The translations under genes and the position numbers were made by a program. Shown here one piece after another: positions 1 to 64,000 of a stretch of DNA of 64,000 bases. Origin of the DNA: an uncultured Thermoleophilia bacterium (GTDB lineage: Bacteria > Actinomycetota > Thermoleophilia > UBA2241); NCBI GenBank assembly GCA_963700035.1, contig CAVOWE010000018.1, positions 170,378-234,377 on the forward strand, given 5' to 3'. Positions within the stretch are counted from its first letter, which is position 1, and the number at the start of each line of letters is the position of its first letter. The notes below the pieces were generated by a model. The model was not told where the DNA came from. It searched no databases and worked only from the letters and a program-made list of their open reading frames with translations.

Positions 1-941
1 GTGGCCAGGCCGGCGGCCATGGCGAGCTCGTTCTCGCCGAACGTCGTGGTGTGCACCTGACACCGGTCCAGCCGTCCGTAGACTCTGTCGTGGATGCTGC
101 GCCGCATGATCGTCGCGCTCACCGGCATGAAGCCGCCGCCCAGCGATTTCGCCAGGGTGACGACGTCCGGCTCCAGGCCCCAGTGCTCGCTGCAGAGAAA
201 GCGGCCGCTGCGCCCCATGCCCACCTGCACCTCGTCGCAGACGAAGACCACCCCGTGCTCGCGGCACAGCCGCTGTGCCGCGGGCAGGTAGTCGTCATCG
301 GGCACGTACACTCCCTTGCCCTGGATCGGCTCGACGACGAACGCCGCGACGTCGCCTTCGCGGAGCTCTCGCTGCAGCGCGTCGGCGTCGTTCGCCGGGA
401 CGCGATCGAATCCCGGCATGAGCGTGCCGAAACCCTTGCGGAACTGGTCGCCGCCGTTGACCGACAACGTCCCCAGCATGCACCCGTGGAAGGCGTGCTC
501 CAGGTACAACACCCGGGGACGCCCGGTGGCCGCGCGCGCGAACTTGAGGGCGGTGTCGACGGCGTCCGCGCCGTCGTTGGCGAAGAACACCGTGTCGAGC
601 CCGGCAGGCATCCTGGCGACGAGAGCCTCGGCGAGGAGGCCGGCGAGCAGAGGGCAGTCCATCTCGACGAGGTTCGGGCGCTGCAGCTGCAGGGCCTCCT
701 CGAGAGCATGTCGTACTGTCGGATGGTCGCGGCCGAGGTTGTAGGTGCTGTAGCCGGCGATCAGGTCGAGGTAGCGCGCGCCGCCCGCGTCCCAGAGATA
801 GGCTCCTTCGCCCTTCACCCAGATCCTGTCGAAGCCGATGATGGCGAGGGCTCGGGCCAGCTCGGGATTGATGTGACGGCCGTACAGCGCGTACTGGTCC
901 GGCTGCCGCCGCCCGATGGTCTCCGCCAGTGAGAAGCTCAT
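1..941 (-). CDS. Class III PLP-dependent aminotransferase (acetylornithine/GABA aminotransferase family); C-terminal part lies beyond the window edge
   Basis: Minus-strand translation from the ATG whose reverse complement is at about 939-941 gives MSFSLAETIGRRQPDQYALYGRHINPELARALAIIGFDRIWVKGEGAYLWDAGGARYLDLIAGYSTYNLGRDHPTVRHALEEALQLQRPNLVEMD...HGVVFVCDEVQVGMGRSGRF...GENELAMAAGLAT. This is typical of class III aminotransferases. It is absent from the ORF track because it runs off the window. Confidence 0.8.
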   Translation of the reverse strand, partial: MSFSLAETIGRRQPDQYALYGRHINPELARALAIIGFDRIWVKGEGAYLWDAGGARYLDLIAGYSTYNLGRDHPTVRHALEEALQLQRPNLVEMDCPLLAGLLAEALVARMPAGLDTVFFANDGADAVDTALKFARAATGRPRVLYLEHAFHGCMLGTLSVNGGDQFRKGFGTLMPGFDRVPANDADALQRELREGDVAAFVVEPIQGKGVYVPDDDYLPAAQRLCREHGVVFVCDEVQVGMGRSGRFLCSEHWGLEPDVVTLAKSLGGGFMPVSATIMRRSIHDRVYGRLDRCQVHTTTFGENELAMAAGLA

Positions 942-966
942 GGCGCCCTCCGGTCGTCGCGAGACT

Positions 967-3207
967 TCACGCCATCATCCGTCCGATCTCGCGCAGCGTG
1001 GCCAGCACGTCCTTGGGCAAGGTCGGTGGTCTCTTGCCCACGGCGTGGCAGCTCCAGATGAGCTGGGACACGCGCTCGATGATCTCGGCCGCGTTCGCCG
1101 CCTGGCGCAGGCTGCTGGCCGCCACCACCAGGCCGTGGTTCTGCAGGAGGACGGCGGGGCCCGCGCCCAGTGCCTCCCGCACGGCCACCGCGAGCTCCCG
1201 GCTGCCGGGCATGATGAACGAGACGCGCGGGATGTCGCCGAAGAAGGCCGCCTCGGTGGTCACGGGAGTGAAGGGGATGCCGCTCATGCCGAGGACGGTG
1301 GCGTACGCGGCGTGCGCGTGGACGACGGCCTCCACGTCGGGACGCGCCCGGTAGATCTCACAGTGCAGCAGCCGCTCGCTGGAGGGAGCCGCGGCGTCGG
1401 CGTCGGCCGCGTTTCCCTCGAGGTCGATGCGCACCATCATGTCCGCCGTCAGCCTTCCTTTGAACAGCTGGCTGGGGGTGATCCAGGCTTCCTGCCCGCC
1501 GGGGATGCGGGCGCTGACGTTGCCGCCGGTCGCCGTGATGAGCTGCGCCGCGAACAGCTCTTCGGCGACGCGCGTGACCTCCTCGCGGAGGGTGATCGCC
1601 GCCGAACCGTCCGGCGGAGCGGGGGGCGGGGCGGCGCCCGCCGGCAGCGCCGGCGCCGCCTCATCGGGAGCGGGGGCGGCCGCGAAGTCGATGCCCCCCG
1701 CCTCCTCGCGCGCCGCGCTGTAGAGGCGCACGAGATCCTTCTGCACCCTCTGCATGCCCATCGCCAGCCTGACGTCGCCGCTGAACGAGAGCTTGCCGGT
1801 CATCGCGGCCTTGTTGCCGTTCAGGCGCCCGCTGAGGATGGCGTCGAGCGTCTCCCCCTTCGCCTTGAGCCGGACCTCGGCAGTCTCCGGTGGCGCGCCC
1901 ATGCCGGCGAGCACGCGCCCGTCGCGGAACCCGATGAAGAACTCCGGCCCGAGGTCGCTGACGACGTACTGGGACACCACGCTGCGGCGGGCGGCGAACG
2001 CGAGGAGCGCGGCGTCGTCGATCGCGCGCTCCAGGAACAGGCGCAGGACGCGCTCCATCTGGGACGCCGGGGACCCGCCGGCCTGCAGGGCGGATGTGTC
2101 GGGCGGCGGAGCCGCGGGCCGGTCCGCGGGCGTCGCCGCAGAGGCGGCCGGCTGCTCTTGGACGGCCGGCTGGAGGTCGGTGACCGCCGGTCCGGCGGAG
2201 GTGGCGAAGGCCGCCGGCGCGAGTGCGGCCTGCGGCGCTCGCGCCCGGTCCCACGTGAACGCCGCCAGCGTCTCGGGATTGAGCACGTGGCGCGGCCGCA
2301 GCCCGGCGACCATGCGCCGCAGGTCGGCGGCGACGAGGCGCCCCTGGTGCGCGCCGACTTCGCGCGTGTTGCCACCCACGTGCGGCGTGGCGATGACGTT
2401 CGGCAGCGCCAGCAGCGGATCATCGGCGGCGGGAGGCTCGGCGGCAAAGACGTCGAGCGCCGCGCCGCCGAGCCGGCCGCTGCGCAGCGCCGCGAGGAGG
2501 GCGTCTTCCTGCACCAGCGCTGCCCTGGCGGTGTTGACCAGAAAGGCGCCCGGCTTCATCTGGGCCAGGCGTTCCGCGCCCATCATGCCGCGCGTGTCGT
2601 CGGTCAGCGGCGCGTGCAGGCTCACGATGTCGCTGGCCGCGAGCAGCTCGTCCAGCGACGCCGCCTCGGCGTCCAGCAGAGGGGCTTCCTCGGCGGCCAG
2701 GAACGGGTCGTTCACGAGCACGCGTGCGCCGAAGGGGCGCAGGCGGCGGGCCACGGCGCGTCCGACCGCCCCGCAGCCGACGAGCCCCACCGTCTTGCCC
2801 CACAGCTCGTTGCCCAGCAGCTCGCCGTGCGCCTGGCCCATCCGTCCCATGTCGCCGGCTTCTCCGCCCGGCACGCGTAGAAAGGCGTTCGCCGCCACCA
2901 GCTTGCGTGCCAGCGCGAGCATGAACGCCAGCGTCAGGTCGGCCACGGCTTCGGCGTTCCGTCCGGGTGCGTGAAGCACCGGGACGCCGAGCGCGGTGCA
3001 GGCCGCGAGATCGACGTTGACCGCATGGCCCCTGCAGGCGGCGACGACGCGCAGGTCGGGCAGGCGCGCGAGCGCGTCGGCGTCGACGATGTCCACTTCC
3101 GTGATGAAGACGTCGCAGCCCGCGAGCGCCTCGACCAGGTCGTCGCCGGTGAGCAGGCGCAGGGCCTCCCTGTAGCTCGCGTGCGTCACGTCGCCGAGCT
3201 CACGCAA
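967..3207 (-). CDS. Three-domain fusion: N-terminal D-isomer-specific 2-hydroxyacid dehydrogenase (NAD-binding), central SCP2 sterol-carrier-like domain, C-terminal class II aldolase/adducin (FucA/AraD-like) domain
   Basis: 746-aa ORF. The N-terminal part has GLVGCGAVGRAVARRL and PNVIATPHVGGNT, the D-2-hydroxyacid dehydrogenase signatures. The middle has LNGNKAAMTGKLSFSGDVRLAMGMQRV (SCP2). The C-terminal part has ATGGNVSARIP...LLHCEIYRARPDVEAVVHAHAAYATVLGMSGIPFTP (class II aldolase). Confidence 0.8.
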   Translation of the reverse strand: MRELGDVTHASYREALRLLTGDDLVEALAGCDVFITEVDIVDADALARLPDLRVVAACRGHAVNVDLAACTALGVPVLHAPGRNAEAVADLTLAFMLALARKLVAANAFLRVPGGEAGDMGRMGQAHGELLGNELWGKTVGLVGCGAVGRAVARRLRPFGARVLVNDPFLAAEEAPLLDAEAASLDELLAASDIVSLHAPLTDDTRGMMGAERLAQMKPGAFLVNTARAALVQEDALLAALRSGRLGGAALDVFAAEPPAADDPLLALPNVIATPHVGGNTREVGAHQGRLVAADLRRMVAGLRPRHVLNPETLAAFTWDRARAPQAALAPAAFATSAGPAVTDLQPAVQEQPAASAATPADRPAAPPPDTSALQAGGSPASQMERVLRLFLERAIDDAALLAFAARRSVVSQYVVSDLGPEFFIGFRDGRVLAGMGAPPETAEVRLKAKGETLDAILSGRLNGNKAAMTGKLSFSGDVRLAMGMQRVQKDLVRLYSAAREEAGGIDFAAAPAPDEAAPALPAGAAPPPAPPDGSAAITLREEVTRVAEELFAAQLITATGGNVSARIPGGQEAWITPSQLFKGRLTADMMVRIDLEGNAADADAAAPSSERLLHCEIYRARPDVEAVVHAHAAYATVLGMSGIPFTPVTTEAAFFGDIPRVSFIMPGSRELAVAVREALGAGPAVLLQNHGLVVAASSLRQAANAAEIIERVSQLIWSCHAVGKRPPTLPKDVLATLREIGRMMA

Positions 3208-4928
3208 CTCGATGAGGGAGTCCTCGTCGAGGTCGGCGGTCGCCAGGACGCGCAGCCGCCGGCGCGCCGGAAGCGGCGTCGCGGTCGGCGAGCGCCGGCC
3301 GGCCGTCGTCCTGCGCCCGGCTCATCATCCCCCGCAGCGCCGCGCCCGACGGCCAGCCGGTCGGCCGGCGCGCGCGCCTCTCGCACCTGGGTCCAGTCCG
3401 CGTACAGCTCGCGGTAGAGGCGGGCGCTGGCCGCGTCGGGGGTGAGGCGCTGCACCTGCGCGAGTGCCGCGGCGCCGGTGGCCAGATCGGGGAAGACGCC
3501 GCCGCCGGCTCCGGCGCAGACGGCGGCGCCCAGCACACTCGCCTCGGGCAGGGTGGAGACCGTGAGCGGGGCGTCGAGGACGTCGCAGACGAGCTGCGTC
3601 CACAGGCCACCACGCGTCATGCCGCCGGCCAGGCGGATCTCCATAGGCTCCTCCGCGGCGCGCTCCCCCGACGCTGCCTCCAGCAGTTGCGCGGCGTTCG
3701 CCTTGAGGGCGAAGGCCATGCCCTCGAGGATGGCGCGCGCGAGATCGGCGCGTCGTTCGGCAGCGCGGCTTCGCGCGCCGTCGCTCGGCGGGCCGCCCGC
3801 CTCGCCCCGGGCATCTTCGCCTCCGGCGTCCAGGTGCGTCAGGGAGAGGGTGCCGATGGGCACCGACATCATCTCCCTCGCGTCCATCACCTGCGCGCCG
3901 AGTGACGAGAGCATGCCGCCGGCTCCCGGCGCCGCCCCCGCCGCCTCTGCGACGAAGCGGGCCACCGGATCCGGCGAGTCGGGGTACAGCACGCCGGAGA
4001 ACCATTCGAGCGTGTCGCCCATGGCGCCGGCGTTGCTCTCGACGACCCACCGGCCGGGCACGACGTGGCGACCCACCCACGTGCGCCCGTTCGGATCGGT
4101 GCGCGGCCGGTCTGTCACGAGCTGCAGCGGCGTGGTGCTGCCGGCGACCACCGCCAGCTGCCCGGCCTCGACGACGCCGGCTCCGAGGAGGCCGCACTGG
4201 GTGTCCGCTCCGCCCACGGCCACCGGCGTGCCCGGCCGCAGGCCGAGCGCCTCGGCGGCCGCGATCGTCAGCGCCCCCAGCGGCGTGCCGGCGGTCCGCA
4301 CCGCGGGGAAGAGGCGCCGCGGAAGCCCGAGCCGCTCGATGAGGTCCCACGCCCACTCGCCGGCGGAGAGGTCGAACAGCAGGGTCTCGCCGGCCTGCGA
4401 TGGGTCGGTGGCCGGCACACCGGTGAGCTTGAGAGCGACCCAGTCGCTCAGGCTGAGCGCAGAGACCGCGCGGGACAGGATGTCGGGGGCGTTCTCCGCC
4501 AGCCAGCAGAGCCGCGCGGCCAGGAAGATGGGCGCCGGCCAGTGGCCGGCGCGTTCGTTGAAGACCGCGCCCAGGTCGTCCGCCAGGCGGATGCCCTCTG
4601 CAGCGGCGCGAGCGTCGTGGTTGGGCACGGCGAAAAGGACCTCGTCGTCCTGGCCGACGACCACCGCGCTGAACCTCATGCCGGTGACGGCGATGCCGAG
4701 GATCTCGTCCGGGCGGGCACCGGCCTTCTGGACGGCATCGGCGACGCTCTCGCGCACCAGCCGCCAGCAGTGGTCCGTGTCGATATCGAAGGCGAAGAAC
4801 CCGGCGTCCGGCGCAGGGGTCGGTCTCCACGGCCGGGTCGCGACGATCACGCGGCCGCTGTGCGCGTCCACGAGCGCGCAGCGGACGCTGCGGCCTCCGC
4901 AATCCAAGCCCATCAAGAACGGACTCAT
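3186..4928 (-). CDS. FGGY-family carbohydrate kinase (xylulokinase/L-fuculokinase-like) with a low-complexity C-terminal tail
   Basis: N-terminal MSPFLMGLDCGGRSVRCALVD, GGADTQCGLLGAGVV and the conserved C-terminal region GGMTRGGLWTQLVCDVLDAPL. The last roughly 60 aa are Arg/Pro-rich and may be a frame artefact. Confidence 0.8.
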   Translation of the reverse strand: MSPFLMGLDCGGRSVRCALVDAHSGRVIVATRPWRPTPAPDAGFFAFDIDTDHCWRLVRESVADAVQKAGARPDEILGIAVTGMRFSAVVVGQDDEVLFAVPNHDARAAAEGIRLADDLGAVFNERAGHWPAPIFLAARLCWLAENAPDILSRAVSALSLSDWVALKLTGVPATDPSQAGETLLFDLSAGEWAWDLIERLGLPRRLFPAVRTAGTPLGALTIAAAEALGLRPGTPVAVGGADTQCGLLGAGVVEAGQLAVVAGSTTPLQLVTDRPRTDPNGRTWVGRHVVPGRWVVESNAGAMGDTLEWFSGVLYPDSPDPVARFVAEAAGAAPGAGGMLSSLGAQVMDAREMMSVPIGTLSLTHLDAGGEDARGEAGGPPSDGARSRAAERRADLARAILEGMAFALKANAAQLLEAASGERAAEEPMEIRLAGGMTRGGLWTQLVCDVLDAPLTVSTLPEASVLGAAVCAGAGGGVFPDLATGAAALAQVQRLTPDAASARLYRELYADWTQVREARAPADRLAVGRGAAGDDEPGAGRRPAGARRPRRRFRRAGGCASWRPPTSTRTPSSSCVSSAT

Positions 4929-5275
4929 CTCGGCCTCTCCTCATCTGCCGGACCGGCGGGGAACGAGGGTGCGGCCAGTATATCGTGCACGATCGCCAGG
5001 AGGATGCGCCCGCCGGCCCGAGAGCCCCCACAGGCCGGCGTTCTTCACGCACGAGATGACAGACATCCGCGCCCCGGGAAGCAGTACCATAGACGGACCG
5101 GCGCGCAGACCCGGCCGGGGCGGACCACGCGCTCCGCCGGGCGTGCGCGGACCGCGGCCGCGCCTTGCGGGCGCCCGTGGGCCCGGCAGTCTGGAGGCGA
5201 TGCCGAATGATGGCGTTCAGGGCGTCCACCATGGCGTTGTGCGCGTACCTCGCGAGGAAGGGCAGGTGACCTGAC

Positions 5276-6604
5276 GTGGCGCTCCCCGCCCTGGACGAGT
5301 TCTTCTCGCTTCCCGCGGCGCAGCGAGGCTCTCTGCTCGTCGAGGGCATCCGCGAGGCGCACCGCTACCACTTCGCGCGCAACGCCGCGTACCGGCGCAC
5401 CGTGAGCGCGCGGGGCGTCGGCGCGGAGGTCACCCCCGAGCGCTTCCAGCGCCTGCTGAGACCGGCGGCCCTCACCTTCAAGAGCTACGTGGAGACGATC
5501 GGGCCGTTCCCTCAGGACCATCCGCGCGCCTTTCTCGCCTGGCTCGGCGATCAGCTCTCGATCGCTCTGCCCGCGGATCGCGGGAGCGCGCTGCGGCGAC
5601 GGTACCTGACGATGGAGGGCCTGCTCGCCGACACCGAACGCATCTACGCCGATCTGGGTCTGGAGATGGTGACCTCCAGCGGGACCTCCGGTATCGCGAG
5701 CGTCGTCGCCCGCGACGCCGTCACCGTGGACCTCGCGGTGCGTTCGTTCTTCGCCGGCATCCACCGCGCCTGGGGCATCGCCCGCGACGCCGCCCTGGTG
5801 TTCGTGATGCCGGAGGACACCAGGGTGGCCATGGCCCGATCGGCGCGCCTCGGCGTCAAGCAGCTCGACTGGGCGGCGGGGACCAGCGTCTCCTACACCA
5901 TGCCGTTCTCCGCCACCCCCGACCTGATCCGCTTGCGGGCCGGGCGCACCTTCCACTCGGGCCCACGGGGGGTCGTGGAGAGTCGCGTGCTCCACCCGGT
6001 CCTGGCCTGGGCCGACAGGCGCTGGGTGGCGCGCACGTACGTGGACCGCACGCTGGCGCGCCTGCGCGCGCTCTCGGCCGCCGGCCGACCGCTGATGCTG
6101 CTGGGCGGACAGACGCAACTGCACGCCGTAGCCCTGAGGGCGCGGGTCGCGCTTCCCGCGGGCAGTCGCGTGGCCACCGGTGGAGGGAGCAAGGAGGAGT
6201 ACCCCTTCACGTCCGCCCAGATCCGCGCCGACCTCGAAGTCGCGTTCGGCGGCGTACCGGTCGCCGATGTCTACGGCATGGCCGAGGCCGACTGGGCCGC
6301 GTTCGAGTGTCCTCGCGGCAACTATCACATCCCGCCCTGGGTGTACGCGGTGGTGACCGACGACGCCGATCGCGTCGTCCCGGGACCGATGGCTGCGGGG
6401 ATGCTGGCCTTCTTCGACCCCGTGGCCGGCGGCGACCTCATCCCGCCCTTCTTCCAGAGCGCCGACCACGTGACCCTCGTGAACGGCGCCGACCAGTACG
6501 ACGCCGCGCTGGCCTGCGCGTGCGGCTACGACTCCGCGTACATCGCCGGCGGGATCCGGCGCGTGGACCTCATGGACGAAGCCGGCTGCGCGGCGCAACT
6601 GTGA
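5276..6604 (+). CDS. LuxE-like acyl-protein synthetase (adenylate-forming enzyme)
   Basis: 442 aa with a TSSGTSGIASVV adenylation P-loop-like motif. The overall layout resembles the LuxE family. Its stop overlaps the GTG of the next gene (GTGA). Confidence 0.55.
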   Translation: MALPALDEFFSLPAAQRGSLLVEGIREAHRYHFARNAAYRRTVSARGVGAEVTPERFQRLLRPAALTFKSYVETIGPFPQDHPRAFLAWLGDQLSIALPADRGSALRRRYLTMEGLLADTERIYADLGLEMVTSSGTSGIASVVARDAVTVDLAVRSFFAGIHRAWGIARDAALVFVMPEDTRVAMARSARLGVKQLDWAAGTSVSYTMPFSATPDLIRLRAGRTFHSGPRGVVESRVLHPVLAWADRRWVARTYVDRTLARLRALSAAGRPLMLLGGQTQLHAVALRARVALPAGSRVATGGGSKEEYPFTSAQIRADLEVAFGGVPVADVYGMAEADWAAFECPRGNYHIPPWVYAVVTDDADRVVPGPMAAGMLAFFDPVAGGDLIPPFFQSADHVTLVNGADQYDAALACACGYDSAYIAGGIRRVDLMDEAGCAAQL

Positions 6605-8218
6605 GCCCGGAGCGCGTGAACGGCGACGTGCGCGACGGCTTCTGGCTGCCGCGGAAAGTGCGCCAGGAGGTCCTGAGCCGGGCCACATGGCAGACCGCCC
6701 GCCTCTGCGGCGGCGCACTCGTGGAGGCGGGGGCCGCTCGAAGAGGCACGGCGGGCACCCAGGATGCCGCCGCCGTGCCGATCCGCTGGCCGCGGCTCTC
6801 GCCGCAGCAGTGGACCGCTCTGCTCGCCGCGCTGCAGGCAGCTCGCGGCGTGGCCGGCCCTGAGGCCGCCGGACGCTGGGAGGCCGCCCTTCTGAAGGCG
6901 CTCCCCGGCCTGGCCGGCGAGATGCCGGACATGCTCGCGCGGCTCTCGGCCTCCACGGGCTACAGCCCCGGAGATGCTGACCACGGCGCTGGCCGGCGGG
7001 GACCTGGTCGATCCTTCCTCGCTGGCCGCGGCGATGGACTTCCGGCCGACGTGGGCGGCGGCCTCGAGCTGGGTCACGCATCCGCGCCTCGGAGGCCGCA
7101 TCCGCTTCTTTCCGCACGGTCTCGCGGGGCGGGCCAGGGCCGTGCTGACTCCGGACGCGGCCCTCTTCCGCCCCGCCCCGCCGGTGGACCTCACGCTGGG
7201 CTTCGCGGCGGGGAACGTGCCGGGCACCGCGCTCATCATCGCTCTCCTCGGCGGTCTGGCCGGCCACGCAGCGTCCGGCGACGCGCGCGCGCCGGCCGTC
7301 CTGGTGCGCAACAGCCGCCACGAGCCGCTGTTCACCCCGTGGGTGTTGTCCGCCGTGGAAGCGGTGGACCCCGATCTGGTGGCCGGCACGGCCGTCATGA
7401 TCTGGGACTACGACGATCCTGGACTGCAGGCGCTCCTCCTGCGCTCGGCCGGACTGATGATGGCGGCCGCGGACGACGCCACCATCGCGGCTCTCGACGC
7501 CCGACGCGCGCGCTCCGCCCCCGGCCTGCGCTTTCACCGGCACGGCCACAAGGTCAGCTTCGCCACTCTCGGCGCGGGTTGGGCGACGCGGCCTCGTGCC
7601 CCTCGCCTGGCCGCACTCGACTCCAGCTTCTGGGACCAGAACGGCTGCCTGTCCGCCCGCGTGCACTTCGTGGAGGGGAACGCGTCCGCATACGCCGAGG
7701 CGCTCACCGGGGAGATGCGGGCTCTCAGCCGCGAACTGCCTCGCGGGACGACCCCGCGGCGCTACACTCGGCGCGCCTTCGACGCCTACGCGGCGCTCAC
7801 GGGCGCGGGCGGCGTGCGCCTGTTCTCAGACTACGACGACGAGTTCGCCGTCGTCGTCGACGGACGCTCCTGGGATGCCGGCACGCTGCGCAGGGCGGCC
7901 AACGCCTGTCAGGGGCGGGTGGTCGTGGTGCGGCCGGTCCGGGATGTGATGGATGTGCCCCGCCTGCTGCAGGCGCTGCCGGCGGGCAACCTGCAATCCA
8001 TGAGCCTGCTGCTGGACGACGAGCGCCTGGAGCCGTTCGCCCAGGCCGTGGGAGCCTGCGGCGTGACGGCACTCCGCAGTCTGGGGCGCGGCGCCTTCCC
8101 TCAACTGGCCTGGTCCTGGGACGGCCTGCTCCCACCGGACGTGGGATCCTTGCGCCCGCCCGGGCACTTCACTACCATCGAGCCCGATCCGCCAGTCACG
8201 TCCATTCTGGAGGTGTGA
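6601..8218 (+). CDS. LuxC-like acyl-CoA reductase, interrupted by an apparent frameshift near 6960-6975
   Basis: GTG at 6601 overlaps the LuxE-like stop (frame of track ORF 6307..9882, reading VSPERVNGDVRDGFWLPRKVRQEV...). The protein-like sequence then continues in the frame of track ORF 6974..8218 (LTLGFAAGNVPGTALI...SARVHFVEG). Judged LuxC-like by size and aldehyde-dehydrogenase-like architecture. Confidence 0.5.
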
Positions 8219-8221
8219 CCC

Positions 8222-8710
8222 ATGGGATGTCGGCGCGTGCCCCTGTCACTGATCTTGCTCGCGATCGCCCTGCTGGCGACCGCGGCGCTGGCCGCCTCCT
8301 GCGGCGGGACCAGCTCGTCCGCCGGGCAGGCCACGTCTCCCGCAACGCCCGCCTCCACTTCACCTGCGAGCACCACGCCGCTCGCCGCCGAGGACGCACA
8401 GGCGGTCCGCGACCTGGCTCTCGCCTACTGGGCGGCCTACAACGCCTACGATCCCGAGAAGGCCATCTCCTACCTCGACGAGAGCTACCGGCCCGCTCAG
8501 GAGAAGATCGTCCGCGACGATATCGGGCGCATCAAGACCTTCGGCGTGAAGCTCGGCGTCAGCGAGAAGAGCGCGCCCGTGCTCATCGGGCCGGACCAGG
8601 CCGAGATGTACCTCAACATGAAGACGCCGACGGGCACGCGGACGCTGTGGATGAAGTTCGCGCGACGCGGGGATGCCTGGACGATCACCTACGTGGAAGA
8701 AGTCAAGTAG
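8222..8710 (+). CDS. Lipoprotein with SnoaL/NTF2-like (DUF4440-type) fold
   Basis: Signal peptide plus lipobox LAASCGG, then an Ala/Ser/Thr/Pro linker, then DLALAYWAAYNAYDPEKAISYLDESY...GDAWTITYVEEVK. The start is 3 nt after the LuxC-like stop. Confidence 0.7.
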   Translation: MGCRRVPLSLILLAIALLATAALAASCGGTSSSAGQATSPATPASTSPASTTPLAAEDAQAVRDLALAYWAAYNAYDPEKAISYLDESYRPAQEKIVRDDIGRIKTFGVKLGVSEKSAPVLIGPDQAEMYLNMKTPTGTRTLWMKFARRGDAWTITYVEEVK

Positions 8711-8745
8711 GGCCGGGTCCCTCGGTCCGCCTCGAGAGGCGACCG

Positions 8746-9810
8746 TCAGAGGCGCCCTGCGCCACCCGGGGGCGGGGCCTCGCCGGGAAGATAGAGGTAG
8801 TCGGTGTAGCCCGGTCCCGGCTGCGGCGCGCCGCGGTCGCCGGGTCGGACGACCAGCAGCACGAGGATCGCGGCCACGGCTGCGGCGACGCCCACGACGA
8901 GGACGACCCATCCCCAGCGCCGCAGATCGCTCGTGATCGCGCCCCAGATCGCCGCCGAAGCGGCGTGGGGTATGCCGGCGTCGTCCGTGCGGCCCAGGTA
9001 GCTCATGCGGCCGATCGCAAGGCCTACCTCGAGCGCTACCATGGCAAGCGTCAGCCCTGCGCCGACCCACGCGGCGGCGCGCAGCCGCCGGGGAGCCACA
9101 AGGACCGAGCCGAGCAGAAGCCCGAGCGTCGCGATCGGCAGGAGCGGGTAGAGGCGGTCGAGCGTCAGGACGTACCTCCCGGCCTTGGCGAACGGGCGCG
9201 CATCGAACAGCATGACGTCGCCCGTCTTGAGGGTCTTGGGGAGCGGCTCCGGAAGCGAGACGCCGGACGAGGCCAGAAGGTCGGTGACGTCGGCAGTGAC
9301 CTTCTTCAGGTCCAGGCCGATCAGGTCGCTGGCGGTCACCTTGAGGTTGCCTTTGCTGTTGATGACGTCGACGAGGATGGGGTGCACCTTGCGGTTCGCG
9401 GTCGCCCAGAACTCACGGAAGGCGCTGCTCTTCACGGCCTGAAGGGTGAGCTCGGCGGTCAGGTCCTCCAACTGGGCGCTCAGCGGTCCGGTGAACTCCC
9501 CCAGCTCCGCCGGCAAGGGGCCGGGCAGCACCTGGTCCGCGTCGAGGGCGCCGCTCACCTGCTTCGCCAGGGCGTCGGCGACCGCCTCCTGCACGGCCGC
9601 ATCGTCGGCCACCGGAGTGACGGTGGCGACATAGCCGTCCACGTCCATGATGTCGCGGTGGACGTACACGCTGGCGAGGGCCGCCGGCGCCGTCAGGCAG
9701 CCGGCCACGACCAGCACGACGGCGAGCGTCCGGCGCCACCCGCCGGTGGCACGGGGCCGAGATGCGGCGGCGGCCTCTTCGATCCTGTAGTAGCTGACCG
9801 GCGGCTGCAC
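8746..9810 (-). CDS. Integral membrane protein of unknown function (N-terminal TM, soluble domain, C-terminal TM cluster)
   Basis: The protein-like part begins around VQPPVSYYRIEEAAAASRPRATGGWRRTLAVVLVVAGCL. Hydrophobic C-terminal helices ...LGLLLGSVLVAP...WVVLVVGVAAAVAAILVLLVV. The start codon is uncertain (track ORF 8746..9975). Confidence 0.45.
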   Translation of the reverse strand: MQPPVSYYRIEEAAAASRPRATGGWRRTLAVVLVVAGCLTAPAALASVYVHRDIMDVDGYVATVTPVADDAAVQEAVADALAKQVSGALDADQVLPGPLPAELGEFTGPLSAQLEDLTAELTLQAVKSSAFREFWATANRKVHPILVDVINSKGNLKVTASDLIGLDLKKVTADVTDLLASSGVSLPEPLPKTLKTGDVMLFDARPFAKAGRYVLTLDRLYPLLPIATLGLLLGSVLVAPRRLRAAAWVGAGLTLAMVALEVGLAIGRMSYLGRTDDAGIPHAASAAIWGAITSDLRRWGWVVLVVGVAAAVAAILVLLVVRPGDRGAPQPGPGYTDYLYLPGEAPPPGGAGRL

Positions 9811-10123
9811 GGCGTTTCCCCCTCGCTCTCGCAGGGATCCACATCCCCAGGACAGCGCTACCCCGCTCCGGTCCGGAGGTAACTCGTGGACCGTCGTTGG
9901 GCAGAGCCCCGACCCTTCCATCGACCCTACCATCCTGCTAGGGTTCGTGCAGGTCCTCCACGAGGAGAACACCATGCGCGGGGATGAGCAGCAGGGGGGT
10001 CCAGTGAGTCTCGTCGCCTATCTCAAGGGCTGCCTGGCGGCCGGGCGTCCACGTCACGTCGCCCACCCCGTTCGCGTCGCCGCCCCGACCCCGACGGCTT
10101 CCCTCGGCGAGGACTGACCTCTC

Positions 10124-12971
10124 GTGCTCGGGGCGTTCACCATCCGCAGCCGGGACAAGACCGAGGAGTTCCCGGTCACGCAGGCCATCGTGAACGTGGG
10201 CCGAGCCGCCGACAACGACCTGAGCCTGCCGTACGCCACCGTCTCTCTCCACCACGCGCGCGTCCTCGCCGACGCCTCGGGCTGTCGCGTCATGGACCTG
10301 GGCAGCTCCAACGGCACCCGCCTCAACGGCGTGGAGATCCCGGTCAAGGTGGCTCAGCCGCTTCGTGAGGGCGACCTCGTCGAGATCGGGCCGTTCCAGC
10401 TGCGTTTCCACGCCTCGCCGGGTCGCGTCGCTGCGCCCGGCCAGGCCGGGACTCCCGCCGCGGTGGCCGCGCAGGCGCGAGCGGGTCACACCGTCGTCCT
10501 GCCTCCGGACCTGCCCGCCCGTCTGATCGTGAGCACCCCCGAAGGGACCCGGGAGTTCCCCCTCAAGAAGGACTCCGTGACCCTGGGCCGCGAGTCGGAC
10601 AACGACATCGCCATCGAGGCCGAGGCGGTCTCCCGCCATCACGCCGTCATGAAGCGCCGCGGCCCCGCGTACCTCATCACGGACCTGGGGAGCACCAACG
10701 GCCTCAACGTGGCGGGGGAGCTGGTCAAGGAGAAGCTGCTGGCTCCGGGCGACTTCGTGTGCATCGGCCATAGCGTCACGCTGGAATACCGGGGGGCCGA
10801 GGCCCTCGCGGCGGACATGGCCGCGGCTGCTCTGGTCGGGGCGGGCGCCTACGGCCCGGGGCCCGCCGCCGGCGCGCCTGGCGAGCAGGCTCCGGCCGTC
10901 TTCGATATCCGCGACGGACACTCGCTCATTCTCGGCCGCGGCGACGAGACGAGCGTCCACATGGCCCACCCCCAGGTGTCCGCGCAGCACGCCGAGGTGC
11001 AGCGCCAGGCGGACCAGTACGTCATTCGCGACATGGGCAGCAGCGCCGGCACCTACGTCAACGGTCAGCTGGTGAGCCAGCAGCCTCTCCGCGAGAACGA
11101 CGTCATCCGCATCGGCCCGAACCGGCTGGTGTTCCAGGGCGGGCAGCTGCGGATGGTGAGCGAGGAAGGATGCCTGCGCCTGGACGCCTTCCACCTGAGC
11201 AAGGTCGTCGGCAAGGGTCAGCGCATCCTGCGGGACGTCTCGCTCTCCATCAAGCCGCAGGAGTTCGTCGCCGTGGTCGGAGGCAGTGGCGCCGGCAAGT
11301 CGACGCTCGTGAACGCCCTCTGCGGCTTCAAGCCGGCCACAGAGGGCGCCGTCCTGCTGAACGGCGTCGACCTCTACGGCAACTTCGACGCCTACCGCAA
11401 CGAGATGGGCTACGTCCCTCAGGACGACATCATCCATCTCGACCTCCCGGTGTCCAAGGCCCTGGACTACGCCGCCCGCCTGCGCATGCCCGCCGATACC
11501 AGCCGGTACGAGCGTGAGCAGCGTGTGCAGGAGGTCATCGACGAGCTGGACCTCAAGGCCTGCGCCGAGCGCACCGTCAGGCAGCTCAGCGGGGGGCAGC
11601 GCAAGCGCGTGTCCATCGGCGTCGAGCTGCTCACCCGGCCGAGCCTGTTCTTCCTCGACGAGGCGACCTCCGGGCTCGACCCGGCCACCGAATCGCAGAT
11701 GATGAAGCTCCTGCGCAAGCTGGCCGACCAGGGACGCACGATCATCCTCATCACGCACGCCACCAAGAACGTCATGGCGTGCGACAAGGTGGTCTTCCTG
11801 GTGCGTGGGGGTCAGCTCGCATTCTTCGGTCCTCCGGAGGACGCGCTCAAGTACTTCGGCGTCGAGGAGTTCGACGAGATCTACGAGAAGCTGGAGTCCG
11901 GGGCCTCGCCCGACGAATGGGCGCAGCGCTTCCTCGCCTCCCCCCAGCTTCAGGAGTACGTGGTGCGACCGCTGAGCGAGGTGGCCGGGGCGTCAGCGGG
12001 GCTCTACGGCGGCCGCCTCGACGGCGGCAACGGCGGCGGCGCCCGGGCGCGAGGCGGGCCGGCGGCTCCCGGAGCCCACATCAGGCGCTCCTCGTCCTGG
12101 AAGCAGTTCCTGATCCTCTCGGGCCGTTACCTCGACATCATCCGCCGCGACAAGAAGACGCTGGTGCTCCTTCTGGCCATCTCGCCGGTGCTCGGGGTAC
12201 TGGACTTCGTCACGTGGAAGCGCAATCTGTTCGACCCAGTGGACGGGAGCGCCACCAAGGTCGTGACGATGCTGTTCATGGCCTGCCTCATCGGCGTCCT
12301 GGTCGGCACCATCACCTCGGTGCGTGAGATCGTCAAGGAAGACCCCATCTACCGGCGCGAGCGCATGGTGTGCATCCAGGTGTTCCCCTACGTGGCCTCG
12401 AAGATCGCCGTGGGGTCGATCTTCGCCCTGTACAGCGCGCTCGTCCTCTTTCTGTTCAAGATCGGCGCCGTCGACTTCGGCCACCTGAGCGGCATCGGGT
12501 ATCTCGCAGCTCCTGATCACTTTCGTGCTCTGCACGTTCGCAGGGCTCATGTGGGGGCTTCTGGTATCGGCGGTCGCCCCCACCGAGGATCGCGCCATGC
12601 TGCTGGTGATCCTGGTGCTGGTGCCCCAGTTCATCTTCTCGGGGGGCATGATGCCCGTGTCCGATCTGGGGGTGGCGGGCAAGGTCTTCGGGACGCTGAC
12701 GTCCACGCGCTGGGGGCTGGGGGCGATGGCCACGGTCGCGGAGATCAAGACCGGTGCCGGCAAGGCGGCCGACATGTCGGACACCGTGCTGCCGGGGATC
12801 AAGGGGCTGGAGACTACCGCGGAGAAGGTGGCGCTGGTGCACTCGCTCGACAGCCAGTACGGAGCGATCTTCAACGTCAACATCGCCTTCTACTGGGCGA
12901 TGTCGCTCGTCCTGATCGCGGCACTGACGGTCATCATCTTCCTGCTGCAGAAGCGAAAGGACACGTTCTGA
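10124..12971 (+). CDS. Three FHA domains fused to an ABC transporter ATPase and an ABC-2 (ABCG/White-like) permease; apparent frameshift near 12500-12530
   Basis: Three FHA domains (MLGAFTIRS...GCRVMDLGSSNGTRLNG; LITDLGSTNGLNVAG; VIRDMGSSAGTYVNGQ). Walker A GGSGAGKST, signature LSGGQRKRVSIG, Walker B LFFLDEATSGLD. Permease TM helices. The C-terminal permease part continues in track ORF 12525..12971 (LVPQFIFSGGMMPV...FYWAMSLVLIAALTVIIFLLQ). Confidence 0.8.
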
Positions 12972-13254
12972 CCGGGCTGGCCGCGCCGGCGCCGTTCGGC
13001 CGCGGCCGCGGTGCCCCACGGCGCCGCCCGACACTTGTCTTTCCGCGCTGCTGCGAGAGAATGGGTGACAGGACGGCGCCTCGGGCAGCGACCAGAGGGG
13101 GGCAGGTGTCTGCTCATCCGGACAACGAACGCCGGGAGGCGATCGGGCCCCGCCCCGCTGCGCGGGTGGCTACGGGACGCGGCCGCGACGCCTTCATCCA
13201 TCTGTCGCCGAAGCGCGGCGAAAGCCCGGCGCCGAGAGGCGCGACGGGGGGGTC

Positions 13255-15634
13255 ATGGCAGACGAGCTGATCGGGCGCACGCTGGGGCGCTACAAGATCA
13301 CCGCCCTCGTGGGACGCGGTGGCATGGCCACGGTCTACCGGGCCACGCATCCCGGTCTGGAGCAGACCGTGGCCGTCAAGGTGCTGCACGCGCACATCGC
13401 GACCGACGCGGACCTGCTCGGCAGGTTCCAGCAGGAGGCGCGGGCGGTCGCGGCCCTTCGCCATCCCAACATCGTGCGCGTCGTGGACTTCGACTGCATC
13501 GACAACGTGTACTTCATGGTGATGGAGTACATCGACGGTCTCACCATGTCCGCGCACCTTCGCGATATGGCTGCCAAGGGGCGTCGCATGCCGGTCGCCG
13601 AAGTGCTGCGGGTCTTCGAGCCGCTCTGCTCCGCGGTGGACTACGCGCACGGGCAGGGCATGATCCACCGCGACATCAAACCGTCCAACGTCCTGCTCAC
13701 CGCGCAAGGCGAGCCGGTGCTCACCGACTACGGTATCGCCAAGATGATCGGGGTCACGCAGCATACGGCTGCCGGCACGGTCATGGGTTCTGCCTTCTAC
13801 ATGTCGCCGGAGCAGGCCCAGGGTGTCGCGGTGGACGGTCGCAGCGACATCTACTCTCTCGGCGTCATGCTGTTCGAGTCGCTGGCTGGGCAGGTGCCGT
13901 ACGAGGGCGACACCCTGGCGACCGTCCTCGTCAAGCACATCACGGCGCCGGTGCCGGCCGTGTGTCCGCTCAACGACGAGCTGCCGCCGCTGCTCGATGG
14001 CCTGATGCGCGTGGCCCTGGCCAAGGATCCGGACGAGCGCTTCCAGACGGGAAAGGCGCTGGCGGCCGCGTTGCGGCAGGGGCTCGCGCCGCTCGCCGCG
14101 CAGAGCAGCGCCGTGGCGGCGAATGCGACGCGGGTGGAGCGGCCGCCGAGCGGTGGCGCGGCGCCGCAGGGCTTCACGCGCGTGGAGACGCCGACGCCGG
14201 CGCCGGCGAAGCCGCCGCGCGAACGGGCGACCGCGCACGATGTGTTCATCAGCTACGCGGCGAGCGACAAGGCGGTTGCCGATGCTGTCTGCACGGCGCT
14301 CGAGAGCGAGAACATCCGCTGCTGGATCGCGCCGCGCGACGTACTGCCCGGCCAGAGCTTCGCGCGGGCTCTGGTCAACGCCATCCATGAGGCTCGCGTG
14401 TTCGTCCTCGTGTTCTCGTCGGCCACCAACAACTCCCAGCAAGTGGAACGCGAGCTCGACAGGGCCGCTTCCTCGCGACTGCCGATCCTCCCCCTGCGCG
14501 TGGAGGACGTGCTGCCGCGCGAGTCCATCGAGTACTACCTCGCCGGCCAGCACTGGCTCGACGCGCTCACGCCGCCGCTCGCCGACCATCTTGAACGCCT
14601 CACCGTGGCGATCGCGGCGCTGCTGCAGCGGTCGGCGCCGCCGCTCGCCGAAGGCCCGCCGGAAGCAACGGCTTCAGAGCCGGCCGTGTGGGCGACCGGC
14701 ACTCCAGCGGGAACAGCCTACGAGCCGGCGCCGGCGGCGACCACGTACGAGCCCGCGCCGGAGCCCGAAGCAGAGGCGCCGGTGGCTGAGGCCGAGCCCG
14801 CGCCGGAGCCCGAAGCAGAGGTGCCGGTGGCTGAGGCCGAGCCTGTGCCGGAGCCCGAAGCAGAGGCGCCCGTGGCTGAGGCTGAGCCCGCGCCGGCGGC
14901 GACCACGGATGAGCTCGCGCCGGCGACGCAGCTCAAACCGGAGGCGCCTGAGGCTGAAGCCGAGCCTGCGCTGGAGGTAGAGGCGCCCGAGCCCGTCGGC
15001 GCACCCGAGGCGGCAGTGGCGGTCGCGGGCCTGCAGGCGGCGACGACCTACGAGCCGGCGCCGGAGGCTGAGCCTGAGCCCGAGCCGGCAGCGGAGCCGC
15101 CAGAGCCCGAAGCCGAGCCTGAGGCCGTGCTCGAGCTCGAGCCTGAGGCGCTTGAGGCTGAGGCCGAGCCGCGAGCCGGAGGCAGAGGCTCCGGGGATCG
15201 TGCCCCTGCCGGAGCCTGAGGCCGTGATCGAGCCCGAGCCTGAGGCGGAGGCGCCTGAGGCCAGGGCCGAGCCCCCGTCGGACTTGACGACTCTCGAGCG
15301 GCCGGTGGAGGCGACCGAGCCGCAGGCCGCCACGACCTATGAGCCGGCGCCCGTGCCGGCAACGGGAACCTCCGAGCCGGCGTTCGCCGCCGAACCGACG
15401 GTGATGGCCGCGGCTGCGACGGCGGTGACACCCGGCGACGGTCCGACGCCCGTGGCTGCGACCGTGCTGGTGGCGGAGTCGCCGCCGGCCGGCGTGCCGG
15501 CCCTGGGCGAACGGGCCGGCGAAGCGTCAGAGCCTTCCCGGCAAGCGCTTCACAAGCCCACGCTGATCGCCGCGGCGGCTGTGGGAATCGCGTGGATCGT
15601 GATCCTCCTGGTCATCGACCAGGTGTTTCGCTAG
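13255..15634 (+). CDS. Hanks-type Ser/Thr protein kinase fused to a TIR domain, a Pro/Glu/Ala-rich repeat linker and a C-terminal transmembrane anchor; apparent frameshift in the repeat region near 15150-15220
   Basis: Kinase motifs LGRGGMATVYRA, VAVKVL, HRDIKPSNVLL, DYGIAK, SPEQ. TIR_2-like block HDVFISYAASDKAVADAVCTALESENIRCWIAPRDVLPGQSFARALVNAIHEARVFVLVFSSATNNSQQVERELD. Repeats EPAPEPEAEAPVAEA. The terminal helix PTLIAAAAVGIAWIVILLVIDQVFR is in track ORF 15152..15634. Confidence 0.8.
14749..14883 (+). repeat. Three tandem copies of a 45-bp coding repeat (gagcccgcgccggagcccgaagcagaggcgccggtggctgaggcc; encodes EPAPEPEAEAPVAEA), with degenerate copies further downstream
   Basis: Read directly from the sequence. 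Lies in the kinase linker. Confidence 0.8.
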
Positions 15635-15717
15635 CTCCTTCGACGGCGGACCGCCGAGCGCTCGCGCCGGTCCGCCCTCTTCGCCTCAGCGGGTGACGTA
15701 CGGCTGGGTCTGCGGCG

Positions 15718-16947
15718 CTACGCGGAGCGCGGCTGGCTGCGGGCGACGGGCGGCGTCCACCACGCCAGCGCGACGACGACCAGGTCGACGCCCAGCGCCA
15801 CCAGGACCCACAGCGGGGTGTCGGGCGGGTAGAAGAAGGCCCAGGCGAAGACGGCTGCCGTGGCGAGGCCCGCGACGATGCCGAGCGCGACTCTCGCCTG
15901 GCCGAGCGCGCCGCGCCGGCGGCTTGGAGTCGCAGCCCGCATGACGACGTAGAACTGGACGGCGAACAGCACCCCGCCGCCGAACACGACCAGCCACTTG
16001 AGCCACGAGGCGCCGCCGCCTGCCGTTTCGGCCATGCTCTTCACGCGGTCGAGGTTGACGCTCGCGGCTTTCGCGAGGCGTGGCGCTTCGGAGGACTGCT
16101 TGAGGTCGGTGAGCACGTCGATAGCAGCCGAGTCGTCGCCGTTCTCGGCGTCGATCAGCGCGAGTCCCATCTTGGCGTAGTCGTTGGTCGCCGTCTCGTT
16201 CGAGGCGGTGAAGTCGGCCTCGGCTCCGTCGAGGTCGCCCTTCTCGAGTCTCGTCATCCCGCGCTGGTAATACGCGGCCGCGAGGTTGGCGGCCGTCCTC
16301 GCCACGCCTTCATCAGGCTTCGACGCCACGATGTCCTTGAGCGAGGAGATGCCTTCGTCGTACTCACCCGCGGCGCACTGGGCCGTCGCCAGGGCCAAGT
16401 CGGTCTGCGGGCTGGCCGCGACGGCGGCGGACTTCTCGAAGTACGCCAGCGCGTCGGCGTACTGCCCGTCCCGTGCGGCGATGAGGCCGAGGTTGTACAG
16501 CGCCGCCGCCTTCACGCTGTCGCCGTTCTTCGTCGGCGGCGTGTCCTGCGCCTTGCGCGTGGGCGCCGCGGCCTTGTCCGTGTTGTCCTGGAAGAGGTAG
16601 TCGGCGCCGATATTGAGGTCGGCGCCTCGGTAGCGCTGGTTGAGGCGTAGCACCTTCTGCAGCAGCGGCAGCGCCTTGCCGTAGTCGCCGGTCTTCACGT
16701 AGCACACGGCCAGGTTGTTGAGGGCGTCGGTGTCTGAAGGATCCAGCTTGACGGCTTCCTTGAACAGCGCCGTCGCCCGGGCGACGTCGCCGGCGGCGAG
16801 AGCCTCGCAGCCGAGGTTGTACGGGTGCTTCGTGGCACCGGGCGCGGGCCCGGCCGTCACGGCCAAGCCCGCGAGGACCAGCAGGACGGCGACGCCCGCG
16901 AGGGCGCAGGCCCGCCGGCATCTGCTCAGAATGTGGTAGGTGGGCAT
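15718..16947 (-). CDS. TPR-repeat membrane protein (N-terminal signal/TM, TPR region, C-terminal multi-TM region)
   Basis: Real start MPTYHILSRCRRACALAGVAVLLVLAGLAV (ATG reverse complement at 16945-16947) lies inside the longer track ORF 15718..17541. TPR-like segments ALFKEAVKLDPSDTDALNNLAVCYVKTGDYGKALPLLQKVLRLN. Confidence 0.7.
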   Translation of the reverse strand: MPTYHILSRCRRACALAGVAVLLVLAGLAVTAGPAPGATKHPYNLGCEALAAGDVARATALFKEAVKLDPSDTDALNNLAVCYVKTGDYGKALPLLQKVLRLNQRYRGADLNIGADYLFQDNTDKAAAPTRKAQDTPPTKNGDSVKAAALYNLGLIAARDGQYADALAYFEKSAAVAASPQTDLALATAQCAAGEYDEGISSLKDIVASKPDEGVARTAANLAAAYYQRGMTRLEKGDLDGAEADFTASNETATNDYAKMGLALIDAENGDDSAAIDVLTDLKQSSEAPRLAKAASVNLDRVKSMAETAGGGASWLKWLVVFGGGVLFAVQFYVVMRAATPSRRRGALGQARVALGIVAGLATAAVFAWAFFYPPDTPLWVLVALGVDLVVVALAWWTPPVARSQPRSA

Positions 16948-16958
16948 GGTGGTTCGGC

Positions 16959-17357
16959 TCACGGCGTCATAGGCTGCGCCTGGCAGGAACAGGGCTGGTC
17001 CGACTGGCAGGTGCAGCTCGACACGCCCTCGCAGGTACAGACCGCGTCGCAGGTGCATGCTCCTCCTCCGCCTCCACCTCCCGAGTCCGCCACGCAGCTG
17101 CAGGCGGCCACGGACTCGCAGGTGCACACCAGGTTGCAGGTGCAGACGAGATCGCACGTGCAGAGGGCGCCGCCGAACGCGTCGCGCCCGGTGAGCTTGG
17201 TCTTGGTCGCGTGGGAGCGCGTCTCCTTGCCGGCCTTCTGGGTCTTCTTCGGTGTCTTCTTGGGCCCGGAGACCTTGCGCGAGGGATCCTCGGGCGCGAC
17301 GAAGACCTCGGGATCCGGATACTCGTAGTCGGGCTGCGGCGCGCTCCAGTGCAGCAC
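16959..17357 (-). CDS. Small Cys-rich CxC-repeat peptide (candidate RiPP precursor: K/P/T-rich leader plus a core with eight C-x-C motifs and a Gly7 spacer)
   Basis: Track ORF of 132 aa. The core reads CTCDLVCTCNLVCTCESVAACSCVADSGGGGGGGACTCDAVCTCEGVSSCTCQSDQPCSCQ. Codon third positions are strongly G/C, as in genuine genes here. It sits between the radical-SAM gene and the TPR gene in one orientation. Confidence 0.45.
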   Translation of the reverse strand: MLHWSAPQPDYEYPDPEVFVAPEDPSRKVSGPKKTPKKTQKAGKETRSHATKTKLTGRDAFGGALCTCDLVCTCNLVCTCESVAACSCVADSGGGGGGGACTCDAVCTCEGVSSCTCQSDQPCSCQAQPMTP

Positions 17358-17510
17358 CTCGGGCGACGCGCTCGACGTGGGCGCGGCCTTCAGGGTGTCG
17401 TCGGGCGCGCTCTCTCCGGCGCGGAGGGAAGCCCATTCGACCGGCGCCTCGCTCTCGTAGATCGAGAGCTTGGGCGACTCGTAGCCGCCGTCGCGCGAGG
17501 CCGCCGGCGT

Positions 17511-18914
17511 CTAGACCCTCGCTGCGCTGGTCGTCGGACACCGGATCACCTCCTCGAGCTGGTCCAGCGTGAGCCGCCGGTTGATCTCACAGCGCGCGAC
17601 CACGGCATCATCGGCGCCCGGATAGAGCCGCTTGGACGGGCAGTCGCCTGCACAGTGGTACTTGGCGAAGCAGCGCGCGCAGCGCGGCGCGTCGTTGACG
17701 GTGAGATGGCGCAAGTGCGTCGACCCGCGCGGCATCGAAGGCGAACGACCGGTGCGTGGGGTCGTAGGAGCCGTAGATGAACGTGTCGGCGCGGGAGTCG
17801 TCGCGGCCGGTGACCTCGTAGCAGGCGGTGACGTCGCCTTCGGTGGTGATATTGAAGCTGGGCCTGCTCGCCTGACAGAACGAACAGGCCAGCGACGATT
17901 GGTGCGCGCCGGAGTAGGCCACCTCGACGCCGTGACGCGCGGCGTACTCGCGGCACTCGCGAAACGCCTCGACGAAGCGCTCCGCGTTCGGCGGCTGCAG
18001 GCCATTGCTGATGGAGCGGCCGCAGGCGAAGAGCGGTTCGAGGTGGATGGTGTTGAGCCGGTAGGTGTCGACGAGGTGTCGTACCGTCTCCAGGGCGTGA
18101 TCGAGCGCGTGGGACGTGCACGTGAGCCTGGTGCCCAACGTGCAGTCGCTCTCTGAGAGGCGCGCGAGCGTACGCTCGACGGCGGCCGACGAGGCGCCGC
18201 CGCCGGCCCGCGGCCGCAGGCGGTCCTGCACGGCCGCCGGGCCGTCGATGGACACCATCACCGACGTCATGCTCTCCGCCAGGTACTCCCGCATGGCGTC
18301 GTCCACGACGCCGTTCGTCGCGGTGCCGGTGGAGAGCTCGAGGGCGTGCTTTTCGCAGCGACGCCGGGCGTGAGCCACGCAGTTCTTCAGGGCTCTCGCC
18401 CGCGAGCGTCGGCTCACCGCCGCCGTGGAAGGTGACGGTCACCTCTGGCTGGCCGCTCGGCGACGGCGTTGTCGACGACGAAGTCGATGGCATCGAACGC
18501 GACCTGCTCGTCGAGGTAGCGCGGCTGCTCGCCACCGGACGCATAGCAGTAGACGCAGCGCAGGTTGCAGGCCGTGGTGAGGAACAGCGTGACGGCGGTG
18601 GGCCGGAGTGCGGCCGGCGGCGGGTCGTCGGTCACTGGTCGGTCGGAGGCGACAGCCGACGTCAGGGCCGGCGCTGCGCCGCTCGCCCGGCGTCTCCCGT
18701 GCTCCTTGCCGATGAGCTGAAGCTCCACGAGAAGATCCAGCACCTCGCGCGTGCCGGCGTTGCGAGTCACGGCGCGCTCGGCGGAGATGTCGGCGAGCAG
18801 GTTGAGGGCAGCGTCGTTCACCACCACGCTGGTCTGGAGCAGAGGCGCGTACACGAGGTGGTCGCGTCCGCGCGGCAGCGAGAAGACCTCGGTGGCCAGC
18901 CGGTACCTGGTCAC
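17511..18914 (-). CDS. Radical SAM enzyme with C-terminal SPASM domain (peptide-maturase type), broken by about three apparent frameshifts
   Basis: Spliced across track ORFs 18414..19094, 17546..18544, 17608..18417 and 17511..18005. CxxxCxxC motif TTACNLRCVYCYAS. GGEPTL motif VTFHGGGEPTLAGE. LSTGTATNGV...MVSIDGPAAVQDR. SPASM cysteines CSFCQAS...GDVTACYEV...CARCFAKYHCAGDCP. The GTG at 18914 overlaps the stop of the upstream PqqD-like gene. Confidence 0.75.
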
Positions 18915-19344
18915 GCCCGTTCTCCCGGGATACCGTTGCCCGACCCGTAGACGCCGAACACGAGACCTGCCCCCGAAAGGGTCTGGAGGCAGTCCCTGGT
19001 GTCGGCGCGCGCCGCGGCCGCCGGGATGCCGTACGCGGCGCTGAGGAGGGCGGCGAGGTCGTCCACAGTACGCCGCCCGTCGACGCCGCGCCATACGAAC
19101 GCCGCCGACCGGTTCAGGCGGAAGACCGGTCCGTGCGGGTCGACGGGCGTGGCGCGGAGTTCCACGTCACGCCCGCGGGCTGTCTCGACGAGGTTCTCGG
19201 CGCGTCGCGGCCGGGCCGTCCCAGCCGACGCGGCAGGGCCGTTCCGCGCGCTCCAGAGGCGACCTGTGGCGAGCGCCACGGCGCCGCCGGCGACGGCCAC
19301 GAGGAACGTCTTTCTGGTCGTCGCCCAGCTTGGCCCGTCCACGC
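18911..19344 (-). CDS. PqqD-like peptide-chaperone (RiPP recognition element) protein with an N-terminal hydrophobic segment
   Basis: C-terminal part of track ORF 18911..19777: VDPHGPVFRLNRSAAFVWRGVDGRRTVDDLAALLSAAYGIPAAAARADTRDCLQTLSGAGLV. This matches the PqqD-family pattern (LN.sA..iW...DG.rTv.ei...L...Y.v....a..D...fl..L...GL). The start is assigned to a GTG near 19332-19344. Confidence 0.5.
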
Positions 19345-19513
19345 GTGCGGCCACCACACGACCCCCTTGGCCCCCATTCGCAGGGGGCTGATCGCCCTGC
19401 GCCTGAGCCCAATCGTGCCCCCTCACGAGTCTCGCGTCAAGGATTGCGGGCAAGAGACACCTTGACATGCGCGAGTCATGGCGTAGAACGGGTATGGAAG
19501 TGACTGTGGAAGG

Positions 19514-21003
19514 GTGAGCGGCGCGAGACCATCGCGCCTGGATCTGGGGGTGGTGCGAATGAGACCGCGATTTCGCAGCGCAAGCACGGACACGTCCTAC
19601 GATCGCCGCCGGGGATGGCGCTCCGTCGGCCGCGGTGCCGTGGCCACACTCCTCCTCGTCGGCATTCTGCTGGTCACGGTCTTCGCCGCGCAGGCCGCCT
19701 CGGCGGCCGCGCCGAAGATGGCGAAGCTCACGGCGTCCGGGCCTTTGGAGAAGCCTGACGGCGGCGTGCCGGTACAACGCGGGACGAGCCAGTCCGAGAG
19801 TCTGCCGCCGGTCGTGCCCGGCGTTACCGCGAGCCCGTCAGGAGGGCCCGGCGTTGGCGCTGCCGGCACGATCTTCTACGACGGGTTCGAGGGGAGCATC
19901 GCGTCCTGGACCACAGCGGGTGGTAACGATCCGACGTGGGCGTGGTTCACGTATCGGCCCTACGCGGGGTCGTGGTCGGCCTATTGCGCGGGGTGGACCG
20001 GGAGCGGGTTCAACTCTCCGCCCACTACCTACTACAACAACATGAACGCCTGGCTCGAGGCGGGGCCGTTCAATCTCTCGGGCGTCACCTCGGCGACCCT
20101 CGCCTTCAAGCTCTGGCTCAACAGCGAGATGAACTACGACTGGCTGTACTGCATGGTCTCGGTCGACGGCCAGCACTACTATGGACCGGGCGACTCGGGC
20201 AACAGCCAGGGCTGGGTCGATCGAAGCCTCGATCTCACGAACGTCCCGACCCTCGGCAACGTCTGCGGCCGCAGCCAGGTGTGGATCGCCTTCATCTTCA
20301 CCAGCGACGCGTCAGGTACCGCCGAAGGCGCCTACGTTGACGAGGTGAGCATCACCGGCAGCGGTGGGGCGGCGGCGAGGTGGGGCTGTCTTGGATGGCG
20401 ATCGCTCGATAGTGCCTTTCGCGGGAAGGGTGGATCTCACGGGAGTACTCCTGGACGACACCTCCGGGTCCCTGCTGCCCAACCGGCAAGTGGGGTTGTT
20501 CTGGTCCCAGGAAGACAAGATCGACGGGACTTGGAATCTGTTTGAACACGTTCACTTCGTCGACGGGCCAGTACTCCATGACGGCCACCAACGTCCAGCG
20601 GCTCACCTATTTTGCCATGGTCTTCGCCGGTGACGGCCAGTACTCGGAGGGCATGGAGCAACCTGGTCAAGGTGATGGCACGCGCCAAGCTCACGCCTCC
20701 GGCCGTTCCGTCTCGCGTCCCCGCCTACCTCAAGATCACGAGCTGGGGCACGCTCAAGCCGCTGCACACGGCCGCGCAGAACAGGTCCAGCCACACCAAG
20801 CTCTCCGTCGAGCACTACTGCGGCGGCAGGTGGCGGCTGCAGTACGAATCGTTGTACGCCAGTCGTACCGCAACACTCCTCCGCGACCGATGTACAGCGT
20901 GGGCCTGCGCTACGCACCCGGCAAGTGGCGGATCCGCGCGGTGCACCGGGACAGCGACCACGCCACGACGACCTCGTCCTGGAGGAACTTCACGGCGAAC
21001 TGA
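19514..21003 (+). CDS. Secreted protein with a MAM/galactose-binding-like domain; reading frame switches several times (20350-20850)
   Basis: Signal peptide LLLVGILLVTVFAAQAASAAA, then GTIFYDGFEGSIASWTTAGGNDPTWAWFTYRPYAGSWSAYCAGW...YNNMNAWLEAGPFNLSGVTSATLAFKLWLNSEMNYDWLYCMVSVDG. Protein-like continuation in the frames of track ORFs 20364.., 20542.. and 20612.., ending ...WRNFTAN. Confidence 0.5.
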
Positions 21004-21079
21004 CGCCGAGCGGCGGGATGTGCGAGGGCCGTAGAATCGGGAACGACCGCGCGCCGGCACGCGACCGCCGGCAGACGAC

Positions 21080-21487
21080 ATGGAGATAAGGCCCCGCGGC
21101 GCCCTGCTCGACGAAATGGGTCTGTTCGCAGGGGCGGCCTGGACCACGGCGCTGCTGGCGCTCGGGCTGCTCGTGGTGAACCAGGTCGCGAACGTCGGCT
21201 GCTACACGCTCTTCGCGCTCTCGGGGCGCGCCGACCGCTGGCGGACGTTCATCATCCTGCAGATCCTGGGCGGGTTCTTCGGCCTGCTCACGCAACTGAC
21301 CTTCGCCGGCCTGGTGCGCTACGCGTCGCTGCCCTTCGCCAATGCCACCGGCATCGGCCTGGCGTTCGTCTCGGCGCAGGTGTTCAGCGCCGCCCTGATC
21401 CTGCGTGAGCCGTTCACCCTGCTGCAGTGGCTGGGCACGGCGTTCGTCTTCGCGGGCGTGCTGCTCATCGCGGCCGGGCAGCAGTGA
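21080..21487 (+). CDS. Small four-TM membrane protein (EamA/SMR-like small transporter family)
   Basis: 135 aa, four hydrophobic helices, LQWLGTAFVFAGVLLIAAGQQ C-terminus. Confidence 0.55.
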   Translation: MEIRPRGALLDEMGLFAGAAWTTALLALGLLVVNQVANVGCYTLFALSGRADRWRTFIILQILGGFFGLLTQLTFAGLVRYASLPFANATGIGLAFVSAQVFSAALILREPFTLLQWLGTAFVFAGVLLIAAGQQ

Positions 21488-21574
21488 TGCTCAGCCTCGC
21501 TGCAGGCGGCTGGTGCGCGACCCTGTGAGGCTGCCGCGCGAGACGGTAGGGTAGAATCCCCGTAGTTCACTTCG

Positions 21575-21661
21575 TGCCGAAGTGGCGGAACCGGTAGACG
21601 CGCTGGACTCAAAACCCGGTGCCCGAGAGGGCGTGTGGGTTCAAATCCCACCTTCGGCACC
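21575..21661 (+). tRNA. tRNA-Leu (anticodon CAA), type II with long variable arm, CCA encoded
   Basis: GCCGAAGTGGCGGAACCGGTAGACGCGCTGGACTCAAAACCCGGTGCCCGAGAGGGCGTGTGGGTTCAAATCCCACCTTCGGCACCA. The acceptor stem GCCGAAG/CTTCGGC, the D-loop GAACCGGTAG and the anticodon loop CTCAAAA are near-identical in layout to E. coli tRNA-Leu(CAA). Confidence 0.85.
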
Positions 21662-21831
21662 ATCTCTCGCCGCGCCTCCGGATGCCGCCCTCGTGGGCAG
21701 GCACGACGCGGTCGCACCGCGCAGAGAAACCGCCGGCCCGGCATCTGGTACCATTACTGTCCTGAACACGACTGCGTGCGCGGTGGTCTGCCCGTCGTCC
21801 GGGCAGCCGCACGCGGGGAGGAGCTTGGCGC

Positions 21832-22515
21832 ATGACGGTGCGGCTCTTGGGACTCAACTGCAGCCCGCGCGACAAAAGCAACAGCAGCATCATGCTCGAA
21901 ACGTCCTTCGAGAAGCTCGACGCCACCTACCCCGGCGAGGCCGAGCACGAGATCGTCCACCTGCGCGACCTCCACCTCGAGCCCTGCAAGGCCTGCAACG
22001 TGTGCGGAAAGACGAAGGACGGCAGGTTCATCCCCTGCGTGCGCGTCGACGAGGACGACGTGCAGATGGTCCTCGACAAGATGGTGGCCGCCGACGGCCT
22101 CCTCGTGGCGACGCCCGTCTACTTCGGGCTGCCCACCGACCTCTTCTCCAAGTTCATCATGCGCACGCGGCCGCTGCGCCATCAGGACTTCAAGCTGGCC
22201 AACCGGCCGGTGGGCGTGATGGCCACGGCCGGCCGTCGTTCCGGCGGCGCCGAGACGGCCATCATCGCCACCTGGCTGCCGTTCGTGCGCAACGGCTGCC
22301 TCGTGGTCGGCAACGGCGACGGTACCTGTCAGTTCGGCGCCTACGGCTGGGCCGGCGCGCGCGGGCACATCCTCAGCGACGAGTGGGGTCTGGAGCAGGC
22401 CTGCCAGACCACCGAGCGCGTGTTCACGCTGGCCAAGGTGTTCAAGGCGGGCGTCGCGGCCACGGGCTTCGAGAACCCGATGAAGTTCTCGTACGGCGCG
22501 GGGACGCGGCCCTGA
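21832..22515 (+). CDS. NADPH-dependent FMN reductase / iron-sulfur flavoprotein-like (flavodoxin fold)
   Basis: MTVRLLGLNCSPRDKSNSS...LLVATPVYFGLPTDLFSKFIMRT...GVMATAGRRSGGAETA. Confidence 0.75.
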   Translation: MTVRLLGLNCSPRDKSNSSIMLETSFEKLDATYPGEAEHEIVHLRDLHLEPCKACNVCGKTKDGRFIPCVRVDEDDVQMVLDKMVAADGLLVATPVYFGLPTDLFSKFIMRTRPLRHQDFKLANRPVGVMATAGRRSGGAETAIIATWLPFVRNGCLVVGNGDGTCQFGAYGWAGARGHILSDEWGLEQACQTTERVFTLAKVFKAGVAATGFENPMKFSYGAGTRP

Positions 22516-22559
22516 GCGATGGCGACGGCCCGCCGCCCCAACGAAGTGAAGGACGCAGC

Positions 22560-22808
22560 ATGACCGACGCCGAGACCATCCTCGAGTTCATCCGCGACGA
22601 GGCCGACCTCGAAGAGGACGAGGTGAGCGCGGACACGTCGCTGTTCCGCGACCAGCTGCTCGACTCCATGAACCTGACGGCGCTCATCGCCTTTCTCGAG
22701 GAGACCTTCACCATCAAGGTGAAGCCCATGGACATCGTGTTCGAGAATCTCGACACGGTGAACCACATGCTGGCTTACGTGGCGCGCAAGAGGGCGGGCG
22801 ATGCCTGA
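22560..22808 (+). CDS. Acyl/peptidyl carrier protein (DltC-like)
   Basis: 83 aa; MTDAETILEFIRDEADLEEDEVSADTSLFRDQLLDSMNLTALIAFLEE with the phosphopantetheine-site DSM motif. Good SD GAAGGA upstream of the ATG at 22560. Confidence 0.8.
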   Translation: MTDAETILEFIRDEADLEEDEVSADTSLFRDQLLDSMNLTALIAFLEETFTIKVKPMDIVFENLDTVNHMLAYVARKRAGDA

Positions 22809-23022
22809 GGCCGGCTCCGGGCAGACCGACTCACGCGACGCCGTCCCGCCGCAGGACGCCGGCGAGCGGCCGCGACACGGTGGCTCTTCTACGGGCTCGG
22901 CCTGAGCCTGCAGACGCTGCTCTGGTTCCTCCTCTTCCTGGCGATCACCGTCGCCGTGCTGGTCGGGGGCCAGCTCACCGAGTTCCGCTACGTCGGCTTC
23001 TGACGGCAGCCGCCGGCTTCGC

Positions 23023-24594
23023 ATGACACCTCTCGACCTCATGACCGACGCCGTGGCGCGCCTGCGGCTGCTCGCCGGCGAGCAGCCGCAGGCGCTGCTG
23101 CTGCGCACGCGGGAGCGCTCGTATACATATGCCGCCGTACTGCGTCGCGCCGCGGCGGTCGCCGCCGCCCTGCAGGCGGCCGGCGGCGGCCGTGGCCGGC
23201 GCGTCGCCCTGTATCTGGAGGAGTACGACCAGTTCTTCGTCTGCATGCTGGGCGCCTGGCTGGCCGGCGCCGTCATCGTGCCGCTCAACACCAGCTTGCC
23301 GGCCGCCGACGCACGCTGGCTGATCGACAAGGCGGCGCCGGACGTGCTGGTGCTGCCCGCCGCCGACACGTGTCCCGCCGATGGCCCGCGCCGCCTTGTG
23401 GTGACCGCCGATGCGGAGGGTCTGGTGAGCGGTCTGATGGACGCCGCGGAGACCGCGGACGCCGGCGGCGTAGCCGGCCCGGCGGGTCCGCCGGTAGCCA
23501 CGGCCGAGGTCGACCCCGGCGCCTTCGAGCCGGTGCACGAAGACGAACCGGCGATGATCATGTTCACCTCGGGCACCACCGGCCTGCCCAAGGGCGTCTG
23601 CCAGACGCTGCGCGCCGTCTCGAGCAACGCCGGCCACGTGGCGCTCACCCTGGGCCTTCAGGCCGACGACCGGATCTTCATCAACACGCCGCCGTACTTC
23701 ACCAGCGGCATCTGCCACTTCCTGACGCTGCTGGCGAACGGCGGCGGCGTGGCCGGCCAATTGGGCTTCTTCTTCGGGGCCGGCCTCCTCGACGAGATGG
23801 AGGCGCAAGGCTGCACGGGCTTCGGTGGCGCCCCGGCGCACCTCGTGCGCGTGGTCGAGCCGCTCGACGAGCCGCGAGAGCACGCTCTTCGATTCTGGGT
23901 GAGCAGCGGGGACCATCTGCCGCTGCCGGTCATCACCAAGTTCCGCCGCGTGCTGCCCGGCGTCGGGTTGTTCAACATGTACGGCCTCACCGAGGTGAGC
24001 GGCCGGCTCTGCATCCTGCCGCCGGCCGAGCTCGACGTGCGCCTCGGCTCCGTGGGCCGGCCCATCGGCGACATGCGCGTCGCGGCGCGCCGCGACGACG
24101 GCGCCGAGGCGGCGGCCGGCGAGACCGGGGAACTCTACGTCACCGGCTCCCTGCTCATGCAGGGGTATCTGGACGAGCCCGAGACCACCGCCCGGACGCT
24201 CACCGCGCACGGTCTGCGCACGGGGGACTTCGGTCGCGTCGATGCCGAGGGCTTCGTCTGGATCGAGGGCCGCAAGGACGACATCATCAAACGCGGCGGC
24301 GAGAAGGTGAGCATCATCCACGTGCAGCAGGCACTGCAGGGGCTGGGCCGCTTCGCCGACGTGGCGGTGCTGGCGGCCCCCGACGACATCCTCGGGCACG
24401 TGCCGGTGGCCTTCGTGGTGCCGCACGATGCGGAGGGCTTCAAAGCCTCGCGGCTCTTGCGCGAGCTCCGTGGCGTGCTGCCGTCCGCCTCGCTGCCCAG
24501 TCGCGTCCTCGCTGTGGACGTCATCCCGCGCACCGGCTCGGGCAAGGCCATCCGCGCCGAGCTGCAGGCCCTGCTCGCAGAGGAGCTCGGGTGA
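23023..24594 (+). CDS. AMP-dependent synthetase/ligase (acyl/aminoacyl adenylating enzyme, DltA/FAAL-like)
   Basis: MIMFTSGTTGLPKGV, YGLTEVSG, GDFGRVDAEGFVWIEGRKDDIIKRGGEKV. Confidence 0.85.
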   Translation: MTPLDLMTDAVARLRLLAGEQPQALLLRTRERSYTYAAVLRRAAAVAAALQAAGGGRGRRVALYLEEYDQFFVCMLGAWLAGAVIVPLNTSLPAADARWLIDKAAPDVLVLPAADTCPADGPRRLVVTADAEGLVSGLMDAAETADAGGVAGPAGPPVATAEVDPGAFEPVHEDEPAMIMFTSGTTGLPKGVCQTLRAVSSNAGHVALTLGLQADDRIFINTPPYFTSGICHFLTLLANGGGVAGQLGFFFGAGLLDEMEAQGCTGFGGAPAHLVRVVEPLDEPREHALRFWVSSGDHLPLPVITKFRRVLPGVGLFNMYGLTEVSGRLCILPPAELDVRLGSVGRPIGDMRVAARRDDGAEAAAGETGELYVTGSLLMQGYLDEPETTARTLTAHGLRTGDFGRVDAEGFVWIEGRKDDIIKRGGEKVSIIHVQQALQGLGRFADVAVLAAPDDILGHVPVAFVVPHDAEGFKASRLLRELRGVLPSASLPSRVLAVDVIPRTGSGKAIRAELQALLAEELG

Positions 24595-24652
24595 AGGGCT
24601 TTGAGGCCGGCTTCGCAACCGGAACCCGCTGGTACTGGTCGCCGCCGCCGCG

Positions 24653-25663
24653 TTGCTGGCGCTGGTCCTCGTAGCAACGGAGAGCTTCTTCACCACCGGC
24701 GCCTGGTCACGCGTGCCTCTCAAGTTCTGGATGCGCAAGGCGAGCGACGACTACACGTACGTGTCGTGGACGGTGGGGACGAACATGCAGCATCCCCCGA
24801 AGACGCCCGCCGTCTACCTCCTCGGAGGCTCCACGGCGCGAGAGGCCATCACCAGCGGCGACTCGCTGGCCGCCGAGATCGAGGAGCTCGGCGGCCCCAA
24901 GGTGGCCGCCTGGGACCTGGCCTCGATGAACCAGAATTTCGCCCAGAGCCTGGCCATCGCCGACAACGTGCCCAACAGCCCGGCATGGATCCTCATCGGC
25001 CTGAACATGGGCCGCTTCACGCCCGATCGCGGCGCCAGCATGAAGCAGGTCGTCGGTCGCGAGCTCCTGCTCAAGAGCGCTTTTCTGCAGCAGTATGTGG
25101 CCCGGGAGTACGGCAAGTACGAACACAGCCGCACGATCCTGCCGGGCATCTTCTCCTACATGGTGAGCTGGGCGCGCGAACATCGCGTTGAGCTGCAGAA
25201 AGGCTCCCTCCGGACGCGGGAGTACGGCCAGCATCGCTACAACCTCAAGCACATCCACACCGTGGCGCAGAAGGAGGAGATGGTCGCCGTCTGGAACGAG
25301 CGGCGCTACCCCGCGTTCCGGCGCAATCTGGGGTTCAACCTCGACATGCTCGAGCAGCTCCTGATCCGCTGTCAGGAGCGTGGCCTGCACCCGGTCCTCG
25401 TGGAGCTGCCGAACAACCGCGACCTGATCGGGAAGCGCTTCGACTACGCCGAGGCTCAGTACCGGGCGCCGTCGCAGGCGTTGGCGGCCGAGTACGACGT
25501 GCCGTACCTCGACTTCAACCATGAGCTCGATCTGAAGAATGCCGACTTCCACGATCTCTCTCATCTGGTGGAGCCCGGCCGGGTCATCTGGCAGCGGCGG
25601 CTGGCTCAGGAGCTGGTGCGCCTGATGGGCGCCGACGGGAAAGGCGCGGGCACGCAGCCATGA
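24653..25663 (+). CDS. DltD/AlgX-like SGNH-fold protein (putative periplasmic O-acyl/alanyl transferase partner)
   Basis: Paralogous to 26939..28117 (shared YLLGGST/YLFGGSG, ADN[VL]P, NL..LE.LL..[CA].ERG, Y.VPYL, D..F.DL.HL..GR..WQ). The start is uncertain; it could begin at the GTG at 24591 overlapping the ligase stop if one indel is allowed. Confidence 0.55.
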   Translation: MLALVLVATESFFTTGAWSRVPLKFWMRKASDDYTYVSWTVGTNMQHPPKTPAVYLLGGSTAREAITSGDSLAAEIEELGGPKVAAWDLASMNQNFAQSLAIADNVPNSPAWILIGLNMGRFTPDRGASMKQVVGRELLLKSAFLQQYVAREYGKYEHSRTILPGIFSYMVSWAREHRVELQKGSLRTREYGQHRYNLKHIHTVAQKEEMVAVWNERRYPAFRRNLGFNLDMLEQLLIRCQERGLHPVLVELPNNRDLIGKRFDYAEAQYRAPSQALAAEYDVPYLDFNHELDLKNADFHDLSHLVEPGRVIWQRRLAQELVRLMGADGKGAGTQP

Positions 25664-26907
25664 GGATCTACTTCACGCTGTACCTGATTCCGGTGGTCAT
25701 CGCCGCGCTGCTGGTCTTCTGGCTGCTCTTGCGCAAGGAGCGCCTCAGGCTGATCTTCCTCGTCGTGCTCTCGGTGGCCGTCCTCGCCATCCTGCACCCG
25801 GCGTTCGCGGCCATCGCTGTGGGGCTCGTGGTCGTGACCCATCAGCTCGTCGACCTCAAGCGGCGCAAGAAGCTGAGCGGCGGCCGCGTCGTGCTCATCA
25901 TCGTCGCCATGGCCGTGATCACCCTCGGCGTCGGCAAGTACGGCCACCGCGGGGCGCTCGCGATCTGGGGCGAGGACGACTGGATCGTCTCGCATCTGCT
26001 GATGCCGCTGGGCATCAGCTACTTCGCGTTCCGCCTGCTGCAGTACGTCTTCGACTGCCTGCGCGGCGTGATCGAGGAGAACTCGCTGCTGCGGCTCGCC
26101 GCGTTCGTGATGTTCATCCCCACGTTCCCGGCGGGACCGCTCGAGACCTACCAGGGCTTCTACGAGAAGCGCAGCTACTCGTTCGACCGGCAGCTGTTCT
26201 ACAAGGGCCTGCGGCGCATCGCCGTGGGCTACTTCAAGAAGGTCTTCGTCGTCGACTTCGTGTTCGCCCTCTTCTTCACGAAGATCATCTCGACGGTCGG
26301 CAGCCCCGACTTCGAGGCCTCACAGCTCGGCCCCTGGTGGCCGCTCGCCTACTGCATCCTCGTCTTCGTGCGCGCCTACTTCGACCTGTCCGCCTACACC
26401 GACCTGGCCATCGGCTTCTCGGCGCTGTTCGGGTTCCGCATCATGGAGAACTTCCACCTGCCCTTCCTGGCGAAGAACCTCGGCGATTTCTGGCGCCGCT
26501 GGCACATCTCGCTGTCGACCTGGTGCCGCAACAACGTGTACTTCCCCGTGTTCGGCCTCACGCGCAAAGCCTGGCTCGGCTTGTACGCCAGCATGCTCAC
26601 CATGGGGTTGTGGCACTACGTCGACCTCAACTGGACCGCCTGGGGCCTGTACCACGGCACCGGGCTCGTGGTGGTCTCGCGCTGGGAGCGCTGGAAGAAG
26701 AAGCGCAGGAAGGCTCGCAAGAAGGCCGGCCTGCCGCCGGCGGCGCCCTACGAGAAGTACGTGCGCTGGCTCGGCTATCCGGCCACCTTCCTGTACGTGG
26801 CGCTGGGCTACGCGTTCGTCTCCACGCGTTCGCTGGAGCACGCGCTGACCATCATCTATCTCGCCTTCCGCCTGCCCCTGGCGTGGCTCACGGGCCATGT
26901 TCTGTGA
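25660..26907 (+). CDS. MBOAT-family membrane-bound O-acyltransferase (DltB/AlgI-like)
   Basis: Multi-TM protein with FWRRWHISLSTWCRNNVYFPV and LWHYVDLNWTAWGLYHG (MBOAT histidine motif). Confidence 0.85.
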   Translation: MRIYFTLYLIPVVIAALLVFWLLLRKERLRLIFLVVLSVAVLAILHPAFAAIAVGLVVVTHQLVDLKRRKKLSGGRVVLIIVAMAVITLGVGKYGHRGALAIWGEDDWIVSHLLMPLGISYFAFRLLQYVFDCLRGVIEENSLLRLAAFVMFIPTFPAGPLETYQGFYEKRSYSFDRQLFYKGLRRIAVGYFKKVFVVDFVFALFFTKIISTVGSPDFEASQLGPWWPLAYCILVFVRAYFDLSAYTDLAIGFSALFGFRIMENFHLPFLAKNLGDFWRRWHISLSTWCRNNVYFPVFGLTRKAWLGLYASMLTMGLWHYVDLNWTAWGLYHGTGLVVVSRWERWKKKRRKARKKAGLPPAAPYEKYVRWLGYPATFLYVALGYAFVSTRSLEHALTIIYLAFRLPLAWLTGHVL

Positions 26908-26938
26908 GAGCATGGGCGCGGCGGGGTAGGAGAGAGAC

Positions 26939-28117
26939 GTGCTGAGAAGATCGCCACAGCGCGGCACGCGGTGGAGCTCGTTGGGCCGCGGCTTTCGCCA
27001 GCGCAACCCACTGGTGCTGGTGGCGGCCGCTCTCCTCGCGGGGGGCGCGCTCCTCGTCTTCCAGAGCGCGCTCGTCAACGGCGGCCTCACGCTGATCTCG
27101 GAGGGCCGCCTTCTGCGCATCACCAACGACGACTACCTGCACGTCGCCTATCGCGTGGCGGAGCTCAAGAAGGAGCCGTCTCAGCAACGCACGATCTACC
27201 TCTTCGGCGGCTCGGGGACCATGGAGTGCTTCGTCGACCAGCAGTCGCTCGGCGCTGAGGTGTCTGCAGCGTCCGGCGAGGACGTGCGCGTCGTCAGCCT
27301 GGCCGCCCACCGGCAGAGCATGGCCATGTCGCTGGCGCTCGCCGACAACCTGCCGGACGGGCCCGCGCTTCTGGCCATCGGCCTCGCGCCCATCCGCATG
27401 ACGACCGACCCCAAGGACGACGCGCGTCTGCTCTCCGGCCGGCCGCTGCTCGTGCGCAGCGCGCGGCTCGAGTCTGCTGGCCGAGCGCTTCTACGGGCAG
27501 AGCCCGGCGGCTCTCGGGGTGATCCCGGGCTTCTTCGACTACCTCGGCTCGTACATGCAAGCGCGCGTGACGGAGAGGCCGGGCGCCCGGTCATCGGCGA
27601 GGCGCTGACCTACGCCGAGCACTACTATCCGCCGGGCGCCAAGGGGCACCTGCCCCTCGGCAAGCGGCGCAACGTGCTGCAGGTGCTCGAGAAGGACGTA
27701 AGGCTGTACCGCCTCTACTCGGCGTACAACCTCGCGATGCTCGAAGAGATTCTGAGACTGGCGCGCGAGCGTGGCTTCGCGGTGGCGCTGTACGACCAGC
27801 CGCTCAACGCCTCGGCGGCGGGGCCCGACTGGGCGGGCGTCGTGCCGGCCTACCGGGCGGCGTGTCGCCGACTCGCCCGCCAGTACGGCGTGGCCTACCT
27901 CCACATCGAGCGGGGCGTGGAGCTCGAGGACGCCGACTTCGCCGACCTGTTCCACCTTCTGGCGCCGGGGCGCGCCAAGTGGCAGCCTGAGATGGCGCGC
28001 CAGCTGGCCGCGGCGCTGCGGTCTCCGTCCGGGCCGGTGGCCCAGCGCTCCGGCGCGCAGTCGCCGGAGGCCCCACGGCTGTATCGCGGATTGACCTGCG
28101 CAGCCTGGTCAACGTGA
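26939..28117 (+). CDS. Second DltD/AlgX-like protein (paralog of 24653..25663); compensating double frameshift near 27470-27590
   Basis: Signal/TM LVLVAAALLAGGALLVF. In the alternative frame the segment SLLAERFYGQSPAALGVIPGFFDYLGSYMQARVTER aligns with the paralog segment YVAREYGKYEHSRTILPGIFSYMVSWAREHR, whereas the track frame reads low-complexity text. Confidence 0.55.
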   Translation: MLRRSPQRGTRWSSLGRGFRQRNPLVLVAAALLAGGALLVFQSALVNGGLTLISEGRLLRITNDDYLHVAYRVAELKKEPSQQRTIYLFGGSGTMECFVDQQSLGAEVSAASGEDVRVVSLAAHRQSMAMSLALADNLPDGPALLAIGLAPIRMTTDPKDDARLLSGRPLLVRSARLESAGRALLRAEPGGSRGDPGLLRLPRLVHASARDGEAGRPVIGEALTYAEHYYPPGAKGHLPLGKRRNVLQVLEKDVRLYRLYSAYNLAMLEEILRLARERGFAVALYDQPLNASAAGPDWAGVVPAYRAACRRLARQYGVAYLHIERGVELEDADFADLFHLLAPGRAKWQPEMARQLAAALRSPSGPVAQRSGAQSPEAPRLYRGLTCAAWST

Positions 28118-28192
28118 GGGCCTCCTCTCGATGAGCGAGGGGACCGCCTCGGACGACGGGGACCGGGCCCACCGCATGCCGGCGGGCTCCCG

Positions 28193-29122
28193 GTGGGCAG
28201 TGGCGAGGACGGCGTCACCAGGCGCCAGCTGCTGATCGGCGGCGGTGCGGCCGCCGCGCTCCTGGCTGTCGCCGGCCTCGTGGGCGGGCGCTCGTGGACC
28301 GCACGCAGCTACTGGTGGCGGCTGACCGGCGCCTACGGAGAGCCCGGCGCGTACCCGCCGCCGGGCGACGTCGTCTACCAGTACGCCTCCATGCCGTCGA
28401 GTCATGTGAGTGGCGGCGTGGAGTACGGCGTTGCCACGCCGGGGAAGATCGCGCGAATGAGGCAGGGTCCCGGTTGGAAGGCGCCCGTCTGCTACTGCCT
28501 GCCCGGCCGCGGGCGCGGGCCGCGCGAGGTGCTCCAGGGCGACCTGCGCCTCGGCGACTTCGCCGCGCAGGCGTTTGCGGAGCGCGGCGCACAGCCCTTC
28601 GTGCTGGTCGCGGTGCGCGGCGGCGACACCTACTGGCACCGGCGCGCCTCGGAGGAGGATGCCATGGCCATGCTCCTCGACGAGTTCATCCCCTACTGCC
28701 GCCGCGAGCTGCGGCTCGGCGGCCCGGCCGGCGAGGCGATCATGGGCTGGTCGATGGGCGGCTACGGCGCTCTGCTCGCCGCGGAGACGCGGCCGCAGGC
28801 CTTTCGCGGCGTGTGCGCCGTGAGCGCCGCGCTCTGGCGCTCCTACGACGACGGCGTGGGCGATGCCTTCGACAGTGCGGCCGACTATGCCGCCCACGAC
28901 GTCTACGCCGGCGCCGGCCGGCTTGGCGGTCTGCCGGTGCGGGTAGACTGCGGCCGACAGGACCCGTTCTACGAGGCCGACGTGGCCTTCGTGGAGGCTC
29001 TGCCGCAGAAGCCGCAGGGTGGCTTCGAGCCCGGCGGCCACAACGACGCATACTGGCGGCGCGTGGCGCCGCCGGAGATGGACTTCATCGCCGCGGCGCT
29101 TGCCGGCGCCCGCGCCGGCTGA
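28193..29122 (+). CDS. Secreted (Tat-like signal) esterase of the alpha/beta hydrolase 'putative esterase' family
   Basis: RRQLLIGGGAAAALLAVAG twin-arginine-like N-terminus; GWSMGGYGAL nucleophile elbow; GGHNDAYW. Confidence 0.7.
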   Translation: MGSGEDGVTRRQLLIGGGAAAALLAVAGLVGGRSWTARSYWWRLTGAYGEPGAYPPPGDVVYQYASMPSSHVSGGVEYGVATPGKIARMRQGPGWKAPVCYCLPGRGRGPREVLQGDLRLGDFAAQAFAERGAQPFVLVAVRGGDTYWHRRASEEDAMAMLLDEFIPYCRRELRLGGPAGEAIMGWSMGGYGALLAAETRPQAFRGVCAVSAALWRSYDDGVGDAFDSAADYAAHDVYAGAGRLGGLPVRVDCGRQDPFYEADVAFVEALPQKPQGGFEPGGHNDAYWRRVAPPEMDFIAAALAGARAG

Positions 29123-29137
29123 GCAGGAGGTCGCGTT

Positions 29138-29578
29138 ATGTCACGGACCGTCAAGACCTTTCTGTGGATCGTCGTGATCATGATCGTCGGGTTCGGCCTC
29201 ATCCAGCTTGTGCCCTACGGGCGCGACCACACGAACCCGCCGGTCACGAGCGAGCCGGCATGGGACAGCCCTCAGACGAAGGCTCTGGCGCAGAAGGCCT
29301 GTTTCGACTGTCACAGCAACGAAACGGTCTGGCCCTGGTACTCGAACATCGCTCCCGCCTCCTGGCTCATCTACCGCGATGTCGCCGAGGGACGTCAGAA
29401 CGTGAACTTCTCCGAGTGGCCGGCGACCGGCGGCGGGGGGCTCATGGCGGCGGCTGCTCAGAAGGTCGCCGAGGGCGAGATGCCGCCGCTGCAATACAAG
29501 CTCGCGCACAGCGGGGCGCGCCTCTCGGACGCCGAGAAGCAGCAGCTGATCGCCGGCTTCAAGGCGTCGGCCAAGTAG
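29138..29578 (+). CDS. Haem-binding-domain (Haem_bd) membrane-anchored protein
   Basis: N-terminal TM; CFDCHSNETVWPWYSNIAPASWLIYRDVAEGRQNVNFSEW...GEMPPLQYKLAHSGARLSDAEKQQL. Confidence 0.7.
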   Translation: MSRTVKTFLWIVVIMIVGFGLIQLVPYGRDHTNPPVTSEPAWDSPQTKALAQKACFDCHSNETVWPWYSNIAPASWLIYRDVAEGRQNVNFSEWPATGGGGLMAAAAQKVAEGEMPPLQYKLAHSGARLSDAEKQQLIAGFKASAK

Positions 29579-29629
29579 ACTCGGGCGGCACGCCGGCCGC
29601 GCCCCGAGGCTGCGCGCGCAGTGCGGCGC

Positions 29630-30697
29630 TCAGGCGCGCGGCACGAAGCTCTCTCGCGCCCAGCCCTCGGCCACGCGCCGGGTGACGGCGGCGGCCAGCA
29701 GCGCGCCGGCCTCGGCGTCGTCCGGCTGCATGACTTCGAACGGCGAGTGCATGTTGCGCAGGGGGATGCTGAAGGAGAGCGTGGCCGTCTGACCAGAGGC
29801 CATGAGCTCCTCGGCGTCGGTGGACGTGCGGCCGGGCAAGGCCTTGACCTGCACCGGGATGCCCTCGGCCGCGGCCACCTCTCGCGCCAGGGCGAGGAGG
29901 GCCTGGTTGCTGGCCGCGCCGCGGTGGAGGACCGGCCCGGCCCCCAGCTTGACCTCGCCGCCGAGCTTCTTGGCGCCCATGCCCGGGTCGTCGCTGGCGA
30001 AGTCCACGTCGACGACGATCACGACATCGGGCTGCCAGCGCATGGCCATGGCTTTCGAACCCATGAACGTGGTCTCTTCTTGCACCGTGGCGAGGGCGGT
30101 GAGCTTCGCCGCCGAGGGGGCCGACGCGTAGTGCTCGAGGGCGCGGGCGCAGACGTAGACGCCGGCCCGGTTGTCGAAGGCCGGCGAGGCGTAGCGCCCG
30201 TTGGCCAGCGGCAGGAAGGCGGCGGGGAACGTGATCGGGTCACCGATCTGCACGAGCCCGAGGGCCTCTTCGCGGCTCGCGGCGCCGAGGTCGAGCCACT
30301 GTTCGTGGAGTTCCGGCGCCTTGGTGCGCTCCTCGCGGGTCATCTTGTGAGACGGACGCCGGCCCACGACACCGTTGACCGGGCCGCCGGGGCCGTGCAC
30401 GACGAGGTTGCGGCCGGGAAGCAGCTGGGCATCGACGCCGCCGATCTTGTCGAACGAGACGTAGCCCTGCTCGTCGACAAAGGTGACGATGAGGCCGATC
30501 TGGTCGTTGTGGGCGGTGACGACCACGTGCGGCGCGCCGTCGGGGACGACGTCCGCCCAGACGTTGCCGAGCGGATCGCCCTCAGGGGCGGAGATGGCGG
30601 ACAGGCGCCGGCGGACGATCTCCTGGGCCGGCGCCTCGAAGCCGGTGGGCGCCGGCGCGGCGCACAGGTCACGCAAGAAGTCGAGGTCGGTGGCCAT
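29630..30697 (-). CDS. M42-family metallo-aminopeptidase (glutamyl aminopeptidase / FrvX-like)
   Basis: MATDLDFLRDLCAAPAPTGFE..., HNDQIGLIV, FDNRAGVYV, full-length 355 aa. Confidence 0.85.
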   Translation of the reverse strand: MATDLDFLRDLCAAPAPTGFEAPAQEIVRRRLSAISAPEGDPLGNVWADVVPDGAPHVVVTAHNDQIGLIVTFVDEQGYVSFDKIGGVDAQLLPGRNLVVHGPGGPVNGVVGRRPSHKMTREERTKAPELHEQWLDLGAASREEALGLVQIGDPITFPAAFLPLANGRYASPAFDNRAGVYVCARALEHYASAPSAAKLTALATVQEETTFMGSKAMAMRWQPDVVIVVDVDFASDDPGMGAKKLGGEVKLGAGPVLHRGAASNQALLALAREVAAAEGIPVQVKALPGRTSTDAEELMASGQTATLSFSIPLRNMHSPFEVMQPDDAEAGALLAAAVTRRVAEGWARESFVPRA

Positions 30698-30950
30698 GGA
30701 TCCCTCCGCGGTCGCGCCTGTGCTGGGTGTCTGGTCCGCCGGCGGGCCGCGCCGACGCCCCGCATCCTATCGGCAAAGGGACGCTGACGGCACCCGCGCC
30801 CCGGTCGGCGGGCTACGCAAGCCTCCGGCACCGTAGTATCGTGGTCCCATCGAGACGCCCGCCGGCATCCCCCGGCGCCCGCGGGGGCGCCGCTCCGCCG
30901 AACGCCGCCGTCAGCTGGCCCGGCGTCGCGGTATCGCGCTGCTCGTCGTT

Positions 30951-32514
30951 GTGGTCGTCGTCGCGGTGCTGACGTGGCGCGCGGTGGCTTGCGGCTGCGG
31001 CGGGGCCGGCGTCACGGCGGTGACCTACGGCTCCGTGCCGCCGGCCCCGCTGCCGTCCCTCGAGGGCGACGGCGTCAAGGTGGGCACGTTCCTCGGCAAC
31101 TACTCACGGCGGTTCTACGGACTGGGCCCCGTGCCCGAGCGCCTCGACGTACTCTGGAAGGCGCGCCTCGGCAGCGGCTGGACCTCGGGCAAGTACGACA
31201 CGGACCCACCGGCGAAGTGGGCCGGCAGTGGCTGGACCGGCATGCCCAGCATCGTCGTCGACGGCGGCAAGGCCTACGTCGTGGTCGGGGGCTACGACCA
31301 CCGCCTGCGCCGCCTGGACGCGGTGACCGGTGAGGTCGTCTGGGAGTACAAGTACGACGACATCATCAAGAGCAGCCCGTCGGTGTTCCAGAACCCCGAG
31401 CCCACCGGCGCCGACGACAGGTTCATCGTCTGCGCCGGCTCGCGCCGCGGCTACCCGCTCAAGCTCGCCGAACCCGGCGTCGCGCCGTACCGGGCCGTCA
31501 CGTTCGGCAGCGGCAAGGAGCTCTGGCGCCTGCCGGTGCCGCAGACCGCCTGCTACAGCCGCGACTGCGACGGGAGCGGCTTCTTCCTCGACGGCCGCCA
31601 GTACATCGGCGTGGAGAGCGGGTGGATGTATGCGCTCGATCCGCTGGAGACCGTGGACTGGAACGGGCAGAAGCGGCCCAAGATCGTCGCCCAGCGGCAG
31701 CTGCTCGGCGACGACCGGGCGGCGACCCACGACGGCAACCTCGTGCTCGAGTCGTCGGCGTCGGTCCTCGGCAGGCGGATCTACATCTCCTCCGGGGCGG
31801 GTCACGTGTACGGCATGCGGCGCGGCGACCTCGCCGATCGAATGGGACTTCTTCACCGGCTCCGACCTCGACGGGACCGCGGTGCCCACGCGTCGCGGCA
31901 AGCTCCTGGTGCCGGTCGAGAAGCAGTACATCAAGGGCCGTGGCGGCGTGTTGTGCCTCGACCCGTCGCGTCCGCCCGAGAAGTCCGTCGACTGGTTCTT
32001 CCCCACCGGCGACCGCAAGGTCGGGGAGTGGAAGGGCGGCCTGATCGGCTCCTGCGCGGTCAACGACGAGTACAACCGCGACGGCCGCCTGCCGGCGCTG
32101 ACGGCGTTCAACGCCATCGACGGCTACCTGCACGTGGTCTCGCAGGACACCGTCAGCGGCCAGCTGGTCAAAGGTCCCAACCTGGAACCAGGTCTGCAGA
32201 CGCCGGTGGAGATCGCGCGACTGTGGAACGGCGGCGCGATCTCCACGCCCCTGCTCTTCGCCGAGACGCTCATCGCCGCGTCGTACGACCAGCGCGTGCA
32301 CCTGTACCGCATCACGTACACACCCTCGGAAGAGGGCCTCTCGGGGGCGCTGCCCAGCGCCCGCGGCGACGGCAGGTACTGGCGCGTGAGTTTCAACGAG
32401 ACCGACCAGTTCTTCGCCGGCGGAGGCTTTGAGAGCACGCCGACGCTGTGGGACGGGCGCGTGTACGTGGGTTGTCGCGACGGCTGGTTCTACTGCCTCG
32501 GCGACAAGCCGTGA
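30951..32514 (+). CDS. PQQ-like beta-propeller repeat (BamB-like) lipoprotein; apparent frameshift near 31830-31850
   Basis: N-terminal part in track ORF 30951..32432 (AVACGCGG lipobox-like; GKAYVVVGGYDHRLRRLDAVTGEVVWEY). C-terminal part in track ORF 31330..32514 (DGRVYVGCRDGWFYCLGDKP). Confidence 0.65.
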
Positions 32515-32529
32515 GACACGGGTCGCCTG

Positions 32530-33738
32530 TCAGAACCGCACCATCAGCTTCCTGGTGGCCGCGGTCAGTCCGTCGACGGTGAGCTCGAACATGGGGAAGA
32601 CCTCGCGGATCTTGCCGATCGTGACGCTGCCGTAGGTATGGTCCCAGTTCGGCTCCGGGATGGTGTTGAGCCACACCGAGTGGTCGAAGTGGCGCCGCAG
32701 GCGCCGCAGCCACTCGATGCCCGGCTCGTCGTTGCCGAAGCCCCACCAGATGATGCCGTCACGGCTCAGCAACTCGCTGGGCGCCATGGCCGCGTCTCCG
32801 ACGACGATGAGCTTGGTGTCGCCGGGGAGCTCCTGGAGGACCCGGCGCGTCGAGATCGCGTTGCTCATGCTGCAGCTTGTGTCGAGGTAGAGCCAGTCGT
32901 AGACGCAGTTGTGGAAGTAGTAGAAGCGCAGGTCCTTGAAGTGCGAGCTGCGGTTGACGGCGCTGAAGAGCTGACCGCAGAGGCGGATGTAGGGGTGCAT
33001 GGAGCCGCCGACGTCCATCAGGAGGAGGACCTTGACGGCGTTCTTGCGGCTCTTGCGCCACACCAGGCTGAGGCGGCCGGCGTTACCGGCCGTCTCCTCG
33101 ATGGTCTCGTCGAGGTCGAGCTCGTCGGGGACGCCTTCGTTGCGCGAAGAGAGCTGTCGAAGGCGCCTGAGGGCGAGCTCGAACTGCCGCACGCCGACCT
33201 CCTGGTCGGTGCGATAGCCGCGGTAGCGGCGCTCGCCGGCCACCTTCACGGCGGATCTGTGGCGGCTCTCGCCGCCGACACGGATGCCGCCGGGGTGGAA
33301 GCCGGAGTGGCCGAAGGCGCTGGTGCCACCGGTGCCGACCCAGTGGCTGCCGCCGTGATGGGCCGCGTCCTGCTCGGCGAGGCGCTCCCTGAAGAGGCGC
33401 TCGAGCGCCTCGAGGTCGAGGTCTTCCAGCGCGGCGGCCAGCAGGCGTCGCTCCTCGTCGCTGAGCCCCGGCATGTCGAGCGGGTTCGCAAGCCAGTCCC
33501 AGACCTCGTCCGCGATCTGCGGCGGCGTGTCGATGCCCTCGAACATCGCCGCGAAGGCCTGGTCGTACTGGTCGAAGTAGGTCTCCGACTTGACCAGGAT
33601 GCTGCGCGCCACGGCGTAGAACTGGTCGAGGCTGGCGGGGGCGAGCCCCAGGGCCAGGGCTCGCATCAGCGCCAGCCACTCCGTGACCGTCACGGGCACG
33701 CCGTAGTAGCGCAGCAGGAAGAAGAAGTCGGTGAACAC
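32530..33738 (-). CDS. VWA-domain protein (CoxE-like), partner of the adjacent MoxR ATPase
   Basis: VLLLMDVGGSMHPYI..., DGIIWWGFGNDEPGIEWLRRLRRHF..., DUF58/CoxE-like architecture, 402 aa. Confidence 0.8.
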   Translation of the reverse strand: MFTDFFFLLRYYGVPVTVTEWLALMRALALGLAPASLDQFYAVARSILVKSETYFDQYDQAFAAMFEGIDTPPQIADEVWDWLANPLDMPGLSDEERRLLAAALEDLDLEALERLFRERLAEQDAAHHGGSHWVGTGGTSAFGHSGFHPGGIRVGGESRHRSAVKVAGERRYRGYRTDQEVGVRQFELALRRLRQLSSRNEGVPDELDLDETIEETAGNAGRLSLVWRKSRKNAVKVLLLMDVGGSMHPYIRLCGQLFSAVNRSSHFKDLRFYYFHNCVYDWLYLDTSCSMSNAISTRRVLQELPGDTKLIVVGDAAMAPSELLSRDGIIWWGFGNDEPGIEWLRRLRRHFDHSVWLNTIPEPNWDHTYGSVTIGKIREVFPMFELTVDGLTAATRKLMVRF

Positions 33739-33775
33739 GTCGCCTCGGGCGGGCAGGGCCGGGCGGCCGGGCTCG

Positions 33776-34609
33776 CTATCGCCGCCGGCCGCTCGAGAGC
33801 GCCCGCTGCGCGACGTCGACGTCGTGGTCCTTCTTGAGGAGCACGCCCATGAAGGGCAGACGCGCGGCGATCTCCTGCGGGTCCACTCCGCCGCGCGCCA
33901 GCGCCTGCACCCAGTCGATGAGCTCGCTGGTGCTGGGCTTCTTCTGCAGGCCGGGCACCTCTCGCAGCCAGTAGAAGGCCTGGATCGCGAGGTCGAGGAG
34001 ACGCGTGTCGAGCTGCGGCACGTGCACGCGCACGATGCGCTCCATCATCTCCTTGTCGGGGAACTCGATGTAGTGGAAGACGCAGCGCCGCAAGAAGGCG
34101 TCGGGCAGCTCCTTCTCGGCGTTCGACGTGATGAGCACGATCGGCCGGTGGACGGCGGCGACCGTCTCGTGCGTCTCCGGGATGTGGAACTCCATCTGGT
34201 CGAGCTCCCAGAGCAGGTCGTTGGGGAACTCGAGGTCGGCCTTGTCGATCTCGTCGATGAGCAGCACGACGCGTTCCTCGCTGGCGAACGATTCGCCCAG
34301 CTTGCCAGGCTTGATGTACTGGGCGATGTCGCTCACGTCGCGGTCGCCGAACTGGCCGTCGTAGAGGCGCTGCACGGTGTCGTAGAGGTAGAGGCCGTCC
34401 TGGGCCTTGGTCGTGCTCTTGATGTTCCAGACGATCAGCGGCATGTCGAGGCCGCGGGCGATGCTCTGCGCGAGCATCGTCTTGCCGGTACCGGGCTCGC
34501 CCTTGATGAGCAGGGGGCGGCTGAGCTGGACGGCGACGTTGACCGTCTGCATGAGGTCGGGCGCCGCGATGTAGTCGCTGGTGCCGGCGTAGGTGAAGGA
34601 CTGGCTCAT
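33776..34609 (-). CDS. MoxR-like AAA+ ATPase (AAA_5/CoxD-like)
   Basis: LLIKGEPGTGKTMLAQSIARGL (Walker A), VVLLIDEIDKADLEFPNDLLWELD (Walker B), LITSNAEKELPDAFLRRC. Confidence 0.85.
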   Translation of the reverse strand: MSQSFTYAGTSDYIAAPDLMQTVNVAVQLSRPLLIKGEPGTGKTMLAQSIARGLDMPLIVWNIKSTTKAQDGLYLYDTVQRLYDGQFGDRDVSDIAQYIKPGKLGESFASEERVVLLIDEIDKADLEFPNDLLWELDQMEFHIPETHETVAAVHRPIVLITSNAEKELPDAFLRRCVFHYIEFPDKEMMERIVRVHVPQLDTRLLDLAIQAFYWLREVPGLQKKPSTSELIDWVQALARGGVDPQEIAARLPFMGVLLKKDHDVDVAQRALSSGRRR

Positions 34610-34870
34610 GGCATGCGTCTTTCGGTCGTTGGCGCGAGCGGGGGGCGGCCGGGGGCTGCCCGGAGAAGCTTAGCAGAGGCCGGGCGCAGTCGTCAGCGCC
34701 GGCGCCGGGCACGGACGGGCCTGCGGAGGTCGCTTTCCTGGAGTCGCCCCAAGCCGTGCCGGATCGCGCAGCGTGAGGCTGAGGACTTGGACATCCTGGA
34801 CCTGCGTCTCGCCGTTGTACTGGGTCGATACTGAGCAGGGGAGACGCAGCATCGACAGGAGGGAGACGAC

Positions 34871-35344
34871 ATGAAGCCACCGACGGCAGACCTCTCCAAC
34901 GAGGGCACGTTGCGCCATTGCCATCTGCTTGAGCCGCTGAGCGACCAGCAGATCGCCGAGCTCGCCGGTCGGGCCGCAACGCGCTCTCTGGCTGAGGGCG
35001 AGTCGCTGTTCGATCAGAACGCTGAGGCTCGCGAGCTCTTCGTCGTCGCGAGCGGGCGTCTGGCCGTCCGCCTGGCCACGCCGACCGGGCACGTGATCGA
35101 GGTCTTCGACGCCGGGCAGTATCGCTTGTCGGGCTGGTCGGCTCTCGTCGCGCCTCACGTATACATCGCCGACGCGCAGGCGGTCGAGGACACCACCGTG
35201 CTCGTGATAACGGCAGCCGACGCGGAGGAGGTGTTTCTTCGCGAGCCTGCCGCCGCCTACGCCGTGATGAAGAACCTCGCCGGCACCATCTCAGTGCGTC
35301 TGCGCGACATCAAGGAAGAGCTCATCGAGCTGCTCGGCGCGTGA
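34871..35344 (+). CDS. Cyclic-nucleotide-binding (cNMP) domain protein
   Basis: 157 aa; GESLFDQNAEARELFVVASGRLAV...RLSGWSALVAPHVYIADAQAVEDTTVLVI, a CAP-family effector-domain pattern. Confidence 0.7.
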   Translation: MKPPTADLSNEGTLRHCHLLEPLSDQQIAELAGRAATRSLAEGESLFDQNAEARELFVVASGRLAVRLATPTGHVIEVFDAGQYRLSGWSALVAPHVYIADAQAVEDTTVLVITAADAEEVFLREPAAAYAVMKNLAGTISVRLRDIKEELIELLGA

Positions 35345-35400
35345 GCATCGGCGGCGGCCGAGCCGGCTCGGCCGCCGCCGTCAGACACGGCCGCGCGGTC

Positions 35401-37240
35401 TCAGATCCGCAGGCCGGACCCCCATGGGGACCGCTTCTGCGCCGCGGCGACCTCGCGCAGGGCCTCCTGGAGGGTCACGCGCGTCAGCGGCCGCAGGGTG
35501 TCGACGTCGATCTCGTTGTGTGGCGCGAGGCCGGCCTGCAGCAGCCGCGCGTGATGCCGGAGCTGCAGGTGGGACATGCTGATGAAGGCCTCGCGCAGCG
35601 AGCTGCTCGCACGTGGTCGTTCGTCGCCGCACGCCTCGCGCACCGCCTCGAGTCGCTCGAGGGTGGTCTGCGCCGTGATCCCACGGGAGAAGGCGTGGTA
35701 GCGGGCGAGATTATGGATCGGGATCAGCCCGTCCTTCTTGATGTCGAGGAACTCTTCGAGCCGCTGCCGGAAACCGAGCGGCGGACGGAACTTCGCGCCC
35801 AGCAGCTCGAGGCCCTTGAGGAAGCGAGGGTGACTGGGCGCCTCGCGCATGATGTCGGTGAGCGCCAGGTCCACGCTGAGCTCGCCGGCGACCTGGCGGT
35901 AGTCGAAGGCCACGCTCGCGCGAGCCATCCGGTCGAGGTCGCGCCCCCGAAGACAGTCGGTGAAGACGGCCTGCCACTGCGAGAGCGACATGCGCCACTG
36001 GGGCGTGCGTGCGAGGACCCCGTGGGGGTCGGCGGCGAAGCCGCAGCGCACGAGGCCGTCGTTCACGTCGTCGGCCACGAGCCGGAAGTAGTCGTCGACC
36101 GCGGGGTCGTCCGTGTCGGCATAGGCGAGCCCGTTGTCCTGGTCGGAGGCAAGGGTGAGCTCGCTGCGCGCGGCGCTGCCGAACGCCAGCCACGCGTACG
36201 GCACCGGCGGCTCTCCGTGCCGCTCGACGGCGAGCTCGAGGAGACGTGAGGTCATGGTGTCGCACAGCACCGTGAGCACGCGCGTCAGCGCCGGCGCGTC
36301 GAGGTGGGCGTCGAGCAGGTCGAGAAAGAGACTGGGCATGTCCGCCGCGGCGTCGTCCAGGTCTTTCTCGGTGCGTGCGGACATGGATCGAGCGGCGCAG
36401 CGCGAAGGGACTCCGCGCCTCGAGCGTCATCAGGTTGCTGGCCGACAGGATGCCCACCACCGTCCCGGCCTCGTCGAGCACAGGGAGGTGGTTCACGCCC
36501 GCGACCATCATGGCGATGCTGGCCTCTGGGGCAAGCACCTCGGAACCGATCGTGTGGATCGGCGTCGTCATTATCGTGCTCACCGGCGCGTCGCGCGAGA
36601 CGCCTCCGACGACGACCTTGTCGCGCAGGTCGACGTCGGTGACGATGCCGAGCCCGTCGCGAGCGCGCACGAGGATGGCGGAGCGCCCTTCGTCGATCAT
36701 CAGCCGGGCGGCGTCGCGGATCGTGGTGTCGGGGTCGCAGAAGACGGGCGCGCTGCGCACCACCTCCGTGACGGGGCGGGTGCGCACATCGGGGAGGGCG
36801 CTCATCGAGCGCGCCGCCTGGAGGAGCCGCTCGCGATGGTTGCCGCCAGCCACTTCACTCCTTCAGGGCGGCTGAGCAGCTCGACGGCGACGTCCTTGGG
36901 GATGCAGTAGACGCGTGCAGTCGGTCCGCGCCCGTGCCGTGAACTCGGGGGCCAGGCCGGTGAGCAGGGTCGGGTGGCCGAAGATCTCGCCGCTCGTGAG
37001 GTCGGCCACCAGGACCTGCTTGTGCAGCAGCTCCACGGTGCCTTCGCGCACGACGAAGAGATGCCTGCCCGGCAGCCCGCTCTCGATCAGCACCGCCGCG
37101 CCCGCCGCGACGAACCGCTCCTCGACGGAGGCGGCGACGCGCTCGAGCTCTGCGGGGTCCAACCCGGCGAAGGGCTCGAGATGCATGAGGAACCGGACGC
37201 GCTCGTCCGGGGGCTCGACGTCGAAGAGGCGCTCGCTCAT
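35401..37240 (-). CDS. Signal-transduction protein with cNMP-binding, tandem CBS and DUF294 nucleotidyltransferase domains; about two apparent frameshifts (near 36890 and 36390)
   Basis: Track ORFs 36863..37240 (cNMP: AGAAVLIESGLPGRHLFVVREGTVELL), 35711..36853 (CBS pair: VTEVVRSAPVFCDPDTTIRDAARLMIDEGRSAILV...GTVVGILSASNLM) and 35401..36384 (DUF294: PYAWLAFGSAARSELTLASDQDNGLAY...). At the first junction the other frame reads ...TARVYCIPKDVAVELLSRPEGVKWLAAGNHRERLL. Confidence 0.7.
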
Positions 37241-37249
37241 GACCGCCGC

Positions 37250-38031
37250 CTACCCTCGGTCCCGGACGAGGAGGCCACGGTCGCGGAGGTGGTCGAGACT
37301 CGCCAGGACCGACGTCTCGTCCTTGTGTTCGAGAACGATGCTCGCGCCGGCCGCACGTGCCGCCGCGAGGATGGGCTCGAAGTCGACGACGCCCGTGCCG
37401 AGCGCATCGTGGTGGTCGCCGCTCAGGTGGCCCTGGCTGTCGTGCAGGTGCACGTGCCTGAGGTCCACCAGCGACGTCGTTGAGCCAGTCGCCGAGCGTG
37501 CCCGTCATCGCGGCGTGACCGGTGTCGAGAACGAGACCGAGGCCCTTGAGGTCGAGATCCCCCGGGGCGATGAAGTGCGAGTGCTTCTGGAACGGCATGT
37601 TCTCGACCGCGATCGGCAGGCCGATCTCGTCCTGGAGCGCGCTCAGTTCCTCGAAGGCGCGCTCCAGAGAGGCCGCGACCTTCGGGTTCCACCCCCGTGC
37701 CCGACGCTGCATGTCGGGATGGACGACGTACAGCTGGGCGCCGAGCTCGGCGGCCACCCACATGTGCCGCCGGTGCAGTTCGATCGCCGCCGCGATGCTT
37801 CGCCGCCGAGCGGCTGCCGAACTCGAAGTGCGCGAACGGGCCGTGGACGGTGAACGGCAGGCCCGCGGTCTCGACGACGCGCACGTTGATCGGTTCGAGC
37901 AGGGAGTGACGTCCGAGCGAAAGGATCTCGGCCGACGGGGCGAGCTCCGCGATGCGCAGCAGCGCTGCGCCCGAGCGACAACTCGTAGTAGGCGCCCGTC
38001 GAGATACCGATGTCGTGGTCATGCACCACAC
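37250..38031 (-). CDS. Sugar-phosphate isomerase/epimerase (xylose-isomerase-like TIM barrel), paralog 1, fragmented over three frames
   Basis: Pieces: HDIGISTGAYYELSLG (track ORF 37643..38047 frame), LYVVHPDMQ...IAVENMP...LDTGHAAMTG (36855..37763 frame), RHVHLHDSQGHLSGDHHDALGTGVVDFEPILAAARAAGASIVLE (37250..37468). Each matches the intact paralog 38068..38835. Confidence 0.45.
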
Positions 38032-38067
38032 TCCGAGTATTGCACACTGGCCGCGTGACCAGACGCC

Positions 38068-38835
38068 TCAGGCGATGAGCCCTCGACTGCGCAGATAGGA
38101 GAGACTGGTGTCCACGTCTTCGGCGTCGTTCAGCTCCAGGACGATGGAGGCGCCGGCGGCGCGCGCCGCGGCCAGCACGGCCGCGGCGTCGACCACGCCG
38201 GCGCCGACCGGCAGGTGCGGGTCGTCAAGGTCGCCGACGCCGTGGTTGCTGTGCAGGTGCACGTGCCGCCACTCCGGGGGCGGGGCGGCGAGGAAGGCGT
38301 CGAGGGTCCCGCTGATCGAGGCGTGACCGACGTCGAGGGCGAAGCCGAGGCCGCGCAGGTCGAGGTCGCCGGGCGCCGTGAGGTGCGAGCAGCCGGCGCC
38401 CGGCATGTTCTCGACGACGATCGGCACGCCGGTCTCGGCCTGAAGCTCGCGCAAGGCGTCAAACGAACGTTCGAGGGCGCCGACCACCGCCGCGTCACGA
38501 GGGCCCGGATCCGGCCGCCAGTCAGGGTGCACGAGGTACATGGTGGCGCCGATCTCGGCGGCCGCCGCGAGATGACGGCGGTGTTCGTCGAGCGCCTCGA
38601 GCCGCACCGCCTCGGATACGTCGCCGAGGCCTTTGTAGCCGAAGGGGCCGTGCACGGAGCACGGCAGCCCGGCGGCCAGCGCCGCGCGCCGGTTGCGCGG
38701 GCTGAGGAGCGTGTGCAGGCCGAAGGACCGGACTTCGGCGGACGGTGCGACGGCGGCGATGCGCTCGAGCGCCGCGGGCAGGAACAGCTCCGAGTAGGCG
38801 CTGCTGGAGATGCCGATGTCGTGGGGTGGGGGCAC
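38068..38835 (-). CDS. Sugar-phosphate isomerase/epimerase (AP endonuclease 2 / xylose-isomerase-like TIM barrel), paralog 2
   Basis: HDIGISSSAYSELFLPAALERIA...MYLVHPDW...IVVENMPGAGCSHL...LDVGHASISG...HVHLHSNHG. The start is assigned to an internal GTG (VPPPHDIG); the track ORF extends to 38937. Confidence 0.6.
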   Translation of the reverse strand: MPPPHDIGISSSAYSELFLPAALERIAAVAPSAEVRSFGLHTLLSPRNRRAALAAGLPCSVHGPFGYKGLGDVSEAVRLEALDEHRRHLAAAAEIGATMYLVHPDWRPDPGPRDAAVVGALERSFDALRELQAETGVPIVVENMPGAGCSHLTAPGDLDLRGLGFALDVGHASISGTLDAFLAAPPPEWRHVHLHSNHGVGDLDDPHLPVGAGVVDAAAVLAAARAAGASIVLELNDAEDVDTSLSYLRSRGLIA

Positions 38836-38921
38836 GGGACCCAAGTATGGCAGACGGGCGCGGCCCGCGCCGCCGGCGGCCCGAGGGCTTGAGGGCCGGT
38901 GCCTGCGGGTAGGGTGGCGTC

Positions 38922-40080
38922 GTGGATAGTTCAGCACGCAAACAGTTTGGCAGCACCTACGGACTTCTCGCCGGTCTGCCGCTGCGCATCGACGGGTACC
39001 AGCTCGAGCGCAAAGAGCTGGACGTCTCGAGCGGCTTCCGCCGCGTCACGACGACCGTGGTGCTTCGCGGCGGCGGGCACGAAGGCCGCGGGGAAGATGT
39101 GACCTACGCGGCCGAGGACCACGACGACTACCCGGCGGGGCTGCCGCTGGCCGGGGAGCTGGACGTTCGACGAGCTCTCTCGGCATCTCGGCGGCCTGGA
39201 CCTGTTCCCCGACAGGCCGCCGCAGCTCGACTTCTTCCGTTTCTACCGGCGCTGGGCGTTCGAGAGCGCCGCGCTGGACCTGGCCCTGCGGCAGCGGGGC
39301 CAGTCACTGGGCGCGGCGCTCGGGCGCGAGTATCGGCCGCTGCGTTTCGCCGTCTCGACGCGCCTCGACATCTCGCCCTGGCTGGCGGTGAATCCGGGGC
39401 TCGAGTTCAAGCTCGACCCCACGCCCGAGTGGGACGCGGAGACGATGAGGCGCATCGCCGCCACCGGCCGCGTGCGCGTGCTCGACTTCAAGGCGTTCTA
39501 CGAGGGCTCGCCGGTCGACAACCCGCCCGACCCGGTGCAGTACCGGGCTGCGGCGGCCGCGTTTCCCGACGCCATCCTTGAAGACCCGACTCTGACGGGA
39601 CCCGCACGCGACGCGCTGGACGGGGAAGAGGGGCGCTTCAGCTTCGACGCGCCGATCCACTCGTGGGCCGACGTCGAGGCGGTCAGCGGGCGCGCCTTCG
39701 GCGGGCGTCCTCTGCGGCTGCGCTACCTCAACATCAAGCCGTCGCGGTTCGGCAGCGTGCGCGCGCTGCTGGACTGCGTCGAGCGCGCCCAGGCAGCCGG
39801 CATGGAGCTCTACGGCGGCGGCCAGTTCGAGCTGGGCGTGGGCCGCGACCAGATCCAGGCGCTGGCCAGCCTGCTGTACCCCGCGGGGCCCAACGACGTC
39901 GCCCCGCGTGACTTTCATGGCGACGCTCACGCCGGCGTTCCGCGAGCCCTCTGGAGCCCCTCCCGCAGGCGCCGGGCTTCGGCTTCGCCTTCCGGCGCTG
40001 AGGGCGGCCCGAAGCGCCTGCTAGACTCAGGCGCAATGAGTGCCTGCCGTAGATCGCCGCTCTTCGGGGCGTCGCTTTGA
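38922..40080 (+). CDS. Enolase-superfamily (mandelate racemase/muconate lactonizing enzyme-like) protein; apparent frameshift near 39150-39200, C-terminus uncertain
   Basis: N-terminal part in track ORF 38922..39581 (LRIDGYQLERKELDVSSGFRRVTTTVVLRGGGHEGRGEDV). Central and C-terminal part in 39388..40080 (VRVLDFKAFYEGSP...RLRYLNIKPSRFGSVRALLDCVERAQAAGMELYGGGQFELGVGRDQIQALASL). Confidence 0.5.
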
Positions 40081-40616
40081 TTCACGACGCCGCATCGCTG
40101 CGCGCCCGGGCGCTCGCCCTTGGGGCGAGCGACGCCGCGGTGATCAGCGCGGACCAGGTGGTGACCGCAGAATGGGTGCGCATGAAATGCCTCTACGGCG
40201 GCTGTCACGTGGGGCGCTGCCTCACCTGTCCGCCGCACTCGCCGACGCCTGCTCAGTCACGAGCCTTCTTCGACGAGTACGAGACGATCCTCCTGCTGCG
40301 CTTCGACGTGCGCCCCGAGCGCGTCGAGTGGCTACGCGCAAGTCGCCGGGTGGCGGACGTTGCGCTGGGGCTCGAACGCGAGCTCTTCCTGGCCGGCCAC
40401 TTCAAGGCCTTCGCCATCGCCGGAGGGCGTCCCTGCAGTCTCGACGAGCCGTGCGGTCGCCCCGAAGACTGTGACATCCGGGCACCGCTGCGCCCCGGCC
40501 CGGCCGGCTGCGGCATCGACGTCTTCAGCACAAGCCGCAACGCGGGATGGCCGCTCGCAGTGGTGCACGGCCCCGGCGACCCGTATCATCGCTTCGCGCT
40601 CGTGCTCGTAGAATAG
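40077..40616 (+). CDS. DUF2284 predicted metal-binding protein
   Basis: ALGASDAAVISADQVVTAEWVRMKCLYGGCHVGRCLTCPP...CGRPEDCDIRAPLRPGPAGCGIDVF; TTG start at 40077. Confidence 0.65.
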   Translation: MIHDAASLRARALALGASDAAVISADQVVTAEWVRMKCLYGGCHVGRCLTCPPHSPTPAQSRAFFDEYETILLLRFDVRPERVEWLRASRRVADVALGLERELFLAGHFKAFAIAGGRPCSLDEPCGRPEDCDIRAPLRPGPAGCGIDVFSTSRNAGWPLAVVHGPGDPYHRFALVLVE

Positions 40617-40658
40617 ACGCGCACCAGTGTGCACAGCCCCGATGCTGAGGACGGACCC

Positions 40659-41571
40659 ATGACCCCCATCCAGAAGATCCAGCGCGAGCACGGCATCGTC
40701 GGTCGCGAGGCCGAGCTGGCCATGGCTCTGGCGGTGCTCGGCGCCGGCCGCCACCTGCTGCTCGAAGGTCCCGTCGGCGTGGGCAAGACCACCGTGGCCC
40801 TGGCCGTGTGTTCTCACCTCGGCCGCGACACGGTGCGCGTCGACGGCGACGACCGCTACTCGGAGAGCAAGCTCACCGGGTGGTTCGACCCGCCGCTGGT
40901 TCTGCAGCAGGGCTACCGCGAGGAGTCGTTCTTCCCGGGGCCTTTGGTGGAGGCCATGCGCGAGGGACGCGTGCTGTTCATCAACGAGCTCAACCGTATG
41001 CCCGAATCGGTGCAGAACGTGCTCCTGCCGGCGCTCGATGAGCGCCTCCTGCAGGTGCCGCACATCGGCGAGGTGCACGCCGCCGACGGCTTCCAGGTGG
41101 TGGCCACGCAGAATCCCGTCGAGTACGTGGGCACGGGTCACCTTTCCGAGGCGCTGCGCGACCGCTTCGAGCATCTCGCGCTGGACTATCAGCCGGCCGC
41201 CGAGGAGGGCGCCATCGTGGTCGCCGAGACCGGCCAGCGACGACCTGGCCCTGGTGCGCACGGCCGTGCGCCTCACGCGCGCCACGCGCCTCCACGCGCG
41301 CTTTCGCAAGGGCGCCTCCGTGCGCGGCGCCATCGCCATCGTCGCCATCGCGGAGCAGTTGTGGAGAGGGGACCGGGACGCCTGCGGGTCGGTCGACCGC
41401 GAGACGCTGCATCGCGCGGCCGAAGCCGCGCTGACGACGCGCGTCGACTTGCGCGACGATATCGACGCCGACTTCGCCACGGCGCTCGACGAGCTGTTCG
41501 AACTCGTCGTCGACCGCGGCGAGGATCCGGACGTCGCGCTCGCTCCCGCCGCGGTCTCCCCAAAAGCCTGA
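40659..41571 (+). CDS. AAA+ ATPase of the CbbQ/NorQ/GvpN (AAA_5) type; apparent frameshift near 41225
   Basis: MTPIQKIQREHGIVGREAELAMALAVLGAGRHLLLEGPVGVGKTTVA, LFINELNRMPESVQNVLLPALDER. The lid domain continues in track ORF 41038..41571 (DDLALVRTAVRLTRATRLHARFRKGASVRGAIAIVA...). SD GAGGACGGA lies before the ATG at 40659. Confidence 0.65.
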
Positions 41572-41655
41572 GCGCCCCCGGCGGGGCGCGCCTGCGGCAC
41601 GGCGGGCGCGTGGAGGTTCGGGGCCTGCCGGACTGCAGGCTGGAGCCGCCCGCCG

Positions 41656-42497
41656 GCGACGCGCCCATGATCGCGCTCGCGGAGCGCTACAACGTGCCGG
41701 CCGAGGGCCTCGACGGCTGGACGGTGGCCGTCAACCTCACGCGCAGCGGCTGCCGCATCGCCGACCCGGGCTTGCGCTACTACGCGGAACGATTGGCGGC
41801 GCGCTCCGTGCTGGCCCGCGCCGCCGGACTCGTCGGCCCCCTGCGCGGCGCCACACAGATGGTGCGCGAGACACTGCGCGAGCCCTTCGCCGGCGAGCTC
41901 GACGTCGAGGCCACGCTCGAGAACGTGCTGGGCAAGGCGTACCCCGAGCCCGGCGACTGGGTCGTCCAGCACCGCGAGGAGCGCCGCCACCAGGTGGTGC
42001 TGATGGTCGACACCTCGCTCTCCATGTCGGGCGAGAACATGGCCATCGCCGCGGTGGCGGCCGCCGTGCTCGCGCTCAAGCTGAAGCCCGAGGACCTGGC
42101 CGTCGTGGTGTTCGAGGACAAGGCCGAGGCCGTCACCCAGCTCGAGGTCGCCGACCCGGCGGACGAGGTCGTGCGGCGCATGCTCGACCAGCCCGTGCGC
42201 GGCTATACCAACATCGCCGCCGCGCTGGAGCTCGGCGCCGCCGAGCTGGAACGCGGCCGCAACCCGCGGCGCAGCGGCCTGCTGATCACCGACGGGGTGG
42301 TGACTGCCGGTGGCGATCCGCTGCCCCTGGCGCACCGTTTCTCGCGGCTCTTCGTGCTGCTCACCGAGGACTACAAGATGAACCCCGAGCTCTGCCGCGC
42401 CCTCGCCGATGCGGGGCACGGCGACGTCTTCCCGGTGCGCGCCTTCCGCGACCTGCCGGCGCGCCTGCTCGATGTGGCGAACCGCGTGCTGCGATAG
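41656..42497 (+). CDS. VWA-domain protein (CbbO/NorD-like partner of the preceding ATPase)
   Basis: VVLMVDTSLSMSGENMAIAAVAAAVLALKLKPEDLAVVVFEDKAEAV...GYTNIAAALELGAAELERG...GLLITDG (MIDAS DxSxS). The start at ATG 41656 is approximate. Confidence 0.6.
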
Positions 42498-42548
42498 ACT
42501 GTGCTGCGGGCGCCGCTGGGGCGCCCCCTCACGTGCAAGGAGACCTCT

Positions 42549-43055
42549 GTGGCACTGCTCGGACCTCCCAACGTCGCCAAGCTCGAGGCCATGGGCAAGA
42601 TCGACGGTCTCGTGCGGGCGGCCAGGTACAAGAAGGACCCGGCCGTGGCCGCCGACGCCCGCCGTGCTCTCACCGGCTTCCTCGACAAGATCATCCAGCG
42701 GCTGCAGACCAAGAACATCGTGCAGCTCAACACCGCTCGCGACGCGCTGGTCATCATCGGTGAACCCGCCCGCGACCGGCTCATCTACATCCTCCAGCAG
42801 GGCCACCTGCACCGGCGCCAGGACGCGGCCTACGTCCTCGGCATGATGGGCGACCCGGTCGCCGTGAAGCCGCTCTGCGTCGCGATGCACAACCCAGATC
42901 CCCTGCTGCGCATGATCATCGTCGAGGCGCTGGGCAAGATCGGCGACCCGACCGCGTCGGACACGCTGCGCAAGGCCCTCGGCGACCCGGACCGCGCCGT
43001 CGCTCAGGCGGCCAGCAAGGCGCTCAAGAAGCTCAGCCCGGCGCCCGGCAGCTGA
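42549..43055 (+). CDS. HEAT/PBS-lyase-like repeat protein
   Basis: Repeats DPAVAADARRALTG..., RDRLIYILQQGHLHRRQDAAYVLGMMGDPVAVKPL, IIVEALGKIGDPTASDTLRKALGDPDRAVAQAASKAL. GTG start with AAGGAG SD. Confidence 0.6.
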   Translation: MALLGPPNVAKLEAMGKIDGLVRAARYKKDPAVAADARRALTGFLDKIIQRLQTKNIVQLNTARDALVIIGEPARDRLIYILQQGHLHRRQDAAYVLGMMGDPVAVKPLCVAMHNPDPLLRMIIVEALGKIGDPTASDTLRKALGDPDRAVAQAASKALKKLSPAPGS

Positions 43056-43168
43056 GGCGCCGCTTCCGGGCCCGCCTCGCGCACGACCAGCGCGCTCCTG
43101 CCCTGGATCCCGAAGAAGAGGTAAGCTTGCCGCGGCAAGGCTCCCGACACGGAGGGTGACGTCAGGCC

Positions 43169-44947
43169 ATGGTACGGACGCTGAACGGTCCTGTCTTCTC
43201 GCGCGTGCTCCGCGCCGGCGCGCTCGCCGTGGTGCGCGAGCAGGAGACCCTCAACCGTATCAACGTGTTCCCGGTGCGCGACGCCGACACGGGCGCCAAT
43301 CTGGCCGCGACCCTCAAGGCGGCGGCGTCGCGGCTCGGGAGCGTCTCGCCGGACGGCGTGGGCGCCGCCGCCCGCGCGGCCGCCGACGGCGCCCTCGACG
43401 GCGCCCGCGGCAACTCCGGCGCCATCTTCGCGCAGTTCCTGCACGGTCTGGCCGGCGCCATGGAGCGGCGCAGCCACGTGGACGGGCCGCAGTTCGCCGT
43501 CGCCGCCCGCATGGGTACCGAATCGGCCTACACGGCCCTGCAGGATCCGCGCGAGGGCACCATCCTCTCGGTGCTCAAGGCGTGGTCGCACGAGCTGGGC
43601 CGCCGTTCCGGCGAGGAGGACTTCACCGAGATGATGCACGGCGGCCTCGTCGCCGCCCGCGAGGCTCTCGCCCACACGCCGCGCCAGCTCGAGGTTCTGG
43701 CCCGCAGCCACGTGGTCGACGCGGGCGGGCAGGGCTTCGTCTACTTCCTCGAAGGTATCATCGAGTCGCTGCGCGGCCGCGAGACCGCCTGGGTGCCGAT
43801 CGAGGCCCCGCCGCGCGGGCTGCCGCCGTTCTCTCTCGAGCATGATGAGATCGACGAGCGCTTCCGCTTCTGCACCGAGGCGCTCCTCACGGCGCGCGAT
43901 GCGCCGCTCTCGCGCGACGCCGTGATGACCGCCGTGCTGGGGCTCGGAGAGTCGCTGGTCGTGGCCGGCGGCGAGCGGCGGCTGCGCGTGCACATCCACA
44001 CCAACGAGCCGCAGAAGTTCCTCGCCACGGTGGCCGCGCTGGGCGCCATCGAACACAGCAAGATCGACGACATGGTGCTCCAGCAACTCGAGGGCCGCGA
44101 GGCCGCCATCGCTCTGGTCACCGACTCCACTACCGATCTGCCCGAAGCCACCGCCTTCCGCCTGGGCGTCGTAGCCGTGCCGCTCACCCTGTCGCTCGGC
44201 GATGAGGACTACCTCGACGGCGTCGACATCACGCTCGACGGCTTCATCCACCGCGTCACCAGCGGCACGGGCGTGCCGCGCTCGTCGCAACCGGCGGTGG
44301 CCGACTTCGTGCAGACGTACCGCCGCCTGCTCCACTACCGTGAGGGCATCGTGTCGGTGCACATCGCCGCGGCGATGTCGGGGACGGTGCAGGCCGCGCA
44401 GGCGGCGGCTCGCGAGGTCGACCCCGAGCGCATCAAGGTGATCGATTCGTGCGCGGTCTCGGTAGGCGCCGGCCTCCTGCTCGAGGCCGCCGGCGAGGCG
44501 ATCGCCGCCGGCGCCGGCCTGGACGAGGTCGCGGCGCTGCTCGAGAAGACGAAGCGCGAGATCCGCATCTTCGGCACGGTCGCCTCGCTCGACTTCGCCG
44601 TGCGCGGCGGGCGCCTGAGCCCCAGCATGGCGCGCACGCTCACGAGACTCCACCTCGCGCCGATCATCGTCTTCGACGAGACGGGAAAGGCCGGCAAGGG
44701 CGGCGCGGCGCTCGGCTTCGACCGGGCTCTCAACGCCATCGTCAAGCGTGCCGCCACGTTCGCGGCCGGCGCCCCGGCCCGTGCCATGGTCGTCCACAGC
44801 GGCGACCAGGCGGGCGCCGACTTCGTCGCCGCCCGCCTGGCCGAGCGCCTGGGCGGCGAGGTCCCGGTGGTGCGCGCCGGCGCCGTCCTCACGACGCACG
44901 TGGGCGTAGGCTCGGTGTCGGTGGCCGTGCGCAGGCTGCCGGCCTGA
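43169..44947 (+). CDS. DAK2 (dihydroxyacetone kinase L-subunit-like) domain fused to a DegV fatty-acid-binding domain
   Basis: NVFPVRDADTGANL, DGARGNSGAIFAQFL (DAK2); C-terminal IALVTDSTTDLPEATAFRLGVVAVPLTLSLGDEDYLDGVDIT...PRSSQPAVADFVQTY (DegV). Confidence 0.8.
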   Translation: MVRTLNGPVFSRVLRAGALAVVREQETLNRINVFPVRDADTGANLAATLKAAASRLGSVSPDGVGAAARAAADGALDGARGNSGAIFAQFLHGLAGAMERRSHVDGPQFAVAARMGTESAYTALQDPREGTILSVLKAWSHELGRRSGEEDFTEMMHGGLVAAREALAHTPRQLEVLARSHVVDAGGQGFVYFLEGIIESLRGRETAWVPIEAPPRGLPPFSLEHDEIDERFRFCTEALLTARDAPLSRDAVMTAVLGLGESLVVAGGERRLRVHIHTNEPQKFLATVAALGAIEHSKIDDMVLQQLEGREAAIALVTDSTTDLPEATAFRLGVVAVPLTLSLGDEDYLDGVDITLDGFIHRVTSGTGVPRSSQPAVADFVQTYRRLLHYREGIVSVHIAAAMSGTVQAAQAAAREVDPERIKVIDSCAVSVGAGLLLEAAGEAIAAGAGLDEVAALLEKTKREIRIFGTVASLDFAVRGGRLSPSMARTLTRLHLAPIIVFDETGKAGKGGAALGFDRALNAIVKRAATFAAGAPARAMVVHSGDQAGADFVAARLAERLGGEVPVVRAGAVLTTHVGVGSVSVAVRRLPA

Positions 44948-45079
44948 CGACTGCCCCTGCGCGGCTCGTGCTGCGCGCGGCCCGGCCGTCTCTCAGGTCC
45001 GCAGCCCTCCTCGCGACTCCCCTTCTGCACTGGCCGCGCGAGGTTTTCGCCGCGTCCCGCGTGGGAACGGAATCGTGGT

Positions 45080-45100
45080 GCCCCTTTCGGGGCTCTTTCT
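45080..45100 (+). terminator. Candidate intrinsic terminator after the DAK2-DegV gene (GCCCC-TTTC-GGGGC followed by TCTTTCT)
   Basis: Stem-loop plus T-rich tract read directly from the sequence; about 15 nt upstream of the pntAA start. Confidence 0.4.
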
Positions 45101-45115
45101 GACGCTGGAGGAGCG

Positions 45116-46249
45116 ATGGCCGTTCGCATAGGCGTGCCCAAGGAGACCGCGACGGGCGAGACCCGGGTGGCGCTCGTGCCCGCCGTGGCCGAGAAGTACA
45201 AGGCCTTGGGGGCTGAGGTGTTGGTCGAGCGCCGCGCCGGCCAGCTCAGCCACATCCGCGACGAGGAGTACGCGGCGGCAACGTTGGTCGAGACCCCCGC
45301 CGAGGTCTTCGCCGCCGACGTCGTGCTCAAGGTGGACCCACCCTCGCCGGCCGAAGCCGAGCTGCTGCACGACGGTTCCGTCGTGGTCGGCCTCCTGCAG
45401 CCGTACAAGGCGTTCGACGCCATCAGGGAGCTGCGCGACCGCAAGGTCACGAGCTTCGCGCTGGAACTGCTTCCCCGCATCAGCCGTGCCCAGGCGATGG
45501 ACGCGCTCACCTCGCAGGCCTCCATCGCCGGCTACAAGGCCGTGCTGATGTCGGCGTGCATGGCCGGCCGCTACTTCCCGATGCTGACGACTCCCGCCGG
45601 AACGCTGCGACCGGCCAAGGTGCTGGTGCTCGGCGTAGGCGTCGCGGGGCTGCAGGCCATCGCCACGGCGCGCCGCCTCGGCGCGGTCGTCGAGGCCTAC
45701 GACGTGCGCGCCGTGACGCGTGAGCAGGTGCAGTCGCTGGGCGGGCGCTTCATCGACACGGGTATCGACGCCGAGGTCAAGGATGGCTACGCGCGGGAGC
45801 TGACCGACGAGGAGAAGGCAAAGGCGCAGGCGATCGTCGATCAGCACATCGTCGAGGCCGACGCGGTGATCACCACGGCGGCCATCCCGGGGCGGCCGTC
45901 GCCCCGGCTCATCAGCGCCGCCGTGGTCGAGAAGATGAAGCCGGGTGCGGTGATCATCGACATGGCCGCCGAAGGCGGCGGAAACTGCGAGCTCACGCGG
46001 CCCGGCGAGCAGTACAACCACCCCAACGGCGTGTTCATCTACGGGCCGCTCAACATCCCCGGCATGTTACCGGTGCACGCCAGCGACCAGTACGCGCGCA
46101 ACCTCATGCACTTCCTCACGCCGTTCATCAAGGACGGCGAGCTCGCGCTCGACTGGGATGACGAGATCCTCAGCGGCAGCGTACTCACGAGGGACGGCGC
46201 GATCGTCAACGAGGCCGTGCGCACGCTCGTCGAAGGAGGCGCGCCATGA
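45116..46249 (+). CDS. pntAA: NAD(P) transhydrogenase subunit alpha part 1
   Basis: MAVRIGVPKETATGETRVALVP...LVLGVGVAGLQAIATARRLGAVV, alanine-dehydrogenase-like NAD domain. Confidence 0.9.
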   Translation: MAVRIGVPKETATGETRVALVPAVAEKYKALGAEVLVERRAGQLSHIRDEEYAAATLVETPAEVFAADVVLKVDPPSPAEAELLHDGSVVVGLLQPYKAFDAIRELRDRKVTSFALELLPRISRAQAMDALTSQASIAGYKAVLMSACMAGRYFPMLTTPAGTLRPAKVLVLGVGVAGLQAIATARRLGAVVEAYDVRAVTREQVQSLGGRFIDTGIDAEVKDGYARELTDEEKAKAQAIVDQHIVEADAVITTAAIPGRPSPRLISAAVVEKMKPGAVIIDMAAEGGGNCELTRPGEQYNHPNGVFIYGPLNIPGMLPVHASDQYARNLMHFLTPFIKDGELALDWDDEILSGSVLTRDGAIVNEAVRTLVEGGAP

Positions 46250-46555
46250 TCACCGGCTTCGCCGCGGTCTACATCTTCCTGCTCGCGGCCTTCACCGGCT
46301 ACGAGATCATCTCCAAGGTGCCGGTGATCCTGCACACGCCGCTGATGAGCGGCTCCAACTTCGTGCACGGCATCGTGGTCGTGGGCGCCATGGTGGCGCT
46401 GGGCAGGGCCAACACCACGCCGGAGCGCATCATCGGCTTCCTCGCCGTGCTGCTCGGCACCGCCAACGCCGTCGGTGGCTACGCGGTCACCGAGCGCATG
46501 CTCGAGATGTTCAAGAGCACCAGGGAGAAGCAGACGCCGGCCAAGGCGGGCGGCG

Positions 46556-46566
<11 letters not shown>
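46246..46566 (+). CDS. pntAB: NAD(P) transhydrogenase subunit alpha part 2 (membrane)
   Basis: 106-aa membrane protein ...YEIISKVPVILHTPLMSGSNFVHGIVVVGAMVALG...; overlaps the pntAA stop (ATGA). Confidence 0.85.
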
Positions 46567-47944
<1,378 letters not shown>

Positions 47945-48069
47945 GCGGCCGGGCCGGGACCGATTCGGCCGAGGCGTTCGACAGACATCAGGGCGGCAGG
48001 CCCGGCATACGCCCGCCCGCCGCTCCTTCCGTGCGGGCCAGAGCGCACGCAGCCCGATCGACGCTCCGT

Positions 48070-48239
48070 GACGCGTCTTATGCGGACTGTGATCGCCGCC
48101 CGCCCGCGCTCCGGCATGGGAGAGATAAGACCGCAATGCAGGTTCTTCCCGCCGCCCACCGAGCTTCGTGCTATCGTCATATGCGGAAAGGGGCAGTCGA
48201 CATCTGGGTCTTACGCGGACTGCATAATCCTTGTTGGGT
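48070..48239 (+). promoter_or_regulatory. Candidate attI-like region: two direct repeats GTCTTATGCGGACTG (48074-48088) and GTCTTACGCGGACTG (48208-48222), followed by a GTTGGGT core-type site (48233-48239) immediately before the first cassette ORF
   Basis: Read from the sequence. The repeat pair is reminiscent of IntI-binding direct repeats and GTTRRRY is the integron core site, but no intI gene is adjacent. Confidence 0.35.
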
Positions 48240-48254
48240 GGACAGGAGGTAGAC

Positions 48255-48602
48255 ATGAAGCCCATCGCTCTGCTCCTCGCGGGGCTTGTCGCTGTCGTCC
48301 TTCTCGGAGCCTGCGGGGGCAACTCGCGCGACGTCGACTGGAGCGGCAGCTGGCGGGAGGTCGGTACCGCCGAGGCCTACATCCTCGAGCTCACGCCGCG
48401 GCTGCAGGGCGGCCGCTACACGGTCGAGTACCCGCGCTCGTTCAAGGTCCCGTTCAGTGCCCGAACCGAAGACGGCAAGTTTCTGATCATAGGCGAGAAC
48501 CGCGACGACATCGTCTGGACTCTCAGCTACGACCAGGGGTCCGATCAGCTGACCGCAGTCGGCGGGCTGGGCACCTTCCACTTCGAGCGCCTGCAGGAAT
48601 AG
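48255..48602 (+). CDS. Cassette 1: small lipoprotein
   Basis: MKPIALLLAGLVAVVLLGACGG (lipobox); perfect SD AGGAGG 8 nt upstream of the ATG. Confidence 0.7.
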   Translation: MKPIALLLAGLVAVVLLGACGGNSRDVDWSGSWREVGTAEAYILELTPRLQGGRYTVEYPRSFKVPFSARTEDGKFLIIGENRDDIVWTLSYDQGSDQLTAVGGLGTFHFERLQE

Positions 48603-48616
48603 GCGTTGGCGATGCC

Positions 48617-48706
48617 ACCCAACAAGCGCGTCAACCTGACGCGGTCAACGGTTTCTGTAGTAACTTGGAGCCGCAGCCCGCGCAGGTTACGCGCGGTGCG
48701 TTAGGC
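48617..48706 (+). repeat. attC 1 (ACCCAAC ... GTTAGGC)
   Basis: cccaacaagcgcgtcaacctgacgcgg...cgcgcaggttacgcgcggtgcGTTAGGC. Confidence 0.7.
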
Positions 48707-48751
48707 CGCACACACGCTTCACGGCCGCCGTCATTATCCTGGAGGAGCACC

Positions 48752-49093
48752 ATGGCCAAATACCTGATCTCTTTTCCAAGCGCGGCAATGGTTGTGCCCG
48801 ATAGCGAATGGGGAGCGGTAGGCCGCGACGCGCGCGCTGTGATTGATGAGGCGAAAGCCGCCGGTGTGTACGTCTTCGGCGGCGGAATCGACGAAGACGT
48901 ACCGCCCGTGCTCGTCTCGGCTGACGGCACGGTTGCAGTGGGTGGCTATCCTTGGGCGCCCACGCTCGACGGCGGCTTCACCGTGTTGGAACTGCCTTCG
49001 CGCGACGAGGCCATCGCGTGGGCGGCGCGTATCGCCAAGGCCTGTCGGTGCGACCAAGAACTGCGCGTCTTCGGGTTCGACCCACAATCCTAA
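48752..49093 (+). CDS. Cassette 2: YciI-like (Dabb/YCII superfamily) small protein
   Basis: MAKYLISFPSAAMVVPDSEWGAVGRDARAVIDEAKAAGVYVFGGGID...; SD GGAGGAG. Confidence 0.65.
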   Translation: MAKYLISFPSAAMVVPDSEWGAVGRDARAVIDEAKAAGVYVFGGGIDEDVPPVLVSADGTVAVGGYPWAPTLDGGFTVLELPSRDEAIAWAARIAKACRCDQELRVFGFDPQS

Positions 49094-49123
49094 GGGCGAC
49101 ACTGAAATGGCGCGGCAAGTGCG

Positions 49124-49193
49124 GCCTAACAATTCATTCAAGCCGAACCCGCTTCGCGGGTCGGCGTAATTCAGGCGTTAGCTTGAGTCTGTG
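49124..49193 (+). repeat. attC 2 (GCCTAAC ... GTTAGCT)
   Basis: gcctaacaattcattcaagccgaaccc...gggtcggcgtaattcaggcGTTAGCT. Confidence 0.6.
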
Positions 49194-49225
49194 ACCGCGA
49201 TCCGCTGAAAGGAGACTGATCTCTC

Positions 49226-49807
49226 ATGCGCAAGCTCATCGTCTGCAGCATAGTCTCCCTCGACGGGTTCTACTCTGGTGTGGGTGGGGACCTTTCGGCC
49301 ATGCCATTCGACGCCGGGTTCTCCGACTACAACTTGGAACGCCTGCGAGCAGCAGACACGCTGTTGCTCGGTCGTAGGACGTTCGAGGCATTCCGCGCCT
49401 ACTGGCCCGCGATCGCCGACGATGCGAGCCAGCCCGCAGTCGAGCGCGAGGTGTCACGCCTCAACACCGCTGCGGACAAGGTCGTGGTCTCTGACGGCCT
49501 GAAGCCTGACCAGCTCGAGGGCTGGGGCCCGGCCCGAGTCGTAAAGCGTGCGAACGCACACGCTGAGGTTGCCGCACTCAAGGAAGGACCCGGGCGAGAG
49601 ATCTTGGTCTTCGGCAGCCACGTCCTCTGGAACGATCTCCTCGCCGGCGGCCTGGTCGACGAGCTGCACCTCATGATCGGCGCCGGAATCATTGGCGACG
49701 GTGTCCGGGCATTTGAAGGTCGGCCGCCCGGTTCGCTCCGCCTGCTGGACGCGCGTGCGTTCGATGGGTCTAGCCTGGTGTTGGCGCGCTACTGTGTCGA
49801 AGGCTGA
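49226..49807 (+). CDS. Cassette 3: dihydrofolate-reductase-like (RibD C-terminal domain) protein
   Basis: MRKLIVCSIVSLDGFYSG...LLLGRRTFEAF...ILVFGSHVLWNDLLAGGLVDELHLMIGAGIIGDG. Confidence 0.7.
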   Translation: MRKLIVCSIVSLDGFYSGVGGDLSAMPFDAGFSDYNLERLRAADTLLLGRRTFEAFRAYWPAIADDASQPAVEREVSRLNTAADKVVVSDGLKPDQLEGWGPARVVKRANAHAEVAALKEGPGREILVFGSHVLWNDLLAGGLVDELHLMIGAGIIGDGVRAFEGRPPGSLRLLDARAFDGSSLVLARYCVEG

Positions 49808-49855
49808 TCAGCCGCGCACGACGAGGCGCGGACCTTCTCTTGCCGCCGGGGACCA

Positions 49856-49938
49856 AGCTAACAAACGCATCGAGCGGACGCCGCGAGCGCCCTCCTCATG
49901 CCAGCGCCGGAGCGCCGCTCATGCGCAACACGTTCGGC
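49856..49938 (+). repeat. attC 3 (AGCTAAC ... GTTCGGC)
   Basis: agctaacaaacgcatcgagcgg...gctcatgcgcaacacGTTCGGC. Confidence 0.6.
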
Positions 49939-49951
49939 AGAACGGAGCTAG

Positions 49952-50293
49952 ATGAAGCGACGCGGTCTTAGACTCCTGATCGCCCTCGGGGTCGGCGGGG
50001 GGCTCGTCGGCTTGGCGGCCGTGCTCGTCCGGGTCACCCGTCTCCACGACTTCTACGCCGCGTGTCTCGTGATCGGCCTGATCGCCATCGGCCTCGCGGT
50101 TGCGGCCCTGGTCTCTCCCAACGTGCTCATGCAACGCGCGACTGGAGACCCGTACTTCGGCGAGAGCTACACGCCCCCCGACGACGTCAGCTTCTCGGAG
50201 GCTGAGTATGGCTGGGTCGGCTGGTACTCCCTCTACCTGGTACTGGCGGCTGTGCCGTGCCTTCTCACGGCGCTGATCCACTACTGGACATAG
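49952..50293 (+). CDS. Cassette 4: small membrane protein (two or three TM helices)
   Basis: MKRRGLRLLIALGVGGGLVGLAAVLV...CLVIGLIAIGLAVAALV... Confidence 0.55.
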   Translation: MKRRGLRLLIALGVGGGLVGLAAVLVRVTRLHDFYAACLVIGLIAIGLAVAALVSPNVLMQRATGDPYFGESYTPPDDVSFSEAEYGWVGWYSLYLVLAAVPCLLTALIHYWT

Positions 50294-50311
50294 CGTCGGT
50301 ATGGCGGGTCT

Positions 50312-50401
50312 GCCGAACAAGCGCATCAAGCTGGCTCGCAGGCAGCTCTACGGTAGACTTCGTAGCGTGAGCACTCGCAGCTTATGCGCGGTGCGATGGG
50401 C
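50312..50401 (+). repeat. attC 4 (GCCGAAC ... GATGGGC)
   Basis: gccgaacaagcgcatcaagctggctcgc...cttatgcgcggtgcGATGGGC. Confidence 0.6.
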
Positions 50402-50503
50402 GAACCCTCGTCCCAGCGGGGTGTGATCGGAGGGTCCTCTTCACGGTCCTGTGCAGTGGTGCTATAGTCAGTACTGTTCACTGGGCTTCAGGCGGAGGTT
50501 CCA

Positions 50504-50779
50504 TTGCATAGCCCACCTAAGTTCTCACAGGACGTCGTGCCGCTCAGTGACCTCAAGGCCAACCCCGGTCGGGTCGTGCACCAGGTCGACGAGACCCATC
50601 GGCCGGTGCTCCTCACCAGCCGCGGTCGCGGCATCGCCGTCGTGCAGGCCCTCACGGAGTACGAGGCTGAGGCCGAGGAGCGTTCGTTCCTGCGCGCCGT
50701 GGTCGAGGGCATCTTCGACCTGGAGGCGGGGCGCGAGCTGGATCTCGCCGTCGTCAAGCAGCGGCTCGGCCTCGACTAG
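50504..50779 (+). CDS. phd: Cassette 5a: Phd/YefM-family antitoxin
   Basis: VVPLSDLKANPGRVVHQVDETHRPVLLTSRGRGIAVVQALTEYE; TTG start with GGAGGT SD. Confidence 0.75.
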   Translation: MHSPPKFSQDVVPLSDLKANPGRVVHQVDETHRPVLLTSRGRGIAVVQALTEYEAEAEERSFLRAVVEGIFDLEAGRELDLAVVKQRLGLD

Positions 50780-50780
50780 C

Positions 50781-51083
50781 GTGCCGGCGCGAGCGCGCAT
50801 CAGCTTCGCCGCCTCCGCCGTCGCGGACCTCGAGGCGATTCGCGCCTGGTACGCCGGCCAGCAGGCCCCCGAGGTGGGTGAGCGCCTGCTGCGCGAGCTC
50901 GTCTCGCACGTCGAGCAGCTCGCCGACTTCCCGGAGAGCGGCCGCATGGTGCCGGAGTTCGGGCTCGTCCAGCTGCGCGAGATCGTCCACCCGCCGTTCC
51001 GGATCGTCTATCGCCTCGCCGAGGACCGGATCCGTGTCGTCCGCGTCTGGCGCAGCGAACGATTGCTCGACCTGCCGACGTGA
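50781..51083 (+). CDS. parE: Cassette 5b: ParE/RelE-family toxin
   Basis: ISFAASAVADLEAIRAWYAGQ...FRIVYRLAEDRIRVVRVWRSERL; the GTG is 2 nt after the antitoxin stop. Confidence 0.75.
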   Translation: MPARARISFAASAVADLEAIRAWYAGQQAPEVGERLLRELVSHVEQLADFPESGRMVPEFGLVQLREIVHPPFRIVYRLAEDRIRVVRVWRSERLLDLPT

Positions 51084-51090
51084 GCGGGTC

Positions 51091-51177
51091 GCCCAACAAG
51101 CGCATCGAGCAGAACGCCAGAAGGTCCGCCGCACGGCGGCAGGTCAGCCGCGTCTGCTCATGCGCGGTGCGTTGGGC
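51091..51177 (+). repeat. attC 5 (GCCCAAC ... GTTGGGC)
   Basis: gcccaacaagcgcatcgagcagaacgccagaaggtcc...gtctgctcatgcgcggtgcGTTGGGC. Confidence 0.75.
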
Positions 51178-51199
51178 GGACGACAGGGCTGGGACATTG

Positions 51200-51613
51200 G
51201 TGATCGCTGGGCTGCTCTCACTACTACCGGCGTCGTTCCTGATCCTGTCCGGTGCACTCGGTGGAGAGTACTGGGGTGATATCTTCATGGTCTGGGGCGG
51301 GGTCTTCGCGCTGCTCTCCGTGCTGTTCGTCGTCCTGGGTGTCCGCAACACGAAAGGCGAAGGCAGGAGTCCCTCGTTCTGGTCCATCCTTCTGCCGCTT
51401 GCCGGCGCGTGGCTGGTCTCTGGTTTCGCACTGGCGGTGATCGACCTGACGCCGCTGTGTCTGGGCCAAGACAACGGCGACGGGCGAAACAGCCTTTCGA
51501 TATGCCTGTTGCTCACCGTTGTGTGGTTCGCATCGATGACCGTTCCCGTCGGTCTGATCTCAGTGGGGGTCTCGGCGCTGACGCCCAAGCTCATCTCTAG
51601 GCCGGGCGTCTGA
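51200..51613 (+). CDS. Cassette 6: membrane protein (four TM)
   Basis: VIAGLLSLLPASFLILSGALGGEYWGDIFMVWGGVFALLSVLFVVLGV...; start (TTG 51197 or GTG 51200) is uncertain. The longer track ORF starts inside attC 5. Confidence 0.5.
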   Translation: MIAGLLSLLPASFLILSGALGGEYWGDIFMVWGGVFALLSVLFVVLGVRNTKGEGRSPSFWSILLPLAGAWLVSGFALAVIDLTPLCLGQDNGDGRNSLSICLLLTVVWFASMTVPVGLISVGVSALTPKLISRPGV

Positions 51614-51647
51614 TGCGACGCTTGCACGGCGAACACTCATGACCGCC

Positions 51648-51732
51648 GCCCAACAAGGGCATCGAGCAGAACGCCAGAAGGTAGACTGACCTGAGAGGGC
51701 ATGCGCGTCTGCTCATGCCCAACACGTTAGGC
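51648..51732 (+). repeat. attC 6 (GCCCAAC ... GTTAGGC); near-identical to attC 11
   Basis: gcccaacaagggcatcgagcagaacgccagaaggtagactgacctgagagggcatgcgcgtctgctcatgcccaacacGTTAGGC. Confidence 0.75.
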
Positions 51733-51750
51733 CGAGCGTAGGGGGGTGCG

Positions 51751-52158
51751 GTGACAACCTACGTCATCGTTGCTGTCGTCAGTGGGATCCTGTTCGGGAT
51801 CCTGGACGCGCTCATCAACGCCAATCCCGTGGCTCAGCGGCTGTTCCAGGTCTACAAGCCGATCGCGCGCACTTCGCTCAATCCAGTGGCCGGCATCGCC
51901 ATCGACCTCGCGTTCGGTTTCGTGATGGCCGGCGCGTTCTTGCTGCTCTATGAGAGCCTTCCCGGCAGCAGCGGAGTGCTCAGGGGCGTGAGCTTCGCTC
52001 TGATCGTATGGTTCTTCCGAGTCGTCATGTCGGTGGCGTCGCAGTGGATGATCTTCCAGGTCCCCGCCCGAACGCTCTTGTACTCGCTCGCCGCCGGCCT
52101 GGCAGAGATGCTGGTGCTCGGCGTGCTGTACGGGCTGACCTTGAGCCCTTCAGGGTGA
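51751..52158 (+). CDS. Cassette 7: membrane protein (four TM)
   Basis: MTTYVIVAVVSGILFGILDALI...FALIVWFFRVVMSV... Confidence 0.6.
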   Translation: MTTYVIVAVVSGILFGILDALINANPVAQRLFQVYKPIARTSLNPVAGIAIDLAFGFVMAGAFLLLYESLPGSSGVLRGVSFALIVWFFRVVMSVASQWMIFQVPARTLLYSLAAGLAEMLVLGVLYGLTLSPSG

Positions 52159-52163
52159 TGCCG

Positions 52164-52249
52164 GCCTAACAAGCGCATGCAGCAGAACGCCGCGAGGTAG
52201 ACTGCGGAAGAGAGGCGCGCGGCGTCTGCTGATGCGCAACGCGTTCGGC
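52164..52249 (+). repeat. attC 7 (GCCTAAC ... GTTCGGC)
   Basis: gcctaacaagcgcatgcagcagaacgccgcgaggtagactg...gtctgctgatgcgcaacgcGTTCGGC. Confidence 0.7.
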
Positions 52250-52276
52250 AACACGCAGGATCTCGGTTTGGATCGC

Positions 52277-52705
52277 ATGGGGGGCCTCGAGCTGGCTCGG
52301 GTCATGACAAAACGCAACGTGGCCTTCGCTGTCATTGGGGCAGCCGCGCTGGTGCTCAAGGGATCCTACAGCGGCCCGCTGCAGGAGGTCGTTCACTCGT
52401 ACGGCGGCAACTTCTCGGTCTCTTTCGCGCTCTACTTCGCATGTGTCAACGCCACCCGCGACTACCGGCGCCCGCGTCTTGTTGCGTCGTTGATCACACT
52501 CGCGGCGGTCACATCTTTCGAGCTCACAAACGGGTTCGGCTTCATGGCGAACGTGTACGATCCGATTGATCTGGTCGCGAACGCCGCCGGAGTGGGGTTT
52601 GCGGTTCTGGTCGATCTGCTCTCCGGGCGGTTCATCAGGAGCAGACACGATGACTCGCCAGCGGTTACCGAACCAGCGCATCCAGCAGACGGCCAGGAGC
52701 GCTAG
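52277..52705 (+). CDS. Cassette 8: membrane protein; its 3' end runs into attC 8
   Basis: MGGLELARVMTKRNVAFAVIGAAALVL... Confidence 0.5.
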   Translation: MGGLELARVMTKRNVAFAVIGAAALVLKGSYSGPLQEVVHSYGGNFSVSFALYFACVNATRDYRRPRLVASLITLAAVTSFELTNGFGFMANVYDPIDLVANAAGVGFAVLVDLLSGRFIRSRHDDSPAVTEPAHPADGQER

Positions 52706-52751
52706 AGTGACGTAGGCGCCTCGGCCGCCGCTGATGCGCCCAACGTCAGAC
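52667..52751 (+). repeat. attC 8 (ACCGAAC ... GTCAGAC; degenerate core)
   Basis: accgaaccagcgcatccagcagacggccaggagcgctagagtgac...gccgctgatgcgcccaacGTCAGAC. Confidence 0.55.
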
Positions 52752-52767
52752 GGACGGGAACCGCTCG

Positions 52768-53307
52768 ATGAGCACCGACTATGTCGTCCGGCTGGCTGGC
52801 CCCGAGCACCTCGACCAGCTACCCGCCATAGAGCGCGCCGCAGCCACCCGGTTCGGCGATTCGCTGCCTCACTCCGTGCTTTCGCATGTCACTCCGGTAG
52901 ACACCCTTGAGGCGGCACAACTGGCTGGCCTGCTCTGGGTGGCGCTCGAACCGGCGGGCACCCCTGTCGGGTTCGCCGTCGCCAGCGTCCACGGGCGGCG
53001 CGTGCACCTCGACGAACTCGACGTGCTGCCCGAGCACGGCCGCAAGGGAGTGGGATCTGCTCTCGTCGAAGCTGTCGAGGACTACGCGCTGAACAGCGGC
53101 TGCATAGAGATCACGCTCACCACGTTCGGTGACGTCCCCTGGAATGCGCCGTTCTATGCGAGCGCCGGCTTCGAGGTCATTCCGGAGCAGGGACTTGACG
53201 CGGAGCTCCTTCGGAGGCTCTCAGATGAGACTGAGCTGGGGCTGGATCGTTCTAGACGGGTGGCGATGCGCAAGCCGCTGAGCCGTCTAACAAGCGCTTC
53301 AACCTGA
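52768..53307 (+). CDS. Cassette 9: GNAT-family N-acetyltransferase
   Basis: LDVLPEHGRKGVGSALVEAVEDYALNSGCIEITLTT (acetyl-CoA binding motif A). Confidence 0.75.
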   Translation: MSTDYVVRLAGPEHLDQLPAIERAAATRFGDSLPHSVLSHVTPVDTLEAAQLAGLLWVALEPAGTPVGFAVASVHGRRVHLDELDVLPEHGRKGVGSALVEAVEDYALNSGCIEITLTTFGDVPWNAPFYASAGFEVIPEQGLDAELLRRLSDETELGLDRSRRVAMRKPLSRLTSAST

Positions 53308-53371
53308 CGCGACGACTCCTCGGCTATCCTGAAAGCGCACGGCGCGCAGGTTAAGCGCATCAACGGTAGGT
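53285..53371 (+). repeat. attC 9 (GTCTAAC ... GGTAGGT; degenerate core)
   Basis: gtctaacaagcgcttcaacctgacgcg...cgcgcaggttaagcgcatcaacGGTAGGT. Confidence 0.55.
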
Positions 53372-53379
53372 TTGGTGGC

Positions 53380-53892
53380 ATGACTCGTCGAGGTCGTCGG
53401 ATCGCATATGTCATCGTCGCCTTCCTCGCCGTTGCGGCGAGCGGTCTGGCGTGTCTCGTCCTGCTCGGCAGGTGGCAGCCGGTGGAGTCCAGCGAAGCGG
53501 TACGGCTGGCCTCGCCGGACGCGCGCTGGGCGCTCACGGTGCGCGATGAGGTAGGCCCGCTCGCCTCGAACCCCGTCCATACGCGCGCCGTGCTCGCGCG
53601 AGCCGACGGCAGCGACGCGCGCACCGTCTACCTCGGCGAGTCCGCCGAGGCCAAGTGGAGCAGCCCGGCCAGCGTGCTCTTCGTCGAGACCGCCTCGGGC
53701 AGGCGCCACGTGGTCGCGGTCCCAGGGGGCTCCTACGACTACCGCTTCGATGAGCCCCGGAACCTCGCCGCGTTCGTCGCCTGGGTCGCGCTGCCTGGGG
53801 TCATGGTCGCACTGGTCGGAGTGCTGCTCATCCGGCGCAGGTCGCGGGTCGTGCGCGGCGCCGCCGGGAGCGAAGCCGGCGCGCTGCCGTAG
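53380..53892 (+). CDS. Cassette 10: membrane-anchored hypothetical protein
   Basis: MTRRGRRIAYVIVAFLAVAASGLACLVLLG...; C-terminal TM VAWVALPGVMVALVGVLLI. Confidence 0.5.
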   Translation: MTRRGRRIAYVIVAFLAVAASGLACLVLLGRWQPVESSEAVRLASPDARWALTVRDEVGPLASNPVHTRAVLARADGSDARTVYLGESAEAKWSSPASVLFVETASGRRHVVAVPGGSYDYRFDEPRNLAAFVAWVALPGVMVALVGVLLIRRRSRVVRGAAGSEAGALP

Positions 53893-53914
53893 GAACGGGC
53901 GCGGTGGCCGACAA

Positions 53915-53999
53915 ACCTAGCAAGCGCAAGAGCTGACGGCGGTATGCTTGGTGGGGAAGTGAGCGCACCGGCCGCAGCTGATGCGCAAACACGTTGGAC
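53915..53999 (+). repeat. attC 10 (ACCTAGC ... GTTGGAC)
   Basis: acctagcaagcgcaagagctgacgg...gccgcagctgatgcgcaaacacGTTGGAC. Confidence 0.6.
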
Positions 54000-54023
54000 C
54001 GACCACCACAGGAGGGCCGTCGG

Positions 54024-54524
54024 GTGGGGGAACTCCGCAGTGATCTGGATGAGCTGCGCGAACAGCTCGACAAGGGTTCGATCCAGCGGGCGTACGCGGC
54101 GATAGTCGGGTACATGTCACGACTGCGCGCCCACTACGCGAGCACCCAAGGCGAGCGAGCAGTCTCCGGCCTGTATCAGGGCTACTTCGACATGACGTAC
54201 TTCGCGCTGTTTCCGCCAGCGCTCAAGTCGCGTGACCTCAAGCTCGCGGTCGTCTTCGACTACGAGGCGTTTCGCTTCGAGGTGTGGCTCGCTGCCCGAA
54301 ATCGCAAGGTGCAGCGTCAGTACTGGGAACTCTTCACGAATAGCGGCTGGTCCACGTATCGCATCGTCGAACCCGCCGCCGGAATTGATGCAATCGTCGA
54401 GCACGACATCGTCGGCGAGTTCGACCTCGATGACCCTGATGGACTCACCAGCCAGATTGCGGATGCGGCGGCCACATTCCTAGCGGACATCGAGGGCTTC
54501 CTAGCAGCTCACGATGCGCGCTAG
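54024..54524 (+). CDS. Cassette 11: hypothetical cytoplasmic protein
   Basis: VGELRSDLDELREQLDKGSIQRAYAAIVGYMSRLRAHY...; GTG with AGGAGG SD. The track ORF starts at a TTG inside attC 10. Confidence 0.5.
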   Translation: MGELRSDLDELREQLDKGSIQRAYAAIVGYMSRLRAHYASTQGERAVSGLYQGYFDMTYFALFPPALKSRDLKLAVVFDYEAFRFEVWLAARNRKVQRQYWELFTNSGWSTYRIVEPAAGIDAIVEHDIVGEFDLDDPDGLTSQIADAAATFLADIEGFLAAHDAR

Positions 54525-54527
54525 GCG

Positions 54528-54612
54528 GTCCAACAAGGGCATCGAGCAGAACGCCAGCAGGTAGACTGACCTGAGAGGGCATGCGCGTCTGCTCATGCCC
54601 AACACGTTGGGC
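54528..54612 (+). repeat. attC 11 (GTCCAAC ... GTTGGGC); near-identical to attC 6
   Basis: gtccaacaagggcatcgagcagaacgccagcaggtagactgacctgagagggcatgcgcgtctgctcatgcccaacacGTTGGGC. Confidence 0.75.
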
Positions 54613-54778
54613 ACACCTGGGAGGCGACGTGGCCATCGGTGTCGTTCTGGAGGTGTCCGGAGTCCTCCGCGTAGTGAAGCCGGACATCTCGAAGCGCTGG
54701 TTCTGCAAGCCCGCCGGCAGAGCTGAGCGCCCCTGGGCCCTGAGCATGACCTGCTCTGCATGCGAGTCCTGAGCTAGG

Positions 54779-55363
54779 ATGACGGCGATGAACTGTCCCT
54801 CGAACGGCCCCGTATTCCCGCGGCTCACCACGGCACGGCTCGTCCTGCGAGAGCTGACGCTCGAAGACGCGGGCTGGTACCTGTCGCACTTCTCGCGTCC
54901 GGAGATAATCAGTGGGCAGGGGTATCCGGCCCCCGACGGCCTCGAGGGGGCGCGCGAAGAGCTGCAGCGCTTCGTCGTGGACCTCGCCGCGCAGGGGACG
55001 GGCGGGCGCTGGGGCATCGCCCTGAAGGACCATGAAGCCCTGGTCGGCAGCGCCGGCTTCTACGACTGGGACCACAAGGCCCGCTCGGCCGAGATCGGCT
55101 ACGACCTCGCCTCCGAGCACTGGGGCAAAGGCCTCATGAGCGAGGCCCTGACGGCGATCCTCGATCACTGCTTCGAACACCTCGACCTGAATCGTCTGCA
55201 GGCGCTCGTTTTGCCGCGCAACGAACGCTCGCAGCAGCTGCTGACCGGGCTCGGCTTCAACCGCGAGGGTCTCCTGCGTCAGCACGGGGTCGACGAGAAG
55301 GGACGCCTCTGCGACGACCTGGTCTTCGCCCTGCTGCGGAGCGAGCGGAGAGCGACGACCTGA
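54779..55363 (+). CDS. Cassette 12: GNAT acetyltransferase (RimJ/RimL-like)
   Basis: RLVLRELTLEDAGWYLSHFS...GYDLASEHWGKGLMSEALTAILDHCFEHLDLNRLQALVLPRNERSQQLLTGLGF. Confidence 0.8.
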   Translation: MTAMNCPSNGPVFPRLTTARLVLRELTLEDAGWYLSHFSRPEIISGQGYPAPDGLEGAREELQRFVVDLAAQGTGGRWGIALKDHEALVGSAGFYDWDHKARSAEIGYDLASEHWGKGLMSEALTAILDHCFEHLDLNRLQALVLPRNERSQQLLTGLGFNREGLLRQHGVDEKGRLCDDLVFALLRSERRATT

Positions 55364-55498
55364 CGGCCGCGCCACGGTGGCCGCCAGGATGTGGCAGTCG
55401 CAGGCGGATGTGTCGCTACACCTCGGGTCAACACACCCCAGGCAGTGTCTTCATCCTCGCCGGGACTGTGCTCGTGCATGGTAAGCGGTGAGCGAGCG

Positions 55499-55583
55499 GG
55501 CTAACAAAGGCATCAACCTGACGGCCAGAAGGTAGACTGACCAGAAGGCGCCTGCGCCGCAGGTCATGCCTAAGACGTTAGCT
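55499..55583 (+). repeat. attC 12 (GGCTAAC ... GTTAGCT)
   Basis: ggctaacaaaggcatcaacctgacggccagaaggtagactgacc...caggtcatgcctaagacGTTAGCT. Confidence 0.65.
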
Positions 55584-55637
55584 GCACAGGGCCACCCGTC
55601 GCTCCAGACCACCGTCTCCCCCGATCGTCACCCACTC

Positions 55638-55666
55638 TTGACGTATAACGCGACGCGTTATAGATT
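55638..55666 (+). promoter_or_regulatory. higBA promoter/operator: -35 TTGACG, 17-nt spacer formed by the perfect palindrome TATAACGCG-A-CGCGTTATA, -10 TAGATT
   Basis: Read directly; 7 nt upstream of the higB ATG. Confidence 0.55.
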
Positions 55667-55672
55667 GGCCAT

Positions 55673-55954
55673 ATGATCAAGTCGTTCCGAGACGCCGAGA
55701 CGGCCAGGGTCTTCGACCGTAGGTTCTCCCGGCGCTTGCCGGGCGACATCCAGTCAGTCGCGCTGCGCAAGCTGCGCATGCTGAACAACGCTGTCGACGT
55801 GAGCGACCTGCGTAGCCCGCCGGCGAACCGGCTGGAGAAGCTGTCCGGCGACCGCCGGGGCCAGCACAGCGTGCGCATCAACGATCAGTGGCGCATCTGT
55901 TTCGTCTGGCGCGCCGGCGATGCCTACGACGTCGAGATCTGCGACTACCACTGA
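55673..55954 (+). CDS. higB: Cassette 13a: HigB toxin (RelE/ParE superfamily)
   Basis: MIKSFRDAETARVFDRRFSRRLPGDIQSVALRKLRMLNNAVDVSDLRSPPANRLEKLSGDRRGQHSVRINDQWRICFVW. Confidence 0.8.
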   Translation: MIKSFRDAETARVFDRRFSRRLPGDIQSVALRKLRMLNNAVDVSDLRSPPANRLEKLSGDRRGQHSVRINDQWRICFVWRAGDAYDVEICDYH

Positions 55955-55963
55955 AGGCGAGGT

Positions 55964-56275
55964 GTGACGATGACCGAAGAGAGACTGCCGCCGGTCCACC
56001 CGGGCGAGGTGCTGCTTGAGGAGTTCCTCAAGCCGATGGGCCTCAGCCAGAACCGGCTGGGACTGAACATCGGCGTGCACCCGCGCCGCATCAACGAGAT
56101 CGTCCTGCACAAGCGCCGCGTGACTGCTGAGACTGCCCTGCGCCTGGCGCGCTACTTCGGCACTTCGCCGCAGTTCTGGCTCGGTCTCCAGTCGGACTAC
56201 GACCTCGACGTTGCCGCCGACGCGCTTGGCGAACGACTTGAGCGCGAGGTCCAGGTGCGGGCCAAAGCCAGCTAG
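55964..56275 (+). CDS. higA: Cassette 13b: HigA antitoxin (XRE-type HTH)
   Basis: VHPGEVLLEEFLKPMGLSQNRLGLNIGVHPRRINEIVLHKRRVTAETALRLARYFGTSPQFWLGLQSDYDL. Confidence 0.8.
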   Translation: MTMTEERLPPVHPGEVLLEEFLKPMGLSQNRLGLNIGVHPRRINEIVLHKRRVTAETALRLARYFGTSPQFWLGLQSDYDLDVAADALGERLEREVQVRAKAS

Positions 56276-56285
56276 CCGTGGTGGC

Positions 56286-56372
56286 AGCTAACAAGGCGTT
56301 CGAGCTGACTCGCAGAGGCTCAGCGCAAGGATGGGGCCTGAGCGCTCGCAGCTCAGCGCCCCGACGTTGGGC
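56286..56372 (+). repeat. attC 13 (AGCTAAC ... GTTGGGC)
   Basis: agctaacaaggcgttcgagctgactcgc...gctcgcagctcagcgccccgacGTTGGGC. Confidence 0.65.
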
Positions 56373-56426
56373 AGTTGCAGCGGAGCCGCATCTGTGGTCG
56401 GGGCGCGAGGAAGCTCGGGAGTCTGC

Positions 56427-56861
56427 ATGACGGTGACGGTTCGGCGGGGCCGAGAGGCGGACGCCGCGGCGCTCAAGGCGCTGGACACCATCGCGCCGGT
56501 CGACCCGCAGAGGGCCGTCTCGATCGACGGCTGGCTGGTGCAAGACGTGGTCTTCGTCGCTGTCGCCGACGATCAGCCCGTCGGCTACGCGGTCTTCAAC
56601 CATGACTTCTTCCGCCAGGGCAACGTCGCCATGCTCATGCTTGCCGTCGACTGGCGCGGCCGCGACATCGGTGAGCAGCTGCTGCAGGCTCTCGAGGACG
56701 CCTGCGATACGCCGAAGCTGTTCTGCACCACCAACGTCTCCAACCATCGCATGCAGCGCCTGCTCGCGCGTCGCGGCTTCCTCGCCTGCGGCTTCATCGA
56801 CGAGCTCGATCCCGGCGATCCCGAGCTGGTCTACGTCAAGAAGCTGGGGGAGAAGCGGTGA
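56427..56861 (+). CDS. Cassette 14: GNAT acetyltransferase
   Basis: MTVTVRRGREADAAALKALD...MLAVDWRGRDIGEQLLQALEDACDTPKLFCTTNVSNHRMQRLLARRGF. Confidence 0.75.
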   Translation: MTVTVRRGREADAAALKALDTIAPVDPQRAVSIDGWLVQDVVFVAVADDQPVGYAVFNHDFFRQGNVAMLMLAVDWRGRDIGEQLLQALEDACDTPKLFCTTNVSNHRMQRLLARRGFLACGFIDELDPGDPELVYVKKLGEKR

Positions 56862-56871
56862 TGTGCGCACT

Positions 56872-56961
56872 GCCCAACAAGCGGATCAAGCTGACTCGCC
56901 GCGGCGCCGGCGGCCTCACGAGAGGCCGGCGCGCTCGCAGCTTGTCCGCGGTGCGTTGGGC
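56872..56961 (+). repeat. attC 14 (GCCCAAC ... GTTGGGC)
   Basis: gcccaacaagcggatcaagctgactcgcc...gctcgcagcttgtccgcggtgcGTTGGGC. Confidence 0.7.
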
Positions 56962-56988
56962 GGAACGAGGCGATTCCGGGGGAGCTGC

Positions 56989-57606
56989 ATGCGGTCGGAC
57001 GGCCCACTGAACTCTCAAGAGAGCTTCCATCCGGTCACTGCGGAGCGATTGGGCGACTTGGATCGCTTCTCGAGGCAACATGGCAAGTTCCGGTACTGCT
57101 CGTGTATGCGATGGCGGCTGCCAAGCTCCGAGTTCCAGCGGTGCACGAAGGAACAGCGTGCGTCGCGGCTCGAGCAGCTCGTCGTCTCGGGCATCCCGGT
57201 CGGTGTGCTTGCCTACGTCGGCGGCGAGCCCGTCGGCTGGTGCTCGGTGGGACCGCGTGAGAGCTTCGCGGGTCTCGAACGCTCGCGTACGCTGTCGCGG
57301 ATCGATGACACGGCCGTGTGGTCGGTCACTTGCTTCTTCGTCGATGCGCAGCAGCGCCGTCGCGGGCTGCAGTCCAGACTCCTCGATGCCGCGATCGGGT
57401 ACGCCCGCGCGCAGGGCGCGGGCGTGATCGAGGCCTACCCCGTGGACCCATGTTCCCGCTCCTACCGGTTCATGGGCTTCCCGGGCCTGTTCGAGCGTGC
57501 GGGATTCGTTGACGTGACACCGCCCGGCCGCGCGAGGAACGTCATGCGCCTGGTGCTTGGAGCGTCCGAACAAGCGCATCGAGCAGAACGCCAGAAGGTA
57601 GACTGA
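56989..57606 (+). CDS. Cassette 15: GNAT-like acetyltransferase; its 3' end runs into attC 15
   Basis: MRSDGPLNSQESFHPVTAERLGDLDRFSRQHGKF...CFFVDAQQRRRGLQSRLLDAAIGYARAQGAGVIEAYPVD. Confidence 0.6.
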   Translation: MRSDGPLNSQESFHPVTAERLGDLDRFSRQHGKFRYCSCMRWRLPSSEFQRCTKEQRASRLEQLVVSGIPVGVLAYVGGEPVGWCSVGPRESFAGLERSRTLSRIDDTAVWSVTCFFVDAQQRRRGLQSRLLDAAIGYARAQGAGVIEAYPVDPCSRSYRFMGFPGLFERAGFVDVTPPGRARNVMRLVLGASEQAHRAERQKVD

Positions 57607-57649
57607 CCTGAGAGCGCATCGGCGTCTGCTCGTGCGCGGTGCGTTGGAC
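57565..57649 (+). repeat. attC 15 (TCCGAAC ... GTTGGAC)
   Basis: tccgaacaagcgcatcgagcagaacgccagaaggtagactgacctgagagcgcatcggcgtctgctcgtgcgcggtgcGTTGGAC. Confidence 0.75.
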
Positions 57650-57862
57650 GAGACCCGGCGCCGCCGCCTGGCTGGGCTTGAGTTCCGTAGCGCCTGTCTG
57701 GGACGATCAGGGCGACGGCAGGGTCTCGGGGGGATCCATGGAGGAATCGTCGACGATGTACGCTGTCGTTGCCGACGTGCGCGGCGAGGTCTTGCGCGAA
57801 GTGATGAAGGACTCCCGATAGCGGGGCGGGCGATGCGGGCTGGGCGAACAGCAGAGGGCATG

Positions 57863-59347
57863 GGTACGCGTCCGACGGTGATCCTGCGTGCTTGCCCCTC
57901 GTACGACGTCGCCAGAGTCAGGGCCATCGTCCGCGAGGGCCTCGAGGAGTTGGGGCTTCGCCCGCACGGCAGGACCCTGGTGAAGCCGAATCTCGTCTCC
58001 AGCGGCGCGCTGTTCGCCAACGCGTACACCCGCTCGGAGTTCATGGAGGGCGTCCTGCTGGCTCTCCGCGACCGTGACCATGGACGGATGACTGAACTGG
58101 CCGTGGGCGAGCGGAGCGGTATCACAATCCCGACGCGTTACGCCTACGCCAAGGCGGACTACAACCCGGTGCTCCGCAGAACCGGCGCGAAGCGCTACTG
58201 CTTCGAGGAAGAGCGCCAGGTGGAGGTCCCGCTGCGCCACGCAGACCGGCTGCGCGACTCGGTCTTCGTCCCACAGTCTGTGACCAGCACCGACTTCTTC
58301 GTCAACTGCCCGAAGTTCAAGGGGCATCCGTGGACGACGGTCACCTTCTCGATGAAGAACTTCATCGGCATCCAGGACGACCGTCACCGCATGATCGACC
58401 ATCATCACCGCTTGAACGCCAAGGTCGTGGACCTCCAGCACGTGATCCAGCCGGACTTCATCGCCCTCGACGGCATTGTCGCCGGGCAGGGCGCCATGCT
58501 CACGCCCATCCCCTTCGACCTGCAGCTCGTCGTGATGGGCGACAACCAGGTCGCGCTCGACGCGGTGTGCTGCACGATCATCAGGGTCGATCCGGGCACA
58601 GTGGAGCACATCCGGTCGGCGCACGAGCACGGTCTGGGTCCGATCGACCTGGCGGGGATCGACATCACCGGCGACGTGGACCTCGCCGAGGCGCGTCGCC
58701 GCGCGCGCGGGTTCAAGGTCGGTCTCGCCAGGGTCGAGGAGTACTTCGAGGGGACCACGATCTCGTGCTATGCCGGACCGCCGACGGAGGATGGGGTCCC
58801 GGACTACTGCTGGGGAGGCTGTCCGGGGGCGCTGATCGAAGCGATCCAGGTCCTGAGGCGGTTCGACTCGCAGACCGACCGGAAGATGCCGAGGATCCAT
58901 CTGGTGTTCGGGGCTTATGCGGGCAAGATCCCGGCCAAATCGGGCGAGCGGGTCATCTTCGTGGGCGACTGCGCGACCTGGAAGGGCGAGGTCGCGGGTC
59001 GCGAGGTGTCGATCGAGAGGCTGCCACTGTCCCCGACTCTCACCGATCCCCATCACGCCCGTCACGACGACATCTACGCGAAGATGGCGAAGGTGACGTG
59101 GCGCCTGATGAGGGCAAGGGGAGAGAACCACCTGCGGCTTCGCGGTTGCCCGATCAGCGTTGCCGAGATGGTGCTCGTGTTGTCCCACGTGAGCGGAGCG
59201 AAGAACCCGTACTTCGACCCGCGCATCGTGCTGGACTTCAACCGAGGGTATCTGGCATGGCGTCTCGCCGCGCTGCGGCGCGGCAGGTACCAGGAGCCAC
59301 CCGGCCGTGCAGAGGCATGGCACGCCGCGCCCCACGGCCGGCCGTAG
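57863..59347 (+). CDS. Cassette 16a: DUF362-domain protein (uncharacterised, often Fe-S associated)
   Basis: RPTVILRACPSYDVARVRAIVREGLEELGLRPHGRTLVKPNLVSSG...FIALDGIVAGQG...; start at ATG 57833 or 57863. Confidence 0.6.
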   Translation, partial: GTRPTVILRACPSYDVARVRAIVREGLEELGLRPHGRTLVKPNLVSSGALFANAYTRSEFMEGVLLALRDRDHGRMTELAVGERSGITIPTRYAYAKADYNPVLRRTGAKRYCFEEERQVEVPLRHADRLRDSVFVPQSVTSTDFFVNCPKFKGHPWTTVTFSMKNFIGIQDDRHRMIDHHHRLNAKVVDLQHVIQPDFIALDGIVAGQGAMLTPIPFDLQLVVMGDNQVALDAVCCTIIRVDPGTVEHIRSAHEHGLGPIDLAGIDITGDVDLAEARRRARGFKVGLARVEEYFEGTTISCYAGPPTEDGVPDYCWGGCPGALIEAIQVLRRFDSQTDRKMPRIHLVFGAYAGKIPAKSGERVIFVGDCATWKGEVAGREVSIERLPLSPTLTDPHHARHDDIYAKMAKVTWRLMRARGENHLRLRGCPISVAEMVLVLSHVSGAKNPYFDPRIVLDFNRGYLAWRLAALRRGRYQEPPGRAEAWHAAPHGRP

Positions 59348-59559
59348 CGTATGTGCGCACCACCATGCTCGGCACGCACGCGCTCAGCGGCAGCAGCCCC
59401 TGCGTTCGCAGTCCGCCGGCAGCCTCCAGCGCGCTGTGCACCGACCGCATATCACCATCGTCCGCCTCGGTCGGTGACGCCTTGCGCAAGAGGACGCAGG
59501 CTCCTTCGCGTCTGGCGGAGTCTGAGTACTTCTTGTTGGACACACCTCGAGGGGAGTCA

Positions 59560-60024
59560 TTGACCGAGATCGTCCAGGCGACGTCGCGCTCCGACGTGGA
59601 TGCGGCCCGGCGGCTGTTCGCAGAGTACGCTGCCTCACTCGACATCGACCTCAGCTTCCAAGACTTCGCATCTGAACTCGAGGGGCTCCCCGGCGAGTAT
59701 GTACCGCCCTCGGGCGCCCTGCTCCTCGCCATGGAGGGCGAGGAAGCCGTGGGCTGCGTGGCATTGCGCCCGTTCGAGGCTCTCATCGTCGCTGAGATCA
59801 AGCGCCTCTACGTCGTTCCCGCCGCACGCAATCGGGGTCACGGCATCCTCCTTGCCGAGGCGGCGATCGATGCGGCCCGCGCGGCGGGGTACGCCCTCGT
59901 CCGCCTCGACACCCTGTCATCGATGCAAGCCGCACAGCGCCTGTATGAAGGTCTCGGCTTCAGCGACATCGATGCGTATCGGCACAACCCGCACGAGGTG
60001 CGCTATCTTGAGCTGATGCTGTGA
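59560..60024 (+). CDS. Cassette 16b: GNAT acetyltransferase
   Basis: LTEIVQATSRSDVDAARRLFAEYAASLDIDLSFQDFASELEGLPGEYVPPSGALLLA...RNRGHGILLAEAAIDAARAAGYALVRLDT; TTG start with GAGGGGAG SD. Confidence 0.7.
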   Translation: MTEIVQATSRSDVDAARRLFAEYAASLDIDLSFQDFASELEGLPGEYVPPSGALLLAMEGEEAVGCVALRPFEALIVAEIKRLYVVPAARNRGHGILLAEAAIDAARAAGYALVRLDTLSSMQAAQRLYEGLGFSDIDAYRHNPHEVRYLELML

Positions 60025-60028
60025 GGCG

Positions 60029-60119
60029 GTCCAACAAGCGCATCAACCTTACGCGCTCACGCGCTGCGTCACACTCGACGCGCAGCTCGCGCAGGCCATG
60101 CACCAGACACTGGATGGGA
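60029..60119 (+). repeat. attC 16 (GTCCAAC ... GATGGGA; last recognisable attC)
   Basis: gtccaacaagcgcatcaaccttacgcgctcacgcg...cgcgcaggccatgcaccagacactgGATGGGA. Confidence 0.55.
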
Positions 60120-60604
60120 AGCTCGGAACGTTGAGCGACTCCTCTCGCAGCCCGATCGCCCAATCCACGCTCGAGACCGAGCGCCTTCTGCTGCGTCGGT
60201 TCGCGCACAGCGACGCCGCAGCGCTGCATGGCTGCACGATCGAGGCGCACTGGCAGCGCTGCGGCTTCGGCGACTTCACCGTCCTCGAACGCGAGCCCGA
60301 CGCGCTCGTCGGCTTCGCCGGCCTGCACCGCATCGCCGGCATGGCCGAGGTGAACGTCGGTCGCGCGCTCGTGCCCGTCTGCTGGGGGCGCGGCCTCGGC
60401 ACCGAGCTCTGCCATCCTCTGCTCGCTCACGGCTTCACGGACCTTGGTCTGCCCGAGATCGTCGCCGTCATCGACCCGCGCAACACGGCCTCCGTCGCAC
60501 CGGCGAACCGCTGCGGGCTCACCTTCCGTCGCGACCTCACCTGGCAGGGCCAAGCGCGGGTGCTCCACGCGATGATGCGGGCGGAGTTCGAGGCCGGGCC
60601 TTGA
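60098..60604 (+). CDS. GNAT acetyltransferase (RimJ/RimL-like) immediately after the last attC; start may be TTG 60131
   Basis: [21 protein letters not shown]...[58 protein letters not shown]. Confidence 0.7.
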
Positions 60605-60671
60605 AGGTAGGGTGGGTCTGCCCGACGGATCATTGGTGTCGCGGACGTTGAGACTTCATGAGGAGAGGGAG

Positions 60672-61340
60672 ATGCTGCCCTACGATTCCATCCCACACCC
60701 TTCCTACGCTGAGTACTCAGTCGAGGAGATGAAGCGCCGCGCGGCGGAGTTCAGCGCGGACATCAGCCGCCGCCGGACAGTGCGTGACTTCTCCGACCGG
60801 CCGGTGCCGCGCGAGATCATCGAAGACTGTCTGCGCGCGGCCGGCAGTGCACCGAGCGGCGCCAACCGTCAGCCCTGGCAGTTCGTCGTGGTCGGCGATG
60901 CAGCGCTCAAGCGCGAGATACGCCTTGGGGCGGAGAAGGCGGAGCGCGAGTTCTACCGGCACAGGGCGCCGCCGGAATGGCTTGAGGCCTTGGCCCCGCT
61001 GGGAACGGGCGAGCAGAAGCCGTTCCTCGAGTCCGCCCCGTACCTGATCGTGGTCTTCGCGCAGCAGTACGGCGTGCGGCCGGATGGGCGGAAGGTCAAG
61101 CACTACTACGTGCAGGAGTCGGTCGGTCTGGCGGCCGGCATCCTGATCGCGGCGGTCCACCACGCCGGGCTGGTGGCGCTCACGTACACGCCCAGCCCCA
61201 TGGCCTTCCTGAACGACATCCTGGATCGCCCCTCGAACGAGCGCCCCTTCCTGGTCCTGGTGGTGGGCTTTCCGGCGGCGGATGCGCAGGTGCCGGCGAT
61301 CACCAGGAAGCCGCCGGAGGAGATCGCGACGTTCCTGTAG
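60672..61340 (+). CDS. Nitroreductase-family (NADH/FMN-dependent) protein
   Basis: [41 protein letters not shown]...; SD GAGGAGAGGGA before the ATG at 60672. Confidence 0.75.
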
Positions 61341-61425
61341 AGGGACTTGTGGCGCCTGGGGTCGCGTTTGGCCCGAGAGGGTAGAGTCGCAGCAGGCACG
61401 GACGTGCGCGGCAGAGGAGTGAGGC

Positions 61426-61785
61426 ATGAGCGATGAGACAGTGGTGGGCAAGAAGTCCGACGTCGTCGCGGTGCCCATGGCCGGCGACGGCATCGAGGGC
61501 GTCGTGAAACGCGTGCTCGTCTCGCCCGTCGAGGGCTGGGAGGGCTGGGTGATGCGGCTCTTCGACGTCGACCCCGGCGGGCACACGCCGAAGCACGCGC
61601 ACGACTGGCCGCACATCAACTTCGTAGCCGGCGGGCGCGGCGTGCTGTATCTGGACGGCACGGAGCACGCCCTGGAGGCCGGCTCGTACGCCTTCGTGCC
61701 GGCCGGCCTCGAGCACCAGTTCCGCGCCGCGGCGGACGAGCCGCTGTCGTTCGTCTGCATCGTGCCGGAGGCCGGGGACTACTGA
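61426..61785 (+). CDS. Cupin-domain protein
   Basis: WVMRLFDVDPGGHTPKHAHDWPHINFVAGGRGVLYLDGTEHALEAGSYAFVPAGLEHQF. Confidence 0.7.
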   Translation: MSDETVVGKKSDVVAVPMAGDGIEGVVKRVLVSPVEGWEGWVMRLFDVDPGGHTPKHAHDWPHINFVAGGRGVLYLDGTEHALEAGSYAFVPAGLEHQFRAAADEPLSFVCIVPEAGDY

Positions 61786-62004
61786 ACCGGCGGCGGCCGG
61801 GTCCATCCTTGAAAAGCCGCCGCGAAGGGAATTGACTAGCCTGAGGCCGCGCGGAGGGCCGGCGCTCGGCGCCGGAAGCACAGCGCGGCCGTCGTGAGAC
61901 CGACACCGGCAAGGAAGGTGGCATGTCCCGCCCCCTTCTGACCCACTCGATCTCAGCGCAGACAACGACAACGCCAGGGCCATAGCCGCGCTGACGAGAG
62001 GAGA

Positions 62005-63165
62005 GTGAACGCCGTGCCGCTCGCTGAGAGCAGGATCGCCCAGCTCCACCGCTTCGGCCAGATCCCCTGGTTCGACTACATCAGTCGCGAGCTCGTGGCG
62101 CGCGGCGGTCTCAGACGGATGGTCGACCGTGACGGCCTCGGCGGCGTCACCAGCAACCCTTCCATCTTCCAGAAGGCCATCGGCGCCGGGACGGGCTACG
62201 ACGAGCAGATCCTTGAGCTCGCGCACGAGGGCCTGGACGCGGCGCAGATCTTCGACCGCCTGGCGGTCGAAGACGTGCGCGCCGCCTGCGACGTGCTCGC
62301 GCCCGTGTATCTGGGCAGTGGCGGCCAGGACGGCTTCGTCTCCATCGAGGTCGCGCCCGTGCACGCGTACGATACCGAGAAGACGATCTCCGAGGCCCAG
62401 CGCCTCTTTGCCGCCGTGGACCGCCCCAACGTGATGATCAAGATCCCCGGCACCCGCGAGGGCGTGCCGGCGATCCTCGAGACGCTGCGGCAGGGACTCA
62501 ACATCAACGTCACGCTGCTGTTCTCCATGAGTCACTACGAGGCCGTCGCCGGCGCCTACCTCGAGGCGCTCGAGTACCGGCTGCAGCACGATCTCACGAT
62601 CCGCGCCACGTCGTCGGTGGCGAGCTTGTTCGTCTCGCGCGTCGACACGCTGGTCGACGGGCTGCTGGAAGAAAGGATCGCGGCCGCCGCCGACGCGGCG
62701 GAGCGGCGGCGGCTCGAGGCGCTCAAGGGCACCGCGGCCGTGGCCAACGCCAAGGTCGTCTACGAGCGCTTTCGCAGCTACCTGAACGGCCGCGACTGGC
62801 AGCTCATCGCGGCCTCGGGCGCCAAGGTGCAGCGCATCCTGTGGGCGAGTACGGGCACCAAGAACCCGGCCTACTCCGATGTGCTGTACGTGGACGAGCT
62901 CATCGGCGACCACACCGTGAACACCCTGCCCGAAGTCACCTGGAAGGCCTTCAACGACCACGGCACGCTCGCGCGCACGGTCGACCGTCGTCTTGACGAC
63001 GCGCACCGCGTGCTTCGTGAGCTCGGTCAGCTGGGTATCGATATGGAGCGCCTGGGCGCGAAGCTCCAGATCGAAGGCGTGGAGCTCTTTGCGAAGGCGT
63101 TCGAGGGTGTCGTGGAGATCGTCGAGCAGAAGCGCGCCGACCTGCTCGCCGGCGAAGGAGGCTGA
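62005..63165 (+). CDS. tal: Transaldolase (actinobacterial-type, long form)
   Basis: IPWFDYISRELVARGGL...GVTSNPSIFQKAI...NVMIKIPGTREGVPAI...; GTG start with GAGAGGAGAG SD. Confidence 0.85.
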   Translation: MNAVPLAESRIAQLHRFGQIPWFDYISRELVARGGLRRMVDRDGLGGVTSNPSIFQKAIGAGTGYDEQILELAHEGLDAAQIFDRLAVEDVRAACDVLAPVYLGSGGQDGFVSIEVAPVHAYDTEKTISEAQRLFAAVDRPNVMIKIPGTREGVPAILETLRQGLNINVTLLFSMSHYEAVAGAYLEALEYRLQHDLTIRATSSVASLFVSRVDTLVDGLLEERIAAAADAAERRRLEALKGTAAVANAKVVYERFRSYLNGRDWQLIAASGAKVQRILWASTGTKNPAYSDVLYVDELIGDHTVNTLPEVTWKAFNDHGTLARTVDRRLDDAHRVLRELGQLGIDMERLGAKLQIEGVELFAKAFEGVVEIVEQKRADLLAGEGG

Positions 63166-63166
63166 C

Positions 63167-64000
63167 GTGGACAGCGAAGCACTCGAGGCCGCCGTGCAGG
63201 AGCGCCTTGCGGCGCTCGCCGCGGCCGACTTCTCGGAGCGTCTCTGGGCGGCCGACCCCACACTGTGGAAGGCCGACGACGACGCCCACCAGAAGATCGT
63301 CGCCGACGCTCTCGGCTGGCTCAGCGTCTTCGAGGGCGTGCGCGACGAGGTCCAGGCACTCGGCGAGTTCGTCGCTGAGCTGCGTGCCGAGGGGTTCCGC
63401 TCCGCGGTCCTGCTCGGCATGGGCGGCTCGAGCCTCGCGCCGGAGGTCATGCACGCGATCCTCGGGACGCGGCCGGGCTACCTCGACCTGCACGTGCTCG
63501 ATTCCACCGACCCGGCCGCCGTGGCCGCCGTCGAGGCGGCCGTCGACCTCGAGAGCACGCTGTTCGTGGTCGCCAGCAAGTCGGGCGGCACCACCGAGAC
63601 GGCCTGCTTCCACGCCTACTTCTACGAGCGCCTGCGCGAACACTGCGACGACCACGCCGGTCAGCACTTCGTGGCCATCACCGACGAGGGTACGTCGCTC
63701 GAACAACAGGCGCTCGACCAGGGCTTCCGCGCCGTCTTCGTGAACCCCGGCGACATCGGCGGCCGGTACTCGGCGCTCAGCTTCTTCGGCATCGTCCCGG
63801 CCGCTCTCATCGGCGTCGACCTCGAGCGGCTGCTCGACGGCGTGCGAGCCATGGCCGTGGCCTGCGGACCGGACGTGCCCATCGAGCGCAACCCGGCCCT
63901 GCGGCTCGGCGCCGCGATCGGCGAGCTGGCCCTGCGCGGCCGCGACAAGCTCACGCTCGTCTTCGCGCCGCCGCTGGCGCCTCTGGGCGCCTGGGTCGAG
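63167..64000 (+). CDS. pgi: Glucose-6-phosphate isomerase, N-terminal part (continues past the window end)
   Basis: GTG at 63167, 2 nt after the tal stop: VDSEALEAAVQERLAALAAADFSERLWAADPTLWKADDDAHQKIVADALGWL...SAVLLGMGGSSLAPEV...LFVVASKSGGTTET. Confidence 0.75.
   Translation, partial: MDSEALEAAVQERLAALAAADFSERLWAADPTLWKADDDAHQKIVADALGWLSVFEGVRDEVQALGEFVAELRAEGFRSAVLLGMGGSSLAPEVMHAILGTRPGYLDLHVLDSTDPAAVAAVEAAVDLESTLFVVASKSGGTTETACFHAYFYERLREHCDDHAGQHFVAITDEGTSLEQQALDQGFRAVFVNPGDIGGRYSALSFFGIVPAALIGVDLERLLDGVRAMAVACGPDVPIERNPALRLGAAIGELALRGRDKLTLVFAPPLAPLGAWVE

What the first reader, a model, noticed from the sequence alone, without database searches (positions are those of the whole stretch)
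48070..60119. Sedentary integron-type cassette array (16 attC sites, about 17 cassettes) in a high-GC chromosome, with no integrase in view
From just downstream of pntB to about 60.1 kb, almost every small plus-strand ORF is followed by an 85-90 bp imperfect palindrome. It begins with an inverse-core-like RYYYAAC (mostly GCCCAAC/GCCTAAC followed by AAGCGCATC) and ends with a core-like GTTRRRY (GTTGGGC/GTTAGGC). This is the attC (59-base element) architecture. The cargo is classic for chromosomal super-integrons: two toxin-antitoxin pairs, six GNAT acetyltransferases, a DHFR-like gene, and small membrane or lipoproteins of unknown function. Several cassette ORFs start or stop inside the attC. 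The array is flanked by ordinary core genes (pntAA-pntAB-pntB upstream; nitroreductase, cupin, tal, pgi downstream), so it is chromosomal. No tyrosine-recombinase ORF is present on either strand within about 16 kb of either end of the array, so this is either a CALIN (cassettes lacking integrase) or the intI has been lost or is encoded elsewhere. Integrons and CALINs are best known from Proteobacteria; an array in a roughly 70% GC genome with this gene complement is worth characterising.
Basis: partly seen in the sequence, partly recalled or inferred. Interest (0 to 1): 0.85.

Follow-up and report, generated by a model that had tools for sequence, protein, structure and literature searches.

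The report
Integrase-less integron array in an actinobacterium
This is a real integron gene-cassette array (16 recombination sites) on the chromosome of a Thermoleophilia actinobacterium that has lost its integrase by deletion; it matters because its relatives keep a complete integron at the same spot, in a phylum where integrons are reported as almost absent.

Summary
Sixteen plus-strand attC sites (48617-60119) separate 16 cassettes. The repeats fold into the attC layout: a 7-bp R box, a spacer, and an L stem with two bulged bases 6 bp apart. The stem shows strong compensatory changes. Each cassette's inverse core matches the core of the preceding attC, not its own (59/64 vs 36/64 positions; 0 of 100,000 permutations), which marks insertion at G|TT. 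The host is a Thermoleophilia (Actinomycetota). In related MAGs and metagenome contigs the same attC type follows a true integron integrase (TIGR02249, 467 bits). That gene lies just downstream of pntB, on the same strand as the cassettes. In this window the attI region survives (crossover G at 48233), along with the last ~16 codons of intI (48024-48073). The rest of intI is deleted. The element is therefore a decayed sedentary chromosomal integron, operationally a CALIN. attC 2 is 56/60 identical to the attC of the clinical aadA11 cassette, and its cassette is 91% identical in a Proteobacteria MAG. The kind of element is known; the host lineage is unusual. Whether an integrase elsewhere in the genome still acts on the array could not be tested.

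The parts
46475..47944 (+). pntB, the conserved left boundary of the integron locus
   Evidence: Pfam PNTB 595 bits. 90-92% nt identity with Thermoleophilia MAG loci L001/L002 up to 47944-47952.
48024..48073 (+). Remnant of the 3' end of intI (last ~16 codons plus the TGA stop)
   Evidence: The frame reads ...RAGQSARSPIDAP*, against IntI C-termini ...RGGQGVRSPLDAL* in relatives. Local alignment to the L088 intI 3' end scores 45, against shuffles of 23.4 +/- 2.7 (max 32). tblastn with the full IntI finds nothing else in the window.
48108..48239 (+). attI region. The crossover is G|TT at 48233, and GTTGGGT (48233-48239) matches the R'' of cassette 1. It contains an extended -10-like TGCTATCGT at 48169-48177, a candidate Pc.
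   Evidence: Alignment A2 with the intI-to-first-cassette spacers of 8 IntI-bearing loci shows invariant CTGC..AA.....GTT.G. The promoter is an inference only: the sigma-70 scan found none.
48234..48700 (+). Cassette 1: lipoprotein-like ORF 48257-48602; attC1 48617-48706
48701..49177 (+). Cassette 2: YciI-family ORF 48752-49093; attC2 49124-49183 (60 bp, aadA/aadB type)
   Evidence: attC2 is 56/60 identical to the aadA11 attC. ORF plus attC is 91% nt identical in a Proteobacteria MAG. Weak Pfam YCII hit; named YciI by sources.
49178..49932 (+). Cassette 3: RibD_C (DHFR-like) ORF 49226-49807; attC3 49856-49938
49933..50395 (+). Cassette 4: small hydrophobic (predicted membrane) ORF 49952-50293, no family hit; attC4 50312-50401 (R' GATGGGC)
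50396..51171 (+). Cassette 5: own promoter-like site 50440-50468; Phd/YefM antitoxin 50504-50779; adjacent putative toxin ORF 50782-51083; attC5 51091-51177
   Evidence: Pfam. Promoter scan. The toxin family is unconfirmed.
51172..51726 (+). Cassette 6: hydrophobic (predicted membrane) ORF 51200-51613, no family hit; attC6 51648-51732
51727..52243 (+). Cassette 7: DUF6789 ORF 51751-52158; attC7 52164-52249
52244..52745 (+). Cassette 8: hydrophobic (predicted membrane) ORF 52277-52705, whose stop lies inside its attC; attC8 52667-52751 (R' GTCAGAC)
52746..53365 (+). Cassette 9: GNAT 52768-53307, whose stop lies inside its attC; attC9 53285-53371
   Evidence: A homologous cassette sits at a different array position in L003.
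53366..53993 (+). Cassette 10: ORF of unknown family 53380-53892; attC10 53915-53999
53994..54606 (+). Cassette 11: DUF7000 ORF 53994-54524; attC11 54528-54612
54607..55577 (+). Cassette 12: GNAT (Acetyltransf_3) 54779-55363; attC12 55499-55583
55578..56366 (+). Cassette 13: own promoter-like site 55638-55666; HigB 55673-55954; HigA 55964-56275; attC13 56286-56372
   Evidence: An identical HigB lies in two other metagenome contigs: L162 has attC-model hits on both sides of the cassette, L161 only upstream.
56367..56955 (+). Cassette 14: GNAT, ORF listed from 56331 (an internal ATG near 56428 is the more likely start) to 56861; attC14 56872-56961
56956..57643 (+). Cassette 15: GNAT 56989-57606, whose stop lies inside its attC; attC15 57565-57649
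57644..60113 (+). Cassette 16 (2.47 kb, two genes): DUF362 57860-59347 and GNAT 59560-60024; attC16 60029-60119 with a degenerate 3' arm. An internal GTTGGAC at 59537 also matches R''(16), so this may be two fused units.
60098..61340 (+). Two trailing accessory genes without an attC: GNAT 60098-60604 and nitroreductase 60612-61340. They are part of the variable region, not core.
   Evidence: Pfam. No homologue in the loci of relatives.
61426..61785 (+). Cupin gene, the conserved right boundary of the locus (followed by tal)
   Evidence: Found at 77-87% aa identity in L001, L002, L006, L007, L008, L012 and L013. It lies directly next to pntB in L009, L010, L011 and L014.

Best explanation
Region 47945-61425 is the remains of a sedentary chromosomal integron in a Thermoleophilia (Actinomycetota) genome. 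It lies between pntB and a cupin gene.

In the ancestor of a subclade, an integron platform settled at this site. Its order is intI, then attI, then cassettes, all on one strand (the 'inverted integrase' layout). IntI then inserted circular cassettes one at a time. It did so by recombining the folded bottom strand of each attC with attI at the G|TT of the core site. That mechanism explains why every cassette here starts with the TTRRRY that pairs with its own inverse core.

In the branch leading to this genome, a deletion removed all of intI except its last ~16 codons. What remains is attI, 16 cassettes and two trailing genes. By IntegronFinder's definition this is a CALIN. The array is now frozen unless an integrase is supplied from elsewhere.

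Expression probably comes from read-through of the pnt operon or from an extended -10-like box in attI. The two toxin-antitoxin cassettes carry their own promoters and probably stabilise the array. Most attCs are a lineage-specific 85-90-bp type. attC 2 is a foreign, aadA/aadB-type site, which shows that cassettes were exchanged with Proteobacteria.

Shown: the anatomy, the boundary rule, homology to IntI-linked arrays, and the intI remnant. Inferred: recombination activity, promoter use, and the stabilising role of the toxin-antitoxin cassettes.
For: - **attC fold.** Bottom-strand DNA folds give a 7-bp R box, an asymmetric spacer, and an L stem with two single-base bulges. The bulged bases are top-strand C (13/15) and A (14/15), 6 bp apart. 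By my reading of the aligned sequence, the aadA11 attC has the same layout.
- **Covariation.** 89% of cells are paired, 14/23 pairs show double changes, and 0/500 shuffles reach the score. Slid controls give 24-37% paired.
- **Boundary rule.** R''(n) matches the reverse complement of R'(n-1) at 59/64 variable positions, against 36/64 for its own R'. The permutation mean is 38.6 +/- 3.3, with 0/100,000 reaching the observed value. The first cassette matches GTTGGGT at 48233.
- **Host.** The PntB best hits are Thermoleophilia MAGs, with 80-92% nt synteny on both flanks.
- **Relatives.** The attC model gives 44 hits (E<1e-3), all in 7 Thermoleophilia loci, all on the + strand downstream of pntB, and none below E=0.049 in the other 73 loci (nearly all Gammaproteobacteria).
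- **Integrase.** L005 11775-12740 scores 467 bits on TIGR02249 (cutoff 265). It matches VchIntIA (2A3V) at E=2e-93 and is 54% identical to IntI1.
- **Linkage.** In 80 metagenome loci found with that IntI, the model gives 76 hits in 35 loci. All are on the intI strand and 75 lie downstream of intI. pntB lies just upstream of intI in 10 loci.
- **Platform in the window.** attI homology and the intI 3' remnant.
- **Decay in close relatives.** L001 has an internally deleted intI and L002 has no integron.
- **Reciprocal test.** The model built only from this window ranks the dfrB1 and aadA11 attCs as the top two hits in a clinical class 1 integron.
- **Promoters.** Promoter-like sites occur only upstream of the two toxin-antitoxin cassettes.
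Against: - No intact integrase is present in the 64-kb window, so activity cannot be claimed.
- The reference attC model of IntegronFinder could not be run.
- attC 16 has a degenerate 3' arm, and attCs 4, 8 and 9 have imperfect cores.
- No sigma-70-type promoter was found in the attI region.
- The array has 16 cassettes and a mean attC pairwise identity of 56%. From memory, that is smaller and less uniform than classic superintegrons.
- Host assignment rests on MAG labels and synteny, not on an isolate.
Confidence: 0.9

Rival explanations
1. The array is not a fossil. A second, intact integron integrase elsewhere in the same genome still excises and inserts these cassettes in trans, so the locus is functionally a live integron.
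For: attI and most attCs are structurally intact. Cassette order differs between relatives, which shows shuffling in the lineage. The IntegronFinder 2.0 paper reports that 22% of IntI-encoding genomes have more than one IntI (PMC9024848).
Against: No IntI-like sequence occurs in 64 kb. In this sub-branch intI is decaying: L001 is internally deleted and L002 lacks the integron. The rest of the genome was not available.
Confidence: 0.15
2. The element is a recently acquired mobile integron or cassette island, for example carried by a transposon or plasmid from Proteobacteria, rather than a vertically inherited chromosomal integron of the lineage.
For: Array GC is 4 points below the flanks. attC 2 and its cassette are shared with Proteobacteria and clinical class 1 cassettes. 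Some relatives (L002, L012) lack the integron.
Against: The same insertion site, pntB|intI-attI-cassettes, occurs in relatives spanning 78-95% PntB identity and in 10 independent metagenome contigs. The 85-90-bp attC type scores above 60 bits only in loci whose IntI is at least 71% identical to L005. No transposase or conjugation gene is seen in or beside the array.
Confidence: 0.05
3. The repeats are a REP/MITE-like family of structured intergenic repeats, or terminators, unrelated to integron recombination.
For: They are GC-rich imperfect palindromes placed after ORFs.
Against: There are no copies elsewhere in the window. All are on one strand. The inverse-core/core register shifts by exactly one cassette. 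They are linked to IntI genes in 35 independent loci. One copy is 93% identical to a textbook attC. None matches an Rfam family.
Confidence: 0.01
4. Assembly or binning artefact: a proteobacterial integron fragment was joined to actinobacterial core genes.
For: The sequence probably comes from a metagenome assembly, since its nearest relatives are all MAGs. Integrons are reported as nearly absent from Actinomycetota (PMC9024848, PMC13323075).
Against: Both junctions are reproduced in independent assemblies from different studies, including contigs of 124-437 kb (L003, L005, L013, L016). The attI and the intI remnant are collinear with those relatives.
Confidence: 0.02

Closest known systems
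Sedentary chromosomal integrons of Xanthomonas (ilvD-linked) and Vibrio (superintegron)
   Same: A fixed chromosomal site shared by related species, lineage-typical attC sites, cassettes mostly of unknown function plus toxin-antitoxin cassettes with their own promoters, and variable cassette content between relatives. From memory of Gillings et al. 2005 (not checked here), Xanthomonas shows frequent decay of intI in some lineages.
   Different: The host is a Gram-positive high-GC class (Thermoleophilia). intI lies on the same strand as the cassettes. This copy has lost intI. The array is modest (16 cassettes) and its attCs fall into several subtypes (mean pairwise identity 56%).
CALIN (cluster of attC sites lacking an integron integrase; Cury et al. 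2016, PMC4889954)
   Same: At least two attC sites with no intact intI nearby. The operational definition is met.
   Different: Here the origin can be traced: attI and a 50-bp intI remnant are still present, and relatives hold the complete element at the same site.
'Inverted integron-integrase' integrons (for example Treponema spp.; PMC4889954)
   Same: In the relatives, intI is on the same strand as the attC sites and cassettes. All 76 attC hits are on the intI strand and 75 lie downstream of intI.
   Different: A different host phylum. The IntI is 54% identical to IntI1. Its place in the IntI tree was not determined.
Class 1 integron cassettes with 'Xanthomonadales-like' attCs (aadA11, aadA1, aadB; Ghaly et al. 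2021, PMC8352920)
   Same: attC 2 is 56/60 identical to the aadA11 attC and 82-91% identical to aadA1/aadB attCs in 3764 plasmids. By my reading of the aligned sequence it has the same two-bulge geometry.
   Different: The cargo is a YciI-family protein, not a resistance gene. The other 15 attCs are 83-91 bp and of a different, lineage-specific type.

Membership tests
Integron attC sites / cassette array | Inverse core RYYYAAC at the 5' end and core GTTRRRY at the 3' end of each site | tested here: met
   All 16 sites carry an inverse core, 15 ending in AAC and one (attC 10) in AGC. 12 have GTTNNNN cores. Sites 4, 8, 9 and 16 have one or two substitutions in the core.
Integron attC sites / cassette array | Imperfect palindrome conserved in structure rather than sequence | tested here: met
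   89% of cells paired, 14/23 pairs with compensatory double changes, 0/500 shuffles reach the covariation score, and slid controls give 24-37% paired. Mean pairwise sequence identity is only 56%.
Integron attC sites / cassette array | Two extrahelical bases on the bottom strand (G nearest the R box, T further in) that set strand choice | tested here: met
   In-silico folds bulge G and T on the bottom strand. The top-strand equivalents are C in 13/15 and A in 14/15 sites, separated by a 6-bp stem. By my reading of the aligned sequence, the aadA11 attC has the same spacing. Actual extrusion and IntI contacts are not testable here.
Integron attC sites / cassette array | Cassette boundary at G|TT: the TTRRRY at the start of a cassette pairs with that cassette's own inverse core | tested here: met
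   59/64 variable positions match the preceding R', against 36/64 for the site's own R'. 0 of 100,000 permutations reach 59.
Integron attC sites / cassette array | Score above threshold with the IntegronFinder or HattCI attC model | not testable with these tools
   The model is not available and Rfam has no matching family. As a surrogate, a model built only from these repeats ranks the dfrB1 and aadA11 attCs first and second in a clinical class 1 integron.
Integron attC sites / cassette array | Physical association with an integron integrase | tested here: met
   Met in relatives: L005 has an intact IntI and L016 a frameshifted one, and 35 metagenome loci have attC-model hits on the IntI strand, 75 of 76 downstream of intI. 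In the window only a remnant is left.
Complete integron | Intact intI (a tyrosine recombinase with the IntI-specific additional domain) next to the array | tested here: not met
   tblastn with IntI_L005 gives no hit in the window (best E=1.3). Only the last ~16 codons survive, at 48024-48073.
Complete integron | attI site at the head of the array | tested here: met
   Window 48108-48243 aligns with the intI-to-first-cassette spacers of 8 IntI-bearing loci, with invariant CTGC..AA.....GTT.G. The crossover G is at 48233.
Complete integron | Pc promoter driving the cassettes | tested here: inconclusive
   There is no sigma-70 consensus site and no terminator between pntB and cassette 1. By my reading, TGnTAnnnT-like boxes lie upstream of the crossover in most aligned relatives, at differing distances; the window's is at 48169-48177. 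Its function is not shown.
CALIN | Two or more attC sites with no integron integrase nearby | tested here: met
   16 attCs and no intact intI in 48 kb upstream or 3.9 kb downstream.
Sedentary chromosomal integron | The same chromosomal locus in related species (vertical inheritance) | tested here: met
   pntB|integron|cupin is found in L001, L007, L008 and L013, and pntB|integron in L003, L005 and L016 (whose loci end before the right boundary) and in 10 metagenome loci. pntB is directly next to cupin in the more distant L009, L010, L011 and L014.
Sedentary chromosomal integron | Large array with highly homogeneous attC sites | tested here: inconclusive
   There are 16 cassettes. attC pairwise identity ranges from 38% to 96% with a mean of 56%. 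Several subtypes and one foreign type are present.
REP / MITE repeats | Copies dispersed through the genome on both strands, not tied to a single array | tested here: not met
   There is no significant copy outside 48.6-60.1 kb in the 64-kb window, and all copies are on the + strand.

The most novel reading that the evidence does not exclude
A subclade of Thermoleophilia carries a vertically inherited, still largely intact sedentary chromosomal integron at the pntB locus. It has its own IntI clade and its own 85-90-bp attC type. This would be the first lineage-wide integron described in Actinomycetota. It would also be a Gram-positive reservoir that exchanges cassettes, including ones with aadA/aadB-type attCs, with Proteobacteria and the clinical class 1 cassette pool.
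Probability: 0.55. Interest if true: 0.72.

Novelty: new member of a known kind. Interest (0 to 1): 0.6.

Why it matters
Surveys of complete genomes report no complete integron in Actinobacteria (PMC4889954, PMC9024848). A 2026 permafrost study notes their 'virtual absence' in Actinomycetota (PMC13323075). Cury et al. proposed that an unknown mechanism hinders integron establishment in such lineages.

Here an actinobacterial class holds an integron at one conserved chromosomal site. The loci sampled show several stages: empty site, intact, frameshifted, internally deleted, and integrase-less. This gives a natural series for asking two questions: what allows an integron to persist in a high-GC Gram-positive host, and how arrays decay into CALINs.

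A cassette sequence is also shared across phyla. Cassette 2 has an attC 93% identical to that of aadA11. Its ORF plus attC is 91% identical in a Proteobacteria MAG. So attC types attributed to Xanthomonadales also circulate in Actinomycetota, which bears on tracing the sources of resistance cassettes.

The mechanism itself is not new.

Tried and rejected
- **Rfam.** The gathering scan of the window found only tRNA-Leu, with no attC family.
- **REP/MITE reading.** Rejected.
- **Second attI-like site.** I looked for one before the GTTGGAC at 59537. The local alignment to the window attI scored 19, against shuffles of 14.9 +/- 2.5 (max 33), so it is not significant.
- **Promoter in attI.** The sigma-70 promoter and terminator scan of the pntB-cassette 1 spacer found nothing.
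- **ParE assignment.** ORF 50782-51083 had no hit in Pfam even at E<=5, none in PDB and none in PADLOC.
- **Defence systems.** A PADLOC scan of nine cassette proteins gave no hits.
- **Source contig.** I tried to recover the window's source contig to search for a second intI. The look-up showed that a 0.2-1 Mb contig exists but returned only two short contigs.
- **Weak model hits.** Hits at 13816-13891(-) and 15066-15143(-), with E of 0.02-0.04, lie inside a kinase gene and are taken as chance.
- **Literature.** Six searches found no description of integrons in Thermoleophilia chromosomes. The library is incomplete, so this is not proof of absence.

Full report

Yes. Repeat finding and direct reading show 16 plus-strand elements between 48617 and 60119. 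Each follows a plus-strand ORF, begins with an RYYYAAC-like 7-mer and ends with a GTTRRRY-like 7-mer. Fifteen are 83-91 bp and one (49124-49183) is 60 bp.

A covariance model (R1) built from the 15 long copies scores them at 60-89 bits. It gives the short copy 18.5 bits. It finds nothing significant in the remaining 52 kb of the window on either strand. The family is therefore confined to this array.

The stated cargo is correct:
- six GNAT acetyltransferases
- a RibD_C (DHFR-like) protein
- a weak YCII-like match
- Phd/YefM
- HigB and HigA
- DUF6789, DUF7000 and DUF362 proteins
- several small hydrophobic (predicted membrane) or lipoprotein-like ORFs

The ORF beside Phd/YefM could not be assigned to ParE by Pfam, PDB or PADLOC. 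Array GC is 0.659 against about 0.70 in the flanks.

**2. Are the repeats attC sites?**

Five independent lines say so.

(a) Fold. As single-stranded DNA, the bottom strands form a 7-bp R box, an asymmetric unpaired spacer, and a long L stem interrupted by two single-base bulges. In the alignment the bulged positions are top-strand C (13/15) and A (14/15). These correspond to bottom-strand G and T, and they are separated by a 6-bp stem. By my reading of the aligned sequence, the textbook aadA11 attC has the same layout.

(b) Covariation. For the 23-pair structure, 89% of cells pair and 14 pairs carry changes on both sides. None of 500 shuffles reaches the covariation score. Sliding the partner by 1-3 columns drops pairing to 24-37%.

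(c) Cassette boundaries. IntI cuts between G and TT of the core. The TTRRRY that ends one attC therefore belongs to the next cassette, and it should pair with that next cassette's inverse core. This is what is seen. R''(n) matches the reverse complement of R'(n-1) at 59 of 64 variable positions, against 36 of 64 for its own R'. A permutation test gives 38.6 +/- 3.3, and 0 of 100,000 permutations reach 59. This explains why the R-box helix looks 'mismatched' within each site (78% paired). It is very hard to reconcile with any non-integron origin.

(d) A textbook attC. Site 2 is 56/60 identical to the attC of aadA11 on an IncC plasmid. It is 82-91% identical to aadA1 and aadB attCs in 3764 plasmids. 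Ghaly et al. call this the 'Xanthomonadales-like' type (PMC8352920).

(e) Reciprocity. R1 was built only from the long window repeats. When run on that clinical class 1 integron, its top two hits are the dfrB1 and aadA11 attCs, both on the correct strand.

**3. Host and genomic context**

PntB's best matches (76-95% identity) are MAGs labelled Thermoleophilia or Actinomycetota. The next tier consists almost entirely of Gammaproteobacteria at 70% or below. Both flanks of the array are collinear at 77-92% nucleotide identity with those Thermoleophilia loci.

The conserved boundaries are pntB (ending at 47944) and a cupin gene (starting at 61426), followed by tal. In four more distant Thermoleophilia loci (L009, L010, L011, L014), pntB is directly followed by cupin. 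This is plausibly the ancestral empty site.

The last GNAT (60098-60604) and the nitroreductase (60612-61340) have no counterpart in relatives. They belong to the variable region.

**4. Where is the integrase?**

R1 finds 44 hits (E<1e-3) in the 80 PntB loci. All are in seven Thermoleophilia loci, all on the plus strand, and all downstream of pntB. The other 73 loci, nearly all Gammaproteobacteria, have nothing below E=0.049.

In L005 a 321-aa ORF lies between pntB and the first attC, on the same strand. It is an integron integrase by several measures:
- TIGR02249: 467 bits against a cutoff of 265
- a full-length match to VchIntIA, PDB 2A3V, at E=2e-93
- 54% identity to IntI1

By my reading of the alignment, L005 retains W219, H240 and H241. 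From memory, these contact the extrahelical bases in 2A3V. It also retains the residues I take to be the catalytic set.

L016 has the same gene with one frameshift. The closest relative, L001, has an internally deleted copy. L002 and L012 have no integron.

A metagenome scan with IntI_L005 returned 80 loci at 64-97% identity. In 35 of them R1 finds 76 attCs. All are on the intI strand and 75 lie downstream of intI. pntB lies just upstream of intI in 10 loci. More than 7,900 database proteins match this IntI at E<=1e-40. JGI annotates many of the 120 best as 'integron integrase', and NCBI labels one as from an Aeromicrobium MAG.

The family is therefore abundant and auto-annotated. I found no paper describing it in Thermoleophilia.

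**5. What is left in this window**

tblastn with the full IntI finds nothing (best E=1.3). But 48024-48073 aligns with the 3' end of intI in four relatives. The best score is 45, against shuffles of 23.4 +/- 2.7. The frame reads ...RAGQSARSPIDAP*, against ...RGGQGVRSPLDAL* in relatives.

Downstream, 48108-48243 aligns with the intI-to-first-cassette spacers of eight IntI-bearing loci. The alignment has an invariant CTGC..AA.....GTT.G. The GTTGGGT at 48233 pairs with the inverse core of cassette 1.

So a deletion removed roughly 900 bp of intI (an estimate from the 963-bp intact gene) and left attI and the array in place. Operationally the element is a CALIN. Historically it is a decayed sedentary chromosomal integron.

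**6. How it works (shown and inferred)**

Shown:
- the anatomy
- the G|TT boundary rule
- homology with IntI-linked arrays
- shuffled cassette order between relatives: the GNAT-9 and DUF7000 homologues are in the opposite order in L003
- HigB is identical in two other contigs: L162 has R1 attC hits on both sides of the cassette, L161 only upstream

Inferred:
- Cassettes were captured by IntI-mediated attI x attC (bottom-strand) recombination.
- The array is now static unless IntI is supplied in trans.
- Transcription enters from the pnt operon, since no terminator-like site follows pntB. It may also start at an extended -10-like TGCTATCGT box (48169-48177), which by my reading has TGnTAnnnT-like counterparts, at differing distances, in most aligned relatives.

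The only sigma-70-like promoters in the array lie immediately upstream of the two toxin-antitoxin cassettes. This fits the known habit of toxin-antitoxin cassettes to be self-expressed and to stabilise arrays (established knowledge, not tested here).

**7. Cross-phylum cassette**

Cassette 2 encodes a 113-aa YciI-family protein. It has more than 6,000 homologues. Sources name homologues at 86-91% identity as coming from Proteobacteria, Noviherbaspirillum, Delongbacteria and Geothrix.

Its ORF plus attC (window 48738-49182) is 91% nucleotide-identical over 445 bp in a Proteobacteria MAG. There it is a lone cassette, with no other attC-model hit in the 12-kb locus and an rve-family integrase gene about 1 kb upstream.

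Together with the aadA11-like attC, this shows cassette exchange between this actinobacterial integron and the proteobacterial and clinical cassette pool.

**8. Novelty and score**

The kind of element is well known: integron, CALIN, inverted-integrase layout. The host lineage is what is unusual.
- IntegronFinder 1 and 2 found no complete integron in Actinobacteria (PMC4889954 and PMC9024848).
- A 2026 study stresses their near absence in Actinomycetota (PMC13323075).
- A 2021 review lists Actinobacteriota among phyla with detections, without detail (PMC8618304).

I file it as a new member of a known kind, with interest 0.6. The window itself holds only the integrase-less remnant. The wider interest comes from the family it reveals in relatives and from the aadA-type cassette link.

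**Limits**

The IntegronFinder model could not be run. The rest of the genome could not be searched for a second intI. Host assignment relies on MAG labels and synteny.

Noticed in passing
window 48701-49183; L165 5987-6430; L163 1210-1269: Cassette 2 (YciI-family ORF plus a 60-bp attC) is 91% nt identical over 445 bp in a Proteobacteria MAG (GCA_016713725.1). There it is a lone cassette, with an rve-family integrase gene about 1 kb upstream. Its attC is 56/60 identical to the aadA11 attC of clinical class 1 integrons. One database homologue (P0125) carries a DfrB (PF06442) domain, which hints at a neighbouring dfrB cassette in some integron sequences.
   Followed up: partly
window 13255-15219 (+) and 10124-13270 (+): A 654-aa Ser/Thr protein kinase is fused to a TIR domain. 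Its kinase part matches PADLOC PD-T4-6 models at up to 317 bits. It lies directly downstream of a 1048-aa protein with three FHA domains and an ABC ATPase. This could be a defence or signalling module, unrelated to the integron.
   Followed up: partly
window 59537-59543: A core-like GTTGGAC lies inside cassette 16, between DUF362 and the GNAT. It matches the inverse core of attC16 as well as R'(15) does. Cassette 16 may be two units, with the first having lost its attC. Similarity of the upstream 30 bp to attI was not significant.
   Followed up: partly
L090, L095-L100, L001 (about 11985-12500), L016 (about 13000-13240): just after the intI stop: In many relatives a two-gene module sits immediately downstream of intI, preceded by a conserved AGAAAGGTATAGTTTATG. 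The first product contains FEFDERKSR.NKLKHGIDF, which looks BrnT/BrnA-like from memory. In L016 a remnant lies between intI and attI. It may stabilise the integron platform. The family was not verified.
   Followed up: no
L161 1231-1501: A 98%-identical copy of the GNAT-12 and HigBA cassettes in another metagenome diverges exactly after the higA stop. It continues into a third ORF with no attC-model hit in between. This is a variant three-gene cassette or a rearrangement.
   Followed up: partly
L148 4681-4737: This is the only one of 76 attC-model hits that lies upstream of intI (about 260 bp before its start, same strand).
   Followed up: no
L036 5186-5305: A MAG contig labelled Dichelobacter nodosus carries a 40-aa fragment that is 75% identical to the C-terminus of the Thermoleophilia IntI, near its pntB.
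   Followed up: no
L002 11467-12052; L012 11482-11992: In relatives without the integron, the pntB-cupin gap is not empty. Each holds a different single small ORF, so the site is a general hotspot for accessory genes.
   Followed up: partly
window 5276-8218 (+): Adjacent LuxE-like acyl-protein synthetase and LuxC-like acyl-CoA reductase genes (Pfam hits of 30 and 94 bits).
   Followed up: no
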